Shown here piece by piece: positions 1 through 64,000 of a stretch of 64,000 nt of DNA; within the stretch, counting starts at the first letter, position 1; each line of letters opens with the position of its first letter. The notes under the pieces are model-generated. The model did not search any database, had not been told where the DNA came from, and worked only from the letters and a program-made list of their open reading frames with translations. A program made the position numbers and the translations under genes. The stretch spans positions 8,430 to 72,429 of the forward strand of contig CAVPDN010000011.1 in NCBI GenBank assembly GCA_963702675.1. The letters run 5' to 3'. The stretch is from an uncultured Gemmatimonadaceae bacterium. Lineage in GTDB: Bacteria; Gemmatimonadota; Gemmatimonadetes; Gemmatimonadales; Gemmatimonadaceae.

Positions 1-298
1 GACGTCGAGGAAAATACGAATATCGTTTCCGGCCGACAAGCGACGCAAAGCCGGCGCTGACTAACGCCGGCGCCGGCTGGGTCTTCCACGAATGTAGGCG
101 GCTAGGCCGCTGGCCTGGCGACTACGAGGCGAATTCCCGTCACCCCTTGTAGAGGTACGTTCACCCTAACACTCGGCGCGGCGGCGAAGGCGCTCGCGAA
201 CGTCATTTCGCGAGTGCTGCAGCCCGGGTGGCCGCATGCGACATGATCTGCACCCAAGATTTGCATTGGCTGACCGTGCTACTGGCCGCAAATGAGCC

Positions 299-1913
299 TC
301 ACAGCCTAACGCGCTCCTTGTGCGTCCCGTCCGCCGGCACCACAATCCGCGCCCGATAATCCGCGCAGTAGCTCTTCGACACCCGCAACACATACGCCCC
401 GCTCGGCACCACGATCGGCGTCGCCTGCGGAATCGCCCCACTCGCCACACTCGTCCCATCGACTGTCGAGAGATCCCACCGCGCCCCGTTAGGCTCGGCG
501 TCCACCGTCACGGTGCCACACGGATGCGGCGCCAGCTTCACCCTCACCTCGCCGTGGTCCGGCACCTGCGCGATCGCGCTGTCCGCCGCCCCCGCACACC
601 CCGCAATCGTTTTCACGGCAGCCACCACCCGATGCTCGCCGGCCGCGAACTTGGTCCCGCTCCAATTGCCGTGCCCAACGACCTTCCCATCCACCCGCAC
701 CTGGGCTTCGTTAGGCGCGGCGATGCGCAGGACCGGCGGCGGCGCCGGCGCGGCGGCGGCAGGAGGCGGCGCCTGGGGCACGGTCGCCGAGGCCGACTCC
801 ACATGGGTCGCGGCTGCGTCACCGGCACCGACGCGAGGGTCGAATCGGCGCTTGCGCACACCGGGCGGCGCCGCATGCGCCGCCTCGGCCTTGGCCCGGC
901 TCAGCGCCAGCGCGGAGATGATCGCCACCGCGCCTAACGCACCGCCCGCGGCCACCCACCGCGGCCGGCGCGGCGAAGCGCCGCCACCAGTCGGTCACGA
1001 TCTCCACGCCCGTCTGCACGGCCACGCCCGCGATCGGCGTCGGCATCACCACAGTGGCCTCGCCATCGGGACTCGATGCCCGGCCTAACAACTGAATCAA
1101 CTCGGCGTGGAGGGCGTCGCCGGTTGGGTATCGGGCGCCGGGCTCCTTCTCCAGACACTTGAGCACCACCCGCTCCACCCCGCGCGACAGGGCGGGGTTG
1201 AACGCCCGGGGCCGAGGCGGCAAATCTTCGACGTGCTGCCGCGCGATCTCGTACCAGTCCTCGCCCTGAAACGGCAGCACACCGGTCCCGGCCCGGAACA
1301 ACGTCACGCCTAACGAATAAATGTCGCCCCGACCATCAAGCGGAGCCCGCGCGCCTGCTCGGGCGAGAAATAGTGCGGCGTCCCCACCACCATGTTCGTC
1401 CCGGTCTGCTCCACATACCCGGTCACCGCCCGCGCTATCCCGAAGTCGGCCACGATCGCGTTCCCATGCTCGTCGAACAGAATGTTGTCCGTCTTGATGT
1501 CGCGATGGATCACACCCTCCCGATGCGCGAAGCCCAGTGCGGCGGACACATCCATGCCCAATCTGATGAGCAAGGTCTCGGGCAGCGTGCCCATGATCTT
1601 GAGCCGCTGGTCGAGACTGGTAGGCAAAAAGTCCATCACGAAATAGACGGCCTCGCCTTCGCGACCCACCGCCAGAATCCGGATGATGTTCGGATGCCGA
1701 AGCTTGGCGGCGGTCGACGCCTCGCGCCGAAACCGACTCTCGAAGGTCTCGTCGCCGGCAAACTGCGGCTTGAGTACCTTGATCGCCACCGGGATGTCGA
1801 GCTCAGGGTCGTATCCGCGGTACACCCACGCGAATCCACCCGATGCCGACGATCTCGTCGATGCGGAACCGACCCAGTTGCTTGCCGACGTATCGCTCAG
1901 GCACGGCGCTCAA
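299..1913 (-). pseudogene. Hanks-type Ser/Thr protein kinase with TM helix and PEGA-like C-terminal domain; frame broken at least 3 times
   Basis: ORFs 1310-1825, 819-1307 and 299-955 (-) join into one protein. Kinase motifs VAIKVLK, HRDIKTDNILF, DFGIA, GTPHYFSPEQ. TM segment AAGGALGAVAIISALAL. Frame jumps near 1840, 1315 and 960-990. Probable TTG start at 1913. Confidence 0.8.
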
Positions 1914-2002
1914 GCCTTTACAGGGGAGCTGACCGCAACTAAATTACTGTGCTTCAACGAATTCGGCCAACGAGAGAGAAAGGCGTCGGGGGAATATACA
2001 TA

Positions 2003-2264
2003 ATGGCGTTCGTCAAAGCTCCGCTCATTGAAAAGTACCGGGCACACGACACCGATAGCGGATCGTCCAAGCTCCAGGTATCGCTCCTCACCGAGCGCAT
2101 CAACTACCTCACCGATCACTTCCGCCTGCATCCCAAAGACAACCACAGTCGGCGTGGTCTGCTCAAGATGGTCGGGCGTCGTCGCCGTATCCTCGACTAC
2201 ATGAAGCGGACGGACCTCCAGGGGTATCGGCCAGCTCATCACCGAGCTTGGTCTGCGTCACTAA
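2003..2264 (+). pseudogene. rpsO: 30S ribosomal protein S15, 1-nt frame disruption near 2230
   Basis: [69 protein letters not shown]. The C-terminus LITELGLRH* is only read after a +1 shift at cggCcag. Length is 262 nt, not a multiple of 3. Confidence 0.85.
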
Positions 2265-2287
2265 GATCACCAGCCTTCTGCTTCCGG

Positions 2288-2322
2288 GCGGGCACCGCAA
2301 TACCGGTCCCCGCGCGTTTTGT
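2288..2322 (+). terminator. rpsO terminator/attenuator hairpin ahead of pnp
   Basis: GCGGGCACCG-CAATAC-CGGTCCCCGC stem-loop followed by GCGTTTTGTGTT, located between rpsO and pnp. Confidence 0.55.
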
Positions 2323-2343
2323 GTTCCCGTCACGAGTACAATC

Positions 2344-4620
<2,277 letters not shown>

Positions 4621-4624
<4 letters not shown>

Positions 4625-5886
4625 GCCCCGTTAGGCGGAAGCCCGACACCGGACTGCGCCGTACCACGCTGGCCAATGGACTGACCGTGCTCTCGGAGTA
4701 CATGCCGGGAGTGCGGTCGGTCAGTTTCGGGGCCTGGGTGCGCGCCGCGTCGGTTCATGAGCCGCGCGAGCGGATGGGCGTGTCGCACCTCCTCGAGCAC
4801 ATGGTGTTCAAGGGCACGCGGTCGCGCTCGGCGCGCGACATCGCGCTGTCGCTCGAAGTGTTAGGCGGCTCGCTGGACGCCTACACGGCGCGCGAGCACA
4901 CGTCGTTCCAGGCGCGCGTCCTCGACGAACATCTGCCGCAGGCGGCCGATGTCATCGGCGACCTCGTGTTCCGCCCGCTCCTGCGCGCCGAGGACCTGCG
5001 TCTCGAGCGGAAAGTTGTGCTCGAGGAAATCGGCATGGTCGAAGACACGCCCGACGACCTCGTGTTCGAGATGCACAACGAGGCCATGTGGGGCGCGCAT
5101 CCCTATGGCTACTCCATCCTCGGCACGCGCGAGACGGTCACTGCGTTGGGCGTGCGCGAGCTGCGGGAGCTGCACGCGCGGGCGTATCACCCGCCGCAGG
5201 TCGTGCTGGCCGCGGCCGGCAACGTGGACCACGATCATTTGCTGCAGGTGTTGACCGACACCGGTTGGGCGGACATTGACCGCGGCGACGCCACTCCGTT
5301 GGCCACGCCCGCGCTCACGCCGGCGCCGCCCACGGAGCGACACGTCCCGCGCGACGGTGCGCAGACGCACATCGTGTTCGGCTCGCCCACCGTGGCGCAC
5401 AGCGACCCGCGCCGCTACGCCGTGGTGCTCGTGGACACAGTGTTGGGCGGCGGCATGAGCTCGCGGCTCTTCCAGCGTGTGCGCGAAGAGCTGGGGCTCG
5501 CGTATTCGGTGTATTCGTTCCAGAACTTCCACCCCGAAACCGGATCGCACGGCGTCTATGTGGGCACCGCGCCCGAGACGGCGGCGCAAGCACGTGCGGC
5601 GATCCGGGACGAGTTGGCGCGCCTCACCGCCGAGAGTCTCACGGCGAAGGAAATCTCGGAGGGCAAGAGCCAGCTCAAGGGGCAGGTGACGCTGTCGCTG
5701 GAAAGCCCCTCGTCGCGGATGTATCGTGCGGCCGGCGTGGCGTTGTACGACGAGCCGTTCCGTACGCTCGACCAAGTGCTCGCCCTGATCGACGACATCA
5801 CCCCCGAGGTCGTGGCCGAAGTGTCGGCCGCGTTCTTCGATCCCGATCGGCAAACCGTGCTGGCGTTGGGCGGCGGCGACTGGTAG
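4621..5886 (+). CDS. M16 (pitrilysin/insulinase) family zinc peptidase
   Basis: Intact 421-aa ORF with the HxxEH motif ([14 protein letters not shown]). GTG start overlaps the pnp stop (GTGA). Confidence 0.85.
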
Positions 5887-5950
5887 CATCCGCCGTCGGC
5901 CAACGCGCCGCAGAACATTCAGACAACCCGCACACCACTCTCATCAAGCC

Positions 5951-7066
5951 ATGCTCATCGGCGTTCCGAAAGAGATCAAGACAAACGAGAATCGCGTCGC
6001 GCTAGTGCCGGCCGGCGCGGAGTCGCTGGTCGCCAACGGTCACAAGGTGCTCGTCGAGAAATCGGCGGGCGAAGGCAGCGGGTTCGCGGACGACTTGTAC
6101 GTCAAGGCGGGCGCGGCGATCGCGCCGGACGCCGATTCGGTCTGGAAGCAGGCCGACATGATCATGAAGGTGAAGGAGCCGATCGAGGTGGAGTGGAAGC
6201 GGATGCGGAAGGGGCAGACGATCTTCACGTACTTCCACTTCGCGGCCGACGAGAAGCTGACGCGCGCGCACATGACGAGCGGCGCCACGTGCATCGCCTA
6301 CGAAACGGTGCAGCTGCCTAACGGAGAGCTGCCGCTGCTCACACCGATGTCCGAAGTGGCGGGCCGCATGGCGGTGCAGGAGGGCGCGCGGTATCTGGAG
6401 AAGCTGCACGGCGGCCGCGGCGTTCTGTTAGGCGGCGTGCCCGGCGTGCCGCCGGGGAAGGTGGTGATTCTGGGCGGCGGCGTGGTGGGCACGCACGCGG
6501 CCAAGATGGCCGCCGGGTTGGGCGCCAAGGTCACGATTCTCGACATTTCCCTCGAGCGGTTGCGCTACCTGTCCGATGTGATGCCGGCCAACGTGACGCT
6601 CGTCTACTCCAACCGGCACACGATTCTCGAGCAGATCGCGACGGCCGATCTGGTGGTGGGCGCGGTGCTCGTGACAGGCGCCAAGGCGCCGCGGCTCGTG
6701 CGTCGCGACGATCTCAAGATCATGCAGCCCGGCTCGGTGATCGTGGACGTGGCCATCGACCAGGGCGGTTCCGTCGAAACGATTCACGCGACGACGCACG
6801 AGGATCCGGTGTATGTCGTGGACGGCGTGATCCACTACGGCGTGGCGAACATGCCCGGCGGCGTGCCGCGGACATCGACGCTGGCGCTGACTAACGCAAC
6901 CTTCCCCTACGCGCTGCAGTTGGCGAACAAGGGATGGAAGCAGGCGCTGCGCGAGAACGCGCCCTTGGCCAAGGGCCTCAACGTGGTGGACGGCAAGGTG
7001 GTCTATCCCGCGGTCGCGGAAGCGTTCGGTCTGGACTTCACGCCGGTGGCCAGCGCGCTGGCGTGA
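5951..7066 (+). CDS. ald: alanine dehydrogenase
   Basis: Intact 371 aa. [58 protein letters not shown] and ALTNAT are all classic Ald blocks. Confidence 0.93.
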
Positions 7067-7878
7067 CGCCGCCGCGCATCCTCTGCTACCACAAGGTCGA
7101 CAGGCGTGTCGAGTTAGGCGTGACGCGCCTGTCCCCCCGCCGGTTCGCGCAGCAGATCGAACGGCTTGCGCGCCGCGGCTGCACGACGCTCTCGCTGGAC
7201 CAGCTGCGCGCCTGCCTAACGGGCGCGCGCCGCGCCGCTGCCCACGAGATCGCGATCACCTTCGACGACGGCTACCGCGCGCTGCGCGACCACGCCTTCC
7301 CGGTGCTCGCGGCGCACGGCTTCGGCGCGATCTGCTTCGTCGTCACCGACTATGCGGGCCGGCTCAATCGCTGGGACGTGGCGTACGGCGGCCGTCGGTT
7401 CGCGCACCTCGCCTGGCGTGACATGCGGTGCTGGCAATCGCGCGGCATCGAGTTCGCGTCGCATACGGCGAGTCACCCGCGCCTCACGTGGCTCGCCAAT
7501 GACGACGTGGCGCGCGAGCTCTCACGCTCGCGCGCGGCGATCCGTGACGCGCTCAATGTAGACCCGGCCGCGGTGAGTTGGCCGTTCGGTGCGCACGGCG
7601 AGCGCGAGCACCGCATCGCGGAGCGGGAAGGGTACACCCTTGGCCTAACAATCGGTGGCGCGCGCAGGTGGGCCGCCGATCTGTTCGCCGTACCGCGTCA
7701 TCCCGTCTACATATGGTCGCCGGCGACGCCCGGATTTGGCGCGCTTGCGACTCTCAATGTGTTGGCGGGTACCGTCGCCAATCGGTGCGCGATCGGTACG
7801 TCGATCATTCAACGACGCCAGCCGAGCACTCGGGTGGCCGAGCACGGGCTGGCTACTACGTTCCTGTTGAAAGGATAA
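7063..7878 (+). CDS. polysaccharide deacetylase (NodB homology) family protein
   Basis: [23 protein letters not shown] and SHTASHPRL motifs. GTG start overlaps the ald stop. The last ~10 codons lie inside the left arm of the 7849-8044 inverted repeat. Confidence 0.75.
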
Positions 7879-8044
7879 AAGCGGAAACAAGGGATAACTG
7901 CGGATAGGGCAACAACAGCAAGCCTTTGCTAAAACAACAAAAACGGCTCCATCCTACGCGATTCGTCCCTTCTCGCCTAACGGAACGAGCTGCTCTGATC
8001 CCGTGTTTCCGCTGTGATCCTTTCAACATGAACGTTGTAGCCAG
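7849..8044. repeat. long imperfect inverted repeat (47-nt arms, 42/47 complementary, 102-nt spacer); MITE-like or structured-RNA candidate
   Basis: Left arm 7849-7895 is CTGGCTACTACGTTCCTGTTGAAAGGATAAAAGCGGAAACAAGGGAT. The reverse complement of 7998-8044 is CTGGCTACAACGTTCATGTTGAAAGGATCACAGCGGAAACACGGGAT. The spacer is A-rich and contains one GCCTAAC (7975-7981). Confidence 0.85.
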
Positions 8045-8092
8045 TCCTGCCCGCCCCGAGCGAAGGACCCAGCCCGGCCCTCCAGGCAGGCC

Positions 8093-9274
8093 TCACACGA
8101 AATACTTGGCCACGACGGGAAAGAGCGCCGGATGCCTCACGAGCGCGCGGGCAAAGATTCTGCCTAACGTGCGCCGACGCTCCGGAATCCCGTTCGCCGA
8201 GCGGGCGAGATGGTTGAAGAACGCGTCGTCGAACTTGCCCAACGCTTCCTTGATGCGGTAAAACCGAACGTGGTCGTCGCCCAACATGCGCATCCATTCG
8301 GCGTGATAGCGCTCCAGGCGGGCGGCGCTCACGTCGTCGGAGCGTAAAGCCTCGATCGCGACCTGGGCGGCGAGGTGGCCCGACTTCATCGCGTTGACGA
8401 TCCCGCCGCCCGAGAGCGGATTGATCATGTGCGCGGCGTCGCCGCACAGAATCATTCCGTCGGTCACCGTGCGGGCCAACGTCGTCGACACGATCACGCC
8501 GCCTACGGTGTAGCCGGTTCGGACGCCGGTCGGGAAGTACGACTCGAGGTATCGGTCCAGGTACGCCCGCGCGCTGCGCCCCTGCTCGGCCCTGAGCGCC
8601 ACGATGCCCAGCCCGACGTTCGCCACGCCGACGGCCTTCGGGAACACCCAGGCGTAACCGCCGGGGGCGATGTCGCTGCCGAAGTGGAGGTAGATGGCGT
8701 CGGGATCGAACGCGATGCCGCCCACCACGTATTGGGCGCAGCTCTCCATGTCGCGGGACGCGACGCGCGTGTCGAGCCCGGCCCAACGACCCACCATGCT
8801 CTCCACCCCGTCGGCAGCAATGATGAGTCGGGCATCAATGCTGCCGGCGCCTGCCGGTCCGCGCGTCGTCACGCGCCAGCCCTGATCGACCCGCGTGAGC
8901 GACGTCGCCTCGGTGCCGATCACGATCTCGGCGCCGTTCCGGCCGGCCTCCTCGGCGATTGCAGGCTCGAAGCGGGTCCGGTCGAGCACGTAGCCCACGT
9001 CGCCCTCGGCGACGCGCACCTGGGTACCGTCGGGCGCCACAAACATCACGTGCGTGATCCGTCGCGACACCCACGGCGCGTTCACCGGGTCCATGAACGC
9101 GGCAATTCCGGCGTGACCGACGCCCTCGCCGCAGCGCACCGGCGCGCCAATGGCCCGGTCGCGCTCGAGGAGCATCACATCGAGGTCGGGTGCGGAAGCG
9201 GCGACATCGCGAGCGGCGATCAGTCCCGCCGGTCCGCCTCCCACCACGAGCACATCGCAGCGCAATGTAGTCAT
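8093..9274 (-). CDS. geranylgeranyl reductase family FAD-dependent oxidoreductase
   Basis: Intact 393 aa. N-terminal DVLVVGGGPAGLIAA dinucleotide fold, GYAWVFPK and LCGDAAHMINPLSGGGI motifs. Confidence 0.85.
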   Translation of the reverse strand: MTTLRCDVLVVGGGPAGLIAARDVAASAPDLDVMLLERDRAIGAPVRCGEGVGHAGIAAFMDPVNAPWVSRRITHVMFVAPDGTQVRVAEGDVGYVLDRTRFEPAIAEEAGRNGAEIVIGTEATSLTRVDQGWRVTTRGPAGAGSIDARLIIAADGVESMVGRWAGLDTRVASRDMESCAQYVVGGIAFDPDAIYLHFGSDIAPGGYAWVFPKAVGVANVGLGIVALRAEQGRSARAYLDRYLESYFPTGVRTGYTVGGVIVSTTLARTVTDGMILCGDAAHMINPLSGGGIVNAMKSGHLAAQVAIEALRSDDVSAARLERYHAEWMRMLGDDHVRFYRIKEALGKFDDAFFNHLARSANGIPERRRTLGRIFARALVRHPALFPVVAKYFV

Positions 9275-9558
9275 TGGCGAGGGGTCGTCGTCATCGCGCT
9301 GCCATCACGCGGTATCATTGAGAGTGCGCCCACCGGACACGGTGCAATGCACTTGCGACACCCGGTGCAAATTGGATCGTCAATAAGGAGCCCGTCTCTG
9401 TGCAGCGCGATGGCGGCGGGCGGGCAAAGCGGAAGGCAGAGTCCGCAGGTATCGCACACGGATGGGTCGACGATCGCGATGTCGGCGGCGCGGCGCTTCA
9501 CTGACGACGACGATGATGGGGCACGATCCGGGGGAACGCCGTTCATGCGCGCGAGCAT
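9271..9558 (-). CDS. 4Fe-4S dicluster ferredoxin-type protein
   Basis: Two Cys clusters, CDTCGLCLPLCP and CTGCRKCIAPCP. ATGA overlap with the downstream reductase. Confidence 0.8.
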   Translation of the reverse strand: MLARMNGVPPDRAPSSSSSVKRRAADIAIVDPSVCDTCGLCLPLCPPAAIALHRDGLLIDDPICTGCRKCIAPCPVGALSMIPRDGSAMTTTPRQ

Positions 9559-9690
9559 ATCGACACACGCTAGGTACTGTCAAGCCAACACCTTGCTGCA
9601 ATTTGTCTGCGCGACTAGCTTAACCGCGACCGTGCTATTCCCCACCTGCCGCTCACCGCGTTCCGCCAGGAACGCTAGCCTGGTTTTCTA

Positions 9691-10728
9691 ATGCGCTGGC
9701 CCCTCTTCAAGGCGGGATCGCTATTTCCCGCGAACGAAATCGCCGTTGACCTCGGTACGGCGAACACTCTCATCTACGTCAAGGGTGAGGGGATCGTGCT
9801 CAACGAGCCGTCGGTGGTCGCCATCGACAAGGCGACGGGCAAGATCAAGGGTATCGGCCTCGAGGCCAAGCGGATGCTGGGCCGGACGCCCGAGGGGATG
9901 ATCGCGGTGCGGCCGATGAAGGACGGCGTGATCGCCGACTTCGACGTGACGGAGAAGATGCTCCGCTATTTCCTCAAGATCATCATCGACAATCACGTGT
10001 TCCGGGTGAAGCCGAACGTCATCGTCTGCGTGCCGAGCGGCATCACCGAAGTGGAAAAGCGCGCCGTGCGCGACTCTGCGTTAGGCGCGGGCGCCAAGGA
10101 AGTGTTCATGGTGGCCGAGCCGATGGCGGCGGCGATCGGCGTCGGGCTGCCGGTGGAAACGCCCACCGGCAACATGGTGATCGACATCGGCGGCGGCACC
10201 ACCGAGATCGCCGTGATCGCGCTTTCCGGCATCGTGTCCGACACGTCCATCCGCACCGGCGGCGACGAGCTGGACATGGCGATCGTGCAGTTCATGCGCA
10301 AGAACTACAACCTCCTCATCGGCGAGCCGACGGCCGAGCAGATCAAGATTCAGATCGGCTCCGCGGCGCCCGTGGGCGAGGAGCGCGAGATGGAAGTGAA
10401 GGGACGCGATCTCGTGTCCGGCATCCCGAAAACGGTGCGCGTGCACTCGAGCGAGATTCGCGAGGCGATCCAGGAACCCATCCAGCAAATCGTCGACGCG
10501 GTGCGTCGCGCCCTCGAGATCACGCCGCCGGAATTGGCGAGCGACATCGTCGATCGCGGCATCGTGATGACGGGCGGCGGCGCGCTCATCCGCGGGCTCG
10601 ATCTCCTGCTCAGCCAGGAGACGAACCTGCCGATTCACGTGGACGAGGATCCGCTCACCTGCGTGGTGCGCGGCACCGGCCGGATCCTCGACGACGAGGA
10701 CAAGTACTGGTCGGTGCTCCAGTCTTGA
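9691..10728 (+). CDS. mreB: rod shape-determining protein MreB
   Basis: Intact 345 aa. [43 protein letters not shown]. Confidence 0.95.
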
Positions 10729-10735
10729 TGGCGCC

Positions 10736-11878
10736 GTGAGCAACGTCTCCCGCACCTATGGTCGCCGGGACAGCATCCTGTTCGTAGTCTGTGTCGTGCT
10801 TGCGTTCGTCGCACAGTTTCTCCCCGAACATCTTCGCGATCCATTCACGGCGGCGCTTCGGCACACGGTGCTGGCGCCGCTGGTCTCGCTGCAGCACGAC
10901 GCGGAGATGACGCACCAGGCGTGGCTGACGCGCGAGGCGCGGATCACGGCGCGCGACAGCGTGGAGCTGCAGGCGATGACCTTGGGCGCGCTCAACGCCG
11001 AGAACGACCGGCTGCGCAAGACGCTCCAGTTAGGCGCGCGGCTCAAGTGGGGCTTCGTGCCCGCCGAGGCGCTGCAAGGCCGCGACATCGGCGAGGAATA
11101 CACCGTCACGCTCTCGGCCGGGTCTAACGCCGGCGTCCGGGTGTTCAGTCCCGTCGTGGCGCCCGAGGGGTTGGCCGGCATGGTGAAAACGGTCGATCCG
11201 ACGATGAGCATCGCGATCGTCTGGGCGCACCCCGACTTTCGCGTGAGCGCGATGGCCGAAGACGGCAGCGCGTTCGGCATCGTGGCGGCGCACGAAGGGA
11301 GCGACCCCGAGCGGTACCTGCTCGAGATGCGCGGCGTGCCGGTGCGCAGCACGCTCAAGCCCGGCACGCTCATCGTGAGCTCGGGACTCGGCAGCACCTT
11401 TCCGCGCGGCATTCCGGTGGGCACCGTGTTAGGCGAGCTCAAGACGTCGGAGCTGTGGGCGCGGACGTACCTGCTGCGCCCGGCGGTAATGCCGCAGGAC
11501 ATGTCGACGGTGATGGTCTTGTTGCCGCAGCGGACGGTGGCCGGCGTGGACGGCGTGTGGCAGAGCGGGCGGGGGACCAATGCGGCGGCCAAGGCCATCG
11601 TCGCCGCCGGCGATTCGCTCGAGCGCGCGGCGCGTCTCGCACGCGGCGATACGACGCGCGCGGACACGTCAGTGCGTTCCTTCGTCTCCACGACCGTGCG
11701 CCGCGATTCGCTGCACCGCGTGCGGCGCGACACGCTGCCGCACACGCTGCCGCACACGCTGCGCAATGCGGCGCGGGCCCGTCCGGATTCCTCGCGCGCG
11801 CCGTCCGACACCACCCGTCGTGCCGTTCCGTCGCCTGCGCCGGCGCCGCCCGACAGCGGCGAGCGCCCGACGCCATGA
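10736..11878 (+). CDS. mreC: rod shape-determining protein MreC with low-complexity C-terminal tail
   Basis: Position after mreB, N-terminal TM helix, coiled-coil, GMVKTVDP/SSGLGSTFPRGIPVG motifs. The tail contains a 12-nt tandem repeat (TLPHTLPHTL). Confidence 0.85.
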   Translation: MSNVSRTYGRRDSILFVVCVVLAFVAQFLPEHLRDPFTAALRHTVLAPLVSLQHDAEMTHQAWLTREARITARDSVELQAMTLGALNAENDRLRKTLQLGARLKWGFVPAEALQGRDIGEEYTVTLSAGSNAGVRVFSPVVAPEGLAGMVKTVDPTMSIAIVWAHPDFRVSAMAEDGSAFGIVAAHEGSDPERYLLEMRGVPVRSTLKPGTLIVSSGLGSTFPRGIPVGTVLGELKTSELWARTYLLRPAVMPQDMSTVMVLLPQRTVAGVDGVWQSGRGTNAAAKAIVAAGDSLERAARLARGDTTRADTSVRSFVSTTVRRDSLHRVRRDTLPHTLPHTLRNAARARPDSSRAPSDTTRRAVPSPAPAPPDSGERPTP

Positions 11879-12363
11879 GACCGACCGATCTCGCACGGAC
11901 CGCGTTGGCGTTCGTGGTGCTCGTGCTGTTGCACTACACGCTGCGCCCGATGCTCGGCTGGCACGCCAGCCCTGACTTTCTGCTCATTGCGCTGCTGCTG
12001 GTCGCGATCCGCATCCGGCCCGGCAACGCCGCCCTGTTAGGCCTGGTGATGGGGCTGGTGGCCGATTCGCTGGAGCCGCACGCGTTCGGCGCCGGTGCGT
12101 TAGGCATGTGCCTGGTGGGCTTCGGCGCGTCGTGGCTCAAGGCGGTGTTCTTCGCCGACGACGTGGTGCTCAACGCGCTGTTTTTCTTCTGCGGCAAGTG
12201 GGCGTTCGACGTGATCGTGCTGCTGGCGGCGCACCGAATGGCCGGTAGCGCGCTGGTGATCGAGCTGTTGGTGTGGTCGCCGCTCAAGGGCGTGGTCACC
12301 GCGCTCTTCGGCTTGCTCACGTTGCTGATTCTGCGCCCGATCCTGAGGGCGTCCACGTCGTGA
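11875..12363 (+). CDS. mreD: rod shape-determining protein MreD
   Basis: Small polytopic membrane protein between mreC and mrdA. ATGA overlap with mreC. Confidence 0.75.
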   Translation: MRPTDLARTALAFVVLVLLHYTLRPMLGWHASPDFLLIALLLVAIRIRPGNAALLGLVMGLVADSLEPHAFGAGALGMCLVGFGASWLKAVFFADDVVLNALFFFCGKWAFDVIVLLAAHRMAGSALVIELLVWSPLKGVVTALFGLLTLLILRPILRASTS

Positions 12364-14135
12364 GTTTCCATCCCAACGAAGTCGCGCGCCGCGGCCGGGT
12401 TGTCTCGAGCGGGCTCGCCGTGTTGTTCGTGCTCTTGTTGGGCGCGTTCTTCCGCACGCAAATCGTCGAGAATTCGCGATATTCGCTCCAATCGGAAGAG
12501 AATCGACTCCGCGAGGTGCCGCTCCCGGCGCCGCGCGGCATCATCTACGACCGGCACAACGAAGTGCTCGCCGAGAACGTGCCGGGGTATTCGGTCTCGC
12601 TGTTGAGTCCGAGCGCCGACTCGCTGCGCGCGTCGCTGCAACGGCTGGCCGCGATCGTTCCGCTGAGCGCTGACGAGATCGACCTGTCCGTCAAGCGGTA
12701 CCAGCGCGCGCCGTACCGGCCGACGGTCGTGCTGTCCGATGCGTCGTTCAATGTGGTCTCGGTGCTCGAGGAACGGCGCATCGAGTTCCCGGGACTCATC
12801 ATCCAGTCCGCGCCCAAGCGCTACTATCCCGACGGGGCGTCTGTCGCGTCGTTCATGGGGTACGTGGGCGAAATCACCGAGTCCGAGCTCGGGTCGCCCG
12901 ACTATCGCGGATACAAGAGCGGCCAACAGGTCGGGAAGGGCGGACTCGAAAAGGAATACGAAGATTCGTTGCGCGGCCGCGAAGGTGTGCGCTTCGTGGA
13001 GGTGGACGCGCGCGGACGTGTGGTGCGCGAAGCCGGCGCACGACAGGATCTGTTGCCGCAGTCGGGGCCGCCGCTCTACACCAACATCGACCTCGAGCTG
13101 CAGAAGTACACGGCGTCGCTGTTCGCCGACTCGCTGCAAGGCGGCGCGATTGCGCTCGATCCCAGAACCGGCGGCGTGCTCGCGCTCTACAGCGCGCCGT
13201 CATTCGATCCGAACCGATTCATCGGCGGTATTCCGCAGGATCTGTGGAAGTCGCTCAACGACGATCCGCGACGCCCGCTGTACAACAAGGTGATTCAGGG
13301 ACGCTATCCGCCCGGTTCCACGTGGAAGCTCGCGACAGCCGCCATCGCGTTGGAGAGCGGGATAGCCACGCTGGACGACAAGATGCCGGAGCCGTGCACC
13401 GGCGGCTTCCAGTTCGGCAACCGGTACTTCAAGTGCTGGAACCACAAAGGCCACGGCGACCTGACGCTCGCGCAGGCGATCGAGCAGTCGTGCGACGTCT
13501 ACTTCTATCAGTTAGGCCTGAAGGTTGGCCTAACGCGGCTCGTGGCCGGCGGCATTCGCTTCGGCGGCCGCGACCGCTCGGGCATCGACCTCCCCGACGA
13601 ATCCCGTCCGCTGTTCCCGTACGCCGACGCCGAAGAGTACTACGACCGGAAGTACGGGAAGCGCGGGTGGAGCCAGGCCGTGCTGCTCAATCTGGCGATC
13701 GGCCAGGGCGAGAACGCGCAGACGGTGGCCAACATGGCGCGGTTCTACACGGCGCTGGCCACCGACGGCACCGAGTCGCGACCGGAGATCGCGCGCCACA
13801 AGCCCGATCGCACGCGCGTGTTCACGCTCAGTGAAGACCAGTTCGCCGGGTTGCGCGCGGCACTGGCCGGCGTCGTATCGTCGGGCACGGCGCGCAGCGC
13901 CCAGATTCAGGGAACCGTGTTGGCGGGGAAAACGGGGAGCGCGCAGAACTCGCAGGACCGTACGCGCGACCACGCGTGGTTCGTCGGTTTCGCGCCGGCG
14001 GACGACCCCAAGATCGTGGTGGCCGTGCTGATCGAGTTCGGCGGACACGGTGCACGCGCGGCGCGCATCGCCTCGGAGATCATCCAGTCGTACCTCAAGG
14101 TCGCCCCGGCGCAACACATCAACACCGAGGGATAA
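12360..14135 (+). CDS. mrdA: penicillin-binding protein 2 (elongasome transpeptidase)
   Basis: APRGIIYDRH, SxxK (PGSTWKLATA), SCDVYFYQLG and KTGSAQN motifs. GTG start overlaps the mreD stop. Confidence 0.9.
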   Translation: MSFHPNEVARRGRVVSSGLAVLFVLLLGAFFRTQIVENSRYSLQSEENRLREVPLPAPRGIIYDRHNEVLAENVPGYSVSLLSPSADSLRASLQRLAAIVPLSADEIDLSVKRYQRAPYRPTVVLSDASFNVVSVLEERRIEFPGLIIQSAPKRYYPDGASVASFMGYVGEITESELGSPDYRGYKSGQQVGKGGLEKEYEDSLRGREGVRFVEVDARGRVVREAGARQDLLPQSGPPLYTNIDLELQKYTASLFADSLQGGAIALDPRTGGVLALYSAPSFDPNRFIGGIPQDLWKSLNDDPRRPLYNKVIQGRYPPGSTWKLATAAIALESGIATLDDKMPEPCTGGFQFGNRYFKCWNHKGHGDLTLAQAIEQSCDVYFYQLGLKVGLTRLVAGGIRFGGRDRSGIDLPDESRPLFPYADAEEYYDRKYGKRGWSQAVLLNLAIGQGENAQTVANMARFYTALATDGTESRPEIARHKPDRTRVFTLSEDQFAGLRAALAGVVSSGTARSAQIQGTVLAGKTGSAQNSQDRTRDHAWFVGFAPADDPKIVVAVLIEFGGHGARAARIASEIIQSYLKVAPAQHINTEG

Positions 14136-15394
14136 TGCCGTCGCGTCGCGTGGTCGTGGATGTGCCGCTCGTCCTAACGGCGTTGCTCTTGTCGGCGTAC
14201 GGCATCTCCATGGTGTATTCGGCCGGCCAGACGGACGTGCCCACGTCGGCGACCCACGCGTGGGCGTCGCAGCTCCGCTGGCTCATCCTCGGCTTGGTGG
14301 CGGCGTACGCCATCAGCCGGGCGTCGGTGCGGTTTTTCGAGTGGGCCGCGCTGCCTGCGTATTTGCTCTCGCTCTTGCTCCTGGCGCTCCTTCTGGTGCC
14401 GGGGCTCGGAACCGGCGCCGGCACCGCCGCGAGCCACAAGAGCTGGATCGGCATCGGCGGCGTTCGGTTAGGCCAGCCATCCGAGCTGGCGAAGGTGGCC
14501 GTGGTGCTCATGCTGGCCCGCGTTCTCGCCGCTCGGCGCGAGCCGCCCAAATCGCTGCTCGATTTGTGGCAGCCCGCGCTCGTGGCGTTCCTGCCGTGGG
14601 CGCTGATCATGATGCAGCCGGACCTGGGCACGGGGCTGGTGTTCATCGGCATCTTCTTCGCGATGCTGTACTGGTCGGGCGTGCCGTTGCCGCTGCTCGT
14701 GCTGGTCGCGTCGCCCGCGGTGAGCCTCATCCTCGCGTTCAACACCAGCCTGTGGGGCGCGTGGTTCCTGCTGCTCCTCGCGCTGGTGCTGTGGTACAAG
14801 CCCTTCATGCTCGAGGGCGTCGGCCTCATGACGGCCAACGTCGTGATGGGCGTGGTCGCGCCCATCCTCTGGGAGCGGATGGCGCCCTACCAGCGACACC
14901 GCCTGCTGGTGTTCCTCGACCCGTCGATCGATCCGCGCCGCTCCGGCTAGCACGTGATCCAGTCGCAGGTGGCGATCGGCTCCGGCGGCTGGTTAGGCAA
15001 GGGATTCCTGATGGGCACCCAGAAGCGCCTCGCGTTTCTGCCCGAGCAGCACACCGACTTCATCTTCGCCGTGTTAGGCGAAGAGCTGGGCTTCATCGGC
15101 GTGACGGTCGCGCTGATGCTGTTCCTGTTCCTGTTCCTTCGCTCCGTGCGCATCGCCGAACGCGCCAACGATTCGTTCAGCAGCCTGGTGGCGTTGGGCC
15201 TGTTGTCGAGCTGGTTCGTTCACGTCATCGTGAACGTCGGCATGACGCTGAACCTGATGCCGATCACGGGTATCCCGCTGCCGTTCTTTTCGTATGGCGG
15301 TTCGTTCATGCTGGCGTGCTGGCTGGCGATCGGGCTGTTGTCGCGCGTTTCGAGTGAAGGGCGGGGGGCGAGGGTCGGAGAGCTGGCGATATAG
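14135..15394 (+). pseudogene. rodA: rod shape-determining protein RodA (SEDS family) with an in-frame TAG at 14948-14950
   Basis: ORFs 13976-14950 and 14954-15394 are in the same frame. DPRRSG*HVIQSQVAIGSGGWLGKGF aligns to the conserved GAGYHIIQSKIAIGSGG block (Tyr expected at the stop). LPEQHTDFIFAVLGEELG is present. Confidence 0.88.
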
Positions 15395-15396
15395 CA

Positions 15397-15509
15397 GGGA
15401 AGCGCGCGACTTGCGCGCGCTGAGGGAAGCGGCTGGCGCCTGGGGGAAAGGGGAAGCGGCGGCTTTCCGGTTCCCCGTTCCCCAAGCGAGCGCTCAGCGA
15501 GAGCTTCCC
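15397..15509. repeat. REP-like element, composite copy A (two inverted units)
   Basis: Starts 2 nt after the rodA TAG. Contains GGGAAGCGCGCG-ACTTG-CGCGCGCT, then TGGGGGAAAGGGGAAGCGGCGGC, then an inverted unit TTCCCCGTTCCCCAAGCGAGCGCTCAGCGAGAGCTTCCC. Related to 23819, 29485 and 30075. Confidence 0.8.
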
Positions 15510-15552
15510 GGCTTCCAGAACTGTTGCCCGTCGCTCCGCGCACATTACCTCC

Positions 15553-16414
15553 ATGGCATGGTTCAGAAAGGAAAAGAAACCCCGCCATCCGCGCGGCGAA
15601 AAGCTCGAAATCCCGGCGGACGCGTGGGAAAAGTGCGAGGCATGCGGCCACACCGACTTCCGCGAGAAGTTCATCCGGAATCTCAACGTGTGCCCGAGTT
15701 GCGGCTATCACCGGCGCATCCGCGCGAGCGACTACGTCAACATCCTGCTCGACGACGGGTCCGTCGAGGAACTGGAGGTCGAACTCCGGTCGGTCGATCC
15801 GCTTGGGTTTCCCGATTATCCCTCGCGCCTCAAGAAGGCAATCGCCAAGGCCGGCGACAGGACGCGATCGTCACCGCTGGCGGGACGCTCGGCGAAATGC
15901 CGATCAATTTCGGCGTCATGGATTTCGCTTTCATGGGCGGGTCCATGGGCTCGGTTGTCGGCGAAAAAATCGCGCGGCTTGGACAGCGGTCGCTGGAGAG
16001 CAAATATCCGCTCGATCATCGTGTCTGCGTCGGGCGGCGCGCGCATGCAGGAAGGCATGCTGTCGCTCATGCAGATGGCCAAGACGTCGGCGGTCTTGTC
16101 GCAGCTCGCCGAGCGGCGGATTCCGTACGTTTCGATTCTCACGAATCCAACGATGGGCGGCGTGAGCGCGAGCTTCGCGATGTTCGGCGACGCGATCATC
16201 GCGGAGCCTGGCGCCGTCATCGGTTTTGCCGGGCCGCGCGTCATCAAGCAGACGCTCGGGCAGGATTTACCGGAGGGATTTCAGACGGCGGAATTTTTCC
16301 TCGACCACGGCATGGTTGACTCGTGGTGCATCGGCGCGAACTGAAGAGACGGTCGGCCAATTGCTGCGGCACATGAGCGGAAAGCCGGCGGCGTCAGGGT
16401 GGACATCGGCCTGA
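15553..16414 (+). pseudogene. accD: acetyl-CoA carboxylase carboxyltransferase beta subunit, at least 4 apparent frameshifts
   Basis: Zn ribbon CEACGHTDF...[23 protein letters not shown] is only in the alternate frame (ORF 15294-16319). [10 protein letters not shown] and [12 protein letters not shown] are present. The C-terminus ETVGQLLRHMSG is in a third frame. Confidence 0.85.
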
Positions 16415-17690
16415 CCCAGCGCGTATCGCGAGGCGCTCGAATACTCTCTTCGCTCGCATCAGCGGCGGGTGGAGACTCGGCCTCGACGCGCACGCGCGCG
16501 CTGCTCGCTGCCCTCGGCGATCCGCACTAGGGCTTGCGCTATTCACGTCGGCGGGACCAACGGCAAAGGCAGCGTCGTGGCCACGCTGGACGCGGTGTTG
16601 CGCGCGCAGGGATTTCGCGTTGGCCGATACACCTCGCCGCATCTCGTCGATTTTCGCGAGCGCATCATGGTCGACGGCGTGCCTATCGGCGAAGAGCGGT
16701 GGTCGAGTTCATCGCGCGGTGGACGCCGACAGTGGAACGCTTGGGCGCGACATTCTTCGAGGCGACGACGTGCATGGCGTTCGAGCATTTCGCGCGAGCG
16801 AATGTCGACGTCGTGGTGGTCGAGGTTGGGCTCGGCGGACGGCTCGACTCGACCAATGTCGTGACGCCCGATGCTGCGCGGTCACGACGATCGGTCTCGA
16901 TCATCAGCAGTACCTGGGCGACACCACGGAGGCGATCGCGTTCGAAAAGGCCGGTATCTTCAAGCGCGGCGTGCCGGCGGTCATCGGCGAACCCGATCCG
17001 CGTGATTCGCGCTCTCCTCGCGGCGCTCGCCGCGCAGCCGGGTCGCACGCCTGTGTTGGTCATCCACGACGAGTGGATGCTGCGCGACATTGAGGTCGGC
17101 GCGGGCGGAACATCGTTCACGCTCGGCGCGCCGGGCGTGAGCGCGGTGCACACGCCGCTCGTGGGCCGGTACCAGGCGTCCAACACCGCGAGTGGCGATC
17201 GCGATGCTCGAGTTGGCCGGCGGCCGGTACGCGCAAGCGGCCGCCGACGGCCGGCGACGCGTTGCGGGGCGTCGCGATCCCGGGGCGCTTTCAATGGTGC
17301 GGCAGCGTGATCTTCGACGTGGCGCACAATCCTGCCGGCACCGCCGTGCTGTGCGACGCGCTGTCGACGCTCAGTCCGCCGCGGCCCGTGGTGTGTCTGC
17401 TCACCGTGCTGCGCGACAAGGACTGGCGCGCGATGATGACGACGCTCGCGTCGCACGTCGATCGATTCGTGCTCACGGCGCCGCCGAGCGTTCCCGCGGA
17501 TCGCGCGTGGGTCCTGTCGGAGGCCGTGGAGTTCGCGCGCGCGCACAACTGGCGCGCGGAGGCAGACACCGATTTCGATCGTGCGCTCGACGCGTCGCGC
17601 TCGGGCGCCGCGACGACGCTCATCACGGGCTCGTTCCACACCGTGGGCGATGCGATGTCGCGCTTGCAGGTGTCTCCGTTCGCCGGATAA
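16398..17690 (+). pseudogene. folC: folylpolyglutamate synthase/dihydrofolate synthase, multiple frameshifts and an in-frame TAG at 16528-16530; start uncertain
   Basis: IHVGGTNGKGSVVATL, RYTSPHLVDFRERI, VVEVGLGGRLDSTNVV, TTIGLDHQQYLGDT, PGRFQ and DVAHNPAG are spread over frames 16469-, 16534-, 16620- and 17262-17690. Confidence 0.75.
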
Positions 17691-17700
17691 ATTGCATGCG

Positions 17701-19014
17701 ATGTCCCAGGGAGCCCTACCCGGATTTCGCGATTTCTATCCCGCCGAGCTCGCGGAACGCGCGCACATCTTCGCCACATGGCGTGACGTGGCGCGGCGGT
17801 TCGGGTTCGTCGAGTACGATGGTCCGCCGCTCGAACCGCTCGAGCTGTACACGAAGAAGAGCGGCGACGAGATCGTCGGCCAGCTGTACAACTTTGTCGA
17901 CAAAGGTGAGCGCGAAGTCGCGCTGCGTCCGGAGATGACGCCGACCTTCGCGCGCATGGTGGCGGCGCGGGCGAACGCGCTCCGGAAGCCGGTGCGGTGG
18001 TTCTCGATTCCGCAGTTGTTTCGCTATGAGCGGCAGCAGCGCGGGCGGTTGCGCGAGCACTTCCAGCTCAACATGGACATCGTGGGCGAGCCGATGTCAC
18101 CGCCGACGCCGAGTTGCTCGCCGCGGCGATCGACATCATGCGGCAGTTGGGCCTGGGTCCCGACGACGTGCGCGCGCGTGTGAGTGACCGCCGCATTCTG
18201 CACGGCTACCTGCAGTCGGGCGGCGTCCCCGACGCGGCGATCCACGGCGTCCTCGCGGTGATCGACAAGATCGATCGGCAGCCGCGCACCGTGTCGGAGG
18301 AGAAGCTCGTGGCGCTCGGTCTCGATGCCAAGGCGGTGCGCGCGGTGCTGGACATCCCCGAGCACGCGGAGCCTGGACGCGATCAGAGCGCTCGATCGAG
18401 ACACGATCCGAGCGCGTGGTGGACGAGTTTGTTCGCTTTGCGCACGTACGTCGAGGCGTTAGGCGGCGGCGAGTACCTGCAGCCGGACCTCTCGATCGTG
18501 CGCGGCCTGGCGTACTACACCGGCATCGTCTTCGAGCTGTTCGATGCCCAGGGCGAGCTCCGCGCGATCTGCGGCGGCGGCCGGTACGACACGCTGCTGG
18601 CGCAGAGCGGCGGCCCCGACCTGCCTGCGTTAGGCTTTGGCATGGGCGACGTCGTGTTGGGCGAGCTGTTGCGCGCGCGGGGGCGGATGCCGGCCGCGGC
18701 CGCCGGCCTCGACGTGTGGGTCGCGTTCGGCGACGCCGCCGACGTGTCGCGCGCAATGCGCGTCGCCGCGCGGCTGCGCGAGCGGGGCGTGAGCGTCGAG
18801 TACGCGTTGGGCGGCCAGCAGCTCTCGCGGCAGCTCAAGGCGGCCGGCGCGGCCGGCGCGCGCGATGCGGTCATCGTCGGCGCGCCGAACGTCGGCGACG
18901 GGCGAGGCGACCGTCCGCCGGTTAGGCGACGGCGAGGAGCGCCGCGTCCGCCTCGATGACTGGATCGACGAACTCGGGTCGCGCGCCGCGGCCCGATCAC
19001 CAACACCCTCCTAA
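17701..19014 (+). pseudogene. hisS: histidine--tRNA ligase, at least 3 apparent frameshifts
   Basis: [43 protein letters not shown] and GFGMGD. Pieces lie in ORFs 17581-18183 and 18114-18959, plus a C-terminus read in a third frame ending TAA 19012-19014. Confidence 0.85.
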
Positions 19015-20462
<1,448 letters not shown>

Positions 20463-20466
<4 letters not shown>

Positions 20467-21731
20467 CCGCGGGTTTCGCTCCGGCCGATGGCGCGCTGGC
20501 CTGCGAAGGCGTGCCGCTCGAGGCGATCGCGCGCGAGGTGGGGACGCCGGTGTTCATCTACAGCGCCGGCGCGATCCGCGACGCGTACGCGCGGCTCGAC
20601 CGCGCGCTCGCCCCGGTGCCGCACCGGCTGCACTACAGCGTCAAGGCCAACGCGAACGTCGCCGTCCTGGCGCTCCTCCATTCGTTAGGCGCGGGCGTCG
20701 ACATCGTATCGGGCGGCGAGCTCTACCGGGCGAAATTGGCCGGCCTAACGGGGCCGGACATCGTGTTCAGCGGCGTCGGCAAGACCGAACGCGAGCTGCG
20801 CGAGGCGCTGGCGGCCGGCATCCTGCTGTTCAACGTCGAATCGGAAGGCGAGCTGCGGCTGCTCGACCGCGTCGCGGGCGACATGCGCGTTACCGCGCCG
20901 GTCGCGCTGCGCGTGAACCCCGAGGTGTCGGTGGACACGCCGCACCACTACACGCGCACGGGCGAACGCGGCGACAAGTTCGGCGTACCGTTCCCGGACG
21001 CCCTGGCCGTTGGGCGGTTGGCATGCACGCTGCCGCACACGCGTCTGTTAGGACTCGACATGCACATTGGCTCGCAGGTGTCGAGCGTCGAGCCGTATCG
21101 CGACGGCATTCTGCGCCTGCTCGAGCTGGTGGACGACCTGCGCGCGGCCGGCGCCCAGGACCTGCGATACCTCGACATCGGCGGCGGACTCGGCGTCACC
21201 TACGACACCGAGAATCCGATGGACCTCGACGAGTACGCGGCCACGGTGCTGCCGCACGCCGCCGCGTCCGGACTCAAATTGATCGTCGAGCCGGGCCGGT
21301 ATCTGGTCGGCAACGCCGGCGTCCTGCTGACGCGCGTGCTGTACCGCAAAGAGGGCGGGGGGCGCGAGTTCGTGATCACCGACGCGGGCATGAACGACCT
21401 GCTGCGTCCGTCGCATTACAACGCGTATCACCGCATCGACGCCGTTAGGCCGCGCGGCGGACGGACGCAGGCCGACATCGTCGGTCCGGTGTGCGAGAGC
21501 GGCGACTTCTTCGCGCTGGCCCGCGAGATCGACGACGTGCGCCCGGGCGATCTCCTGGCCATTCGCTCGGCGGGCGCGTACGGGTTCGCAATGTCATCGA
21601 ACTACAATGCGCGCCCGCGGGCCGCCGAAGTGTTGGTGGACGGCGAGCGCTTTGCGGAGATCACGGCGCGCGAGCAGTATGAGGACCTCGTTCGGCACGA
21701 AACCGCCCACCCTTCGTGGAGGAATGCCTGA
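20463..21731 (+). CDS. lysA: diaminopimelate decarboxylase
   Basis: YSVKANANVAVL (PLP Lys), GGGLGV, ITDAGMNDLLRPSHYNAYH, GPVCESGD. Probable TTG start overlapping the proS stop. Confidence 0.88.
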
Positions 21732-22240
21732 TGCTCGTCGGCGTGCTGGCGGACACCCACGATCGCCTGCCGGCGATCGCCGAATTCACGAAGCGCTTCC
21801 GCGAGGCGGGCGTCGGTCTCGTGCTGCACGCCGGCGACTTCTGTGCGTCGTGGTCGCTGCGTCCGATCATCGCGGCCAACCTGGCGTTGGCCGGCGTGTA
21901 CGGCCGCAACGATGGCGACCGCGAAGGCCTGCGCGCCGAAGCGGCGAAGGGCATGGGGACCGAGATCTACGAAGGCCCGCACAGTGTCGAGGTGAACGGC
22001 ACGCGGATTCTGCTCGTGCACGACATCGGCGACGTGAACGAACGCTCCGTGAGCGGACACGGCGTGGTGATCCACGGATACACGCACAAGTGCCGCCGCG
22101 AAGTGACGGGCGACACGCTGCTCCTGAATCCCGGCGAAGCCTGTGGGTGGCTCTACGGCACGCCGGGCGCGGCGCTGCTCGACCTGGACACGAAAGAGGC
22201 TACGTTCATCACGCTCGAGGGCGACCAGTGGCGATGCTGA
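21731..22240 (+). CDS. YfcE/MJ0936-type metallophosphoesterase
   Basis: LVGVLADTHD, HAGDF and GYTHK motifs. ATG overlaps the lysA stop; an alternative GTG start is at 21716. Confidence 0.75.
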   Translation: MLVGVLADTHDRLPAIAEFTKRFREAGVGLVLHAGDFCASWSLRPIIAANLALAGVYGRNDGDREGLRAEAAKGMGTEIYEGPHSVEVNGTRILLVHDIGDVNERSVSGHGVVIHGYTHKCRREVTGDTLLLNPGEACGWLYGTPGAALLDLDTKEATFITLEGDQWRC

Positions 22241-22256
22241 TCCGTTCCGTTAGGCA

Positions 22257-23821
22257 ATGACCCAGCCCGCCGCCTCCCGCATCCTGATCCTCGACTACGG
22301 CTCGCAGTTCACGCAGCTCATCGCGCGGCGGGTCCGCGAGGCGCGCGTCTACTGCGAGATCCATCCGCCCACGCGCTCCATCGAGTGGATTCGCGATTGG
22401 AATCCCACCGGCATCATCCTGTCCGGCGGCCCGGCTCGGTGTACGGCGACGGCGTCGCCGACCGCCGATCCGGCGCTCCTCGACCTCGCGCCGGTGTTGG
22501 GCATCTGCTACGGGATGCATGCTGATCGCCCAACTGGCGGGCGGCGGCGTGACGCGCGCCGGCCGGCGCGAGTACGGCCGGGCCGAGCTCGAGATCGTGA
22601 AACCGCAGGGCGTGTTCGCCGGGTTCACGCCGGGCGAGACGATCACCGTGTGGGCGAGCCACGGCGATCACGTCGAGACGCCTCCGCCTGACTTCGAGGT
22701 GATCGCGCGGAGCGCCAACGCGCCCATCGCCGGGATCCGCCACACGTCGCGGCCGATCTCCGGCGTGCTGTTTCATCCCGAGGTGCCGCACACGCCGCGG
22801 GGCGGCGAGATCATCTCGAACTTCCTCTTCGAGGTCTGCAAGGCCGAGCCCGACTGGACGCCGGGCGCGTTCATCGAGGACGAGGTGATCGCGGATCCGC
22901 GAGCGTGTCGGCTCCGGCGCGCGCGATCTGCGGGCTGTCGGGCGGCGTGGATTCGTCGGTGGCCGCGGCGCTCGTGCACCGCGCGATCGGCGACCGGCTC
23001 ACCTGCATCTTCGTCGATCACGGCCTGCTGCGGCTCCACGAGCGCGAGCAGGTGGAACGCACCTTCCGCGCGCAACCTGGGGATCGACCTGCGTGACGGT
23101 CGACGCCGCCGACCGGTTCCTAACGGCAGCTGGCCGGCGTCGAGGACCCCGAGGAGAAGCGGCGCCGCATCGGCCACACGTTCATCGATGTGTTCGAGGA
23201 CGCCGCCGCGCCACGTGGGCGAGGGCGTCGGAGTTCCTGGTGCAGGGGACGCTGTACCCCGACGTGATCGAGTCGATCTCGCCGCGCGGCGGCCCGTCGG
23301 TGACGATCAAGACGCATCACAACGTCGGCGGCCTCAAGCCGGGCATGCCGTTCAAGCTGATCGAGCCGCTGCGCGAGCTGTTCAAGGACGAAGTGCGCCA
23401 GGTGGGCCGCGAGCTCGGCCTGCCCGAGGAGATGGTCGGCCGCCATCCGTTCCCGGGCCCGGGCCTCGCGATCCGCATTCTGGGCGACGTCACGCGCGAG
23501 AAGCTCGACGTGCTCCGTAAGGCGGATGCGATTTATCTCGAGGAGATTCGCGCGGCCGGCTTGTACGATGACATCTGGCAGGCGTTCGCGGTGCTGCTCC
23601 CGGTGCGCAGCGTGGGCGTGATGGGCGACGGGCGCACGTACGACAACGTGGTCGCGCTCCGCGCGGTGACGAGCTCCGACGGCATGACCGCGGACTGGTT
23701 CCCGTTTCCGCCCGAGGTGCTGGCCAGCATCTCGAGCCGGATCATCAACGAGGTGGATGGCGTGAACCGCGTGGTGTACGACGTGAGCTCGAAGCCGCCG
23801 GCCACGATCGAATGGGAATAG
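22257..23821 (+). pseudogene. guaA: GMP synthase (glutamine-hydrolysing), at least 3 apparent frameshifts
   Basis: [56 protein letters not shown] and the C-terminal PPATIEWE*. Pieces lie in ORFs 22257-, 22519-, 22905- and 23093-23821. Confidence 0.88.
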
Positions 23822-23866
23822 GGAAGCGCGCGCGAGCGCGCGTGGGGAAAAGGGAACGGGGCGGCG
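23819..23866 (+). repeat. REP-like element, copy B
   Basis: TAGGGAAGCGCGCGCGAGCGCGCGTGGGGAAAAGGGAACGGGGCGGCG, beginning with the guaA TAG stop. Confidence 0.8.
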
Positions 23867-23924
23867 CACAAGGGCCAGGACACAACGCTGATAGTTCCAG
23901 CTGTGGCCTAACCGGAGAGGCGGA

Positions 23925-24515
23925 ATGAGGAAGATCAGGATCATCCAACACATCTCGCTCGACGGCGTGATCCAGGCGCCGGGTGGACGGGGCGAAGGCG
24001 GCGACGATTACCCGCATGGCGGATGGACGGCACCGTATCGCGGCGCGGATGGGGCAGCGGCGGTCGTCGAGGCCCAAGGCAGTCGTTTCGATCTGCTCCT
24101 TGGCCGCCGCACCTACGATGTTTTCGCCGGCCACTGGCCCAAGGCAAGCGGTCCGCTCGCCAACGGTCTCAACGCCGCAACGAAATATGTCGCGACACAC
24201 AGGCCAGACAGCCTGGAATGGGGTCCGGTCGGGAACCTGGGCGCGGACGCTATCGCGGGTGTTCGCAGCGTCAAGTCAAAGGACGGTCCAGACCTGATCG
24301 TCTGGGGAAGCTCGACGCTGACGCGCGTGCTGCTGGAGCAGGGGCTGGTCGACGAAATTGTGCTGCTCGTCTACCCGGTGTTTTTAGGCACGGGGAAACG
24401 CTTCTTTGAGAACAGTGCTGCCCCGCGCGAGCTCGCTCTCGTCAGCACCAAGCTGGTGTCCTCGACCGTGCTCGTGAACACATATCGATACGTCGGAGCG
24501 CTGCGAACCGAATAG
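23925..24515 (+). CDS. dihydrofolate reductase-like (RibD C-terminal domain) family protein
   Basis: MRKIRIIQHISLDGVIQAPGG... LLLGRRTYDVFAGHWP ... DLIVWGSSTL pattern typical of this family. SD GGAGAGG upstream. Confidence 0.75.
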   Translation: MRKIRIIQHISLDGVIQAPGGRGEGGDDYPHGGWTAPYRGADGAAAVVEAQGSRFDLLLGRRTYDVFAGHWPKASGPLANGLNAATKYVATHRPDSLEWGPVGNLGADAIAGVRSVKSKDGPDLIVWGSSTLTRVLLEQGLVDEIVLLVYPVFLGTGKRFFENSAAPRELALVSTKLVSSTVLVNTYRYVGALRTE

Positions 24516-24583
24516 ATCATCGAACTTCTTCGTCCACGACATTGCCGAGGATGCACGGCGAAGATTCCGGAGGACTTCCGAGA

Positions 24584-25528
24584 ATGAAGCGCCGGTATGT
24601 CACTGCGGACGTGTTCACGGACGCCATGTTTGGCGGAAACCCCGTCGCCGTCGTACTTGATGCGGAGGGGCTCTCGACGGCCCAGATGCAGTCTCTCGCG
24701 ATGGAGTTCAACTATTCCGAGACGACGTTCGTGCTGCCGCCGCAAAACGCCGCTCACACTGCCAGAGTCCGGATCTTCACGCCTCGCACGGAAGTTCCGT
24801 TCGCTGGACATCCGAATATTGGGACCGCTTTTCTGTTGGCTCGAGAGCGCCGCTCGCGCGGGGAACCGATCGACAAACAGTTTGTGTTCGAAGAGGCTGC
24901 CGGCGCGGTATGCATCACGCTGCTGATCCAGGATGGCGACATCGTTGGCGCGGAGTTGCGCGCGCCGGAAGCGCTCACCCGGCGATCCGTCGTGACTCGA
25001 GAGTCGGCCGCATACTGTTTGTCACTCGAGCCTGATGACATCGCGATAGCGGTCCATCCACCACAGGTCGTGTCGGTCGGACTCCCGTTCCTCGTCGTCG
25101 AGCTTCGTTCACGCGAAACGCTGCGGTGCGCGAAGCCTAACTTGCAGGCCTACGAAGCCCTATTGCCCCTCGACGGCGCGGACGCGGTGTTCGCCTATGT
25201 CCGTGAGGCAGGCCCCGGCCATCGGACAAATGAGACCGTCATTCATGCGCGAATGTTTTCGCCCCTGGACGGCATCGTGGAGGACCCCGCGACCGGAAGT
25301 GCCGCAGCGGCAATGATCGCGCTGCTCACGACGTTGGACCAGCATCCCGCTACAGATCGTCGTTGGCGGATCCATCAAGGTGTCGATATGGGCCGCCCGA
25401 GCCTGTTGCTCGGCCGCTCGACAACCGACGCCGAGGGCCAGGTCGCGGTGGATATCGGGGGACGCTGCGTCGCGGTGCTCGAGGGTGTCGTCGAGCTTGT
25501 CGATCGCCGATCGGCCGCCCTCGCGTAG
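24584..25528 (+). CDS. PhzF family phenazine-biosynthesis-like isomerase
   Basis: YVTADVFTDAMFGGNPVAVVLDAEGLS..MQSLAMEFNYSETTFV and DPATGSAAAA. An alternative upstream start is at 24542. Confidence 0.8.
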   Translation: MKRRYVTADVFTDAMFGGNPVAVVLDAEGLSTAQMQSLAMEFNYSETTFVLPPQNAAHTARVRIFTPRTEVPFAGHPNIGTAFLLARERRSRGEPIDKQFVFEEAAGAVCITLLIQDGDIVGAELRAPEALTRRSVVTRESAAYCLSLEPDDIAIAVHPPQVVSVGLPFLVVELRSRETLRCAKPNLQAYEALLPLDGADAVFAYVREAGPGHRTNETVIHARMFSPLDGIVEDPATGSAAAAMIALLTTLDQHPATDRRWRIHQGVDMGRPSLLLGRSTTDAEGQVAVDIGGRCVAVLEGVVELVDRRSAALA

Positions 25529-25716
25529 ATCGATCGTTAGTGCGCGCCGATTGTTCTGTTCTCCGCGCCGGCAAAACGCGTCGCCTCGCCGAGCGGGCGA
25601 TACCGCGCGATGTCCGCCATGCGCGCAGCCATGGGGCGATTACGCATGACTCGGTCTCCTGCAAATTGACTGCGATGGTGCCCGTAGGCTGGCGCGAAAG
25701 TTCTTCACGCGTCTGC

Positions 25717-26217
25717 CTAACGACGTGAACCGGGCGAACCTGATTGCGTCCGCACTGCGGCCAGGTAGCGGGCGAGCATCTCGGGATCGTCGATCGACCC
25801 GTGGTGGTGAATTTGGCGCCACCGCCCGTCGGCGCGGCGGAACAGCCGCGTCGTTCGAATGGCAAGCTCGAGGAGCTCGCTGCCGCTCTCGAGCCGTCCA
25901 CGCTCGCGCCCGACGACCCAAAACACATCGCCGCTTCGATGCAGCGTATAATCCCAGAATTCGAATGAGTATGCACCTGGTGTGTCGAACAGACGCTCGT
26001 ACGTTTGCCTGATTTGCGTCCAGCCGCGCTTGATACCGCCGAGCGGATTGTCCATTGCTGCTTCAGCCGATCCGTCCCAGTTCTGCTCCATGAGCGCCAG
26101 GTCGCGCGCGTTGATCGCCTTGTAGAATTGTGCCAAGGCCTCAAGAGGCTCAGTGAGTTGGCCCAAGTCTTCCCGACCGGTCACAGGTGCTTGGATCGTA
26201 GGGAAAGCGACTGACAT
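25717..26217 (-). CDS. SnoaL-like / NTF2-fold family protein
   Basis: FYKAINARDLALMEQNWD ... DGRWRQIHHHGS. Strong SD (GAGGAGGAAACC) before ATG 26217. The stop TAG lies inside a GTTAGGC heptamer. Confidence 0.65.
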   Translation of the reverse strand: MSVAFPTIQAPVTGREDLGQLTEPLEALAQFYKAINARDLALMEQNWDGSAEAAMDNPLGGIKRGWTQIRQTYERLFDTPGAYSFEFWDYTLHRSGDVFWVVGRERGRLESGSELLELAIRTTRLFRRADGRWRQIHHHGSIDDPEMLARYLAAVRTQSGSPGSRR

Positions 26218-26378
26218 GGTTTCCTCCTCTTGGCCTGGGTTCGAGGGCGGTCGAGTGCTCTGACGAGTAGCCTGAAATGCGTCCCGCGATTTCGCTTGTG
26301 CAGACGCAAGTTGCATGCGGTCCAAGCGAACGGTTGTGCATGCGGCCGGACCGAGACGTCAACACGGAGCAGGTCGTT

Positions 26379-26765
26379 ATGGCCATCGAACATGTGCAGC
26401 ACGCCACGTTCGTTTTTGAACGTACGAGCAAAGCGCCGGTCGAGCGCGTCTTCGCGGCGCTGGCCAATCCGGTCGAGCGCGCGCAGTGGGGCGTGCCATC
26501 CGAAAAGGCCGCGCTCGTGTACGACCGCGCCGACTTTCGAGAGGGCGGCGAGGACGTGTTTCGCTGCGGACCAAAGGAGAATCCGCAGTATCGCGGCGTG
26601 ACGACCTATCTCGACATCGTGCCGAACGAGCGCGTCGTTGGACAATCTGGTGAAGGCATTGGGCTAACGGGGAGCGGGGAGTATTGTGAGGCCCGCGCCG
26701 TTCTCGCCCGCTTCGACACGCACTCCGATCACGTCGACGTGGTGGACCGACGGACGCAGCCGTAG
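26379..26765 (+). CDS. SRPBCC (AHSA1-like) family protein, possibly C-terminally corrupted
   Basis: FVFERTSKAPVERVFAALANPVERAQW...FRCGPKENPQYRGVTTYLDIVPNERVV is typical. The tail after ~26640 looks non-homologous and short. Confidence 0.55.
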   Translation: MAIEHVQHATFVFERTSKAPVERVFAALANPVERAQWGVPSEKAALVYDRADFREGGEDVFRCGPKENPQYRGVTTYLDIVPNERVVGQSGEGIGLTGSGEYCEARAVLARFDTHSDHVDVVDRRTQP

Positions 26766-26825
26766 GGGAATCGGCGCTGTTGTGTTGCATGCAGGGCAGG
26801 GACTCAGCGCCGGCCGGTGACCGCG

Positions 26826-27347
26826 TCAGAGCTCCGGCCACGACTCCATGTTGGCGTGCATCGGACACTCGTCGCCCGGGCAGACGTTGAAATCGCACAG
26901 ACGGCAGAAGTGACTCACCCCGTACGCGTCCTTGCCTAACGGACGCATGAGTTTTTCGAGGAGCCGCGCGAACTGCTTTTCCTCGGCGGCCGAGAGCGCA
27001 TTGAGATAGCCCTTCACGGCCGCGCACCGCGCCACCAGCACGGGCTGCACGGCTTTGCGCCCCGCCGACGTGAGGTGGAGATGCGTCGCCCGCTTGTCCT
27101 CACCCGCGCGTGCCTCGACATAGCCCTGCGCCTCGAGCTTGTCGACCAAGCGCACCGTGGCCGTGTGTGAGAGATCGAGGGCGCGCGCGAGCTGCGCGTT
27201 GGTGATGCCCTCCCAGTAGCTCATGATGTTGAGCGCGGCGAAGGCCGAGTCGGTCTGATTGGGATGGTCCTTGAGCGCCGCGGTCGCGCGTTCCGTGATT
27301 TCGCCGGCGAAGGCGGCCAGCATGTTGGCGGTTCGTAAGCGGGTCAT
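26826..27347 (-). CDS. MarR family transcriptional regulator with Cys-rich C-terminal extension
   Basis: wHTH ITNAQLARALDLSHTATVRLVDKLEAQGYV. C-terminal CRLCDFNVCPGDECPMH. Confidence 0.82.
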   Translation of the reverse strand: MTRLRTANMLAAFAGEITERATAALKDHPNQTDSAFAALNIMSYWEGITNAQLARALDLSHTATVRLVDKLEAQGYVEARAGEDKRATHLHLTSAGRKAVQPVLVARCAAVKGYLNALSAAEEKQFARLLEKLMRPLGKDAYGVSHFCRLCDFNVCPGDECPMHANMESWPEL

Positions 27348-27371
27348 GGGGCCAAGTTAATCAAGAGGGGG

Positions 27372-27400
27372 TTGACAGCGGCAGAGTGCCTTCCTAAATA
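27372..27400 (+). promoter_or_regulatory. sigma70-like promoter for the DUF417-MFS operon
   Basis: TTGACA (27372-27377), 17-nt spacer, TAAATA (27395-27400), ~50 nt upstream of ATG 27452. Confidence 0.55.
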
Positions 27401-27422
27401 TGTGCGTGTAGCACGCACATAT
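27398..27422. promoter_or_regulatory. perfect 11-bp inverted repeat operator (probable MarR site) overlapping the -10
   Basis: ATATGTGCGTG-TAG-CACGCACATAT, between the divergent marR-like gene and the DUF417-MFS operon. Confidence 0.6.
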
Positions 27423-27451
27423 CAAGTCACCTTCACGGGAGGGACCGCGAG

Positions 27452-27949
27452 ATGACCCCGTTACAGAAATGGACCGTGCCGGCAGGGCAGGTGGTTGCCC
27501 GCTACAGTGTCGCGATGTTCTTCGTGGCGTTCGGCCTGACCAAGTTCACGGCGGCCGAGGCCGCGACGATTCATCCGCTGCTCGTCCACAGCCCGTTCCT
27601 GTTTTGGCTCCCGGGACTGTTCGGGCAGCAGGTGTCGTCCGAGATTATCGGCGTCATCGAGATCGTGATGGGTCTGCTGATGGCGTCGCGCCGGTTTTCA
27701 CCGCGACTCTCGGCCATCGGCAGTTTAGGTATCACGGGCTCCCTGGTGATGACGCTGAGCTTCCTCTTCACCACACCGCATCTCGATCCGGCGCTCGCCA
27801 GCTTCATCGTCAAGGATGTGACCTTGCTCGGCGTCTCGCTCTGGTCGTTCGGCGACGCATTGCAGGCGGCATCGCAATCGACTCGACGCGACCGTGTGGC
27901 ACCCCGCGCTGCCGTGCGTGGTGCACGTGCCATGGTGAACGCGCAATGA
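27452..27949 (+). CDS. DUF417 (YkgB/RclC-like) inner-membrane protein
   Basis: Four TM helices. ARYSVAMFFVAFGLTKFT..EA..I.PLL..SP and FIVKDVTLLGVSLWSFGDAL resemble the YkgB family. Confidence 0.6.
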   Translation: MTPLQKWTVPAGQVVARYSVAMFFVAFGLTKFTAAEAATIHPLLVHSPFLFWLPGLFGQQVSSEIIGVIEIVMGLLMASRRFSPRLSAIGSLGITGSLVMTLSFLFTTPHLDPALASFIVKDVTLLGVSLWSFGDALQAASQSTRRDRVAPRAAVRGARAMVNAQ

Positions 27950-29487
27950 CCGCGTCCGTTGGTGCAGGGCAGGCGACGCGCCGCGAGTGGATCGGTCTCG
28001 CCATCATCGCGCTGCCCTGCATCGTCTACGGGATGGACCTCACGGTCCTGAATCTCGCGGTGCCGTCCATCAGCGCCGCGCTCAAGCCCACGGCAGCGCA
28101 GCTCCTGTGGATCGTCGACGTGTACGGGTTCCTGGCCGCCGGATCGCTGCTGATCATGGGCACGCTCGGCGACCGGATCGGCAGGCGAAAGCTGTTGCTC
28201 ATTGGCTCGGCGTGCTTCGGAGTGCTGTCTGTCGTTGCCGCTTTTTCGCGCAGTGCGCCGATGCTCATTGCCGCCCGCGCGGCGCTCGGAGTTGCCGCGG
28301 CGACGATGGCGCCGTCCACGCTCTCGCTCATCAGCAACATGTTCCGTGACGACCGCGAGAAGACGTTCGCGGTGAGCGTGTGGATCGCCAGCTACTCGTT
28401 CGGCGGCGCGATCGGTCCGGCTATCGGCGGCCTCATTCTCGCCCATTTCTGGTGGGGCGCGGCGTTTCTCGCGCCCGTTCCGGTGATGGCACTCTTGATG
28501 ATCGTTGGGCCGACGCTGCTGCCCGAGTACAAAGCTCCGACCGCCGGGCGCCTCGACCTTGTGAGCGCGGGCTTGTCGCTGGCCTCTGTGCTGCCGGTGA
28601 TTTACGGGGTCAAGCTGGCCGCCCAGGGCGGCAGCGGCAGCGAGTCCGTCGGCGGCATAGTGTTAGGCGTGGTGTTAGGCGTGCTCTTCGTGCGGCGGCA
28701 ATCGCGTCTCGCGCTCCCGCTCCTCGATCTGCGCCTGTTCAGGCGCCCCGCCGTGACGGCCGCGCTCGCCATTTACCTCGCCGACTTTTTCGTCGGATTC
28801 GGCGTCCTCGTGCTGTTCGCGCAATATCTCCAACTGGTGTTGGGACTGTCGCCGCTCGCAGCCGGGCTCTGGAGCACGCCGGGCGGGTTCGGGTTCGCGG
28901 TCGGGTCGATGGCCACGTCCCGTGCCCTTCGTCTCATGCGCCCGGCCCACGTCCTCGGCGCCGGCCTAACGTTAGGCGCGGTGGGGATGGCGGCGATGGC
29001 GCTGGGCGCCGGCGCGCAGAGCCTGACGCTGGTCATCGGCGGCGACGTCCTGTTCGCGCTCGGGGTTGCGCCGTGCACCGCCATCATCGCCGATCTCGTG
29101 GTCAGCGCCGCCCCGGTGGAGCAGTCCGGTGCCGCCGCCGCGCTGAGCGAGGTGGCGTCCGAATTCGGCGGCGCCATGGGCATCGCGCTCCTCGGCAGCC
29201 TGGCAACCCTCGCCTACCGGTCGGCCTTGAGCGCGTCTCTGCCTAACGGACTGCCCGCCGGCGTCGTGGAAACGGCGATGCGCGGCATTGGCGACGCGGC
29301 CAGCCTGCCGCGCAATTTCCCCGGCGCCGCCCAGCTGTTTTCGGCGATACGAGACGCCTACATCGGCGCGACGCAGATTGCGTTTTGGACGGCCGCAGGA
29401 CTGATGCTCGCGGCGGCGATCGGAGCAACGATTGTGTTCGGGAAGCGCCCACCGACGACGGGGAACCAACGCCTGGAGGCGTCTTAG
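27946..29487 (+). CDS. MFS transporter, DHA2 (EmrB/QacA, 14-TMS) family
   Basis: WIGLAIIALPCIVYGMDLTVLNLAVPSI, GTLGDRIGRRKLLLIG. ATGA overlap with the upstream gene. The upstream part of ORF 27469-29487 is out-of-gene read-through. Confidence 0.85.
   Translation: MTASVGAGQATRREWIGLAIIALPCIVYGMDLTVLNLAVPSISAALKPTAAQLLWIVDVYGFLAAGSLLIMGTLGDRIGRRKLLLIGSACFGVLSVVAAFSRSAPMLIAARAALGVAAATMAPSTLSLISNMFRDDREKTFAVSVWIASYSFGGAIGPAIGGLILAHFWWGAAFLAPVPVMALLMIVGPTLLPEYKAPTAGRLDLVSAGLSLASVLPVIYGVKLAAQGGSGSESVGGIVLGVVLGVLFVRRQSRLALPLLDLRLFRRPAVTAALAIYLADFFVGFGVLVLFAQYLQLVLGLSPLAAGLWSTPGGFGFAVGSMATSRALRLMRPAHVLGAGLTLGAVGMAAMALGAGAQSLTLVIGGDVLFALGVAPCTAIIADLVVSAAPVEQSGAAAALSEVASEFGGAMGIALLGSLATLAYRSALSASLPNGLPAGVVETAMRGIGDAASLPRNFPGAAQLFSAIRDAYIGATQIAFWTAAGLMLAAAIGATIVFGKRPPTTGNQRLEAS
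28660..28683 (+). repeat. tandem 12-mer carrying two heptamer copies
   Basis: GTGTTAGGCGTG x2 encoding VLGVVLGV inside the MFS gene. Confidence 0.9.
28964..28977. repeat. perfect 14-bp palindrome made of two abutting heptamers
   Basis: GCCTAACGTTAGGC encoding G-L-T-L-G inside the MFS gene. Confidence 0.9.
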
Positions 29488-29520
29488 GGAAACGCTGCGC
29501 TTGGGGAATTGGGAACGGGT
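29485..29520 (+). repeat. REP-like element, degenerate copy C
   Basis: TAGGGAAACGCTGCGCTTGGGGAATTGGGAACGGGT, beginning with the MFS TAG stop. Confidence 0.65.
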
Positions 29521-29553
29521 CAGGAGACAAAGCGCGCGCAGCTCGCCTAAAGA

Positions 29554-29949
29554 TCAGCGAGCCACTTGCGATTCGGTCGCATCGCAGATGAATACCCGAA
29601 CCTCGACCAGCTTCGTGCCGGTGAAGCGGAAACGCTCGGCGATGTGCATCGTGATGTCGCGCCCGGCCACCCGGACCGCGGAGGTCGAGAAGACGATGTC
29701 GCCGTCGGCGACGACATCGATGAGCGTCCAGGTCTCGAAGTCATAGTAGGTGCGGACTTTGGCGTAGAAGCGCTTGAAGTCTTCGAGGCCCTTGTACGTT
29801 CCGCCGAACGGCAGCGATGCCGGCTCGTGCATCACCAGATCGGGGTCGACGCGGTCGGGATAGTCCTCGAGTCGTTTCTTCTCGCCTAACATCTCGGCGA
29901 TGAAGGCCCGATTGCGATCGGTTGTCGTTTCGGTATGCGTTTCGGTCAT
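29554..29949 (-). CDS. SnoaL-like ester cyclase / NTF2-fold family protein
   Basis: NRAFIAEMLGEKK...DLVMHEP...GGTYKGLEDFKRFY...FRFTGTKLVEVRVF. ATG at 29949. Confidence 0.65.
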   Translation of the reverse strand: MTETHTETTTDRNRAFIAEMLGEKKRLEDYPDRVDPDLVMHEPASLPFGGTYKGLEDFKRFYAKVRTYYDFETWTLIDVVADGDIVFSTSAVRVAGRDITMHIAERFRFTGTKLVEVRVFICDATESQVAR

Positions 29950-30074
29950 GTGCTCACCACGCGCTGCGCGCCGTTGGGCACGCAGCCACGGGGAAGCCGA
30001 ATGCGTGCCGGAACGCGGTGGAGCAGGGCAAACGCCGGGCCGCTCAGGCGCAGAAGCGCAGGAACACCGGAACA

Positions 30075-30148
30075 GGGAACGGGGAAGGGCGTCGCCGCCG
30101 CTTCCCCGTTCCCGTGTCCCCAAGCGCGCGCGAGCGCGCGCTTCCCTA
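30075..30148 (-). repeat. REP-like element, copy D (two perfect hairpins)
   Basis: On the minus strand it follows the TAG of the Zn-ribbon gene: TAGGGAAGCGCGCGCTCGCGCGCGCTTGGGGACACGGGAACGGGGAAG-13nt-CTTCCCCGTTCCC. Stems are 30122-30130/30135-30143 and 30075-30087/30101-30113. Confidence 0.85.
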
Positions 30149-30496
30149 GTCCGTGTAGTAGATGAACCGCCCGCAGCTCTCGCAATTCCGGAGCTCGCTG
30201 TTGCGGTCCTGGTCGTGCCCCTTGCTCGTGGGCACGTGCACGAAGCACCCGTAGCAGACGCCGTTCAACACCGGCGCCACCACCCGCTCGTGACGCTTGA
30301 GGATCCGGCGATACGAGGTTTGGGTCCGCGGCGACAGCTGGTCCTCACGCTCCGTGATGCGCTCGCCTAACCGAGCGCTGAATTCGTCCACGTCCACCGG
30401 AATGCCCGCGGCCGCATACTCCGCCACCGTAATGTCCCGCTTCAACGTTTGTAAGTCTTGTATCTCGAGCAAAATCTCGAGCTCGGCGTGCAACAT
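30146..30496 (-). CDS. C4-type zinc-ribbon domain protein (COG1579-like)
   Basis: Coiled-coil N-terminus and C-terminal CYGC...CESCGRFIYY zinc ribbon. Confidence 0.65.
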   Translation of the reverse strand: MLHAELEILLEIQDLQTLKRDITVAEYAAAGIPVDVDEFSARLGERITEREDQLSPRTQTSYRRILKRHERVVAPVLNGVCYGCFVHVPTSKGHDQDRNSELRNCESCGRFIYYTD

Positions 30497-30948
30497 CAGA
30501 CACCCTTCTCCTCCAGCAAGGTCAGGAACTGCCCTGGCTGCGACAACGACAACAAGCGCTGCGGCACGTCCGGCTCCTTGCTGAACTGCGCGATCTTCCC
30601 CAACACGGGGAGATACTGGTTAGACACCTCGAGGGGCGGTGCCACAATGAGAAAGAAAAAGAAAACCGGCTTCTCGTCGATCGCCTTGAAATCGACGCCA
30701 GCCGGTTTGCGCCCAAACGCGACGCGAAGCTTGTTGACGACCAGTGAACGGCAGTGCGGAATCGCGATCCCGCGGCCAATCCCGGTCGATCCAAGGTTCT
30801 CACGCCGCTTGAGCATCTTGTACAGCATGCCCTCTGCCTTCTCGTCCAACTTGAGAAGCGAGATCAGTTCCTTCAGGATGTCATCCTTGGCGCTCCCCTC
30901 GAGCCCCAACTTGATCCCGTCTTCGGTAAAGAATTGGCGTAATTCCAT
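30496..30948 (-). CDS. ptsN: PTS EIIA-Ntr type nitrogen regulatory protein
   Basis: LGSTGIGRGIAIPHCR (phospho-His region), FFFFLIVAP. GC visibly lower than in the neighbouring genes. Confidence 0.85.
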   Translation of the reverse strand: MELRQFFTEDGIKLGLEGSAKDDILKELISLLKLDEKAEGMLYKMLKRRENLGSTGIGRGIAIPHCRSLVVNKLRVAFGRKPAGVDFKAIDEKPVFFFFLIVAPPLEVSNQYLPVLGKIAQFSKEPDVPQRLLSLSQPGQFLTLLEEKGV

Positions 30949-31082
30949 CTATCTCCCCAAGAGCGAATATCGAGATCGGATTTGGCCGCGTCGTCGCGGG
31001 AAACCTTGCAACTTACCCCGCGCGCAAAACAGTGTCAAATAACGACGTTGCATGGAGTTGCCGGTCACAGTAACTTCAATCA

Positions 31083-32108
31083 ATGGCATTCCCATATTCC
31101 ACCGCGTTCCCGGTGCCGCTGTACCTCGCACCAATGGCCGGCGTGTCGGAGTCGCCCTTCCGGCAACTCTGCCGCCGCTTCGGCGCGGACGTGGTGGTCA
31201 CCGAGTTCCTCTCGGCTGAAGGGATCCGGCGAGAAATCCCGGCCACGCTCGACAAACTTCGATTCGGCCCCGCCGAACGCCCCATCGGCGTGCAGATCTT
31301 CGGCGCCGACCCCGACGCCATGCGCGAGGCCGCATCGCTCGTGACCGACGTGTTCGCGCCGGAATTCATCGACATCAACTTCGGATGCCCGGTGAAGAAA
31401 GTCGTGAAGCGCAATGGCGGCTCCGGCTGCCTCAAGGATCTGGCGTTGGTCACCGACGTCATCCGTGCCGTCATCGCCGGCACGCACTTGCCGGTCACGG
31501 TCAAGATTCGAAGCGGTTGGAACGAGGAGATGCGCGACCCCGTGTCCATCGCGCTCCGTTGTCAGGACGCCGGCGCCCGTGTCCTAACGCTGCATCCGCG
31601 CACACGCGCGCAGATGTACTCGGGCGACGCGCGCTGGGAGGAGATCGCGGCCGTTGCGGCGGCGCTCGAGATTCCCGTCCTCGGCAACGGCGACATCAAG
31701 ACGGCCGAGGACGCCGTGCGCATGCATCGCGAGACCGGCTGCGAGGGCGTGATGATCGCGCGCGGCTCATTTGGCCAACCATGGGTGTTCAATCAGGCGC
31801 GCGCGCTCTTGCAAGGACTGCCGATGCCGCCGGCGCCGCCGGTCGAAGAGCGGTTCGCGATCGCGTCCGAGCACGCACGGATGGCCGCGTCGTACGAAAA
31901 CGACCCGCGCGGCGCAGCGATCGAATTCCGCAAGCACCTCGGTTGGTACGTGAAGGGGCTGCCGGGCTCTGCCGATCTCAGGCGCAAGCTGCACCTGGTG
32001 GAGTCGCTGTCGGCCGTCGACGAGATCTTTGGCGAATATCTGGCAGCACGCGCACGCGGCGACGTCGCCCCCTCCGACGGTGAGGCCGAGGAGGCCCGGG
32101 CGGCGTGA
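31083..32108 (+). CDS. dusB: tRNA dihydrouridine synthase B
   Basis: LAPMAGVSESPFR, DINFGCPVKKV, VTVKIRSGW, LTLHPRTR, GNGDI. Confidence 0.9.
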   Translation: MAFPYSTAFPVPLYLAPMAGVSESPFRQLCRRFGADVVVTEFLSAEGIRREIPATLDKLRFGPAERPIGVQIFGADPDAMREAASLVTDVFAPEFIDINFGCPVKKVVKRNGGSGCLKDLALVTDVIRAVIAGTHLPVTVKIRSGWNEEMRDPVSIALRCQDAGARVLTLHPRTRAQMYSGDARWEEIAAVAAALEIPVLGNGDIKTAEDAVRMHRETGCEGVMIARGSFGQPWVFNQARALLQGLPMPPAPPVEERFAIASEHARMAASYENDPRGAAIEFRKHLGWYVKGLPGSADLRRKLHLVESLSAVDEIFGEYLAARARGDVAPSDGEAEEARAA

Positions 32109-32863
32109 GACGCGAGCGCGTTCTGGCGCTCTTGCGCCAGGTCGCGTCCGGCGAGGTCGACGCCCAGGCGGCACTCGGTGCGTTAGGCGCGCTCGCGCTG
32201 CCGCCCACCGAATCGCTCGGCTTCGCCACGGTCGACCATCACCGCGCGCTTCGGCAGGGTTATCCCGAAGTCATCTTCGCGGCCGGCAAGACGACCGAGC
32301 AGGTGGTGGCCATCGCCGAGCGCATCGCCGAGCGCGGGGACGGCGTGCTGGCGACGCGTCTCGCGCCCGACATGCACGCTCCCCTCGCCGAGCGCTTCCC
32401 GGCGGTCGAGATCAACGCGCTCGGCCGCACGGCGTTTGTGGCGCCTAACACACCGCCGCCCGTGGGCCGCGGCACCGTGCTCATCATTACCGCCGGCACG
32501 AGCGATCTGCCCGTGGCCGAAGAAGCATCGGTCACCGCGCACGCGTTGGGGAATACGGTGGAGCGGCTCACCGATGTCGGCGTGGCAGGGCTCCACCGAC
32601 TCCTCTCGCAGAGCCGCGTCCTCGAAGACGCCGCCGTGATCATCGTGGTGGCCGGGATGGACGGCGCGCTGCCGTCGGTGGTGGGCGGACTGGTGCCGGT
32701 CCCGGTGATCGCGGTGCCGACGAGCGTCGGGTACGGAGCGAGCTTCGGCGGCGTGGCCGCGCTCCTCTCCATGCTCAATAGTTGCGCCTCGGGCGTGACG
32801 GTCGTCAACATCGACAATGGGTTCGGAGCGGCGTTCGCGGCATCGCGAATCACGCACGCCTAA
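32105..32863 (+). CDS. larB: nickel-pincer cofactor biosynthesis protein LarB (PurE-like)
   Basis: GFATVDHHRALRQGYPEVIFAAGKTTEQ, ITAGTSDLPVAEEA, VVAGMDGALPSVVGG. GTGA overlap with dusB. The stop TAA lies inside GCCTAAC. Confidence 0.82.
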   Translation: MRRERVLALLRQVASGEVDAQAALGALGALALPPTESLGFATVDHHRALRQGYPEVIFAAGKTTEQVVAIAERIAERGDGVLATRLAPDMHAPLAERFPAVEINALGRTAFVAPNTPPPVGRGTVLIITAGTSDLPVAEEASVTAHALGNTVERLTDVGVAGLHRLLSQSRVLEDAAVIIVVAGMDGALPSVVGGLVPVPVIAVPTSVGYGASFGGVAALLSMLNSCASGVTVVNIDNGFGAAFAASRITHA

Positions 32864-32909
32864 CCCACAATCCGCACCACATCCGCCGACTCAGTCCCCC
32901 GAGAGACAC

Positions 32910-34722
32910 GTGCCTTCTCGCATCGGCGCGCTCGCACTCTCGGTCGCGCTGACCATCCTTGCCACGAGCGCGGCGCGATCCCCGATCGCGGCGCTCCTGG
33001 CATGTCTCATCGCCGTGCTGGCCTGGCGGGCCGGCGGTCTCTACGCGATCGCCGTCGCGGTCGCATCGCTCCCCATCCTGGTGCACTTCGACCCGTTCCT
33101 CGCCGCGCTCTCGTCGGGTGCACGGTGGGAGCGGCTGGTGATGCTGTTCGCCGCCGGTACCGCGACGGGTCTCATCGCCCACCAGGCGACGCATGCCGGC
33201 GATGCGGATCCGTGGGGCGGCAACAATCCCGGACTGCCGTTGGCGTCGCGCACGCCATCCGTCGAACGCCTCATGCGCGACCATGCCCTGGGTCGCGCCG
33301 TCGAGCGCGACGTGATCGAGCGGTTGCTCACCGATGCCCAGCAATCGTTGGGCGCGGACGAGGTGACGCTGTGGCTGCGCGTCGACGAAGGGGCCGCGCG
33401 TCCGCTGCTCACGATGCCGCCCGCCGCCCAACGGGAGCGCCGTACCGATCCGCCGGCGCACGCGCTCGTGGAATGGTGCGTCGAGCAGGGGATCGTGACG
33501 GCCAATCAAGACACCGACACGGCGGGACTCATCGTCGCGCCCGTGGGCGCGGCGTACGACGACCGTCCCGGCGGCGCGCTCACGCTCTACGCCGCCGACC
33601 GGAGCCGGCTCTCGCCTACCGTTAGGCATGACCTGGCGGCGCACGCGGCGCGGTTGGGCGCGCTGCTGGGCCTGCTCCGCGATGGACGGGAAACGCGGCA
33701 GTACCGTGGGAAAGCGGAGCTGCTGGCGCGAGCGGCCGAGCGCGTCCAGAGCAGCCACGACATCGCGGGCCTGGGCCACGCGATCTGCGACGCGGCGCTC
33801 GAGGTGACGGGCGCGACGCGCGCGGCCTTCGTGGTGTGGGACCAGCGCGAGAGCACCGGGACCGTGACCAGCGTCTCCATGGGACATGCGGTACCGGAAG
33901 GATTCGAGGTGGCGCCGTCTTCTTTCGTCGGCACGTCATGCCGCGAGCGGCAGCGCTTCACGTTGAGCGAGGTGGACGCGTCATCGGGCTACAGCGTGTT
34001 CGGCGAGGGCGAGCCATCGCGACGGCTGGGGTCGCTGGCGGTCGTCCCGCTGCACCGCGACAGCCGGTCGTTAGGCGCGATCGCCGTGGAAGGCGACGAG
34101 GCGGGACAGCTGACGGCGGTCGAGTCGTCGCTCCTGCTCCTCTTGTCGTCCGTGTCGTCGGCGGCGTTCGTGAACGTGCGCAGCTTGGAGCGGGCGACGG
34201 TCGAATCGCGCACCGACCCGCTCACGCATTCTCGCCAACCGGCGCGTGTTCGACGAGCGGCTCAGGCAGCACCTGGCCGAGTGCGATCGTACGGGACAGG
34301 CGCTGTCGCTCATTCTCGCCGACCTCGATCACTTCAAGCAGATCAACGACACGTACGGGCACACGGCAGGCGATCGAGTGCTGGCGGCAGTCGCGGCGGG
34401 TGCCAAGCGTGCGATTCGGAACATCGATCTCTGCACGCGCTATGGCGGCGAGGAGCTGGCGATTCTGTTGCCACAGACGTCTATGGAGCGGGCCCGGGAA
34501 GTGGCCGAACGTCTGCGCCGCTCGTTCGAGGCGGCTCGCGTGGAAGTGGACGGGCGTGTGATCGCGGTGACGGCGTCGTTCGGTGTCGCGAGCTTCCCGA
34601 CGAGCACGGGTCGGCACGACTCGCTCTTCTCGTCGGCGGACAAAGCGCTGTACGAGGCCAAGCGCGCTGGTAGAAATTGCGTGAAGTGTGCCGCCGAAAA
34701 TACCATGGCGGCAAGGCCTTAG
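32910..34722 (+). pseudogene. membrane-anchored GAF-GAF-GGDEF diguanylate cyclase, one frameshift near 34225
   Basis: N-terminal TM helices and GAF-like regions. RTDPLT | ILANRRVFDE junction. DLDHFKQINDTYGHTAGD and RYGGEELAILL (GGEEL) lie in ORF 34246-34722. Confidence 0.8.
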
Positions 34723-34759
34723 CAAAGCATGAAATCGGCGCACAGTCTGCCGATGTGCA

Positions 34760-34788
34760 TTGACCGCGCGCACCGACTGTTCTACATT
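34760..34788 (+). promoter_or_regulatory. sigma70-like promoter of ssrA
   Basis: TTGACC (34760-34765), 17 nt, TACATT (34783-34788), 11 nt before the tmRNA 5' end. Confidence 0.55.
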
Positions 34789-34799
34789 TTGTGGTGAAG

Positions 34800-35151
34800 G
34801 GGGGCGACTGGTTTCGACGGGGTAGGTGAAGGGGTGGCCGCGTGCCCAGGTCCTCGAGCCCTGGTAAATCACTCGGGAAATTTTTAACTGCCAACAACAA
34901 CTTGGCTCTGGCTGCGTAACTTCGGTTACAGCACCTGCCCGACGGGAAGCTCGCCTGAGGCGGCCTGACGGGTAACGAAAATTCGGGCTAGCGTACCGTT
35001 GTGTCTTCTGACGGCGCGCGAAGTCAAAGAAGACTTGTCCAGCAGTGGGCCGCCCATTGGCCAGCGGCTGGAGACCTCAACCGATGGGCTACGCACGTAG
35101 ACGTTGCTTCGGATCTTGTCTCGGACCGGGGTTCGAATCCCCGCGCCTCCA
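34800..35151 (+). ncRNA. ssrA: tmRNA (SsrA); tag peptide ANNNLALAA
   Basis: 5' GGGGGCGACUGGUUUCGACGGGG pairs with 3' ...CGCCUCC-A, with a G3:U wobble pair. T-arm GGGGUUCGAAUCCCC. Tag ORF GCC AAC AAC AAC TTG GCT CTG GCT GCG TAA at 34890-34919. CCA is not encoded. Confidence 0.93.
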
Positions 35152-35157
35152 CTGCCT

Positions 35158-35197
35158 CGAAGGCCGGCTCGCACCATGAGCCGGCCTTCGGCGTTTT
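35158..35197 (+). terminator. Rho-independent terminator of ssrA
   Basis: Perfect 13-bp stem CGAAGGCCGGCTC-GCACCAT-GAGCCGGCCTTCG followed by GCGTTTTCATT. Confidence 0.85.
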
Positions 35198-35211
35198 CAT
35201 TACGTTGACGC

Positions 35212-36261
35212 ATGGCTCGCTCACGCACGTCCGGCGAGGACGCCCCGCCATTCACGCCCACCGCGCACGACCCCGGACCGGAATCGGCGGGCGAACGCGC
35301 CTCGCGCCTCGAGGCGCCGGGACCGGCGCCCATCCGCGCGCCTAACGGAACGCTCATCCGCTTCGGCACGGCGTCGTGGACCGATCCGACCCTCGTCCGC
35401 GCCGGCGTCTTCTATCCGCGCGACGCGTCGTCGGCCGAAGCGCGGCTCCGGTACTATGCGTCGCAGTTCTCGATGGTCGAGGCGGACTCGCCCTACTACG
35501 CGCTGCCCGCTCGCGAGACAGTCGAAGCGTGGGCCGATCGCACGCCGGAGACCTTTCGCTTCGACATCAAGGCGCATGCGCTGATGACCGGTCAGCCGTC
35601 GGAGGTGGCCCGCCTTCCGGCCGACATTCGCGACGCGCTGCCGCCGGCGCTGGCCGCCAAATCACGCCTGTACGCCAAGGATCTGCCGCCCGAGTTGAGC
35701 GACGCGGTGTGGGCGACGTTCCTCGACGCGCTCCTGCCGCTCCGCGAGAGCGACAAGTTAGGCGCGGTGCTGATGCAGTACCCGCGATGGTTCCTGCCGG
35801 GCCACGCGAGCCGGGATCAGATCCTGGACGCGCACCATCGGTTCGGCGACGTGCCCTTCAGCGTCGAGCTGCGCAACGCGCTCTGGTTCAACGCGCGCAA
35901 CGCCGAGCACACGTTGCGGTTCTTCGAGGACCATGGCATTCCGTTCGTGATGGTCGACGAGCCGCAGGGGCTCAAGAGCAGCGTGCCGCCGGTGGCGGCG
36001 GTGACGGCGCCGCGCCTGGCCGTGATTCGTTTTCACGGCCGTCGCACGGACATGTGGGAGCGGCCGGGCGTCACGACGGCGGAGAAGTTCCGATACCTGT
36101 ACGACAGCGCGGAGCTCGAGACCTGGGCGCCGCGCGTGCGCGAGATCGCCGGACGCGCGAGCGAAGTGCACGTCGTGATGAACAACTGCTATGCGAACTA
36201 CGGGACGACCAACGCCATCGAGATCGCGGCGATGGTGCGCCGCATCTACACGGCGGAGTAA
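35212..36261 (+). CDS. DUF72 (YecE-like) family protein with N-terminal extension
   Basis: RFGTASWTDP, YYASQFSMVEADSPYYALP, FRFDIKAH, LMQYPRWF, VIRFHGR. Confidence 0.8.
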   Translation: MARSRTSGEDAPPFTPTAHDPGPESAGERASRLEAPGPAPIRAPNGTLIRFGTASWTDPTLVRAGVFYPRDASSAEARLRYYASQFSMVEADSPYYALPARETVEAWADRTPETFRFDIKAHALMTGQPSEVARLPADIRDALPPALAAKSRLYAKDLPPELSDAVWATFLDALLPLRESDKLGAVLMQYPRWFLPGHASRDQILDAHHRFGDVPFSVELRNALWFNARNAEHTLRFFEDHGIPFVMVDEPQGLKSSVPPVAAVTAPRLAVIRFHGRRTDMWERPGVTTAEKFRYLYDSAELETWAPRVREIAGRASEVHVVMNNCYANYGTTNAIEIAAMVRRIYTAE

Positions 36262-36273
36262 GGCGGTCTTCCG

Positions 36274-38940
<2,667 letters not shown>

Positions 38941-38991
38941 GACGATCGGGTCTCCGCGAATGAAGGGGGCTTGGGCGGCGTGGGCCGCCGC

Positions 38992-40377
38992 CTAACAGCC
39001 GCAGCCGAAGCGCAGCTTGTCCGGGTCGGCGGGCGGTGGCGTGGGGTAGTCGCCCGAGAAGCACGCGTGGCAGAACCCGCCCGGGCCGTCCGGCACCGAG
39101 GCCAGCATGCCGTCGAGCGACAGGTAGCCCAGTGAGTCGACACCGATGTGGCGCGCGATGTCCTCCACCGACAGGTTGGCGGCGATCAGCTCTTCGCGGG
39201 ACGGCGTGTCGATACCGTAGTAGCACGGTCCGGTGACGGGCGGCGAGGCGATGCGCATGTGGACCTCGCGCGCACCGGCCGCGCGCACGAGCGACACGAG
39301 GCCGCGGGTGGTGGTGCCGCGGACGATCGAGTCATCCACCATCACCACCTTCTTGCCCTCGAGCACTTCGCGCACCGGGTTGTACTTGACCTTCACCTTG
39401 TGGCTGCGGCCCGCCTGCGACGGCTGGATGAACGTGCGGCCCACGTAGTGATTGCGGATGAGCGCCAGCTCGAGCGGGAGTCCGGTTTCCTCGGCGTAGC
39501 CCAACGCCGCGGCGTTGGCGGAGTCGGGCACGCCGAACACGAGGTCGGCGCCCGGGGCCGGGGACTCTCGGCCCAGCTGTCTGCCTAACGCGCGGCGCGC
39601 GCGGTCCACCGAGCCGCCGCCGAAGATGCGGCTGTCGGGGCGCGCGAAATAGACGTACTCGAACACGCAGCGCCTGGACTCGAGCGGCGGGATGGCCTGG
39701 CGGCAGCGCAAGCCGTCGGCGTCGACGATCACGATCTCGCCCGGTTGGACGTCGCGCACGTGCGCGGCGCCGACGATGTCGAGCGCGCACGTCTCGGACG
39801 CGAACACCACCGCGCCGCCTAACCGGCCGATGACCAACGGACGCCAGCCGCGCGGGTCGCGGGCCGCCATGAGCGTGGAGCCGCTCGCGACGACGAGCGA
39901 GAACGCGCCCTCGACGCCCTGCAGCGCGTCGGCCAATTGATCCTCGGGACGCTCGGCCTTCGACCGCGCGATGCGGTGCACCAGCACTTCGGAGTCCATC
40001 GTCGAGCTGAAGATCGAGCCGTCATCCTCCAGCTCGCGCCGCAGCTCGCTCGCGTTCACGATGTTGCCGTTGTGCGCAAGCGCGATGTATCCGCCGCGAA
40101 AGCGCACCAGCACCGGCTGCGCGTTGTCGAGGGATGACGAGCCGGCCGTGCTGTAGCGCGTGTGACCGATGGCGATCGTCCCCTTGAGCTCGTCGAGCGG
40201 TCCGGTCATGAGCCCTTCGGAGACCAGGCCCATGCGCCGCTGCGAACGGGCGACGCCGTCTGCATCCACGGCGACGATCCCGGCCGATTCCTGTCCGCGA
40301 TGCTGCAGCGAATACAGTCCCAAGTGCACGAGCCCCGCTGCGTCCGGGGCGCCGTGCACGCCGAATATTCCGCACAT
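38992..40377 (-). CDS. purF: amidophosphoribosyltransferase
   Basis: Intact 461 aa. MCGIFG N-terminal nucleophile, HRGQESAGI, VMVDDSIVRGTT, C-terminal Cys cluster. The stop TAG lies inside GTTAGGC. Confidence 0.95.
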   Translation of the reverse strand: MCGIFGVHGAPDAAGLVHLGLYSLQHRGQESAGIVAVDADGVARSQRRMGLVSEGLMTGPLDELKGTIAIGHTRYSTAGSSSLDNAQPVLVRFRGGYIALAHNGNIVNASELRRELEDDGSIFSSTMDSEVLVHRIARSKAERPEDQLADALQGVEGAFSLVVASGSTLMAARDPRGWRPLVIGRLGGAVVFASETCALDIVGAAHVRDVQPGEIVIVDADGLRCRQAIPPLESRRCVFEYVYFARPDSRIFGGGSVDRARRALGRQLGRESPAPGADLVFGVPDSANAAALGYAEETGLPLELALIRNHYVGRTFIQPSQAGRSHKVKVKYNPVREVLEGKKVVMVDDSIVRGTTTRGLVSLVRAAGAREVHMRIASPPVTGPCYYGIDTPSREELIAANLSVEDIARHIGVDSLGYLSLDGMLASVPDGPGGFCHACFSGDYPTPPPADPDKLRFGCGC

Positions 40378-40380
40378 GGA

Positions 40381-42736
40381 TTACGATGCCGATGGTTGAG
40401 GGTGTTGCTCCAACACGGCTGTCTCGCCGGTCGCCCGCGACATGATGTTGGGAAGCGCGTCGTGATAGGCCGCTGCCAGACGCGCGAGCGGGGCCGTGAG
40501 CGTCCGCGATCCCACGCGCATCTCGAGCACCTGCGACGTTGCACGCACCGTGCCGATGCGCCGCACCGGGACGCCATGCCGGGCCGCGATCGCGAGCACG
40601 CGGTCCGGATCGGGCGAGCTGACGATGATGCGTCCCTGGGCCTCGCCGAAGAGCAGCGCGCGCAGCGGCAGCGCGCTCCACGCCGACAGGTCGACCTCCG
40701 CGCCTAACGGATGCTCCGCGTCCCCCACGGCGCACTCGGCGAGCGCGACGGCCAGGCCGCCGTCGCTGCAGTCGTGCGCCGACCGGACGACGCCGCCGGC
40801 GATGCCTCGAGCAGCGCGTCGATCAGCGCGCGCTCGCGCTCGAGATCGCACGCCGGCGGGGCGCCGGCCACCACGCCGTGGATGCGGGCCAGATACTCGC
40901 TGCCGCCGAGCTCGGCGGTGGGGTCGCCTAACAGGACGATCGCGTCGCCGTCGGCCCCGAACGCGGCGCGCGTGACGTGCGCCAGCGAGGCCACGAGCCC
41001 GACCATGCCGATCACCGGCGTCGGGTAGACCGCGCCCGACGGGCTCTCGTTGTACAACGACACGTTGCCGCCCGTCACCGGTGTGCCTAACGCTCGGCAC
41101 GCCTCGCCCATGCCGGCCACGGCTTCGCGGAATTGGAAGAACACCTCGGGCCGGCGCGGGTTCCCGAAGTTGAGGCAGTTGGTGATCGCCATCGGCCGCG
41201 CGCCGACGCACGCCACGTTGCGCGCCGCCTCGGCGACCGCGATCCGTCCGCCGACGCGCGGATCGAGATAGACGTAGCGCCCGTTGCAATCGGTCTTCAT
41301 CGCGATCGCCTTGTCCGTCCCGCGCACGCGCAGCACGGCGGCATCGCCGCCGCCCGGGCCGATGACCGTGTTCGTGCGGACCGTCGAGTCGTACTGTCTG
41401 TAGACCCACCGCTTGCTGGCGATCGTCGGCGACGACAGCAGACGCTCGAGCGTCCACACGGGATCGCGCTCTTCAGGGCGCTCCGGAATCGCCGACACGT
41501 CGCGCGCACGCAGCGCGCGCACGACGTGGCTCTCGGCGGCGGGCGGCGCGTACACCGGACAATCAGTGACTAACCGGGAGCCGGGGAACTCGGCCACCAC
41601 GCGCTTGCCCTCGGTGACGCGATACACCGGCTCGGCGATCACCTCGCCGATCACTTCGGCGGACAGGTCCCACTTGCCGAGAATGTCGCGCACGGCGCGC
41701 TCGTGTCCCTGCTTGGCCACCACGAGCATGCGCTCCTGCGACTCGCTGAGCAGGATCTCGTACGGCGTCATGCCTTCTTCGCGCACCGGCATGCGGGTCA
41801 CGTCGATCGTCACGCCGACGTCGCCGCGCGCGGCCATCTCGGCGGACGACGACGTTAGGCCGGCGGCGCCCATGTCCTGGATGGCCACGATGTGACCGCT
41901 GCGAATCAGCTCCAAGCTCGCCTCGAGCAGCAGCTTCTCGGTGAACGGGTCGCCCACCTGCACGCGCGGCCGCTTGGCATCGCTGGCCGCCGACAAATCC
42001 TCGGACGCGAACGACGCGCCGTGAATGCCGTCGCGTCCGGTCCGCGCGCCCACCGCCATGATGGGATTCCCCACGCCCTCGGCGGCCGCGCGGATGAGAT
42101 CGCGCTCGTGCATGAGCCCGACGCACATCGCGTTGACTAGCGGATTGCCGTCGTACGATGGATCGAACACCACTTCGCCGGCGACGGTCGGAATGCCGAC
42201 GCAGTTGCCGTAGTCGCCGATGCCCTTGACGACGCCGGCAAAGAGATAGCGCTGGCGCGGCGAGTCGAGCGATCCGAAGCGCAGCGAGTTGAGCATCGCC
42301 ACCGGACGCGCGCCCATCGTGAACACGTCGCGCAGAATGCCGCCGACGCCGGTGGCGGCGCCCTGATACGGTTCCACCGCCGATGGATGGTTGTGCGACT
42401 CGATCTTGAACGCGACCGCGAGCCCGTCGCCGATCGAGATCACGCCCGCATTTTCGCCCGGACCCTGCAAGACGTAGGGCGCCTCCGTGGGCAGCGTCTT
42501 GAGCACGGGACGCGAATGCTTGTACGAGCAGTGCTCGCTCCACAGCGCGCTCACCACGCCTAACTCGGTGAACGTCGGTGCGCGGCCGAGCATCGCGACG
42601 AGGCGGGCGTACTCGTCGGGGGTGAGGCCGTGTTCCGCCACGAGCGCGGGCGTGATGGCGGGATCACCGGGACGCGGCTCGACGGCGCGCGCGGTCCCGG
42701 TGGTGGTCGCGGGCGAAACGCGCCGTTCGACGTCGG

Positions 42737-42740
<4 letters not shown>
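40381..42740 (-). pseudogene. purL: phosphoribosylformylglycinamidine synthase subunit PurL, one frameshift near 40800
   Basis: ORF 40704-42740 ([26 protein letters not shown]) continues in frame 40381-41457 ([16 protein letters not shown]...). Confidence 0.88.
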
Positions 42741-43425
<685 letters not shown>

Positions 43426-43429
<4 letters not shown>

Positions 43430-43686
43430 GGCAGTCCCTCGACGCGTGCGATCTCGTAGTCTTCCGTGACCGGGTTGGCCAACAGCTTGTCGCACATTTT
43501 GCGGACGGCGTCGCCGGCGGCGTCCGGTGTCGACGCAGAGACGTCGAGCACGACGTGGCGGCCAATGCGTGCCTCCTGCACGTCGCCGAATCCCAGGGTG
43601 TGGAGCGCATCGGCCACGGCCTTCCCCTGCGGGTCGAGAATACCTTTGCGCGGCACGATGTGCACGGACACGCGATACCGACTCAT
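43426..43686 (-). CDS. purS: phosphoribosylformylglycinamidine synthase subunit PurS
   Basis: 86 aa. ILDPQGKAVADALHTLGF, NPVTEDY. Confidence 0.9.
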
Positions 43687-44558
43687 TCACGGCCCTCTTC
43701 GGTCCCTGGGTTGAACGGGTGCTCGCCTAACGGAGGATTGCGGTCGCGGCGCCGGCGGCGGCGCGGCCAATGCGGGTGCTCGGCCAGCTCGATCGACCGC
43801 GCCATGGCCTCGTCGTCTTCGTCGTCCTCCATCAGCGGATCGGAGCTCGGCAGCCGATCGACGAGTCCCAGGACGAACGTCCGGAGCAAGCCGTAGGCGA
43901 CGTACGCGACCATCACCGGAAACGCATATCGCTGGTGATCAATGGCGACCAGCACGATCGCCGCGATGAACGCGGCGCCGAGGACGATCGTACCCGGCTT
44001 CCGCAGGCTGATGTTAGGCGGAGCCGGATAGAGCACGTGGCTGATCATGAGGAAGCTCAGCACGAGCATCACGGCCGGGAGTGCGGTGTGCCACGGCCAT
44101 CCGCTCACCATGTTGAACAAGCTCGTCTGGCTGAACCACCAGTATGTGGCGAGCGTCATACCGGCGGCGGGGCTGGGCAGGCCGTGGAACTGTGTTTTCG
44201 CGCGGCCGCCCTGCTCGATGTTGAAACGCGCCAGGCGCATCACCGCGCAGGCGATGTAGATGAAGCAGAACAGCGCGCCCCAGGTGTCATGGTTCAACAC
44301 GGCGAAGTACATGATGAACGCCGGCGCCACGCCGAACGTGATCGCGTCGACCAGGGAGTCGAGCTCGACGCCGAAGCGGCTCGCGGTGCGCGTCATGCGC
44401 GCCACCTTGCCGTCGAGCGTGTCCATGACGCCGCCCAACACGACGAATCTGCCTGCCCACTCGAAGTCGCCGCGCGAGGCATACACGATCGCGAGCACGC
44501 CGAACAACAGATTGCCCAACGTGAATCCGTTAGGCAACAGCACCACGGCGCGGCGCAT
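43683..44558 (-). CDS. pssA: CDP-diacylglycerol--serine O-phosphatidyltransferase with acidic/basic C-terminal tail
   Basis: LPNGFTLGNLLFG, DTLDGKVARMT..SRFGVELDSLVD (CDP-alcohol phosphatidyltransferase motif). Confidence 0.85.
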   Translation of the reverse strand: MRRAVVLLPNGFTLGNLLFGVLAIVYASRGDFEWAGRFVVLGGVMDTLDGKVARMTRTASRFGVELDSLVDAITFGVAPAFIMYFAVLNHDTWGALFCFIYIACAVMRLARFNIEQGGRAKTQFHGLPSPAAGMTLATYWWFSQTSLFNMVSGWPWHTALPAVMLVLSFLMISHVLYPAPPNISLRKPGTIVLGAAFIAAIVLVAIDHQRYAFPVMVAYVAYGLLRTFVLGLVDRLPSSDPLMEDDEDDEAMARSIELAEHPHWPRRRRRRDRNPPLGEHPFNPGTEEGRE

Positions 44559-44581
44559 GTCGGGGCGGGGCAGCGGCGGTC

Positions 44582-45233
44582 TCACGACGCGAGCTCCGCG
44601 AGCACGGTGACGCCGGCCACCGGGCGCTCGCCGACGCGCGTGCGGATCGTCGCGTCGGGGGGCACGAAGACATCGACGCGCGAGCCGAACCGAATGATGC
44701 CCATGCGTTCGCCCTGTACGGCCGTGGCGCCCGTCTTCGCGTACGTCACGATGCGACGCGCAACCAGCCCGGCGATCTGGCGCACCAAAACTTTGTGCTG
44801 ACGATCCCGCGATGCCGACGGACATCTGCTCGTTCTCCAAGCTCGCCTTCTCGGCAGCCGCGTTCAGAAACTTGCCGGGATTGTAGTGCTCGTATTCCAC
44901 CGTGCCGTGCACCGGATACCGGTTCACGTGCACGTTGAAGATGTTCATGAAAATCGAAATGCGGATGGCCCGTCCGTGCACGAAATCGGGTTCCTCGACT
45001 GGCGTGATCATCACCACGCGGCCGTCTGCGGGGGCGATCACCAGGCGATCGCCGCGCGGCCCCATGCGCTCGGGGTCGCGAAAGAAGTACGCGATCCAGA
45101 TCGCGACCACGAGCACCACGATCCCGGCCACCCACACCGGCCACGAGCGGAACGCCAGGGCCAGCGCGAACATCACCACGACGGCCGCGGCGCCGGCGAC
45201 GATGAACACCATGCCTTCGCGCGCGAAGCTCAT
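44582..45233 (-). pseudogene. psd: phosphatidylserine decarboxylase-related (archaetidylserine type) proenzyme, one frameshift near 44800
   Basis: FFRDPER, DGRVV, IFMNIFNVHVNRYPVHG, then QIAGLVARRIV..GERMGIIRFGSRVDVF in ORF 44582-44788. Confidence 0.8.
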
Positions 45234-46157
45234 TGCAGGTCGGTCACGTCGAGGGATTCTCCCGTTAGGCGGCGATAGGCTTCGAGGTAGCGGGCACTGG
45301 TCGCACGCACGACCTCGTCGGGCAGCGGTGGAGCGGGGGACTCGCCGTTCCATCGCCGCGCCCGGCGCTCGGCATCCAGGTAGTCGCGCAGCGGCTGTTT
45401 GTCGAAGCTGGGCTGCGTGCCGCCCGGTTTGTACGCATCGGCGGGCCAGAAGCGCGAGCTGTCCGGCGTGAGCAGTTCGTCGAGGAGTGTGATCGCACCG
45501 TCGGCGCCGCGGCCGAATTCCAGTTTGGTGTCGGCGACGATGATTCCGCGATCTTCGGCAATCGCGCTGCCTCGCGCGAAAATCGCGCGCGTGAGCCGCT
45601 CGAGCTCCGCGCCGTCCTTCTCGCCAACCACCTGCCGCATCCGAGTCACGGTGATGTTTTCGTCGTGCCCTGTTTCGGCCTTCGTGGCGGGACTGAAGAT
45701 CGGCTCGGCCAATCGATCGCTCTCGCGCAGTCCCGTGGGCATCGGCTCACCGGCCAGCGTGCCCGACTTCGCGTACTCCTTCCACGCCGAGCCGGAAATA
45801 TAGCCGCGAATGACGCACTCGATCGGAAAGACCGTGGCGCGCCGGCAGAGCATCGCGCGGCCCGCCAGCGCCTTCTGCAGGCGGCGCGAGGCTCGGCACG
45901 ACGCGAACGATGTCAGGCGCGCGCGCGGTGATGATGTGGGTCGGTACAATGTCGGCGACCTGCGCGAACCACCAGGCGCTCAATTGCGTGAGCACCGCGC
46001 CCTTGAATGGAATCGCCTCGCGCATCACGACATCGAACGCGCTCACGCGATCGGTGGCGACGAGCAAGAGGTGCGTCGCGTCGACCTCGTACAAATCGCG
46101 AACCTTGCCGCGGCCCAACCGGCGGAGCGGGAGGTCGCTCGAGACCATCGGCGTCAT
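45230..46157 (-). pseudogene. purC: phosphoribosylaminoimidazole-succinocarboxamide synthase, frameshift(s) near 45870-45900
   Basis: N-terminus [23 protein letters not shown] (ORF 45747-46157). Remainder [34 protein letters not shown] (ORF 45230-45949). Confidence 0.85.
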
Positions 46158-47600
46158 ACGCGCGGCTCCTCGGCGTCGGGTGCAGCCGCGGGCGCGGCGG
46201 CGAGAATCGGGTTGACCACATCGCGCAGGAATTCATCCACCTGGCGCGGCGCGCGTCCCAGATAGCGCGCCGGATTGCCGGCCTCGCGCAGGTCGTTAGG
46301 CGAAAGACCAGCCTCGGCGTCGGCAGCCAGCCGCTCGAACAGATCGTTGTGCGATGCGCCGTCTTTGACTGCCTGGGCCGCCGCCAGACTGTGCTTGCGG
46401 ATGCGCTCGTGCGCCGCCTGCCGATCGCCGCCCGCGCGCACGCTCTGCACGATGAGCGCTTCGGTCGCCATGAACGGCAGCTCGTCGGCCACGCGGCGCC
46501 GGATGCGCGCCGGGTGCACCTCGAGTCCCGCGGCGATGTTCGCCATGAGCAATAAGATCGCATCCACGGCCAGGAAGGACTCGGGAATGACTAACCGGCG
46601 GTTGGCGCTGTCGTCCAGCGTGCGCTCGAAGCATTGCGCGCCGTGCGTGAGGTTGGCGTTCTCCTCGAGCGAGATGACGAATCGCGCCAGCGACGAGATG
46701 CGCTCGGCGCGCATCGGGTTGCGCTTGTAGGCCATCGCCGACGAGCCGACCTGCTCGGTCTCGAACGGCTCCTCGATTTCGCCGAACGACTGCAGCAGGC
46801 GCACGTCGCCGGCAAACTTGGCCGCGCTCGCCGCGATCCCGGCGACGACGCTCGAGCACCTGCGCGTCGAGCTTGCGGCGTGTACGTCTGGCCGGTCACC
46901 GGGAGCGACGTGCTCGAAGCCTAACCGGCGGACCACGAGCCGCTCGAGCTCGCCGCACCTTGTCGTGGTCGCCGTCGAAGAGCTCGAGAAAGCTGGCCTG
47001 CGTGCCGGTGGTGCCCTTCACGCCGCGGAGCGGCAGCGATGCGACGCGATGATCGAGGTCGGCCAGGTCGAGGACGAGATCCTGCATCCACAGCGTGGCG
47101 CGCTTGCCCACCGTGGTGAGCTGCGCCGGCTGCAGGTGCGTGTAGGCGAGCGTGGGTCATCGCGCCATGCGCTCGGCGAACTGCGGCGAGCGCGCGCACC
47201 ACGGCGACGATCTCGACGCGCAGCAACGCGAGGCCGCCGCGCATGAGCATCAGATCGGCGTTGTCGGTGACGAACGCGCTCGTGGCGCCGAGATGGATGA
47301 ACGGCGCGCGCCTCGGGCGCGACGGCGCCGAACGTGTGCACGTGCGCCATCACGTCGTGGCGGAAGCGGCGCTCGAATGCGGCCGCCGCCTCGAAGTCGA
47401 TGTCGTCGAGGTGCGCGCGCATCTGCGGCGAGCGCCTCGTCGGTCACGGCGGCCACGCCTAACTCGCGCTGCGCTTCGGCCAGGGCGAGCCAGAGCCGGC
47501 GCCAGAGCGCGTGCCGCTCCTGCGGCGACCACAGCGCGAGCATCGCCCGCGACGCGTAGCGTTGGGCGAGCGGAGACGTGTAGGACGTCGCGTCGCTCAT
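46154..47600 (-). pseudogene. purB: adenylosuccinate lyase, at least 3 apparent frameshifts
   Basis: SPLAQRYASRAMLALWSP, FERRFRHDVMAHVH, GSSAMAYKRNPMRAERI (signature) and the C-terminal ORF 46154-46936. Pieces lie in four frames. Confidence 0.85.
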
Positions 47601-49033
47601 CGGACCATGAAGTCGGTGGTGTAGATCTGACCCCCGCGCTCGAAGTACATGTGGATCACGCTGCGGCCGGCGAGTGCGTTCAGCGCCTTCTGCACGTCCT
47701 GCGCGTTCTCGATCGGCACCTGGTTGACCTGCACGATCACGTCGCCCTTGGCGATGCCCAAATCGTCGGATACGCGCGAGCTCAACGCGTAGATGAGCGC
47801 GCCGTGCGGACTCCGAATGCCGCGCTCGGCGCGAATGGCCGGCGTGACGGTCACCAACTCGAGCTCCTTCAGCACCTGCACCTTGGGTGCGCTCTCGTCG
47901 GGGAGCGCCGCCACGGTGACGGTGACCGGGACCTGGCGTTCGCCGCGCTTCACGACCAACTGCACGTGCTCGCCGACGCGCAGGTCGAGCTTCTCCGCCT
48001 CCCAATCGAATGGATTGCGGAGCGGGCGGTTGCCGGCACGGACCAGCGTGTCACCCGCCTTGAGTCCGGCTACATCGGCCGGCGACCCCGGCACCACCGC
48101 GCGCACGTTGACGCCGAACCGGAGCGCCTCGAGCGGGCTGTTGGCCTGCGGCAGCTCGAGCTTGATGCCTAACCATGGCTGGCGCACCACGCCGTGGAGC
48201 AACAGGTCTTCCATCACGCGCTTGACGCGGTTGATGGGAATCGCGAAGCCCAGACCCACCGACCCGCCGGAGGGCGAATAGATGGAGCTGTTCATCCCGA
48301 TCACCTCGCCCACCGCGTCGACCAACGGGCCGCCCGAGTTGCCATGATTGATCGCGGCGTCGGTCTGGATCATGTCGACGTACGTCGCGCTGCCTTCGTT
48401 AGGCGCGACCAGGTTGCGTCCCGTGCCGCTGATCACGCCCGTGGTGACGCTGGGCTCGGAGTTGCCGAGCAGGAACCCGTATGGATTGCCGATGGCGATG
48501 GCCCATTCGCCGATCAACAGGCTGTCGGAGTTGCCGAGCTCGGCGACGGGCAGACTCTTCGCCTCGATCTTGAGCACGGCGATGTCGTTCGTCTCGTCCT
48601 TGCCGATGAGCCGGGCGCGGTAGGACGTGCCGTCGCGCAGCGCAACGGAAATCGTTTTGGCATCGTTGACCACGTGTGCGTTGGTCACGATCACGCCGTC
48701 GTTGCGCACGATGAACCCGGAGCCGAGTCCTTGCAACACGCGCTGACCCGATCCGGCGCCGCCGAAGAACGCGTCGAACGGATCGGCCGGCGCGTTCTGC
48801 ACGACTTCCGTCTGCACCGTGACGACGGCCGGCGACACTTTGGCCACGGCGTCGGTCAGGATCGTGCGGCGGCGCGGATCGATGGAGTCCGAGCGAACGG
48901 CCGCGTTCGCACTCTCGACGTGCAGCGAGGGCGGGGCAGCCGGCGGTGCAGCTGCCGCCGACGTGTCCGGCGGTTGATCGCCGCGGCACGCCATCGCCGC
49001 CGCCAGCGCCCCGAGCATCACGGCGCGCCTCAC
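47597..49033 (-). CDS. htrA: HtrA/DegP-family serine protease with two PDZ domains
   Basis: GSGFIV..DGVIVTNAHVV, DIAVLKI, GNSGGPLVD catalytic triad blocks. Lipoprotein-like leader LGALAAAMAC. The upstream part of ORF 47597-49657 is read-through over tal. Confidence 0.88.
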   Translation of the reverse strand: MRRAVMLGALAAAMACRGDQPPDTSAAAAPPAAPPSLHVESANAAVRSDSIDPRRRTILTDAVAKVSPAVVTVQTEVVQNAPADPFDAFFGGAGSGQRVLQGLGSGFIVRNDGVIVTNAHVVNDAKTISVALRDGTSYRARLIGKDETNDIAVLKIEAKSLPVAELGNSDSLLIGEWAIAIGNPYGFLLGNSEPSVTTGVISGTGRNLVAPNEGSATYVDMIQTDAAINHGNSGGPLVDAVGEVIGMNSSIYSPSGGSVGLGFAIPINRVKRVMEDLLLHGVVRQPWLGIKLELPQANSPLEALRFGVNVRAVVPGSPADVAGLKAGDTLVRAGNRPLRNPFDWEAEKLDLRVGEHVQLVVKRGERQVPVTVTVAALPDESAPKVQVLKELELVTVTPAIRAERGIRSPHGALIYALSSRVSDDLGIAKGDVIVQVNQVPIENAQDVQKALNALAGRSVIHMYFERGGQIYTTDFMVR

Positions 49034-49698
49034 GCGTCGCTCCGCGCCACGCCTAACCGTGAACCCCAATCGCGGAGGAAGCCCGCGAGGCCCAGATCGG
49101 TGAGCGGGTGGACGAGCATGGCGCGGAGCACGGCCGGCGGGACGGCCACCGCGTCTGCGCCTAACTTGACGGCGTCCACGAGGCGCCGCGGGCTCCGCAC
49201 CGACGAGGCGAGGATCTCGCACTCGGGCGCGAAGCGATCGAACATCGCGCGGATGTCGGCCACCAGCGCGCCGCCGTCGCCGCCCGCGTCGTCGAGCCGG
49301 CCGATGAACGGACTCACGTAGGCCGCGCCGGCCTTCGCCGCGAGGAGCGCCTGCGCGGGCGTGAACACGAGCGTCACGTTGACCACCGCGCCGTCCGGCA
49401 CCAGCCGCTTGAGCGCGACGATGCCGTCTTCGATCATCGGGATCTCGACCACCACGTTGTCGCCGATGCGCGCCAGATCGCGCGCCTCGCGGTATATCCC
49501 GTCGGCATCCGACGAGATCACTTGCACCGTCACCGGCCCCGGCACGGCCCGCGCGATCGCGGTCACGTGCTCGGTCGGATCGTCGCCCGCCAGCTCGCGG
49601 GCGATCAACGTCGGATTGGTCGTCACGCCATCGATGAGTCCGGTGGAGAGCCCCCACTGGATGTCATCGAGGTTGGCGGTATCGAGAAACAGTCTCAT
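49030..49698 (-). CDS. tal: transaldolase / fructose-6-phosphate aldolase (short TalC type)
   Basis: MRLFLDTANLDDI, GVTTNPTL, SPFIGRLDD. Confidence 0.9.
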   Translation of the reverse strand: MRLFLDTANLDDIQWGLSTGLIDGVTTNPTLIARELAGDDPTEHVTAIARAVPGPVTVQVISSDADGIYREARDLARIGDNVVVEIPMIEDGIVALKRLVPDGAVVNVTLVFTPAQALLAAKAGAAYVSPFIGRLDDAGGDGGALVADIRAMFDRFAPECEILASSVRSPRRLVDAVKLGADAVAVPPAVLRAMLVHPLTDLGLAGFLRDWGSRLGVARSDA

Positions 49699-50471
49699 GC
49701 CGTGGTCGAGTAGAGGTCGCGCGGATAGATGACCGCGTCGAGAAAGAGCGCGTGCGGCGGCGCCGGCGCCGACGTGCCGCTGTTGTCGGACTCGCCTAAC
49801 AGAACGGCAATGGCGTTTGCATCGCGGCGCCCGCTCGCGGCGTCGGCCATCGTGCCGACGAGGAATCGCACCATGTGATGGAGAAACCGGTTGGCTTCGA
49901 TCTCGAACACCAAGCCGCCGGGCCGTTCACGCCACTCGGCGCGCGCAATGGTGCAGCGATGGCTGTCGCGCTCGGAGGCCGTGCCTTTCACGGCGAACGC
50001 GCGAAAGCAGTGCTCGCCGCACACCGCCGCGGCGCTCATGGCGAGGATGCGCGGATCGAGCTCGCGGTCGAGCGCCCACTCGACGCGTCGCCTAAACGGC
50101 GAGCGCGCGGCGTCGTCAGTGCCAATGTGATAGCTATAGCGTCGCGATATGGCATCGAAGCGTGCGTGAAAGGCCGGCGCCATCTCGTGCGCCGCGGCCA
50201 CCCACACGTCCCGCGGCAGCACGCCGTTCAGCGCACGTCGCAGCGCCGACGCGGTCCACCGCTCTGGAACTCGGACTCCGACCGCCTGGCCGCGTGCGTG
50301 CACACCCGCGTCGGTTCGGCCGGCGCCAAGCGCGGCCACGGGTCGCGAGCAAATGTGGCCCAACGCGTCCTCGAGCTCCCCCTGCACGGTGCGCTCCCGC
50401 GGCTGTCGCTGCCATCCGGCGAACCCGGCGCCATCGTAGTGCAGCACCAGTTGCACGGTGCGCTCCGGCAT
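49695..50471 (-). CDS. truA: tRNA pseudouridine(38-40) synthase
   Basis: YDGAGFAGWQRQP, GAGRTDAGVHARGQ, FLHHMVR. Confidence 0.9.
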   Translation of the reverse strand: MPERTVQLVLHYDGAGFAGWQRQPRERTVQGELEDALGHICSRPVAALGAGRTDAGVHARGQAVGVRVPERWTASALRRALNGVLPRDVWVAAAHEMAPAFHARFDAISRRYSYHIGTDDAARSPFRRRVEWALDRELDPRILAMSAAAVCGEHCFRAFAVKGTASERDSHRCTIARAEWRERPGGLVFEIEANRFLHHMVRFLVGTMADAASGRRDANAIAVLLGESDNSGTSAPAPPHALFLDAVIYPRDLYSTTA

Positions 50472-50612
50472 GTGTCGGAAACTATCCGCGTGCCCTCTGG
50501 TGTCAAGCGAGATCGCGTGAGCGAAACGATTGACAGCTCGATACCTACGCCTCTAGTTTGACGAACCCGCTCAAGGCTCCGCAGTCCGTCACACGGCGGC
50601 CAACCAACACAC

Positions 50613-51926
50613 ATGCCTCCTCGCACACTCGCGTCCCTGGCGCACGCCCTCGGTGCCGCCTCGGATTTGGACGCTGCCTTCGTGGCGTTGGGCGAGGCGT
50701 TGGCCGAAGTCGACCGCTCGACGCACATCGTGCTGCTGTCGTTCGATGTGCGCCGCCAGCTCTTCACCGACAAACGCACGCCCGAGAACGGACGCGTCGC
50801 GCGCGCCCGCGTCGACACCACATTCGACCATTTGCCGGCGCGGCTGCGCACGGTGATCGGCGCCGGCGGACAATTTGCCGACGCGGGCGACGAGTCGGAT
50901 GAGTTCGGGCGCTTCTTCGGACTCGAGAACGCGCTCAACGAAGAGGGACTGCTCGCGCTGCGCGGCATTCTGGTGGACGGGCACCTGAGCTCAGTGGTGG
51001 GGCTGTACGAGCCGCGCCGCTTCTTCGGCACGCGCGTGATGGAGCGGTTCGCGCCGTACGTCGCGCTGTTCGAGCTCGCCTATGCGCGATTCGCCGAGCA
51101 AGAGGCGCGCAACGAAGCCGTGCGAACGCTCGAGGATGTCACGCAGCGCGTGCACGGCGAGTACGTGAAGCACCTCGCGCATCTGGAGCGCGAGCTCGCC
51201 GCGGCGCGGAACACGCCGACCAGCGCGAGCGTCGTCGAGCCGGCGCGACTGCTGGCGTTGGAAGCCGAAGCGGCGCGCGCGCGCGAGGACGCTCGTCGCG
51301 CCACGCGGCGCGCGGAAGCGGTGGAAGGGCAGGTCGCAGCGGCCGTTGGGCAGCTCGAGCAGGCGCACGTCGAGCTGCACCGGCGCAGCGAAACGCTGCG
51401 CCAGAAGACGCGCACGCTCTATCTCATCGATCGCGTGTTGTCGCTCGACGCGTCGACCGCCGACCCGCGCCAGTTGGCCGACGGGTTGCTCGCGCTGGTG
51501 GGCGACGACATGCAAGCCCAACGCTGCTCGCTCGTGTTGCGCGTGCCCGATGCGCAGGAGCTCTACATCGCGGCCGCCAAGGGGTTGTCGCCCGATGTCA
51601 TGGAAGGCCGGCGCATCAAGATGGGATTCGGCGTCTCGGGCAAGGTGGCGGCGAGCCGGCAGCCGGTGTTGGTCACCGACGTCGCGCAGGCGCGCGCGCA
51701 TCCCCTCATCGGCGACGAGTATTTCACGACGGGATCGTTCATCAGCTTTCCGTTAGTCTATCACGACGATCTCGTGGGCGTGGTGAATCTGACGAACCGC
51801 GTGCAGCGCGGCGTGTTCATGGAAGAAGACGTGGAGCGCGTGCGTCTGCTGGCGCTGGTCATCTCGCTCATCGCGTCGCACGCGGCGCTGCGCGAGCGGC
51901 TGTTCGAGACGATCGGTGTCCACTGA
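50613..51926 (+). CDS. coiled-coil plus C-terminal GAF domain protein
   Basis: Ala/Arg/Glu-rich coiled coil, then a GAF-like block CSLVLRV..ELYIAAAKG...GFGVSGKVA..RQPVLVTDV...SFISFPLVYHDDLVGVVNL. Confidence 0.65.
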   Translation: MPPRTLASLAHALGAASDLDAAFVALGEALAEVDRSTHIVLLSFDVRRQLFTDKRTPENGRVARARVDTTFDHLPARLRTVIGAGGQFADAGDESDEFGRFFGLENALNEEGLLALRGILVDGHLSSVVGLYEPRRFFGTRVMERFAPYVALFELAYARFAEQEARNEAVRTLEDVTQRVHGEYVKHLAHLERELAAARNTPTSASVVEPARLLALEAEAARAREDARRATRRAEAVEGQVAAAVGQLEQAHVELHRRSETLRQKTRTLYLIDRVLSLDASTADPRQLADGLLALVGDDMQAQRCSLVLRVPDAQELYIAAAKGLSPDVMEGRRIKMGFGVSGKVAASRQPVLVTDVAQARAHPLIGDEYFTTGSFISFPLVYHDDLVGVVNLTNRVQRGVFMEEDVERVRLLALVISLIASHAALRERLFETIGVH

Positions 51927-52954
51927 CGCGCTGGCGCACGCGCTGCGGCAGCTCGCGGACCATCGAGTCGCTGACCGAAGACGAAACCGCCGCCGCGTTC
52001 GATGTGATCATGCGCGGCAATGCGAGGCCGTCGCAGGTGGGCGCTCTGCTCATGGCGCTGCGCGTCAAGGGCGAGACGCCGGACGAAATCGCGGGCGCGG
52101 CGCGCGCGCTGCGCACCGTGATGGTCCAATTGCCCACCGATGATCCCGATGGACTCGTGGACACGTGCGGGACCGGCGGCGGCAAAGTCGCGACGTTCAA
52201 CATCTCGACCGCGGCGGCCTTGGTGGCCGCGGGCGCCGGCGTGCGCATCGCCAAGCACGGCAACCGCTCCTTCACCACGCGATCGGGCAGCGCCGACGTG
52301 CTCGAAGCGTTAGGCGTGAACATCGAGCAATCGGTCGACGCGATGCGGCGCACGCTGGACTCGGCCGGCATCGTGTTCATGTTCGCCCCGCGCATGCACC
52401 CGGCCATGAAGCACGTGGGACAGGTGCGCAGCGAGCTGGCGATCGGCACGCTCATGAACATGGTCGGGCCGCTGGCGAATCCGGCGTCGGCGGGGCGACA
52501 GGTGGTCGGCGTATCCGAGCCGGCGCGCCTCCCGCTGCTGGCGGGCGCGCTGGCTGCGTTAGGCAGCCGCCACGCGCTGGTGGTGTACGGCGAGCCGGGC
52601 ATGGACGAGATCTCGCCGCTCGGCTGCACGGATGTCCGGGAGGTGCGCGATGGCCGGCTCGCCACGGCGTGGCAGCTGGACCCGGACGAGCACGGGGCAG
52701 CCACGTCGCCTAACGCTCCAGGGCTGGCGGGCGGCTCGCCGCAGGAGAACGCGCACAGCATCGTCGAGATCGTCAGCGGACGCCGCCAGGGCGTCCAGCG
52801 CTCGGCGGTCCAACTCAACGCGGCCGCGGCGATCTACGTATCGGGCCGGGTCGCGACGTTCGGCGACGCGATGCGCGTCGCCGACTTGGCGCTGCGGGAC
52901 GGCGTGGGGTTGGCGGCGCTCGAGCGGCTGCGCGAGTCGAGCCGCCGCGCCTAA
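51916..52954 (+). pseudogene. trpD: anthranilate phosphoribosyltransferase, one frameshift near 51962
   Basis: GTG start overlapping the upstream stop. QVGALLMALRVKGET, DTCGTGGG, KHGNRS, MNMVGPLANP. The stop TAA lies inside GCCTAAC. Confidence 0.88.
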
Positions 52955-52956
52955 CG

Positions 52957-53565
52957 TCAGTAGCGGCGCAACACGCCGACCACGACCCCCTGAATCGTCA
53001 CGTCGTTCTCGTGCACGTACATCGGCGACATCGTCTCGTTGGCCGGCTGCAGCCGAATGCGTCCGTCCCGCTCCCGATAGAACTTCTTGACCGTGGCCGC
53101 CGTGTTGTCGATGAGCGCGATGACCGTGTCGCCGTTGTCCACCGAGCGCCGCTCGTTGATCACGACGAAGTCGCCGTCGCGAATCTGCTCGTCGATCATC
53201 GAGTTGCCGCGCACGCGCAAGACGAAGTGATTCCCGGCGCGCCCAACGAACGATTCGGGAACGCTCACCGTTTCGTTCACTTCGATGGCTTCGATGGGCA
53301 TACCGGCCGCGACGCTTCCCAAGAGCGGCAACTCGACCGCGCGCGGATAGGCATCGGATGGCAGAATTTCGATCGCTCGACTTTCGTTGTACGCGCGCTT
53401 GATGTAGCCCTTGCGTTCGAGATTCGTGAGGTGCTCGTGGACCGTGGCCAGCGAGTTATAGTTGAACTGACGCGCAATCTCCTCGAAGCTCGGCGCGTAT
53501 CCGTTCTGTTCCGCGTACGTGCCGAGATAGGTGAGGATCTCGCGTTGCCGCTTCGTGAGCGCCAT
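52957..53565 (-). CDS. lexA: LexA repressor
   Basis: MALTKRQREILTYL, wHTH, the AAG cleavage site in VAAGMPIEA, GNSM (Ser) and TVKKF (Lys). Convergent with trpD, with only 2 nt between the stops. Confidence 0.93.
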   Translation of the reverse strand: MALTKRQREILTYLGTYAEQNGYAPSFEEIARQFNYNSLATVHEHLTNLERKGYIKRAYNESRAIEILPSDAYPRAVELPLLGSVAAGMPIEAIEVNETVSVPESFVGRAGNHFVLRVRGNSMIDEQIRDGDFVVINERRSVDNGDTVIALIDNTAATVKKFYRERDGRIRLQPANETMSPMYVHENDVTIQGVVVGVLRRY

Positions 53566-53730
53566 GCTGTCCCCGCGTGAGAGACCAGTAAAATGGAGGC
53601 ATCGGTCTGCCCGGCTTCGAGCGGACCCGACGCTGCCTTCCGTTCCCGAATGGACTCCGAATTGCACGATAGCCGAAGATCGACCGAAGCGCAAGCCTCC
53701 CCATCTATTACATGGGTCCCGCCTACCGGT

Positions 53731-54525
53731 GTGTTGGGCGGGATCGTCGCCGAAGCGTATGAGCGCGTGGATCGGCTGCGATCCGATCGCGCACTGCTTG
53801 CCGCGCTCGAGCGTGAGGCTCAGGATGCGCCGCGTCCGCCGTCGTTCCGAGCGGCGCTTCGGCAGCCAATGGTGTCGGTGATCGCCGAGGTGAAGCGGCG
53901 CTCGCCGTCCATGGGGTCGATCAACGCGTCGCTCACGGCCGCGGCGCAGGCGTCTGCGTACGCGGCCGGCGGCGCGGCGGCGGTGTCCGTCCTAACGGAA
54001 CCGGTCCACTTCGGCGGGTCGCTGGACGACCTGCGCGACGCGCGCGCGGCGGCCGGCGTGCCGCTCCTGCGGAAGGACTTTCACGTCGACGAGCTCCAGT
54101 TGCTCGAGGCGCGCGCTGCCGGCGCGTCGGCGGCGCTGCTCATCGCGCGCGCCGTGCCGCCGGACACACTGCACCGGTTGGTCGCGTTCGCGTTGTCGAT
54201 GGACCTGGAACCGTTGGTGGAAGTACGGAGCACGGTCGAGCTCGAGCGCGCGGTGGCCGCGGGCGCGCGCGTCATCGGCGTGAACAATCGCGATCTCGAG
54301 ACGTTGCAGATCGAACCGGACGTGGGCGACACGATCGTCAGGCTCGTGCCCACGGAGTGCGTGGCGATCGCCGAGAGCGGCGTGCGCGGCGTGGAGGACG
54401 TCGAACGCGCCGCGCGCGCCGGAGCGGATGCGGTGCTCGTCGGCTCGAGCGTGTCGGCGTCGGCCGATCCCGCGGCGGCAGTGAAAGGCCTAACGGGCGT
54501 GCCGCGGAGCGGACGTGGCGGTTGA
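53731..54525 (+). CDS. trpC: indole-3-glycerol phosphate synthase; start uncertain (GTG 53731 or TTG 53734)
   Basis: VIAEVKRRSPS, AVSVLTEPVHFGGS, LRKDF, GVNNRDL, AESG. Confidence 0.85.
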   Translation: MLGGIVAEAYERVDRLRSDRALLAALEREAQDAPRPPSFRAALRQPMVSVIAEVKRRSPSMGSINASLTAAAQASAYAAGGAAAVSVLTEPVHFGGSLDDLRDARAAAGVPLLRKDFHVDELQLLEARAAGASAALLIARAVPPDTLHRLVAFALSMDLEPLVEVRSTVELERAVAAGARVIGVNNRDLETLQIEPDVGDTIVRLVPTECVAIAESGVRGVEDVERAARAGADAVLVGSSVSASADPAAAVKGLTGVPRSGRGG

Positions 54526-55171
54526 CATCAAGTTCTGCGGTCTGACGCGTCCCGCGGACGCGGCGCAGGTGGGATCGCACGGCGCCGCATACGCGGGCGT
54601 CGTGATGGCGAGCGGCCCCAGGCGATTGGATCCGGCCCGCGCGGCGTTGGTGCTCGACGCGTTGTCGGCGGGCGTCAAACGGGCCGCGGTGTTCGGCACG
54701 CAGTCCGTGGAGGAAATCGCGGACATTGCGCGCCGACTGCGGCTGGACGTCGCGCAATTGCACGGCGATCCATCGGTGGCCGCCGTACGCGACATGCGCG
54801 CCGCGCTCGAGTCGCCAACGGCCGTATGGGCCGTGGTGCGCGTGACCGACGGAGACCAAGCGGCCCGACGCATTGCCGAGCTGGACGGTGTGGCCGACGG
54901 GATTCTGCTGGATGCCGCCGTCGCCGGCGCCCTGGGCGGGTCGGGCGCCGCATTCGATTGGAGCGCGTTCCCCGCTGACGCCCGTCCACGACGCAGCACC
55001 TTCATCGTGGCCGGCGGGCTAACGCCGGACAACGTGGCCCAAGCCATCCGCGCGTTCCACCCCAATGTCGTCGACGTATCGTCCGGCATCGAGCGGGCGC
55101 GCGGCGTCAAAGACCCCGAACGGATGCGCGAATTCGCGCAGGCCGTGCTTCACGAGAACCAACGCGTATGA
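54515..55171 (+). CDS. trpF: phosphoribosylanthranilate isomerase
   Basis: [42 protein letters not shown]. Confidence 0.85.
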
Positions 55172-56361
55172 CAATCGTCGAGAGGCAGGACCGCTTCGGC
55201 GCGTTCGGCGGCCGCTACGTGCCCGAGACCCTGGTCCCGGCGCTCGATCAGTTGGAAGAGGAGTATGAGCGGGCCATGGCGGACGCCGCGTTTCGCTCGG
55301 AGCTGGACAGTTTGCTCCGTACCTACGTCGGTCGTCCATCCCCGTTGAGTGATGCGCCGCGCTTTTCCGAGCTGGTCGGAGCGCCCGTGTACCTGAAACG
55401 GGAAGACCTCAACCACACTGGCGCGCACAAGATCAACAACACCGTCGGACAGGCGTTGCTCGCCCGGCGGATGGGCAAGCGACGGATCATTGCCGAGACC
55501 GGCGCCGGACAGCACGGCGTTGCCACGGCCACAGTGTGCGCGCGGTTCGGTCTCGAGTGCGTGGTGTACATGGGCGAGGAGGACATGCGGCGTCAGGCGC
55601 TCAATGTCTTCCGGATGCGGCTCATGGGCGCGGACGTGCGTCCGGTGACGTCAGGAACCAAGACGTTGAAGGATGCCACGAGCGAAGCAATTCGCGACTG
55701 GGTAACGAACGTGACTGATAGCCACTACATCATCGGCTCGGTCGTGGGACCGGCACCGTATCCGCGCATCGTGCGCGATCTGCAGTCGATCATCGGCACC
55801 GAAGCACGCGCGCAGATGGTGGAGCGAGCGGGCCGGCTGCCGGCGACGGTGGTGGCGTGCGTCGGTGGCGGCTCCAACGCCATGGGCATTTTTCACGCGT
55901 TCGTGGGCGATCGCGACGTGGAATTGGTCGGCGTCGAAGCGGCCGGCGATGGGCTCGACACCGAGCGCCATTCGGCGTCGCTCTCCAGGGGCCGCCCCGG
56001 TGTGCTGCACGGATCGCTCAGCTACCTGCTGCAGGATGCGCACGGCCAGGTGCATCCGGCGCACTCGATCTCGGCGGGTCTCGACTATCCCGGCGTTGGT
56101 CCCGAGCATTCGTACCTCAAGCAATCGGGTCGCGCGCGGTACGTGTCGGTCACCGACGCGCAGGCGTTGGACGGCTTTCAGATGTTGAGCCGTCTCGAGG
56201 GCATCATTCCCGCGCTCGAGACCGCGCACGCGGTATCGTGGGTGGCGAACGAGCGCGGGCGTTGGGCATCCGACGCGCCGGTGCTCATCTGCGTGAGCGG
56301 TCGCGGCGACAAGGATGTGATGCAAGTGAGCGAGATCTTGACCTCCGACGCGGACGCGTGA
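55168..56361 (+). CDS. trpB: tryptophan synthase beta chain
   Basis: Intact 397 aa. [21 protein letters not shown] (PLP Lys), [18 protein letters not shown]. Confidence 0.95.
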
Positions 56362-58100
56362 CAGCCACCACGGCCACCGCCGCGGCAGCCCCGCTGACCG
56401 CCGAGCACGCGCTTCCCGAGCCGCCATTCCCGCCGCAGCTCGTGGAGGAATTCGTGCGCCATTTCGTGCGCGCGGTCAAGACGCACCAGCTGTACCTGCC
56501 TAACAATCCGATTTACCAGCGGTCCATCGACGGATTGCGCGCGTCGTTCGTGCCGATCTGGGAGGTCACCACCGAGCTCGTGCTGCAGATCTCGGAATCG
56601 GAGTTCCGGTGGATGGGGCGCAGCGTGCACCACGAGGGCTCGCGCTCGGAGAGCCTGCCGTGGGTGTTCTACAAGGACGGCCTGCGCGAGCTGACGATCA
56701 TGCAGGGCTTCGATCAGGACGAGGTCGCGACGCTGCTCGACATCATGCAGCGGGTGCGCAAGGCCTCGCCCGACGAAGACGATCTGCTGACGCTGCTCTG
56801 GGAGCAGGAGTTCGCGTACCTCCGCTACCGGTTCATCGACATCGGCGAAGCGTTAGGCGGCGACATCATGGACGCCGCGGAAGCGGCGGCGGCGGCGGCG
56901 AACGATCCCGATCATCCGGCGCCCGTGATCTCGGTATCCGACATCCGCGACAATGTCGCGGAGACGGAGCACAAGGGCATCGTGAAGCTCGAGGAGCTGG
57001 ACGGATCGCTCTACTTCCTGGACGAGCACGAGATCGACTATCTGCGCGAGGCCGTGCAGAAAGAGCAGACGCTCAACCTGCGCCGCAACGTGCTGGCGAT
57101 CCTGTTCGACATCGCGGAGACGCAACCGGCGCCCGAGGCGCGCGACGAAGTCTGCACGACCCTCGAGCAGATCATGCCGCACCTGCTCGCGGCGGGCGAC
57201 TACGGCGCGGTCGCGCTGCTGTTGCGCGAGGCCGCCGTGGTGCTCAAACGGGCGACCGATCTCGCGCCCGCGCATCGCGCGCGGTTCTCGGCCTTACCGG
57301 GACTCATCAGCAATCCGGCGGTGCTCCAGCAACTGCTCACGGCGCTCAACGACGCGACCACCGTGCCGCCGCAGGAGGATCTGGACGCCCTGTTCGAGCA
57401 GCTGCAAGGCGAGACGTTAGGCACGATTCTCTCCGGTCTCAAGCAGACCCAGCGCGCCGAGCTGCGCACGATGCTCGAGCGGACGGCGGCGCGGCTCGCG
57501 TCCTCGAACACGGCCGAGCTCCTCAAGCTGATCGCGGCCGAGGACGAGCAGGTGGCGCTCGAGGCAATGCGCCGCGCGGCCGATCTCAAGACGCCGGCGG
57601 CAGTGGGGCACTTGCTCAAGTGCCTGTCGCATCACGACGTGCCGCGCCGGTTAGGCGCGGTGCAGGCGCTGTCGGAGATCGGATCGCCGGGCGCGTTGCG
57701 GGCGCTCGAGTCGTCGCTCGACGACGCCGACCGCGACGTGCGGCTCACCGCCGTCCGGACGCTGAGCACCCGCGGCCACCGCGCGGCGCTGGCCAAGGTC
57801 GAGGCGGTGGTGAAGGGGGCGTCGGTGAAAGACGCGGACCTCACGGAGAAGATGGCCTACTTCGAGGCGTACGGACTGTTGGCCGGCAATGCCGGCATCC
57901 CGCAGCTCGATGGGCTGCTCAACGGACGCAGCGCGCTGCTGCGATTGCGCGTGGACGCGGATCTGCGCGCGTGCGCCGCCATGGCGTTAGGCCGGATCGG
58001 AACCGACAAGGCCTTCGAGGTGCTGCGCAAGGCGGCGGACGACAAGGACGTGCGCGTGCGCAGCGCGATCAACAAGGCCCTGAAGGGAGGCACGCAGTGA
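56358..58100 (+). CDS. HEAT-repeat protein with an N-terminal domain paralogous to that of the downstream HD-GYP protein
   Basis: GTG overlaps the trpB stop (GTGA). C-terminal HEAT/PBS-lyase-like repeats ([35 protein letters not shown]; [32 protein letters not shown]). Confidence 0.7.
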
Positions 58101-59599
58101 CGTCCGCCCAACCCATCCACGCCGCGACCGGCACGTACGGCCCGCCGGCAACGCCGCAGGAAATCGGCGAGCGCGGGAGCGACGGGTTCATCCGGAAGGT
58201 CGGACGCGAGATGCTCATGGCGGTGTACGGCGCGCTGCGCACGGTCAAGATGTATCCGCCCGACAACCCGGTGGTGCAGAAGTCGCTCGACGATCTCGTC
58301 CGCCTCACGAACGACCTGTGGCGCCGCGAGCAGGAAGTCGACATCCGCTGCACGGGCGAATTCATCTTCATCAACGGCACGCGGCTCCGACTCGACCTCG
58401 ACAACTACGCGACGTTCAGCCGCATCATCTCGGCGTTCCGCGAAGCGGGTGCGGGGGTGTGCCGCGTCCGCGGCGATACCACGCCCCGCGACTGGGTGGT
58501 GTTCCTGACCGTGCTCCAGGCGCCGGAACAGGGCGAGCCGGACGAACGCCTTCAAGCGTTAGGCGACAAGCTCACCGCCGCCAGCGTGACGGTGTTCGAG
58601 CTGGGGCCGTTCTCGGCGGCCGACGCGGCCGACGCGGCGAGCCAGCTGCAGGCCAAGGAAGCCGCCAAGCGCACCTACGCGCAATCGGTGTCGGTGACCA
58701 AGGAGGTCATCAACTCGGTGCGCATGGGCAAGAGCCCGAACATCAAGAAGATCAAGCGCGTGGTGCAGGGGATCGTCGACCAGATTCTGAACGAGGAGAC
58801 GTCGCTCATCGGCCTCACCACGTTGCGCGACTACGACGAGTACACGTTCACGCACAGCGTCAACGTGTGCATCTTCTCCGTTGCGTTAGGCAGGAAGGTG
58901 GGCCTCACCCGGCTCCAGTTGTACGATCTGGGCGTGGGCGCGCTGATGCACGACGTGGGCAAGGCGCGGGTGCCGCTCGAGATCCTCAACAAGCCGGGAT
59001 CGCTCAACGAAGATGAGTGGCGGGCGGTGTGCGCGCACCCCTGGATGGGCGTGCTGCAGCTCTTCCAGATGCGGGGGCAGAACGACATCCCGTATCGCGC
59101 GATGGTCGTGGCCTTCGAGCACCACAAGAAGACCGACCTCACCGGCTACCCGCGTCACGTTAGGCCGAGGGAGCTGAGCATCTACAGCAAGGTGGTGGCG
59201 GTGTCGGACGCGTTCGACGCGGCCACGTCGCGCCGCGCCTATCAAACGGTGCCGCTGTCGCCGGCCGACGTGCTGCAGGAAATGCGCATCAACCCGCGCC
59301 GCGGCATGGATCAGGTGCTGGTGAAGGCGTTCATGAGCCTGGTGGGTCACTACCCGGTGGGCACCCTGGTGGTGCTCGATACCTTCGAGCTCGCGCTGGT
59401 GCACGCCGCCAACCCCTCCCCTGATGCGATCTCGCGGCCTATCGTAAAGATCGTCAGCGATGAGCGCGGCAACGTGCTCTTCCCGGGCGCGCTCGCGGAT
59501 CTCACCGATCGGGACGCGGCTGGCGTGTACAAGCGCACGATCATCAAGGTGGCAGACCCCGACCGCTATGGCATCCGCGTCAGCGACTACTACATCTGA
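58097..59599 (+). CDS. HD-GYP domain protein (probable c-di-GMP phosphodiesterase)
   Basis: GTG overlaps the upstream stop. HSVNV, GALMHDVGK, HH..TDLTGYP (GYP) and VSDAFDAATSRRAY motifs. Confidence 0.85.
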   Translation: MTSAQPIHAATGTYGPPATPQEIGERGSDGFIRKVGREMLMAVYGALRTVKMYPPDNPVVQKSLDDLVRLTNDLWRREQEVDIRCTGEFIFINGTRLRLDLDNYATFSRIISAFREAGAGVCRVRGDTTPRDWVVFLTVLQAPEQGEPDERLQALGDKLTAASVTVFELGPFSAADAADAASQLQAKEAAKRTYAQSVSVTKEVINSVRMGKSPNIKKIKRVVQGIVDQILNEETSLIGLTTLRDYDEYTFTHSVNVCIFSVALGRKVGLTRLQLYDLGVGALMHDVGKARVPLEILNKPGSLNEDEWRAVCAHPWMGVLQLFQMRGQNDIPYRAMVVAFEHHKKTDLTGYPRHVRPRELSIYSKVVAVSDAFDAATSRRAYQTVPLSPADVLQEMRINPRRGMDQVLVKAFMSLVGHYPVGTLVVLDTFELALVHAANPSPDAISRPIVKIVSDERGNVLFPGALADLTDRDAAGVYKRTIIKVADPDRYGIRVSDYYI

Positions 59600-59602
59600 T
59601 CA

Positions 59603-60378
59603 GTGCTGCCCAACGATTTGCTGCGCTCGCCGAGCGGCGGCGTAAGGCGCTCGTCGCGTACATCACTGCCGGACATCCCGATCGCGCCCGCTCGCTCGCG
59701 TTGATGCGCGCGGTAGCGCGCGCCGGCGCCGACATCATCGAACTCGGCGTTCCGTTTTCGGATCCGTTGGCCGACGGCCCCGTGATACAGGCCAGCTCGC
59801 AGGAAGCGCTCGAGCACGGGATGACGTTCGACGGTGCGCTCGATCTCATCGCCGACGCGGCGGTCGACGTTCCCGTCGTCGTATTCACGTACCTGAATCC
59901 GTTATTGGCGGCGGGCGATGACGCGCTCGACCGCGCCGCGCAGGCCGGCGCGAGCGGACTCCTGCTCACCGATCTGCCGGTTGGCGCGGACCCGCCGCTC
60001 GAGGCGCGGATCGCCGCCGGCCCGCTCGCGTTCGTGCGGCTCGTGGCGCCCACGACGCCGTCGGCGCGGATGGCCGAGATCGCGCAGCGCGGCAGCGGGT
60101 TCGTGTATCTCATCAGCCGGTTAGGCGTGACCGGCGTCCGCGACGACGTGCCGGCCGACCTGCCGGCCACGGTCGAGCGCCTGCGCGCGGCGGCGTCGCT
60201 GCCGATCTGCGTCGGGTTCGGGATCGCGCGTCCCGAGCAGGCGGTGGCGGTGGCGCGGCTCGCCGACGGCGTCGTGGTGGGCAGCGCGCTAGTCCGGCAC
60301 GCTGGACAGAGCGTGGAGGCGGCGGCATCGTTCGTGGCGTCGCTCCGCGCCGCGCTCGATGCGGATGCGCCCGCCTAA
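59603..60378 (+). pseudogene. trpA: tryptophan synthase alpha chain, one frameshift near 59614
   Basis: GTG 59603, then a frame change into FAALAERRRKALVAYITAGHPD. ELGVPFSDPLADGPVIQ, GFVYLISRLGVTG, GFGI. The stop TAA lies inside GCCTAAC. Confidence 0.88.
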
Positions 60379-60419
60379 CGCAAAGTCCCGCATCATTCAC
60401 CAACCCTTTTCAACCTCCC

Positions 60420-60941
60420 ATGACTGTACATCCGCGGCTGCTCCTGGTGCTCGCCGCCTCGCTGCCAATCTGCGCCTCGCGGGCCCTGGCGCAGTATGCC
60501 ACGCCGCGCGGCCAGTCGATTGCCGGCATTGCCTGCGATGCGCAGGAAGGCCAGCGCATCCACATCCATCAGCATTGGCGATCTACGATCACGGCAAGCC
60601 GGTCCCGGTGCCGTATGACGTGGGACGCCCGAGCGGGGCGCCGTGTTTGTACTGGCTGCACACGCACACGCCCGACGGCATCATCCACATCGAAGCACCG
60701 GTGAACCGGTCGTTCACGCTCGGCGATTTCTTCGACGTGTGGATCCAGCCGCTGAGCCGCACGGACGCGTCGAGCGCGGAGCTGCAGAAAGGCGAGCACC
60801 TGCAAAATGTGGGTGGACGGCGCTCCGTACACGGGCGATCCGCGCGCGATCAAACTCGGCGACCATACCGACATCGTGATCGAAGTCGGGCCGCCGTACC
60901 GCACACCGGCCAAGTTCACCGCCTGGAACGGCGCGCAGTAA
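60420..60941 (+). pseudogene. secreted hypothetical protein (signal peptide, His-rich HTHTPDGIIHIE motif), 2 apparent frameshifts
   Basis: MTVHPRLLLVLAASLPICASRALA leader. Pieces lie in frames 60420-60704 and 60359-60997, plus the terminal KMWVDGAPYTGDPRAIKLGDHTDIVIEVGPPY...NGAQ*. Confidence 0.5.
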
Positions 60942-60993
60942 CGGCGCGCCGAACCGTCGCGCCAAGAACGGCGCGCCGTCGAGCGGCGCCTGC

Positions 60994-62424
60994 CTAACGC
61001 AGATCGCGGAGCGCGCGTTCCCGGTCGGCGCTCGGGCGCACCATGAGCGTGCGCTCCTCGCGAATCACAACCGAGCCCGGCCTGGCGCCGCGCGGCTTCC
61101 GGACGTGCTTGCGGCGTGTCCAATCGACCGGCACGAGCGACGAGCCGCGCGATTTGCTGTGCCACGCCGCGAGCATTGCGGCATTGCGGAGGTCGCGCGC
61201 CGGCGGCGCGTCGGCGGCGGTCCAGCGGAGCACCACGTGCGCGCCGGCGGCATTGCGCGCGTGCAGCCACACGTCGTTGGGCGCGGCCGCATTGAACGTC
61301 AGCGCGTCGTTGGATGCGGCGCCGCGGCCCACCCAGATCTCGAGTCCGCCCGACGACCGGTACGTGCGGTACGGCACCCTGGGCGCGGGCGTGGGCGCGG
61401 CACGGGCGGCGCGCCCGCCTAACTGAGTTGGGCGAGGGGCCGGCGGCGAGTCGCGGGGCGCCGCGAGCCGCGCCGGCAACGCGGACAGCGCCCGTTCCTT
61501 GGACCGCGCCTCGTCGTAGAGCCGGGCGGCGAGCTGGGCCGCACTGTCGCCCGGACGCGCGGGCACCGGCCACTCGGCGCCATCCGGCAGCCGAATCGTC
61601 GCCGGCGCCGCCGCCTCGCCCAACGCAACCAGCGCGTCCGCGGCCGCGCGAACCTGCGGCGCGTCGTGCGCGCGATCGAGCTCCCCGCGCATCCGCTCCA
61701 TCGCGCGTTTGTGTCGCGCATCGCCGTCGGGTTCGGCGGCCCCTTCGCCGTGAGTCGCACTCCTGGTGTCGATCAGCGACTCGGCCGGCACCGGATTCGC
61801 GCAAAACGGAAACGGCAGCAGGTGCGCGCCACATTGAACCGGCGTGGCAGGCGCATCCGAACACATCACGCGGTAGCGTTCGACCGCGTCGTCCGAGTTG
61901 GCGATCATCCATTGGGCGATCAATGGGCTCATCCACCGCCCAGCCAGAAGCGCAGAAGCGTCTCCGGCACGAACGGCCGTGGCGAGCGCGTCGTCGCTCA
62001 ACTCGGGACGCGGCTCGACCAGCGGCGGGAGCTCGGCGCCCACCGATGCGAGCTTGGCGCCGCCGGCGTCGCGCAAGAGCGCTCCCCGCGCGCGCGGCAC
62101 CGCGCTCACGACGAGCTCGGCGCGTTTCTCCGCCGACCCCTTGAATCGACCCGGCCGGAACAATTCCATGATGAGCCGACGGTCATCGATGGGTGCGCGA
62201 ACGCCTCGGATGGTCCAGCCTTGGAGCGGGCCGCCCGCACGCCCGAGGGGATCGCCGTCGACCACGCGAACCTCGGCGTGCTCGAGCTCGAACCGGACCG
62301 TGCGTCCGTCGACCATGAGGGATGCGGCGCGCGCATCGCGGTCGAGCCGGCAAGCGTCCAGACGCCGGCCGCGCCAGCGCTCGTCCAGCTCGCGCGAGAG
62401 ATGCCGAGCCGTCAGGCTGTCCAC
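60994..62424 (-). CDS. NFACT-family (FbpA/RqcH-like, DUF814) protein
   Basis: Intact 476 aa. C-terminal GLEIWVGRGAASNDALTF...DVWLHARNAAGAHVVL (NFACT-R/DUF814). The stop TAG lies inside GTTAGGC. Confidence 0.75.
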   Translation of the reverse strand: MDSLTARHLSRELDERWRGRRLDACRLDRDARAASLMVDGRTVRFELEHAEVRVVDGDPLGRAGGPLQGWTIRGVRAPIDDRRLIMELFRPGRFKGSAEKRAELVVSAVPRARGALLRDAGGAKLASVGAELPPLVEPRPELSDDALATAVRAGDASALLAGRWMSPLIAQWMIANSDDAVERYRVMCSDAPATPVQCGAHLLPFPFCANPVPAESLIDTRSATHGEGAAEPDGDARHKRAMERMRGELDRAHDAPQVRAAADALVALGEAAAPATIRLPDGAEWPVPARPGDSAAQLAARLYDEARSKERALSALPARLAAPRDSPPAPRPTQLGGRAARAAPTPAPRVPYRTYRSSGGLEIWVGRGAASNDALTFNAAAPNDVWLHARNAAGAHVVLRWTAADAPPARDLRNAAMLAAWHSKSRGSSLVPVDWTRRKHVRKPRGARPGSVVIREERTLMVRPSADRERALRDLR

Positions 62425-62479
62425 GAGGCGAGGTTTGACACGCGCGGACGATGCCCGTACGTTCCCGCGCTGTCAACAG

Positions 62480-62899
62480 ATGCGTGACATTGCGTACATC
62501 GCGCTCGGCTCCAATCTGGGCGATCGGGCCGAATACCTGGCCTTCGCCCGCGCGCGGCTTGCAGCGCTTCCGGGAAGCCGCCTCCTCGACGCATCTTCCA
62601 TAGAAGAAACCGACCCCCTCGGCAACGTTCCGAACGGGGGCGGTCCGTACCTCAACCAAATGGTCGCGCTCGAAACGACGCTCGCGCCGCACGCGCTGCT
62701 CGATGCTTTGCACGTCATCGAGCACGATGCCAAACGCGAGCGTACGATCCGGTGGGGACCGCGGACACTGGACTTGGATATCGTCATGTTCGACGCGCAG
62801 ACCATTTCGGATCCGGATCTCACCATTCCGCACCCGGGTCTCGGGGCGAGGGATTTCTGGGATCGCGAGCTGGCCGAGCTCAAGGCGAAGGGCCGATGA
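62480..62899 (+). CDS. folK: 2-amino-4-hydroxy-6-hydroxymethyldihydropteridine diphosphokinase
   Basis: AYIALGSNLGD, YLNQMVALET, RWGPRTLDLDI, TIPHPG. Confidence 0.9.
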   Translation: MRDIAYIALGSNLGDRAEYLAFARARLAALPGSRLLDASSIEETDPLGNVPNGGGPYLNQMVALETTLAPHALLDALHVIEHDAKRERTIRWGPRTLDLDIVMFDAQTISDPDLTIPHPGLGARDFWDRELAELKAKGR

Positions 62900-63729
62900 G
62901 CAGCGAGGGCGGCTCACCGCAGTCGAGCGTCAAGCGGGTCGGGATTCGCGACGTGCGGGCGCGAAAGAACAGCGCTGAAAAACTCATCGTGCTCACGGCG
63001 TACGACGCGTTGTTCGCGCGGCTCGTCGACGAGAGCGGCGTCGATATCGTGTTGGTGGGCGATTCGGCGGGTACGGTGTTGTTAGGCTACGACACGACGA
63101 TTCCGGTGACGCTCGACCAGATGATCCACCACGCGGCGGCGGCGAGGCGCGGCGTGAAGCGTGCGTTGGTCACCGTCGACATGCCGTTCCTCACGTATCA
63201 GGTGAGCGGCGAGCAAGCGGTCACCAACTGCGGGCGCGTGATGCAGGAGTCGGGCGCCGACAGCGTGAAATTGGAGGGCGGGAGCGCGGAGGTGCTGCGC
63301 GCGGTGCAGGCCGTGACCGGCGTGGGCATTCCGGTGATGGGACACCTGGGCTACACGCCGCAGTCGGAGCATGCGTTAGGCAGGAGCCGCGTGCAGGCGC
63401 GCGACGAGCGCGACGCGTCGGCGCTGGTGGAGCACGCCAGGCGCCTCGAGGACGCGGGCGTGTTCTCGATCGTGCTCGAACTGATTCCGAAAGCGGTGGC
63501 GCGCGCGGTGACGCAGGCGGTGTCGGTCCCGACGATCGGCATTGGCGCGGGCGCCGAGTGCGACGGACAAGTGCTCGTATTGCACGACATGTTGGGTCTC
63601 AACGACAAGTTTTCTCCCAAATTCCTCAAGCGCTACGCGAATCTCGCCGACGACGTGCGGTCTGCCGTGCGTCGGTTCGGCGATGATGTCCGCGCCGGCC
63701 GCTACCCCGATGACGACCATAGCTTCTAG
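62896..63729 (+). CDS. panB: 3-methyl-2-oxobutanoate hydroxymethyltransferase
   Basis: [49 protein letters not shown] overlap with folK. Confidence 0.93.
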
Positions 63730-63730
63730 C

Positions 63731-64000
63731 ATGCGGATCATAGATCGGATTGCTGCATTGCGCAGCGCGCTCGTCGAGGCGCGGCGGCGCGGACAAGGTG
63801 TTGCGCTCATTCCCACGATGGGCTACCTGCACGACGGCCATCTGCAGCTGGTCGATGACGCGCGGCGTCACGCCGCGGTCGTCGTGATGAGCGTGTTCGT
63901 GAATCCCATGCAGTTCGGGCCGCACGAGGACTACACGCGGTATCCGCGCGATCTGGAAGGCGACGCGCTCAAGGCCGAGCGCCGCGGCGTCGACCTGCTG
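63731..64000 (+). CDS. panC: pantoate--beta-alanine ligase (5' part, runs off the window)
   Basis: [31 protein letters not shown]. Confidence 0.9.

What the first reader, a model, noticed from the sequence alone, without database searches (positions are those of the whole stretch)
1..64000. Hyper-abundant heptamer GCCTAAC/GTTAGGC written synonymously into coding sequence
By manual scan I count ~47 GCCTAAC and ~48 GTTAGGC on the plus strand, about 95 exact copies or ~1.5 per kb. There are also a few TTAGGC-only hexamers (e.g. near 24376) and 15 or more variants sharing the CTAAC core (e.g. ACTAAC 6890-6895, GTCTAAC 4456-4462 and 11122-11128). With roughly 0.34 per G/C and 0.16 per A/T, the composition-only expectation is about 7 for both orientations together. 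The copies sit inside genes in every frame that does not create a premature stop. They are built from codons this genome otherwise avoids. The contexts are xxG-TTA-GGC (Leu-Gly, ~58 cases), CCT-AAC (Pro-Asn, ~13), xxC-CTA-ACx (x-Leu-Thr, ~8) and GTT-AGG-Cxx (Val-Arg, ~6). The residues encoded are the conserved ones: Ald GVLLGGVPG at 6427-6433, TrpC SVLTE near 53990, ProRS LVRRDT near 20103. So the signal is at the DNA level and is not a protein motif. In ald and mreB the only in-frame TTA is the one inside the heptamer, although ptsN has one TTA outside it. Many other Leu-Gly pairs remain CTG/CTC/TTG-GGC, so recoding is partial. Orientation is balanced on the plus strand. Three copies are intergenic (7975, 22249, 23906). 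Spacing is aperiodic. One copy in pnp (3404-3411, G-C-TTAGGC) is broken by an indel. Balanced orientation, density and frame promiscuity resemble DNA uptake sequences (Neisseria DUS, Pasteurellaceae USS) more than polar signals such as Chi or KOPS. Alternatives are a binding or modification site of an unknown system, or an artificial watermark or recoding.
Basis: partly seen in the sequence, partly recalled or inferred. Interest (0 to 1): 0.9.

Follow-up and report, generated by a model that had tools for sequence, protein, structure and literature searches.

The report
Hyper-abundant GCCTAAC word in Gemmatimonadaceae genomes
A 7-base DNA word occurs about 1.5 times per kb in this uncultured soil bacterium, is absent from its nearest relatives, and looks like a "self-DNA tag" of the kind used for DNA uptake, not previously reported in this phylum.

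Summary
GCCTAAC/GTTAGGC occurs 95 times in 64 kb (47+48). A dinucleotide shuffle gives 2.3. A codon shuffle gives 4.3 against 82 copies in CDS. There are 0 copies in 371 kb of the nearest motif-free relatives.

The window is from an uncultured Gemmatimonadaceae genome. The word sits in all four stop-free frames, supplies 7 gene stop codons (TAA/TAG) and occurs between genes, so it is a DNA-level signal. Its orientation follows coding opportunity, not replication, and spacing is Poisson-like. Congeneric metagenome contigs (~86% nt identity) carry it at 1.5-1.7/kb. Copies are conserved more often than control 7-mers (69% vs 32%), and one-step variants form an enriched cloud.

The trait is all-or-none and polyphyletic: at least five clades have it, with dialect-like edge differences and clade-specific sites, while sister clades have none.

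It is not an artefact, watermark, peptide motif, Chi/KOPS-like signal or part of a longer repeat. The best reading is a self-recognition word kept by a transmission advantage in DNA uptake or recombination, like DUS/USS or cyanobacterial HIP1 (confidence about 0.4). The function and the specificity determinant are untested. I found no prior report.

The parts
304..310 (+). GCCTAAC copy
   Evidence: kinase C-term (PEGA)(-): GTT-AGG-CTG = VRL
488..494 (-). GCCTAAC copy
   Evidence: kinase C-term (PEGA)(-): GAG-CCT-AAC = EPN
710..716 (-). GCCTAAC copy
   Evidence: kinase C-term (PEGA)(-): GCG-CCT-AAC = APN
932..938 (+). GCCTAAC copy
   Evidence: kinase C-term (PEGA)(-): GCG-TTA-GGC = ALG
1083..1089 (+). 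GCCTAAC copy
   Evidence: inside frameshifted kinase gene, no frame assigned
1308..1314 (+). GCCTAAC copy
   Evidence: kinase gene, true frame S-L-G; apparent TAG stop is a frameshift artefact
3404..3411 (-). copy broken by a one-base insertion (G-C-TTAGGC)
   Evidence: L089 has intact GTTAGGC here; window has an extra C in an insertion-rich stretch of pnp
4630..4636 (-). GCCTAAC copy
   Evidence: M16 peptidase(+): GTT-AGG-CGG = VRR
4860..4866 (-). GCCTAAC copy
   Evidence: M16 peptidase(+): GTG-TTA-GGC = VLG
6316..6322 (+). GCCTAAC copy
   Evidence: ald(+): CTG-CCT-AAC = LPN
6427..6433 (-). GCCTAAC copy
   Evidence: ald(+): CTG-TTA-GGC = LLG
7113..7119 (-). GCCTAAC copy
   Evidence: polysaccharide deacetylase(+): GAG-TTA-GGC = ELG
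7214..7220 (+). GCCTAAC copy
   Evidence: polysaccharide deacetylase(+): TGC-CTA-ACG = CLT
7643..7649 (+). GCCTAAC copy
   Evidence: polysaccharide deacetylase(+): GGC-CTA-ACA = GLT
7975..7981 (+). GCCTAAC copy
   Evidence: intergenic, between arms of 50-nt inverted repeat 7846-7895/7998-8047
8162..8168 (+). GCCTAAC copy
   Evidence: GGR-like FAD oxidoreductase(-): ACG-TTA-GGC = TLG
10080..10086 (-). GCCTAAC copy
   Evidence: mreB(+): GCG-TTA-GGC = ALG
11029..11035 (-). GCCTAAC copy
   Evidence: mreC(+): CAG-TTA-GGC = QLG
11428..11434 (-). GCCTAAC copy
   Evidence: mreC(+): GTG-TTA-GGC = VLG
12036..12042 (-). GCCTAAC copy
   Evidence: mreD(+): CTG-TTA-GGC = LLG
12099..12105 (-). GCCTAAC copy
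   Evidence: mreD(+): GCG-TTA-GGC = ALG
13511..13517 (-). GCCTAAC copy
   Evidence: PBP2(+): CAG-TTA-GGC = QLG; inverted pair with 13528
13528..13534 (+). GCCTAAC copy
   Evidence: PBP2(+): GGC-CTA-ACG = GLT
14467..14473 (-). GCCTAAC copy
   Evidence: rodA(+): CGG-TTA-GGC = RLG
14992..14998 (-). GCCTAAC copy
   Evidence: rodA(+): TGG-TTA-GGC = WLG
15073..15079 (-). GCCTAAC copy
   Evidence: rodA(+): GTG-TTA-GGC = VLG
18458..18464 (-). GCCTAAC copy
   Evidence: hisS(+): GCG-TTA-GGC = ALG
18629..18635 (-). GCCTAAC copy
   Evidence: hisS(+): GCG-TTA-GGC = ALG
18921..18927 (-). GCCTAAC copy
   Evidence: hisS(+): GTT-AGG-CGA = VRR
20104..20110 (-). GCCTAAC copy
   Evidence: proS(+): GTT-AGG-CGC = VRR
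20684..20690 (-). GCCTAAC copy
   Evidence: lysA(+): TCG-TTA-GGC = SLG
20743..20749 (+). GCCTAAC copy
   Evidence: lysA(+): GGC-CTA-ACG = GLT
21444..21450 (-). GCCTAAC copy
   Evidence: lysA(+): GTT-AGG-CCG = VRP
22249..22255 (-). GCCTAAC copy
   Evidence: intergenic, 9 nt after stop of 21716-22240
23906..23912 (+). GCCTAAC copy
   Evidence: intergenic, 13 nt before start of 23925-24515
25135..25141 (+). GCCTAAC copy
   Evidence: PhzF-like(+): AAG-CCT-AAC = KPN
25715..25721 (+). GCCTAAC copy
   Evidence: supplies TAG stop of SnoaL-like gene 25717-26184(-)
26934..26940 (+). GCCTAAC copy
   Evidence: MarR(-): CCG-TTA-GGC = PLG
28662..28668 (-). GCCTAAC copy
   Evidence: MFS(+): GTG-TTA-GGC = VLG
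28674..28680 (-). GCCTAAC copy
   Evidence: MFS(+): GTG-TTA-GGC = VLG
28964..28970 (+). GCCTAAC copy
   Evidence: MFS(+): GGC-CTA-ACG = GLT; abuts 28971 as 14-nt palindrome
28971..28977 (-). GCCTAAC copy
   Evidence: MFS(+): ACG-TTA-GGC = TLG
29241..29247 (+). GCCTAAC copy
   Evidence: MFS(+): CTG-CCT-AAC = LPN
29884..29890 (+). GCCTAAC copy
   Evidence: SnoaL-like(-): ATG-TTA-GGC = MLG
30365..30371 (+). GCCTAAC copy
   Evidence: hypothetical 30146-30496(-): CGG-TTA-GGC = RLG
32182..32188 (-). GCCTAAC copy
   Evidence: AIRC-like(+): GCG-TTA-GGC = ALG
32443..32449 (+). GCCTAAC copy
   Evidence: AIRC-like(+): GCG-CCT-AAC = APN
32858..32864 (+). GCCTAAC copy
   Evidence: supplies TAA stop of 32105-32863(+)
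33621..33627 (-). GCCTAAC copy
   Evidence: GAF protein(+): GTT-AGG-CAT = VRH
34070..34076 (-). GCCTAAC copy
   Evidence: GAF protein(+): TCG-TTA-GGC = SLG
35340..35346 (+). GCCTAAC copy
   Evidence: DUF72(+): GCG-CCT-AAC = APN
35757..35763 (-). GCCTAAC copy
   Evidence: DUF72(+): AAG-TTA-GGC = KLG
36273..36279 (-). GCCTAAC copy
   Evidence: supplies TAA stop of ppdK 36274-38940(-)
36886..36892 (+). GCCTAAC copy
   Evidence: ppdK(-): CGG-TTA-GGC = RLG
36970..36976 (+). GCCTAAC copy
   Evidence: ppdK(-): ACG-TTA-GGC = TLG
37318..37324 (+). GCCTAAC copy
   Evidence: ppdK(-): CTG-TTA-GGC = LLG
38233..38239 (+). GCCTAAC copy
   Evidence: ppdK(-): ACG-TTA-GGC = TLG
38990..38996 (+). GCCTAAC copy
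   Evidence: supplies TAG stop of purF 38992-40359(-)
39583..39589 (+). GCCTAAC copy
   Evidence: purF(-): GCG-TTA-GGC = ALG
39817..39823 (+). GCCTAAC copy
   Evidence: purF(-): CGG-TTA-GGC = RLG
40702..40708 (+). GCCTAAC copy
   Evidence: purL(-): CCG-TTA-GGC = PLG, at a probable frameshift in purL
40926..40932 (+). GCCTAAC copy
   Evidence: purL(-): CTG-TTA-GGC = LLG
41085..41091 (+). GCCTAAC copy
   Evidence: purL(-): GCG-TTA-GGC = ALG
41854..41860 (-). GCCTAAC copy
   Evidence: purL(-): GGC-CTA-ACG = GLT
42558..42564 (+). GCCTAAC copy
   Evidence: purL(-): GAG-TTA-GGC = ELG
43725..43731 (+). GCCTAAC copy
   Evidence: psd/pss(-): CCG-TTA-GGC = PLG
44013..44019 (-). GCCTAAC copy
   Evidence: psd/pss(-): CCG-CCT-AAC = PPN
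44529..44535 (-). GCCTAAC copy
   Evidence: psd/pss(-): TTG-CCT-AAC = LPN
45264..45270 (-). GCCTAAC copy
   Evidence: purC(-): CGC-CTA-ACG = RLT
46295..46301 (-). GCCTAAC copy
   Evidence: purB(-): TCG-CCT-AAC = SPN
46919..46925 (+). GCCTAAC copy
   Evidence: purB(-): CGG-TTA-GGC = RLG
47457..47463 (+). GCCTAAC copy
   Evidence: in broken purB region, no frame assigned
48167..48173 (+). GCCTAAC copy
   Evidence: htrA(-): TGG-TTA-GGC = WLG
48398..48404 (-). GCCTAAC copy
   Evidence: htrA(-): GCG-CCT-AAC = APN
49051..49057 (+). GCCTAAC copy
   Evidence: tal(-): CGG-TTA-GGC = RLG
49159..49165 (+). GCCTAAC copy
   Evidence: tal(-): AAG-TTA-GGC = KLG
49794..49800 (+). GCCTAAC copy
   Evidence: truA(-): CTG-TTA-GGC = LLG
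52309..52315 (-). GCCTAAC copy
   Evidence: trpD(+): GCG-TTA-GGC = ALG
52558..52564 (-). GCCTAAC copy
   Evidence: trpD(+): GCG-TTA-GGC = ALG
52708..52714 (+). GCCTAAC copy
   Evidence: trpD(+): TCG-CCT-AAC = SPN
52949..52955 (+). GCCTAAC copy
   Evidence: supplies TAA stop of trpD 52004-52954(+)
54488..54494 (+). GCCTAAC copy
   Evidence: trpC(+): GGC-CTA-ACG = GLT
56498..56504 (+). GCCTAAC copy
   Evidence: HEAT-repeat(+): CTG-CCT-AAC = LPN
56852..56858 (-). GCCTAAC copy
   Evidence: HEAT-repeat(+): GCG-TTA-GGC = ALG
57416..57422 (-). GCCTAAC copy
   Evidence: HEAT-repeat(+): ACG-TTA-GGC = TLG
57650..57656 (-). GCCTAAC copy
   Evidence: HEAT-repeat(+): CGG-TTA-GGC = RLG
57986..57992 (-). GCCTAAC copy
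   Evidence: HEAT-repeat(+): GCG-TTA-GGC = ALG
58558..58564 (-). GCCTAAC copy
   Evidence: HD-domain(+): GCG-TTA-GGC = ALG
58885..58891 (-). GCCTAAC copy
   Evidence: HD-domain(+): GCG-TTA-GGC = ALG
59159..59165 (-). GCCTAAC copy
   Evidence: HD-domain(+): GTT-AGG-CCG = VRP
60120..60126 (-). GCCTAAC copy
   Evidence: trpA(+): CGG-TTA-GGC = RLG
60373..60379 (+). GCCTAAC copy
   Evidence: supplies TAA stop of trpA 59701-60378(+)
60992..60998 (+). GCCTAAC copy
   Evidence: supplies TAG stop of NFACT gene 60994-62424(-)
61417..61423 (+). GCCTAAC copy
   Evidence: NFACT(-): CAG-TTA-GGC = QLG
63081..63087 (-). GCCTAAC copy
   Evidence: panB(+): TTG-TTA-GGC = LLG
63375..63381 (-). GCCTAAC copy
   Evidence: panB(+): GCG-TTA-GGC = ALG

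Best explanation
GCCTAAC (8-mer GCCTAACG in some clades) is a double-strand DNA recognition word. Certain Gemmatimonadaceae lineages keep it at roughly 1.5 copies per kb, which would be several thousand copies per genome.

Proposed mechanism. Alleles that carry the word have a transmission advantage over alleles that do not. The most likely reason is that a sequence-specific component of DNA uptake or recombination (natural transformation), possibly acting through a cognate methyltransferase, prefers DNA that carries it. Ordinary GC-to-AT point mutations create the word wherever the protein tolerates it: Leu-Gly recoded to TTA-GGC, variable Pro-Asn and Leu-Thr positions, stop codons and spacers. 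Such alleles then fix despite using the rarest codons, and decaying copies are replaced. This would make it a functional analogue of Pasteurellaceae USS, Neisseriaceae DUS and cyanobacterial HIP1.

Shown here: the enrichment; its DNA-level and orientation-neutral nature; site retention; the variant cloud; the all-or-none polyphyletic distribution; the dialect-like differences.

Inferred only: that the advantage comes from uptake or recombination, and that a gained or lost specificity determinant explains the distribution.
For: Enrichment. 95 copies against 2.3 (dinucleotide shuffle), 4.3 (codon shuffle) and 0 in 371 kb of sister DNA.

DNA-level signal. All four stop-free frames are used, 7 copies provide gene stop codons, and 3 are intergenic. 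The word fills 35% of xG-Leu-Gly, 65% of xG-Pro-Asn, 30% of xGC-Leu-Thr and 18% of Val-Arg-Cxx opportunities, which roughly follows how few mutational steps each context needs.

No intrinsic strand preference. Occupancy is 61/192 against 21/47 (p=0.12). The sense ratio is the same in + and - genes (OR 1.02). Spacing is Poisson-like (CV 0.96).

Retention. In congeners at ~86% identity, 22 of 32 copies are unchanged, against 32% of same-phase 7-mers (p=2e-5) and 24% of non-motif G-Leu-GGx sites.

Variant cloud. One-step variants are 8-15x enriched, for example GCCCAAC (TTG-GGC) at 44 against 5.5 expected, as expected for a balance between mutation and drive.

Protein effect. Some copies came with amino-acid replacements at variable positions, as reported for USS (PMC2817400).

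Lineage pattern. The trait is heritable: every member of each positive clade carries it. There are dialect-like differences: the 8th base is G in 33/37 copies in clade c3 against 55/95 in the window (p=4e-4), and the 5' G is relaxed in clade c4 (p=7e-5). Sites are clade-specific: 12/14 shared within the genus, 0-2 between clades.

Density matches USS/DUS (my own knowledge, about 1 per kb). HIP1 is 15-300x over-represented and conserved (PMC5861425), and it enhances transformation when methylated (bioRxiv 10.1101/2024.09.10.611283; 10.64898/2026.06.24.733823).
Against: - There is no evidence that these uncultured bacteria are competent. No competence, pilin or methyltransferase gene lies in the window.
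- The core is shorter (7-8 nt) than known DUS (10-12 nt) or USS (9 nt plus flanks).
- There is no DUS-like clustering as inverted pairs at terminators.
- The nearest relatives have none at all, and the positive clades are scattered. This needs repeated gain or loss of the determinant.
- Retention and enrichment would follow equally from any selected binding or modification function.
Confidence: 0.4

Rival explanations
1. The word is the recognition site of a horizontally mobile DNA-modification enzyme: an orphan methyltransferase, or a Type IIG, Type III or BREX-like module with an asymmetric 6-8 nt site. It would be kept abundant because the modified site serves a host function (strand discrimination for repair, replication or chromosome bookkeeping), or because a linked repair activity converts near-cognate sites to cognate ones. 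This is the methylation-dependent repair model proposed for HIP sequences.
For: The format is an asymmetric 7-8-mer. The distribution is all-or-none and polyphyletic, with the same core in distant clades and edge changes of the kind seen when enzyme specificity shifts. Sites are clade-specific, as expected if each lineage built its own set after acquiring the module. For HIPs, the abundant word tracks a cognate methyltransferase (PMC4390886).
Against: Restriction or modification sites are normally neutral or avoided, not several-hundred-fold enriched (my own knowledge). A Vsr-type T:G-to-C:G repair drive cannot create the AT-rich TAA core from CTG/CTC/CCG/TGA, because those changes run GC-to-AT (one search shows the ancestral codons). 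Second-order selection on repair efficiency seems too weak to hold thousands of rare codons. There is no methyltransferase in the window.
Confidence: 0.2
2. The word is the binding site of an abundant sequence-specific chromosome-structuring or nucleoid-associated protein, selected for high and roughly even density. This follows the chromosome-structure proposal made for HIP1.
For: It is orientation-neutral, present in coding and non-coding DNA, and its sites are conserved. Xu et al. proposed a nucleoid role for HIP1 (PMC5861425).
Against: Spacing is indistinguishable from random, with no evenness or local periodicity. Total absence in sister genera implies the protein and its sites are dispensable and turn over together. 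No candidate protein is known.
Confidence: 0.1
3. A polar, replication- or repair-oriented signal such as Chi (RecBCD/AddAB) or KOPS/SRS (FtsK/SpoIIIE).
For: It is a short, asymmetric, lineage-specific word.
Against: Orientation follows gene strand only. The sense ratio is 38:13 in + genes and 23:8 in - genes, while GC skew keeps one sign across most of the window. The bias matches coding opportunity. Enrichment is far above what I recall for Chi.
Confidence: 0.03
4. A protein-, codon- or RNA-level signal, such as a selected Leu-Gly dipeptide, a TTA-GGC translational pause, an mRNA-binding site, or selection for off-frame stop codons.
For: 54 of 82 coding copies are xxG-TTA-GGC on the sense strand. 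The word carries TAA on one strand and TAG on the other.
Against: The same 7-mer appears in three other frames, on the antisense strand at equal or higher occupancy, in spacers and as stop codons. Leu-Gly, Pro-Asn, Leu-Thr and Val-Arg dipeptide counts equal those of motif-free orthologues. Off-frame-stop selection would not pick a single 7-mer.
Confidence: 0.02
5. An assembly or consensus artefact, or a deliberate watermark or recoding.
For: The window does contain many indel errors.
Against: The word is present at orthologous positions in three independent JGI metagenome contigs (14/18, 8/14 and 6/8 shared) and in dozens of MAGs from unrelated studies. It shows natural turnover and a cloud of variants.
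Confidence: 0.01

Closest known systems
Uptake signal sequence (USS) of Pasteurellaceae (Hin-type AAGTGCGGT, Apl-type ACAAGCGGT)
   Same: About one copy per kb, mostly inside genes, in both orientations. It is placed in reading frames that encode tolerated peptides, sometimes at the cost of amino-acid changes. It has a cloud of one-off variants and subclade-specific types (PMC2817400, PMC1626085, PMC1939737).
   Different: USS has a 9-nt core plus AT-rich flanks, whereas this word is 7-8 nt with no flank signal in the window. USS is tied to proven competence and uptake bias, and neither is known here. Here the nearest relatives lack the word completely.
DNA uptake sequence (DUS) of Neisseriaceae and its dialects
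   Same: Hyper-abundant, lineage-specific, with dialects that differ at the edges of a conserved core (PMC3630211).
   Different: DUS is 10-12 nt and is often found as inverted pairs forming terminators, and its receptor is the minor pilin ComP (my own knowledge). Here only 3 of 95 copies are intergenic, and the few inverted pairs lie inside genes.
HIP1 (GCGATCGC) and alternate HIPs of cyanobacteria
   Same: 15-300x over-representation, about one copy per gene, written into and between ORFs. Sites are conserved between genomes. Some lineages lack it or have replaced it. Its function was long unknown and is now linked to methylation-dependent transformation (PMC5861425, PMC4390886, bioRxiv 10.1101/2024.09.10.611283, 10.64898/2026.06.24.733823).
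   Different: HIP1 is a palindromic octamer with known cognate methyltransferases and 10-90 kb periodicity. This word is non-palindromic, AT-cored in a 68% GC genome, in another phylum, with no known enzyme. Periodicity cannot be tested in 64 kb.
Chi sites (e.g. E. coli GCTGGTGG)
   Same: A short asymmetric word that differs between lineages.
   Different: Chi is co-oriented with replication and only modestly enriched (my own knowledge). This word shows no replication-related skew and is >20x enriched over every null used (codon shuffle 82 vs 4.3, dinucleotide shuffle 95 vs 2.3; 0 copies in 371 kb of sister DNA).
Asymmetric methylation sites of Type IIG, Type III or BREX systems
   Same: A 6-8 nt non-palindromic word, with a patchy, HGT-like phylogenetic distribution.
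   Different: Such sites are not known to be driven to hyper-abundance (my own knowledge). No enzyme was identified here.

Membership tests
DNA uptake enhancing sequences (DUS/USS) | Genomic over-representation of one short word by one to two orders of magnitude, about 1 per kb | tested here: met
   95 copies in 64 kb against 2.3 / 4.3 / 0 expected; 1.45-1.67 per kb in congeners
DNA uptake enhancing sequences (DUS/USS) | Both orientations, with no replication-polar bias | tested here: met
   47 against 48 copies. Orientation is explained by gene strand and coding opportunity
DNA uptake enhancing sequences (DUS/USS) | Competent cells preferentially take up DNA carrying the word | not testable with these tools
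   Uncultured lineage; no assay possible
DNA uptake enhancing sequences (DUS/USS) | Competence machinery and a sequence-specific receptor (e.g. ComP) encoded in the genome | not tested
   None in the 64-kb window.
DNA uptake enhancing sequences (DUS/USS) | Clade-wide inheritance with dialects | tested here: met
   All members of five or more clades carry it. The 8th base and the 5' base differ between clades
DNA uptake enhancing sequences (DUS/USS) | Core of 9-12 nt, or a core with structured flanks | tested here: not met
   7-nt core. Flank preferences in the window are explained by amino-acid context. 8 nt in clade c3
HIP1-type highly iterated palindromes | Palindromic word | tested here: not met
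   GCCTAAC is not its own reverse complement
HIP1-type highly iterated palindromes | Sites conserved between genomes beyond the neutral expectation | tested here: met
   69% against 32% and 24%
HIP1-type highly iterated palindromes | A cognate methyltransferase is present when the word is abundant | not testable with these tools
   Needs whole genomes or methylomes
HIP1-type highly iterated palindromes | 10-90 kb periodic distribution | not testable with these tools
   The window is 64 kb. Local spacing is Poisson-like
Chi / KOPS-type polar signals | Strand skew co-oriented with replication | tested here: not met
   Same sense ratio in + and - genes (OR 1.02). GC skew shows no switch
REP / MITE-type dispersed repeats | A longer (>20 nt) conserved unit, mostly intergenic | tested here: not met
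   No information outside the 7-mer. Repeat families are only chance extensions. 86% of copies are in CDS
Restriction-modification recognition site | Word frequency neutral or depleted relative to expectation | tested here: not met
   >20-fold enriched over shuffle nulls, 0 copies in 371 kb of sister DNA

The most novel reading that the evidence does not exclude
A previously unrecognised self-DNA recognition system in Gemmatimonadota. A transferable specificity determinant (an uptake receptor and/or methyltransferase) would, once acquired by a lineage, drive thousands of GCCTAAC words into the genome, filling a third or more of all tolerated positions. They would vanish again when the determinant is lost. 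This would be the first uptake-sequence-like system in a soil phylum outside Proteobacteria and Cyanobacteria, with the shortest core and the highest saturation known.
Probability: 0.3. Interest if true: 0.85.

Novelty: new variant of a known kind. Interest (0 to 1): 0.78.

Why it matters
Only two bacterial families (Neisseriaceae and Pasteurellaceae) have accepted DNA uptake sequences. HIP1 of cyanobacteria is only now being linked to transformation.

A third or fourth, independent, very strong case in abundant but almost uncultured soil bacteria would show that genome-wide "self tags" are more widespread than thought.

The all-or-none contrast between sister genera is a natural experiment. 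It could identify the determinant by phylogenetic profiling and measure how fast such a drive rewrites a genome. That includes its cost in rare codons: 77% of all TTA codons here lie in the word.

There is also a practical side. The word is a sharp marker for binning and for detecting foreign DNA in these MAGs, and it could help in making these organisms transformable.

Tried and rejected
- Different dispersed words in other Gemmatimonadaceae. A per-locus k-mer scan suggested this (TGGGAGT, CCACCGT, GTGACTA, AAACAGG). Inspection showed they are local tandem arrays, partly at contig ends, so I dropped the idea. Pooled motif-negative clades show no dispersed hyper-abundant word.
- An 8th base in the window. 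The apparent G preference there (55/95) is explained by the amino acid before Leu-Gly. It is a real 8-mer only in other clades.
- Exact-protein look-up of the window's MreB found nothing. P0001 had no DNA available. P0002 contigs (L081-L086) belong to the motif-free sister group.
- I looked for a cultured reference via plasmids. The guessed accession CP007129 was not found, and a PPDK tblastn against plasmids gave no Gemmatimonadota.
- Literature searches for the word itself, for Gemmatimonadota plus uptake sequence, and for the word as a REBASE/methylome motif gave nothing relevant.
- Proteome distortion was rejected: dipeptide counts equal those of the sister genomes.
- Membership of a longer repeat was rejected.
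- Scanning the viral collection for motif pairs was considered and not run, because chance matches to 14 specified bases would swamp any signal.

Full report

Yes. An exact search finds 95 copies of GCCTAAC on the two strands of the 64-kb window: 47 as GCCTAAC and 48 as GTTAGGC on the + strand. Three nulls were used.
- 100 dinucleotide-preserving shuffles give 2.26 +/- 1.45, maximum 7.
- A within-gene shuffle of synonymous codons keeps protein sequences and every rare TTA/CTA/CCT/AGG codon, so it is generous. It gives 4.3 +/- 2.1, maximum 13, against 82 copies inside my CDS calls.
- 371 kb of orthologous DNA from the closest motif-free relatives holds no copy at all.

No position outside the seven bases carries information beyond what codon structure explains. 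The word is not part of a longer repeat. After masking it, nothing comparable remains in the window.

**2. Where does the window come from?**

MreB (9691-10728) is 95-97% identical to MreB of uncultured Gemmatimonadaceae MAGs. The window is 67.6% G+C. It encodes only housekeeping functions:
- rpsO-pnp region, ald, mreBCD-PBP2-rodA
- accD-folC-hisS-proS-lysA, guaA
- a small accessory block (23.9-30 kb), ptsN, dus
- ppdK, purFLQSCB, htrA, tal, truA
- the trp genes, lexA, folK-panBC and a tmRNA

There is no competence gene, pilin, methyltransferase or restriction gene.

**3. Anatomy**

I used my own codon-model gene calls (they cover 86% of the window). Coding copies fall in all four frames that avoid an internal stop:

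| Context | Dipeptide | Copies |
|---|---|---|
| xxG-TTA-GGC | Leu-Gly | 54 |
| GTT-AGG-C | Val-Arg | 7 |
| G-CCT-AAC | Pro-Asn | 13 |
| GC-CTA-AC | Leu-Thr | 8 |

The two remaining frames are used as well, but only where a stop is wanted. Seven genes end in a TAA or TAG supplied by the word: those ending at 25717, 32863, 36274, 38992, 52954, 60378 and 60994. Two further apparent cases (1310, 40704) are frameshift artefacts. Three copies are truly intergenic.

54 of the 70 in-frame TTA codons of the window lie in the word, as do 8 of 20 CTA, 13 of 46 CCT and 7 of 49 AGG. The fraction of amino-acid-level opportunities that carry the word is very high:

| Opportunity | Carrying the word | Fraction |
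|---|---|---|
| xG-Leu-Gly | 54/153 | 35% |
| xG-Pro-Asn | 13/20 | 65% |
| xGC-Leu-Thr | 8/27 | 30% |
| Val-Arg-Cxx | 7/39 | 18% |

This order roughly follows how few substitutions are needed from the preferred codons.

GTTAGGC lies on the coding strand three times as often as GCCTAAC. That bias is the same in + genes (38:13) and - genes (23:8; OR 1.02). It matches the ratio of coding opportunities: occupancy is 61/192 against 21/47, p=0.12. GC skew does not switch sign across the window, and spacing is indistinguishable from random placement (CV 0.96, largest gap 3.4 kb).

So the word is a double-strand, orientation-neutral DNA feature. It is not a peptide, codon-pair, RNA or replication-polar signal.

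**4. Relatives**

Eighty MreB loci from GTDB species representatives and eighty PBP2 loci from metagenomes were scanned.

*All-or-none trait.* Positive loci carry 0.3-1.7 copies per kb and negative loci carry essentially none.

*Congeners.* Three JGI contigs (L087, L088, L089) are ~86% identical to the window and carry 1.45-1.67 copies per kb. L087 and L088 are 97% identical to each other, and L089 is ~90% identical to them. Most sites are shared: 14/18, 8/14 and 6/8. This rules out an artefact or a watermark.

*Retention.* Copies are retained far more often than neutral expectation. 22 of 32 are unchanged, against 32% for same-phase 7-mers (p=2e-5) and 24% for non-motif G-Leu-GGx sites. L088 and L089 overlap, so these counts are not fully independent. 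Gains and losses both occur, and the alternative states are 1-3 substitutions away.

*Variant cloud.* Relative to the motif-free pool, one-step variants are enriched 8-15x: GCCCAAC (TTG-GGC) 44 against 5.5, and TCCTAAC, GACTAAC and GCCTTAC 5 against 0.3 each. This is a cloud of precursors or decay products.

*Ancestral codons.* In motif-free sister genomes, the Leu-Gly sites encode the same dipeptide with CTC/CTG-GGN. That makes them true synonymous recoding needing GC-to-AT changes. Most Pro-Asn and Leu-Thr sites encode other residues there (Pro-Ala, Pro-Asp, Ala-Arg, Phe-Thr, Leu-Ser), so those copies came with amino-acid replacements at variable positions. Dipeptide totals are nevertheless unchanged.

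**5. Phylogenetic pattern**

On a PBP2 tree (144 taxa) and a bootstrapped MreB+MreC+PBP2 tree (110 taxa), the positive loci form at least five separate clades:
- the window's genus
- L007 + L105
- c3: L037, L041, L053, L098, L101, L119, L123, L124
- c4: L127-L151 and others
- c5: L161 + L164
- in addition L021/L031/L032 and L066, which were not placed on the tree

The window's genus is nested among motif-free sisters (L001, L002, L009, L081 and others) with 100/100 and 97/100 support. The trait therefore needs either about five gains or about ten losses.

The core is the same everywhere but the edges differ. In c3 the 8th base is G in 33/37 copies, against 55/95 in the window (p=4e-4). In c4 the 5' G is relaxed (69/95 against 95/101, p=7e-5) and the 8th base is a purine.

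Sites are clade-specific: 12/14 are shared within the genus, but only 0-2 of 7-14 covered sites between clades. Each clade has therefore built or fully turned over its own set.

**6. What it most likely is**

What is shown:
- A force acts on the DNA word itself.
- It is strong enough to override the strongest codon avoidance in the genome, and sometimes amino-acid identity.
- It is indifferent to strand and frame.
- It acts continuously (retention plus turnover plus the variant cloud).
- It is switched on or off at the level of genera.

This is the signature described for uptake sequences (PMC2817400, PMC1939737, PMC3630211) and for HIP1 (PMC5861425). HIP1 has recently been shown to boost natural transformation when methylated, and its abundance correlates with DNA-uptake machinery (bioRxiv 10.1101/2024.09.10.611283; 10.64898/2026.06.24.733823).

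I therefore favour a self-recognition word kept by a transmission advantage in DNA uptake or recombination, possibly read through a cognate methylation (confidence about 0.4).

*Closest rival (about 0.2).* A mobile modification enzyme whose site is kept abundant for a host function or by a linked repair bias. A Vsr-type T:G-to-C:G drive cannot be the cause, because building the TAA core needs GC-to-AT changes.

*Other rivals.* A nucleoid-protein site (about 0.1) is not excluded. Chi/KOPS-like, peptide/RNA-level and artefact explanations are disfavoured or refuted by the tests above. The remaining probability belongs to mechanisms not yet imagined.

**7. Known or new?**

Full-text searches found no report of this word, nor of any uptake-like or hyper-abundant sequence in Gemmatimonadota. 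The Gemmatimonas-labelled loci (L064, L069, L074, L079) lack the word, which may be why it has gone unnoticed.

It fails defining features of each known family (section Membership tests):
- not palindromic (HIP1)
- shorter than DUS/USS, with no proven uptake bias
- not polar (Chi/KOPS)
- enriched rather than avoided (R-M sites)

I class it as a new variant of the known kind 'lineage-specific hyper-abundant genomic word'.

**8. Caveats**

- Gene calls are home-made, and several genes are frameshifted, so a few frame assignments are uncertain.
- Trees are neighbour-joining on three proteins.
- Relatives are represented by 2-22 kb each, so low densities are imprecise.
- Genome-wide behaviour (replichore skew, periodicity, islands) and the determinant could not be examined.

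Noticed in passing
window 299-1825, 2344-4461, 15553-20466, 22519-23821, 40381-42740, 46154-47596: Many housekeeping genes are broken, although their orthologues in L081/L089 are intact. These are the Ser/Thr kinase, pnp, accD, folC, hisS, proS, guaA, purL and purB. pnp alone has 11 one-base insertions, mostly C/G, at 2761-3405 and 4292, with normal substitution divergence around them. This looks like clustered long-read assembly errors rather than pseudogenes.
   Followed up: partly
window 14948-14950: There is an in-frame TAG inside rodA (GGC-TAG-CAC), where from recalled knowledge of the E. coli RodA Gly-Tyr-His motif a Tyr TAC is inferred; the orthologue codon was not inspected, only that L081 rodA is an intact 416-aa ORF. 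It is either a base error or a real nonsense mutation in an essential gene.
   Followed up: partly
window 34800-35154 (+): tmRNA gene with tag peptide ANNNLALAA. It holds no copy of the heptamer.
   Followed up: yes
window 7846-7895 / 7998-8047: A 50-nt inverted repeat, 88% complementary with a 102-nt spacer, lies in the AT-richer spacer between two convergent genes. One heptamer copy (7975) sits between the arms. Its function is unknown.
   Followed up: no
window 15444-15482, 30075-30113, 23815-23842, 30125-30152: REP-like G-rich palindromic hairpins (GGGAACGGGGAAGC...GCTTCCCCGTTCCC) recur downstream of genes. They are probably terminator-type dispersed repeats.
   Followed up: no
window 52004-60378: The trp cluster is interrupted. 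lexA lies on the opposite strand between trpD and trpC. A HEAT-repeat gene (56358-58100) and an HD-domain gene (58097-59599) lie between trpB and trpA.
   Followed up: no
window 43683-45233 (-): A single ORF combines phosphatidylserine decarboxylase and CDP-alcohol phosphatidyltransferase domains, embedded among the pur genes.
   Followed up: no
L009 8180-8350 and 15534-15751; L057 15815-15906: Relatives carry short tandem heptamer arrays arranged as inverted pairs: (CTGAACC)n in L009 and (CTAGTCA)n in L057. They were first mistaken for dispersed motifs.
   Followed up: partly
L027 1-110; L044 1-120: Contigs begin with perfect tandem arrays: (CCGTTCCA)n in L027 and (ACTCCCACGC)n in L044. These may be assembly break points at repeats or real terminal repeats.
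   Followed up: no
L070, L072 (whole loci): The palindrome GGAATTCC is about 8-12x over-represented in two related low-GC Gemmatimonadaceae loci (16 against 1.9 and 10 against 0.8). It may be a HIP-like palindrome in another lineage.
   Followed up: no
window 40704, 46154 and 50667 gene contexts: The one-off variant GTTAGTC (xxG-TTA-GTC, Leu-Val) accounts for 3 of the 16 TTA codons outside the exact word. Near-cognate words seem to be tolerated or favoured too.
   Followed up: partly

Follow-up and report, generated by a model that had tools for sequence, protein, structure and literature searches.

The window, by which we mean the whole 64,000-nucleotide stretch of DNA that was analyzed, is from a soil Gemmatimonadaceae bacterium and has a short GC-rich element after four genes: rodA, guaA, the gene for an MFS transporter, and a gene for a Zn-ribbon protein (Table 1). 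All four loci were verified at the coordinates that an earlier note gave for them. At each of them the GGGAAG head of the element is indeed within 3 nt of a TAG stop codon (the offsets are 2, -1, -1, and -1 nt). These stop codons are genuine gene ends, as judged by Pfam domains, native C-termini, and orthologues. For instance, positions 221–353 (of 356) of the Pfam profile FTSW_RODA_SPOVE fall in the rodA ORF at 14954–15394.

Table 1. Gene ends and element copies in the window. Bit scores and E values are for the covariance model.
Feature	Position	Strand	Description
rodA TAG stop	15392..15394	+	Junction ..gcgataTAGca/GGGAAG; head begins 2 nt later
Copy A1	15397..15464	+	Two head modules, GGGAAGCGCGCGActtGCGCGCGCTGA then GGGAAGCGGCTGGCGCCT, then G-tract tail
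Copy A2	15455..15509	-	Inverted, tail-to-tail with A1; 52.8 bits, E 1.7e-11
guaA TAG stop	23819..23821	+	GMP_synt_C profile ends ..IEWE(stop); the stop's G is the head's first G
Copy B	23821..23872	+	Solo; head hairpin and G-tract tail, without C-rich return arm; 54.9 bits
MFS transporter gene TAG stop	29485..29487	+	MFS_1 domain; head fused, ..gcgtctTAG/GGAAACG
Copy C	29487..29531	+	Solo; short-hairpin module (GGGAAACGCTGCGCTT) and G-tract tail; 35.5 bits, E 5e-07
Copy D'	30037..30095	+	Degenerate inverted partner of D; 19.7 bits, E 0.006
Copy D	30093..30146	-	Long head hairpin and G-tract tail; 70.4 bits, E 5e-16
Zn-ribbon gene TAG stop	30146..30148	-	Zn_ribbon_9 match; orthologues end ..YYTD(stop); head fused

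Copy A is an inverted pair, as previously described: A1, of which positions 15424–15464 score 22 bits, is the left arm of a -70.4 kcal/mol hairpin with A2 as its tail-to-tail partner. No gene lies on the upstream side of A2 in its own orientation, and accD starts 43 nt past it. Copy D, the highest-scoring copy in the window, has a weak inverted partner (D'), so it is a tail-to-tail pair as well. D' carries a weak head hairpin (GCGCagaaGCGC), and its C-rich complement pairs with the tail of D over a perfect 13 bp. The second 13-bp hairpin, which had been reported as perfect in both A and D, is perfect in D only; A has one mismatch (GGGGAAAGGGGAA vs. GGGGAACGGGGAA). Copy B is conserved, apart from one difference, at L014, which is the orthologous locus. 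Copy C sits between the MFS and SnoaL genes, which are convergent.

We also noticed ten single-base indels in guaA of the window when it is compared with an intact orthologue, and an in-frame TAG in rodA where a Trp codon is conserved. The sequence of the window seems prone to errors, so single-base details need caution.

Chance is excluded as an explanation for the four loci. The tail pattern matches 9 times, with 0.91 matches expected by chance, and the head pattern matches 4 times, with 0.51 expected. A covariance-model scan of the 64 kb window found these four loci only (E about 1e-6 to 1e-15), with no other match below E = 0.1. The earlier note had made its proposal depend on further copies, and these do exist in relatives: three other Gemmatimonadaceae MAGs and some soil metagenome contigs also carry the element. 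(Genes in the MAG loci were called with a crude GC3 method.) The other loci have roughly one further cluster for every 12 kb, and the density is about 1 cluster per 12–16 kb. In contrast, the covariance model had 0 matches in 64 kb of sister lineages, even in the orthologous spacer between the Zn-ribbon gene and guaA. The sister lineages fill this spacer with other palindromic sequences, or a different repeat "dialect." No Rfam family matches the element, even in permissive mode.

The element is a mosaic. Each module (17–30 nt) opens with GGG(G)AA, continues with a GC-rich palindrome, and closes with TT or TGA. There are three kinds of palindrome: long (GCGCGCGC..GCGCGCGC), short (GCGCT..GCGC), and GCGGCGGC..GCCGCC. 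A chain of one to four modules, linked by TGA/GGGAA (9) or TTG/GGGAA (9), leads into a G-tract tail (GGGGAAnnGGGAACGGGG), and both the order of the modules and the length of the tail vary widely among copies. These units are solo or, more often, tail-to-tail with an inverted copy. We found at least 20 such pairs; as a whole, a pair folds as an imperfect hairpin of 103–339 nt, with conserved arms around a 45–60 nt centre that is not conserved.

These features are those of REPs and BIMEs: imperfect GC-rich palindromes that are short (20–40 nt), lie outside genes, and recur in many copies, grouped in mosaic clusters with alternating orientation and conserved linkers. As in REPINs, two inverted units form one hairpin with a variable spacer. 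This supports the original description of a lineage-specific, interspersed, extragenic palindromic repeat of the REP/BIME type, with inverted pairs as the common form. The family is new, but of this familiar kind.

The position of the element relative to genes is strict. The head starts from -1 to +11 nt relative to the co-oriented upstream stop codon. In all 20 of the called genes that are followed by an element, the head is within 11 nt of the stop codon, apart from cases where a partial module lies in between or the stop is inside the loop of the head hairpin. One head begins 1 nt past a tRNA-Ser(GCT) gene, after a tRNA cluster. All copies are outside the called ORFs or at their extreme end, and the sense strand is the G-rich strand. 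Solo copies are in the sense orientation, and the partner copies in pairs have no gene upstream. The clusters are in 17 tandem and 9 convergent contexts, along with 3 doubtful divergent ones. In the tandem contexts in the window (A, B, and D), the copies are flush with the upstream stop and 43–87 nt before the next start. At another locus, L011, elements separate the unrelated co-directional genes lspA, map, and acnA. We also found a G-tract variant without the hairpin between rplE and rpsN, inside the spc ribosomal operon. The head-to-stop distances bear out the proposed association with gene 3' ends, and it is nearly certain that this is a palindromic repeat family of some Gemmatimonadaceae that is placed at 3' ends.

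The earlier note described the element as anchored on TAG, which is too strong. TAG is enriched at the junctions (12/20 vs. 29/117, odds ratio 4.6, p = 0.003) and TGA is depleted, but copies also follow TAA, TGA, and the tRNA gene, and most window genes that end in TAG lack the element. Furthermore, orthologous copies in different genomes have junctions of TAA/GGGAAG, TAG/GGAAG, or TGA/GGGAAG, so TAG does not belong to the element itself. The link to TAG is a statistical tendency. The excess arises mainly because the head's run of G directly after TA makes the fused junction read TAG. This is a junction effect, and neither recoding nor a stop-specific signal.

These junctions also bear on whether the element acts on translation. 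A stable hairpin just after a stop codon, especially UAG, could modulate termination, read-through, or ribosome stalling. (Liang, Rudd and Deutscher reportedly found in 2015 such an effect for E. coli REPs that are about 15 nt or less from the stop.) The distance from stop to head fits within the footprint of a terminating ribosome, and the bias for TAG and against TGA would fit. Some ORFs extend into the element and end on a TAG within the loop of the head hairpin, and the protein P0008 of one relative continues by read-through into sequence that resembles the element. But the copy after the tRNA gene follows untranslated sequence, the inverted partners have no gene upstream, and the exchange of stop codons between orthologous copies and the many bare TAG genes do not fit. 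We consider a role in translation very unlikely.

Instead, we think it somewhat probable that this REP/BIME/REPIN-like repeat acts as an RNA structure at the 3' end. We infer the function at the RNA level, and our confidence is reduced because of this. The upstream RNA would carry the element at its 3' end, where the very stable GC hairpins would make up the terminal structure. This structure might attenuate or terminate transcription without a U-tract, or block 3'-to-5' exonucleases, like the REPs and BIMEs of E. coli, or both. The predicted folds are stable: the A pair has about -70 kcal/mol (z = -3.6), and D with D' has -77.3 kcal/mol (z = -5.1).

The absence of a U-tract was confirmed, as the head hairpin is followed by TTGGGG. 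Among the outer flanks, 7/44 have 5 T in 8, and a true T-tract lies beyond the hairpin only in the L024/L041 orthologues. We also considered canonical intrinsic terminators: the hairpin is present, but the U-tract of 7–9 nt is not. In a 20 kb region, a pattern scan found 12 canonical terminators where 11.7 were expected, which is no enrichment. The element does resemble intrinsic terminators in having a GC-rich hairpin directly 3' of genes, including the tRNA cluster, and the paired forms would work in both directions; unlike them, the Gemmatimonadaceae copies share their sequence as well as their shape. Full termination at the variant between rplE and rpsN is implausible. In soil metatranscriptome contigs we found only short matches (90–95%) to conserved genes, and no element transcript.

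The G-tracts could have another role. They might fold as a G-quadruplex in which the GC hairpin is a long loop, in the RNA or in the non-template DNA, and so pause the polymerase or regulate stability. The sense strand is always G-rich, and 12/41 copies have four tracts of at least three G with loops of up to 7 nt; for 9 of those 12, the minimum-free-energy fold includes the quadruplex. However, 29/41 copies lack this motif, and the earlier note's suggestion of a quadruplex does not hold for the window, where the canonical four-tract motif is in 0/5 copies; a form that uses the hairpin as its long loop may still occur. In the predicted folds of pairs, the G tail is base-paired with the C-rich partner instead, and the variation in tail length and module order also argues against this idea, which we find scarcely credible.

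The head hairpin has no covariation or compensatory changes, so its structure lacks independent support of that kind. Conservation of the head as sequence rather than as pairing implies either copy-and-paste spread, by a RAYT-like or another enzyme, or a sequence-specific factor. Under the second option, the modules of GGGAA and palindrome would be recognized by a protein specific to this lineage, which would terminate or process transcripts with no need of a U-tract. This may be a factor-dependent, sequence-specific system for termination or 3' ends, of the sort speculated for TRIT, or the modules may be a platform for a CsrA-type regulator that binds GGA in RNA. We regard this as improbable. 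If it were true, then sister lineages would use other repeat dialects in the same spacers.

Under the first option, the element might be purely selfish: a REPIN- or MITE-like repeat with no host function, copied by a single-copy transposase (RAYT-type or other) encoded elsewhere, with a 3'-end position that reflects only where insertions are tolerated or targeted. This is possible, if unlikely. It would explain the conservation without compensatory change; the mix of singlets, complex clusters, and inverted doublets with variable spacers, which fits the description of REPINs (PMC3337134); the restriction to one sub-lineage, with sisters lacking the family; and the density. But no RAYT homologue turned up in 395 kb: with phmmer, the best hit of E. 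coli TnpA-REP (PDB 4ER8_A) to six-frame ORFs had E = 0.49, and a scan for RAYT motifs was negative. (RAYTs are typically present in one copy per genome.) No copy adjoins a transposase, and we found none among the neighbouring genes in the window or in the other loci; the gene between the two clusters of L011 encodes a methionine aminopeptidase. As for MITEs, the inverted arms are present, but the flanks of A (tagca / ggctt) and D lack a target-site duplication. We also saw no presence/absence polymorphism, as the element is retained in every orthologous set that we examined (L018/L038/L011, L024/L041, and window B/L014), and it is missing only from lineages without the whole family. Finally, neutral insertion does not predict heads that are flush with stop codons or solo copies in the sense orientation.

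We also considered a signal at the DNA level, such as a lineage-specific uptake or recombination sequence, or a binding site for a protein of the nucleoid, gyrase, or IHF type. The window and SMAG_U4026 share a tract of about 1 kb in which divergence is low (1% vs. 7.5%), and this tract starts at the head of copy B. A variable accessory segment of 6 kb is bounded by copies B and D, and the different dialect in the sister lineage's spacer would also fit. However, the tract is a single case of recombination, and its other end is in a gene without the element. Known uptake sequences are far denser than the element, and its strictly extragenic, stop-flush, sense placement points to transcripts. 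A signal of this kind is highly improbable.

Among known systems, the best reading by analogy is that the mycobacterial TRIT is functionally the closest. TRIT is a palindrome of conserved sequence that is confined to a very narrow range of positions around stop codons, and its high conservation led its authors to suggest a binding factor (PMC3152330). Both are conserved palindromes that are repeated at gene termini in a high-GC host with few canonical terminators, mostly bidirectional, and confined to one lineage. The likeness is functional and positional only: the sequences are unrelated, the host here is Gemmatimonadaceae, the centre of TRIT falls within the coding end, at about -8, while our element starts at -1 to +11, and TRIT lacks the several module types, the G-tract tail, and the long inverted pairs. 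Also, TRIT's own activity as a terminator is doubtful. In Term-seq data from M. tuberculosis, the predicted types of terminators, including TRIT, each overlap 2–4% of the mapped 3' ends (10.1101/2022.06.01.494293). Mycobacterial RNA polymerase is reported to require a U-tract at intrinsic terminators (PMC3993855), which counts against termination without one.

The REPs, BIMEs, and REPINs of Enterobacteria and Pseudomonas (PMC3337134, PMC3116915) share with our element the short imperfect GC-rich extragenic palindromes in many copies, the mosaic clusters, the inverted doublets that form long hairpins, the singlets beside doublets, and the placement after genes and between co-directional genes. 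REPINs also have conserved inverted arms with spacers that differ in every copy (PMC3337134). Unlike them, our element has stop-flush heads and a marked polarity (G-rich sense tails), and no RAYT was found in 395 kb. The constant flank is GGG(G)AA instead of a GTAG-type 5' tetranucleotide; GTAG does occur at 3/9 of the TAG junctions, as an accident of the last codon. The known roles of REPs and BIMEs include attenuation and the protection of mRNA 3' ends. Other lineage-specific repeats that are often inverted pairs 3' of genes are Neisseria's pairs of uptake sequences (DUS), which double as terminators, and Correia/MITE-type elements; such repeats can act as terminators or processing sites. 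Our element is far sparser than DUS and was not seen inside genes, and unlike Correia/MITE-type elements, it lacks both a TA target duplication and terminal repeats that match a known IS.

Gemmatimonadota are abundant in soil and have few cultured members. In the lineage that carries it, the repeat family tags a considerable share of the transcription units at their 3' ends with one recognizable sequence, so it could be a landmark for annotating gene ends and operon boundaries in MAGs. It would also offer a way to test, in a phylum with high GC content, whether transcripts are terminated independently of a U-tract or protected at their 3' ends. And it would be the second case of a sequence-conserved, stop-proximal palindrome, with TRIT being the first.

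All four loci that an earlier note on this sequence had listed, at rodA (copy A, made up of A1 and A2), guaA (B), an MFS gene (C), and a Zn-ribbon gene (D), carry the element where it placed them, and Pfam hits and ORF ends show that each copy adjoins a true gene stop (see table). The sequence that they have in common is beyond chance: in the window, the pattern for the head (GGG(G)AA plus a GC palindrome, beginning at the gene end) had 4 matches versus 0.51 expected, and the pattern for the G-tract tail had 9 matches versus 0.91 expected. A covariance model was built from 12 copies and run across the window with filters off. Copies D, B, A2, C, and A1 scored 70.4, 54.9, 52.8, 35.5, and 22 bits; a weak inverted partner of D was found at 30037–30095 (19.7 bits), and the rest of the 64-kb window had no further match with E < 0.1. 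With D's partner included, A and D each form an inverted pair joined tail-to-tail; B and C stand alone. The earlier note had recognized the pairing for A only. It had also described a second 13-bp hairpin as perfect in A and D; this is correct for D, but in A the hairpin has one mismatch. Overall, its observation is confirmed, and its interpretation is partly supported.

Stop codons adjoining the four element loci (window coordinates)
Feature	Position	Strand	Support
rodA stop TAG	15392–15394	+	Pfam: C-terminal RodA profile positions 221–353 of 356 in the ORF ending there
guaA stop TAG	23819–23821	+	C-terminus ..IEWE directly before the stop
MFS gene stop TAG	29485–29487	+	
Zn-ribbon gene stop TAG	30148–30146	minus	

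In the window, rodA has an in-frame TAG (14948–14950) at a conserved Trp codon, which is TGG in the orthologue at L026 (L numbers denote loci outside the window). The halves around it match RodA profile positions 5–192 and 221–353, and the TAG is either a nonsense mutation or a sequencing error. guaA (22257–23821) is split over three reading frames, versus an intact orthologue of 517 amino acids at L014. Relative to that orthologue, guaA in the window has ten scattered single-base indels (nine bases inserted, one missing) and, close to its start, differs by 6 nt without a change of frame. This looks like gene decay or an error-prone assembly.

The element is a mosaic. Its modules, or head units, run from GGG(G)AA through a GC-rich palindrome to TT or TGA, and each copy has a chain of 1–4 of them. 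The palindrome has three recurrent versions: long, GCGCGCGC-nnn-GCGCGCGC; short, GCGCT(G)GCGC; and GCGGCGGC-GAC-GCCGCC, whose position is also occupied by variant palindromes. In L042, a 17-nt unit is repeated in tandem: at 1162–1260, a long head hairpin is followed by an array of at least three units of the short-hairpin module GGGGAAGCGCTGCGCTT. After the modules comes the G-tract tail GGGGAAnnGGGAACGGGG, often with GGAAYAACATCRATGGTCTGCG beyond it, and most copies have a tail-to-tail inverted partner. The pairs span 103–339 bp, with 45–60 nt between the arms that show no conservation. Pair A has a predicted folding energy of -70.4 kcal/mol (z = -3.6) and pair D of -77.3 kcal/mol (z = -5.1); for the solo copies B and C, the head hairpin alone is predicted to form. 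Pairing in the head hairpin reaches 95.3% over 39 copies, but there is no compensatory change, so covariation is uninformative; the hairpin is kept as sequence. A hairpin-less G-tract variant (GGGAAATCGGGAATGGGGAATGGGGAAGAGGGAC; L033 1817–1894) occupies the rplE-rpsN spacer of the spc ribosomal protein operon.

We looked for copies beyond the window, a test that had been set beforehand, and found them. A pattern from which TAG was left out matched 25 loci when run against a genome collection. Three soil MAGs of Gemmatimonadaceae account for 10 of these loci (11 matches); the remaining 15 are single matches in scattered taxa. One locus, L014, is the guaA locus of the Gemmatimonadaceae MAG SMAG_U4026 and carries the matching copy B. 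A metagenome scan with a head-hairpin pattern added ten further soil contigs. The covariance model had 41 matches among the MAG loci and 44 among the contigs from metagenomes. The Zn-ribbon protein of the window had no match in an exact look-up, and 64 kb around Zn-ribbon orthologues (77–89% identity, flanks fetched) had no copy of the element. L026 has a plain spacer between the neighboring Zn-ribbon gene and guaA, which are convergent and both end in TGA. In L032, a long inverted repeat in this spacer encloses a classical A-tract, hairpin, and T-tract. In L029 and L031, the spacer has a different, GTAG-rich G-tract repeat, likewise tail-to-tail (CGTAGCGAGTAGGGGAC...; L029 3070–3310, identical in L031; the relative's Zn-ribbon protein is 87% identical), which may be a REP family with a classical GTAG foot. 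The family is therefore confined to one sub-lineage; other lineages have other palindromes in these 3'-end spacers. Two of the unrelated matches of the genome scan, in a Rhodanobacter and a Proteobacteria MAG (L001 1073–1190; L019 near 2010–2120), are long hairpins of GGGAAC/GGGGAAC repeats, a distinct type of repeat whose G-tract motif is similar. They adjoin the 5' end of a gene whose product has a type IV pilin-like N-terminus (GFTLLEML).

The association with gene 3' ends had been named beforehand as refutable, and it held. With every copy read in its own orientation, 16 of the 20 called genes trailed by the element have the head -1 to +11 nt past the stop of a co-oriented, coding-like ORF. 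In the remaining four, either a partial extra module lies in between or the ORF enters the element and ends at a TAG in the hairpin loop. ORFs that end at this loop TAG (GCGCGCTAGCGCGCGC) are found at L011 6401–6403, L018 near 755–757 (minus strand), L039 6007–6009, and L042 1175–1177; P0008, a related Zn-ribbon protein, lacks that stop and reads through element-like sequence (..YYTDSGKGSLTLAEGSAGAGRRGKRR). In L036, the head begins 1 nt past tRNA-Ser(GCT), the final gene of a two-tRNA cluster. The clusters are in tandem (17), convergent (9), or divergent (3, doubtful calls) contexts. In the tandem contexts of the window (A, B, and D), the element lies flush with the stop upstream of it and 43–87 nt from the next start. 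The partner copies of pairs usually have no upstream gene of their own. The neighboring genes are ordinary (rodA, guaA, an MFS transporter, lspA, map, acnA, a histidine kinase, and others). The window also encodes a tmRNA (34800–35154; Rfam 156 bits; tag peptide ANNNLALAA), and no copy follows that gene.

The proposal that the element is anchored on TAG was not borne out. TAG is enriched at the junctions: using stricter gene calls, in place of background counts that were inflated by antisense shadow ORFs, stops trailed by the element are TAG 12, TGA 5, and TAA 3, versus TGA 66, TAG 29, and TAA 22 for stops without it (odds ratio 4.6, p = 0.003 for TAG; p = 0.014 for depletion of TGA). But orthologous junctions vary (L018 TAA|GGGAAG, L038 TAG|GGAAG, L011 TGA|GGGAAG; and, at another matching locus, L024 TGAgatcg|GGGAAG versus L041 TAG|GGAAG), and most TAG-terminated genes have no element, so TAG is not part of it. 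The copy next to a tRNA also rules out TAG as a fixed part. Nor does the usual linker between modules supply the stop: internal linkers are TGA or TTG, which do not account for the TAG excess, and the TTA type that would make TAG was seen once. GTAG as a REP-like foot is ruled out as well (3 of 9 junctions). In about half of the TAG cases, stop and head are fused, with one G serving both as the last base of TAG and as the first of the head. Such an overlap with a head that begins with G is possible for TAG only. The TAG anchoring is a junction effect.

The suggestion of a G-quadruplex does not hold for the window copies. None of them has the canonical motif, which is present in 12 of 41 family copies, and the whole window has 1 such motif versus about 2 expected. 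The assignment to a REP/BIME-type family is supported: like REP/BIME and REPIN elements, the family includes inverted hairpin-forming doublets with a spacer that differs per copy, singlets, and complex clusters (PMC3337134), but the GTAG foot is missing, as is a demonstrated REP-associated tyrosine transposase (RAYT). By position, its closest analogue is the mycobacterial TRIT, with 147 sequence-conserved palindromic copies, mostly bidirectional, very narrowly distributed around the stop codon and limited to one genus (PMC3152330). Rfam had no matching family at gathering or permissive thresholds (just miRNA-like hairpin noise), and nothing relevant on REP-type repeats in Gemmatimonadetes came up in a literature search. 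The kind of bacterial repeat is known; the family is new.

We found no transposase near any copy. A motif scan and a phmmer search of six-frame ORFs (395 kb), with an E. coli RAYT identical to PDB 4ER8_A as the query, were negative for RAYTs; as these are typically single-copy per genome (PMC5581495), one may lie elsewhere in the genome. A gene bracketed by two clusters encodes no transposase but a methionine aminopeptidase. IS5-like insertion at YTAR or TA targets is ruled out, as TAG is not consistently preceded by a pyrimidine and the far end shows no duplication. No target-site duplication is visible at A and D, and the orthologous sets that we examined had no presence/absence polymorphism. 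Between the window and SMAG_U4026 (23810–24840), identity rises from ~92% in core genes (7.5% divergence in the final 510 nt of guaA) to ~99% over ~1 kb, from the guaA stop and copy B's head onward; past this stretch, divergence is back at ~5%, and the homology stops near 25600. This single case suggests a recent recombination tract that starts at the element. Between guaA and the Zn-ribbon gene, the window has ~6.2 kb of lower-GC accessory genes (23925–30145; RibD_C, PhzF, SnoaL_3, AHSA1, MarR, MFS, SnoaL_2). The two genes are directly convergent in L026, L027, and L029, and L028 and the P0006 contig have other cargo. With copies B and D as its borders, the site looks like a hotspot of variable content.

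As the earlier note had reported, neither the head nor the pair has a U-tract. The sole exception is an orthologous pair (L024 706–725 and L041 3174–3193), where the inverted doublet is followed by ATTATTTTTT on the + strand and resembles a canonical hairpin-plus-U-tract terminator. Canonical terminator patterns are not in excess at 13–33 kb of the window (12 versus 11.7 expected from shuffling). Two findings from mycobacteria are cautions for the terminator reading: their RNA polymerase requires a U-tract (PMC3993855), and in M. tuberculosis, predicted terminator types, TRIT among them, each overlap just 2–4% of mapped 3' ends (10.1101/2022.06.01.494293). The sequencing runs that contain window sequence are soil metagenomes, and a search with the tmRNA as bait led to four soil metatranscriptomes, which gave only short matches (90–95%) to conserved genes, with no 3'-end information. 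Given its position, polarity, and stability, we infer that the element most likely acts in the transcript, where it would serve as a 3'-end structure. Such a structure would attenuate or terminate transcription without a U-tract, shield the transcript from exonucleases, or both.
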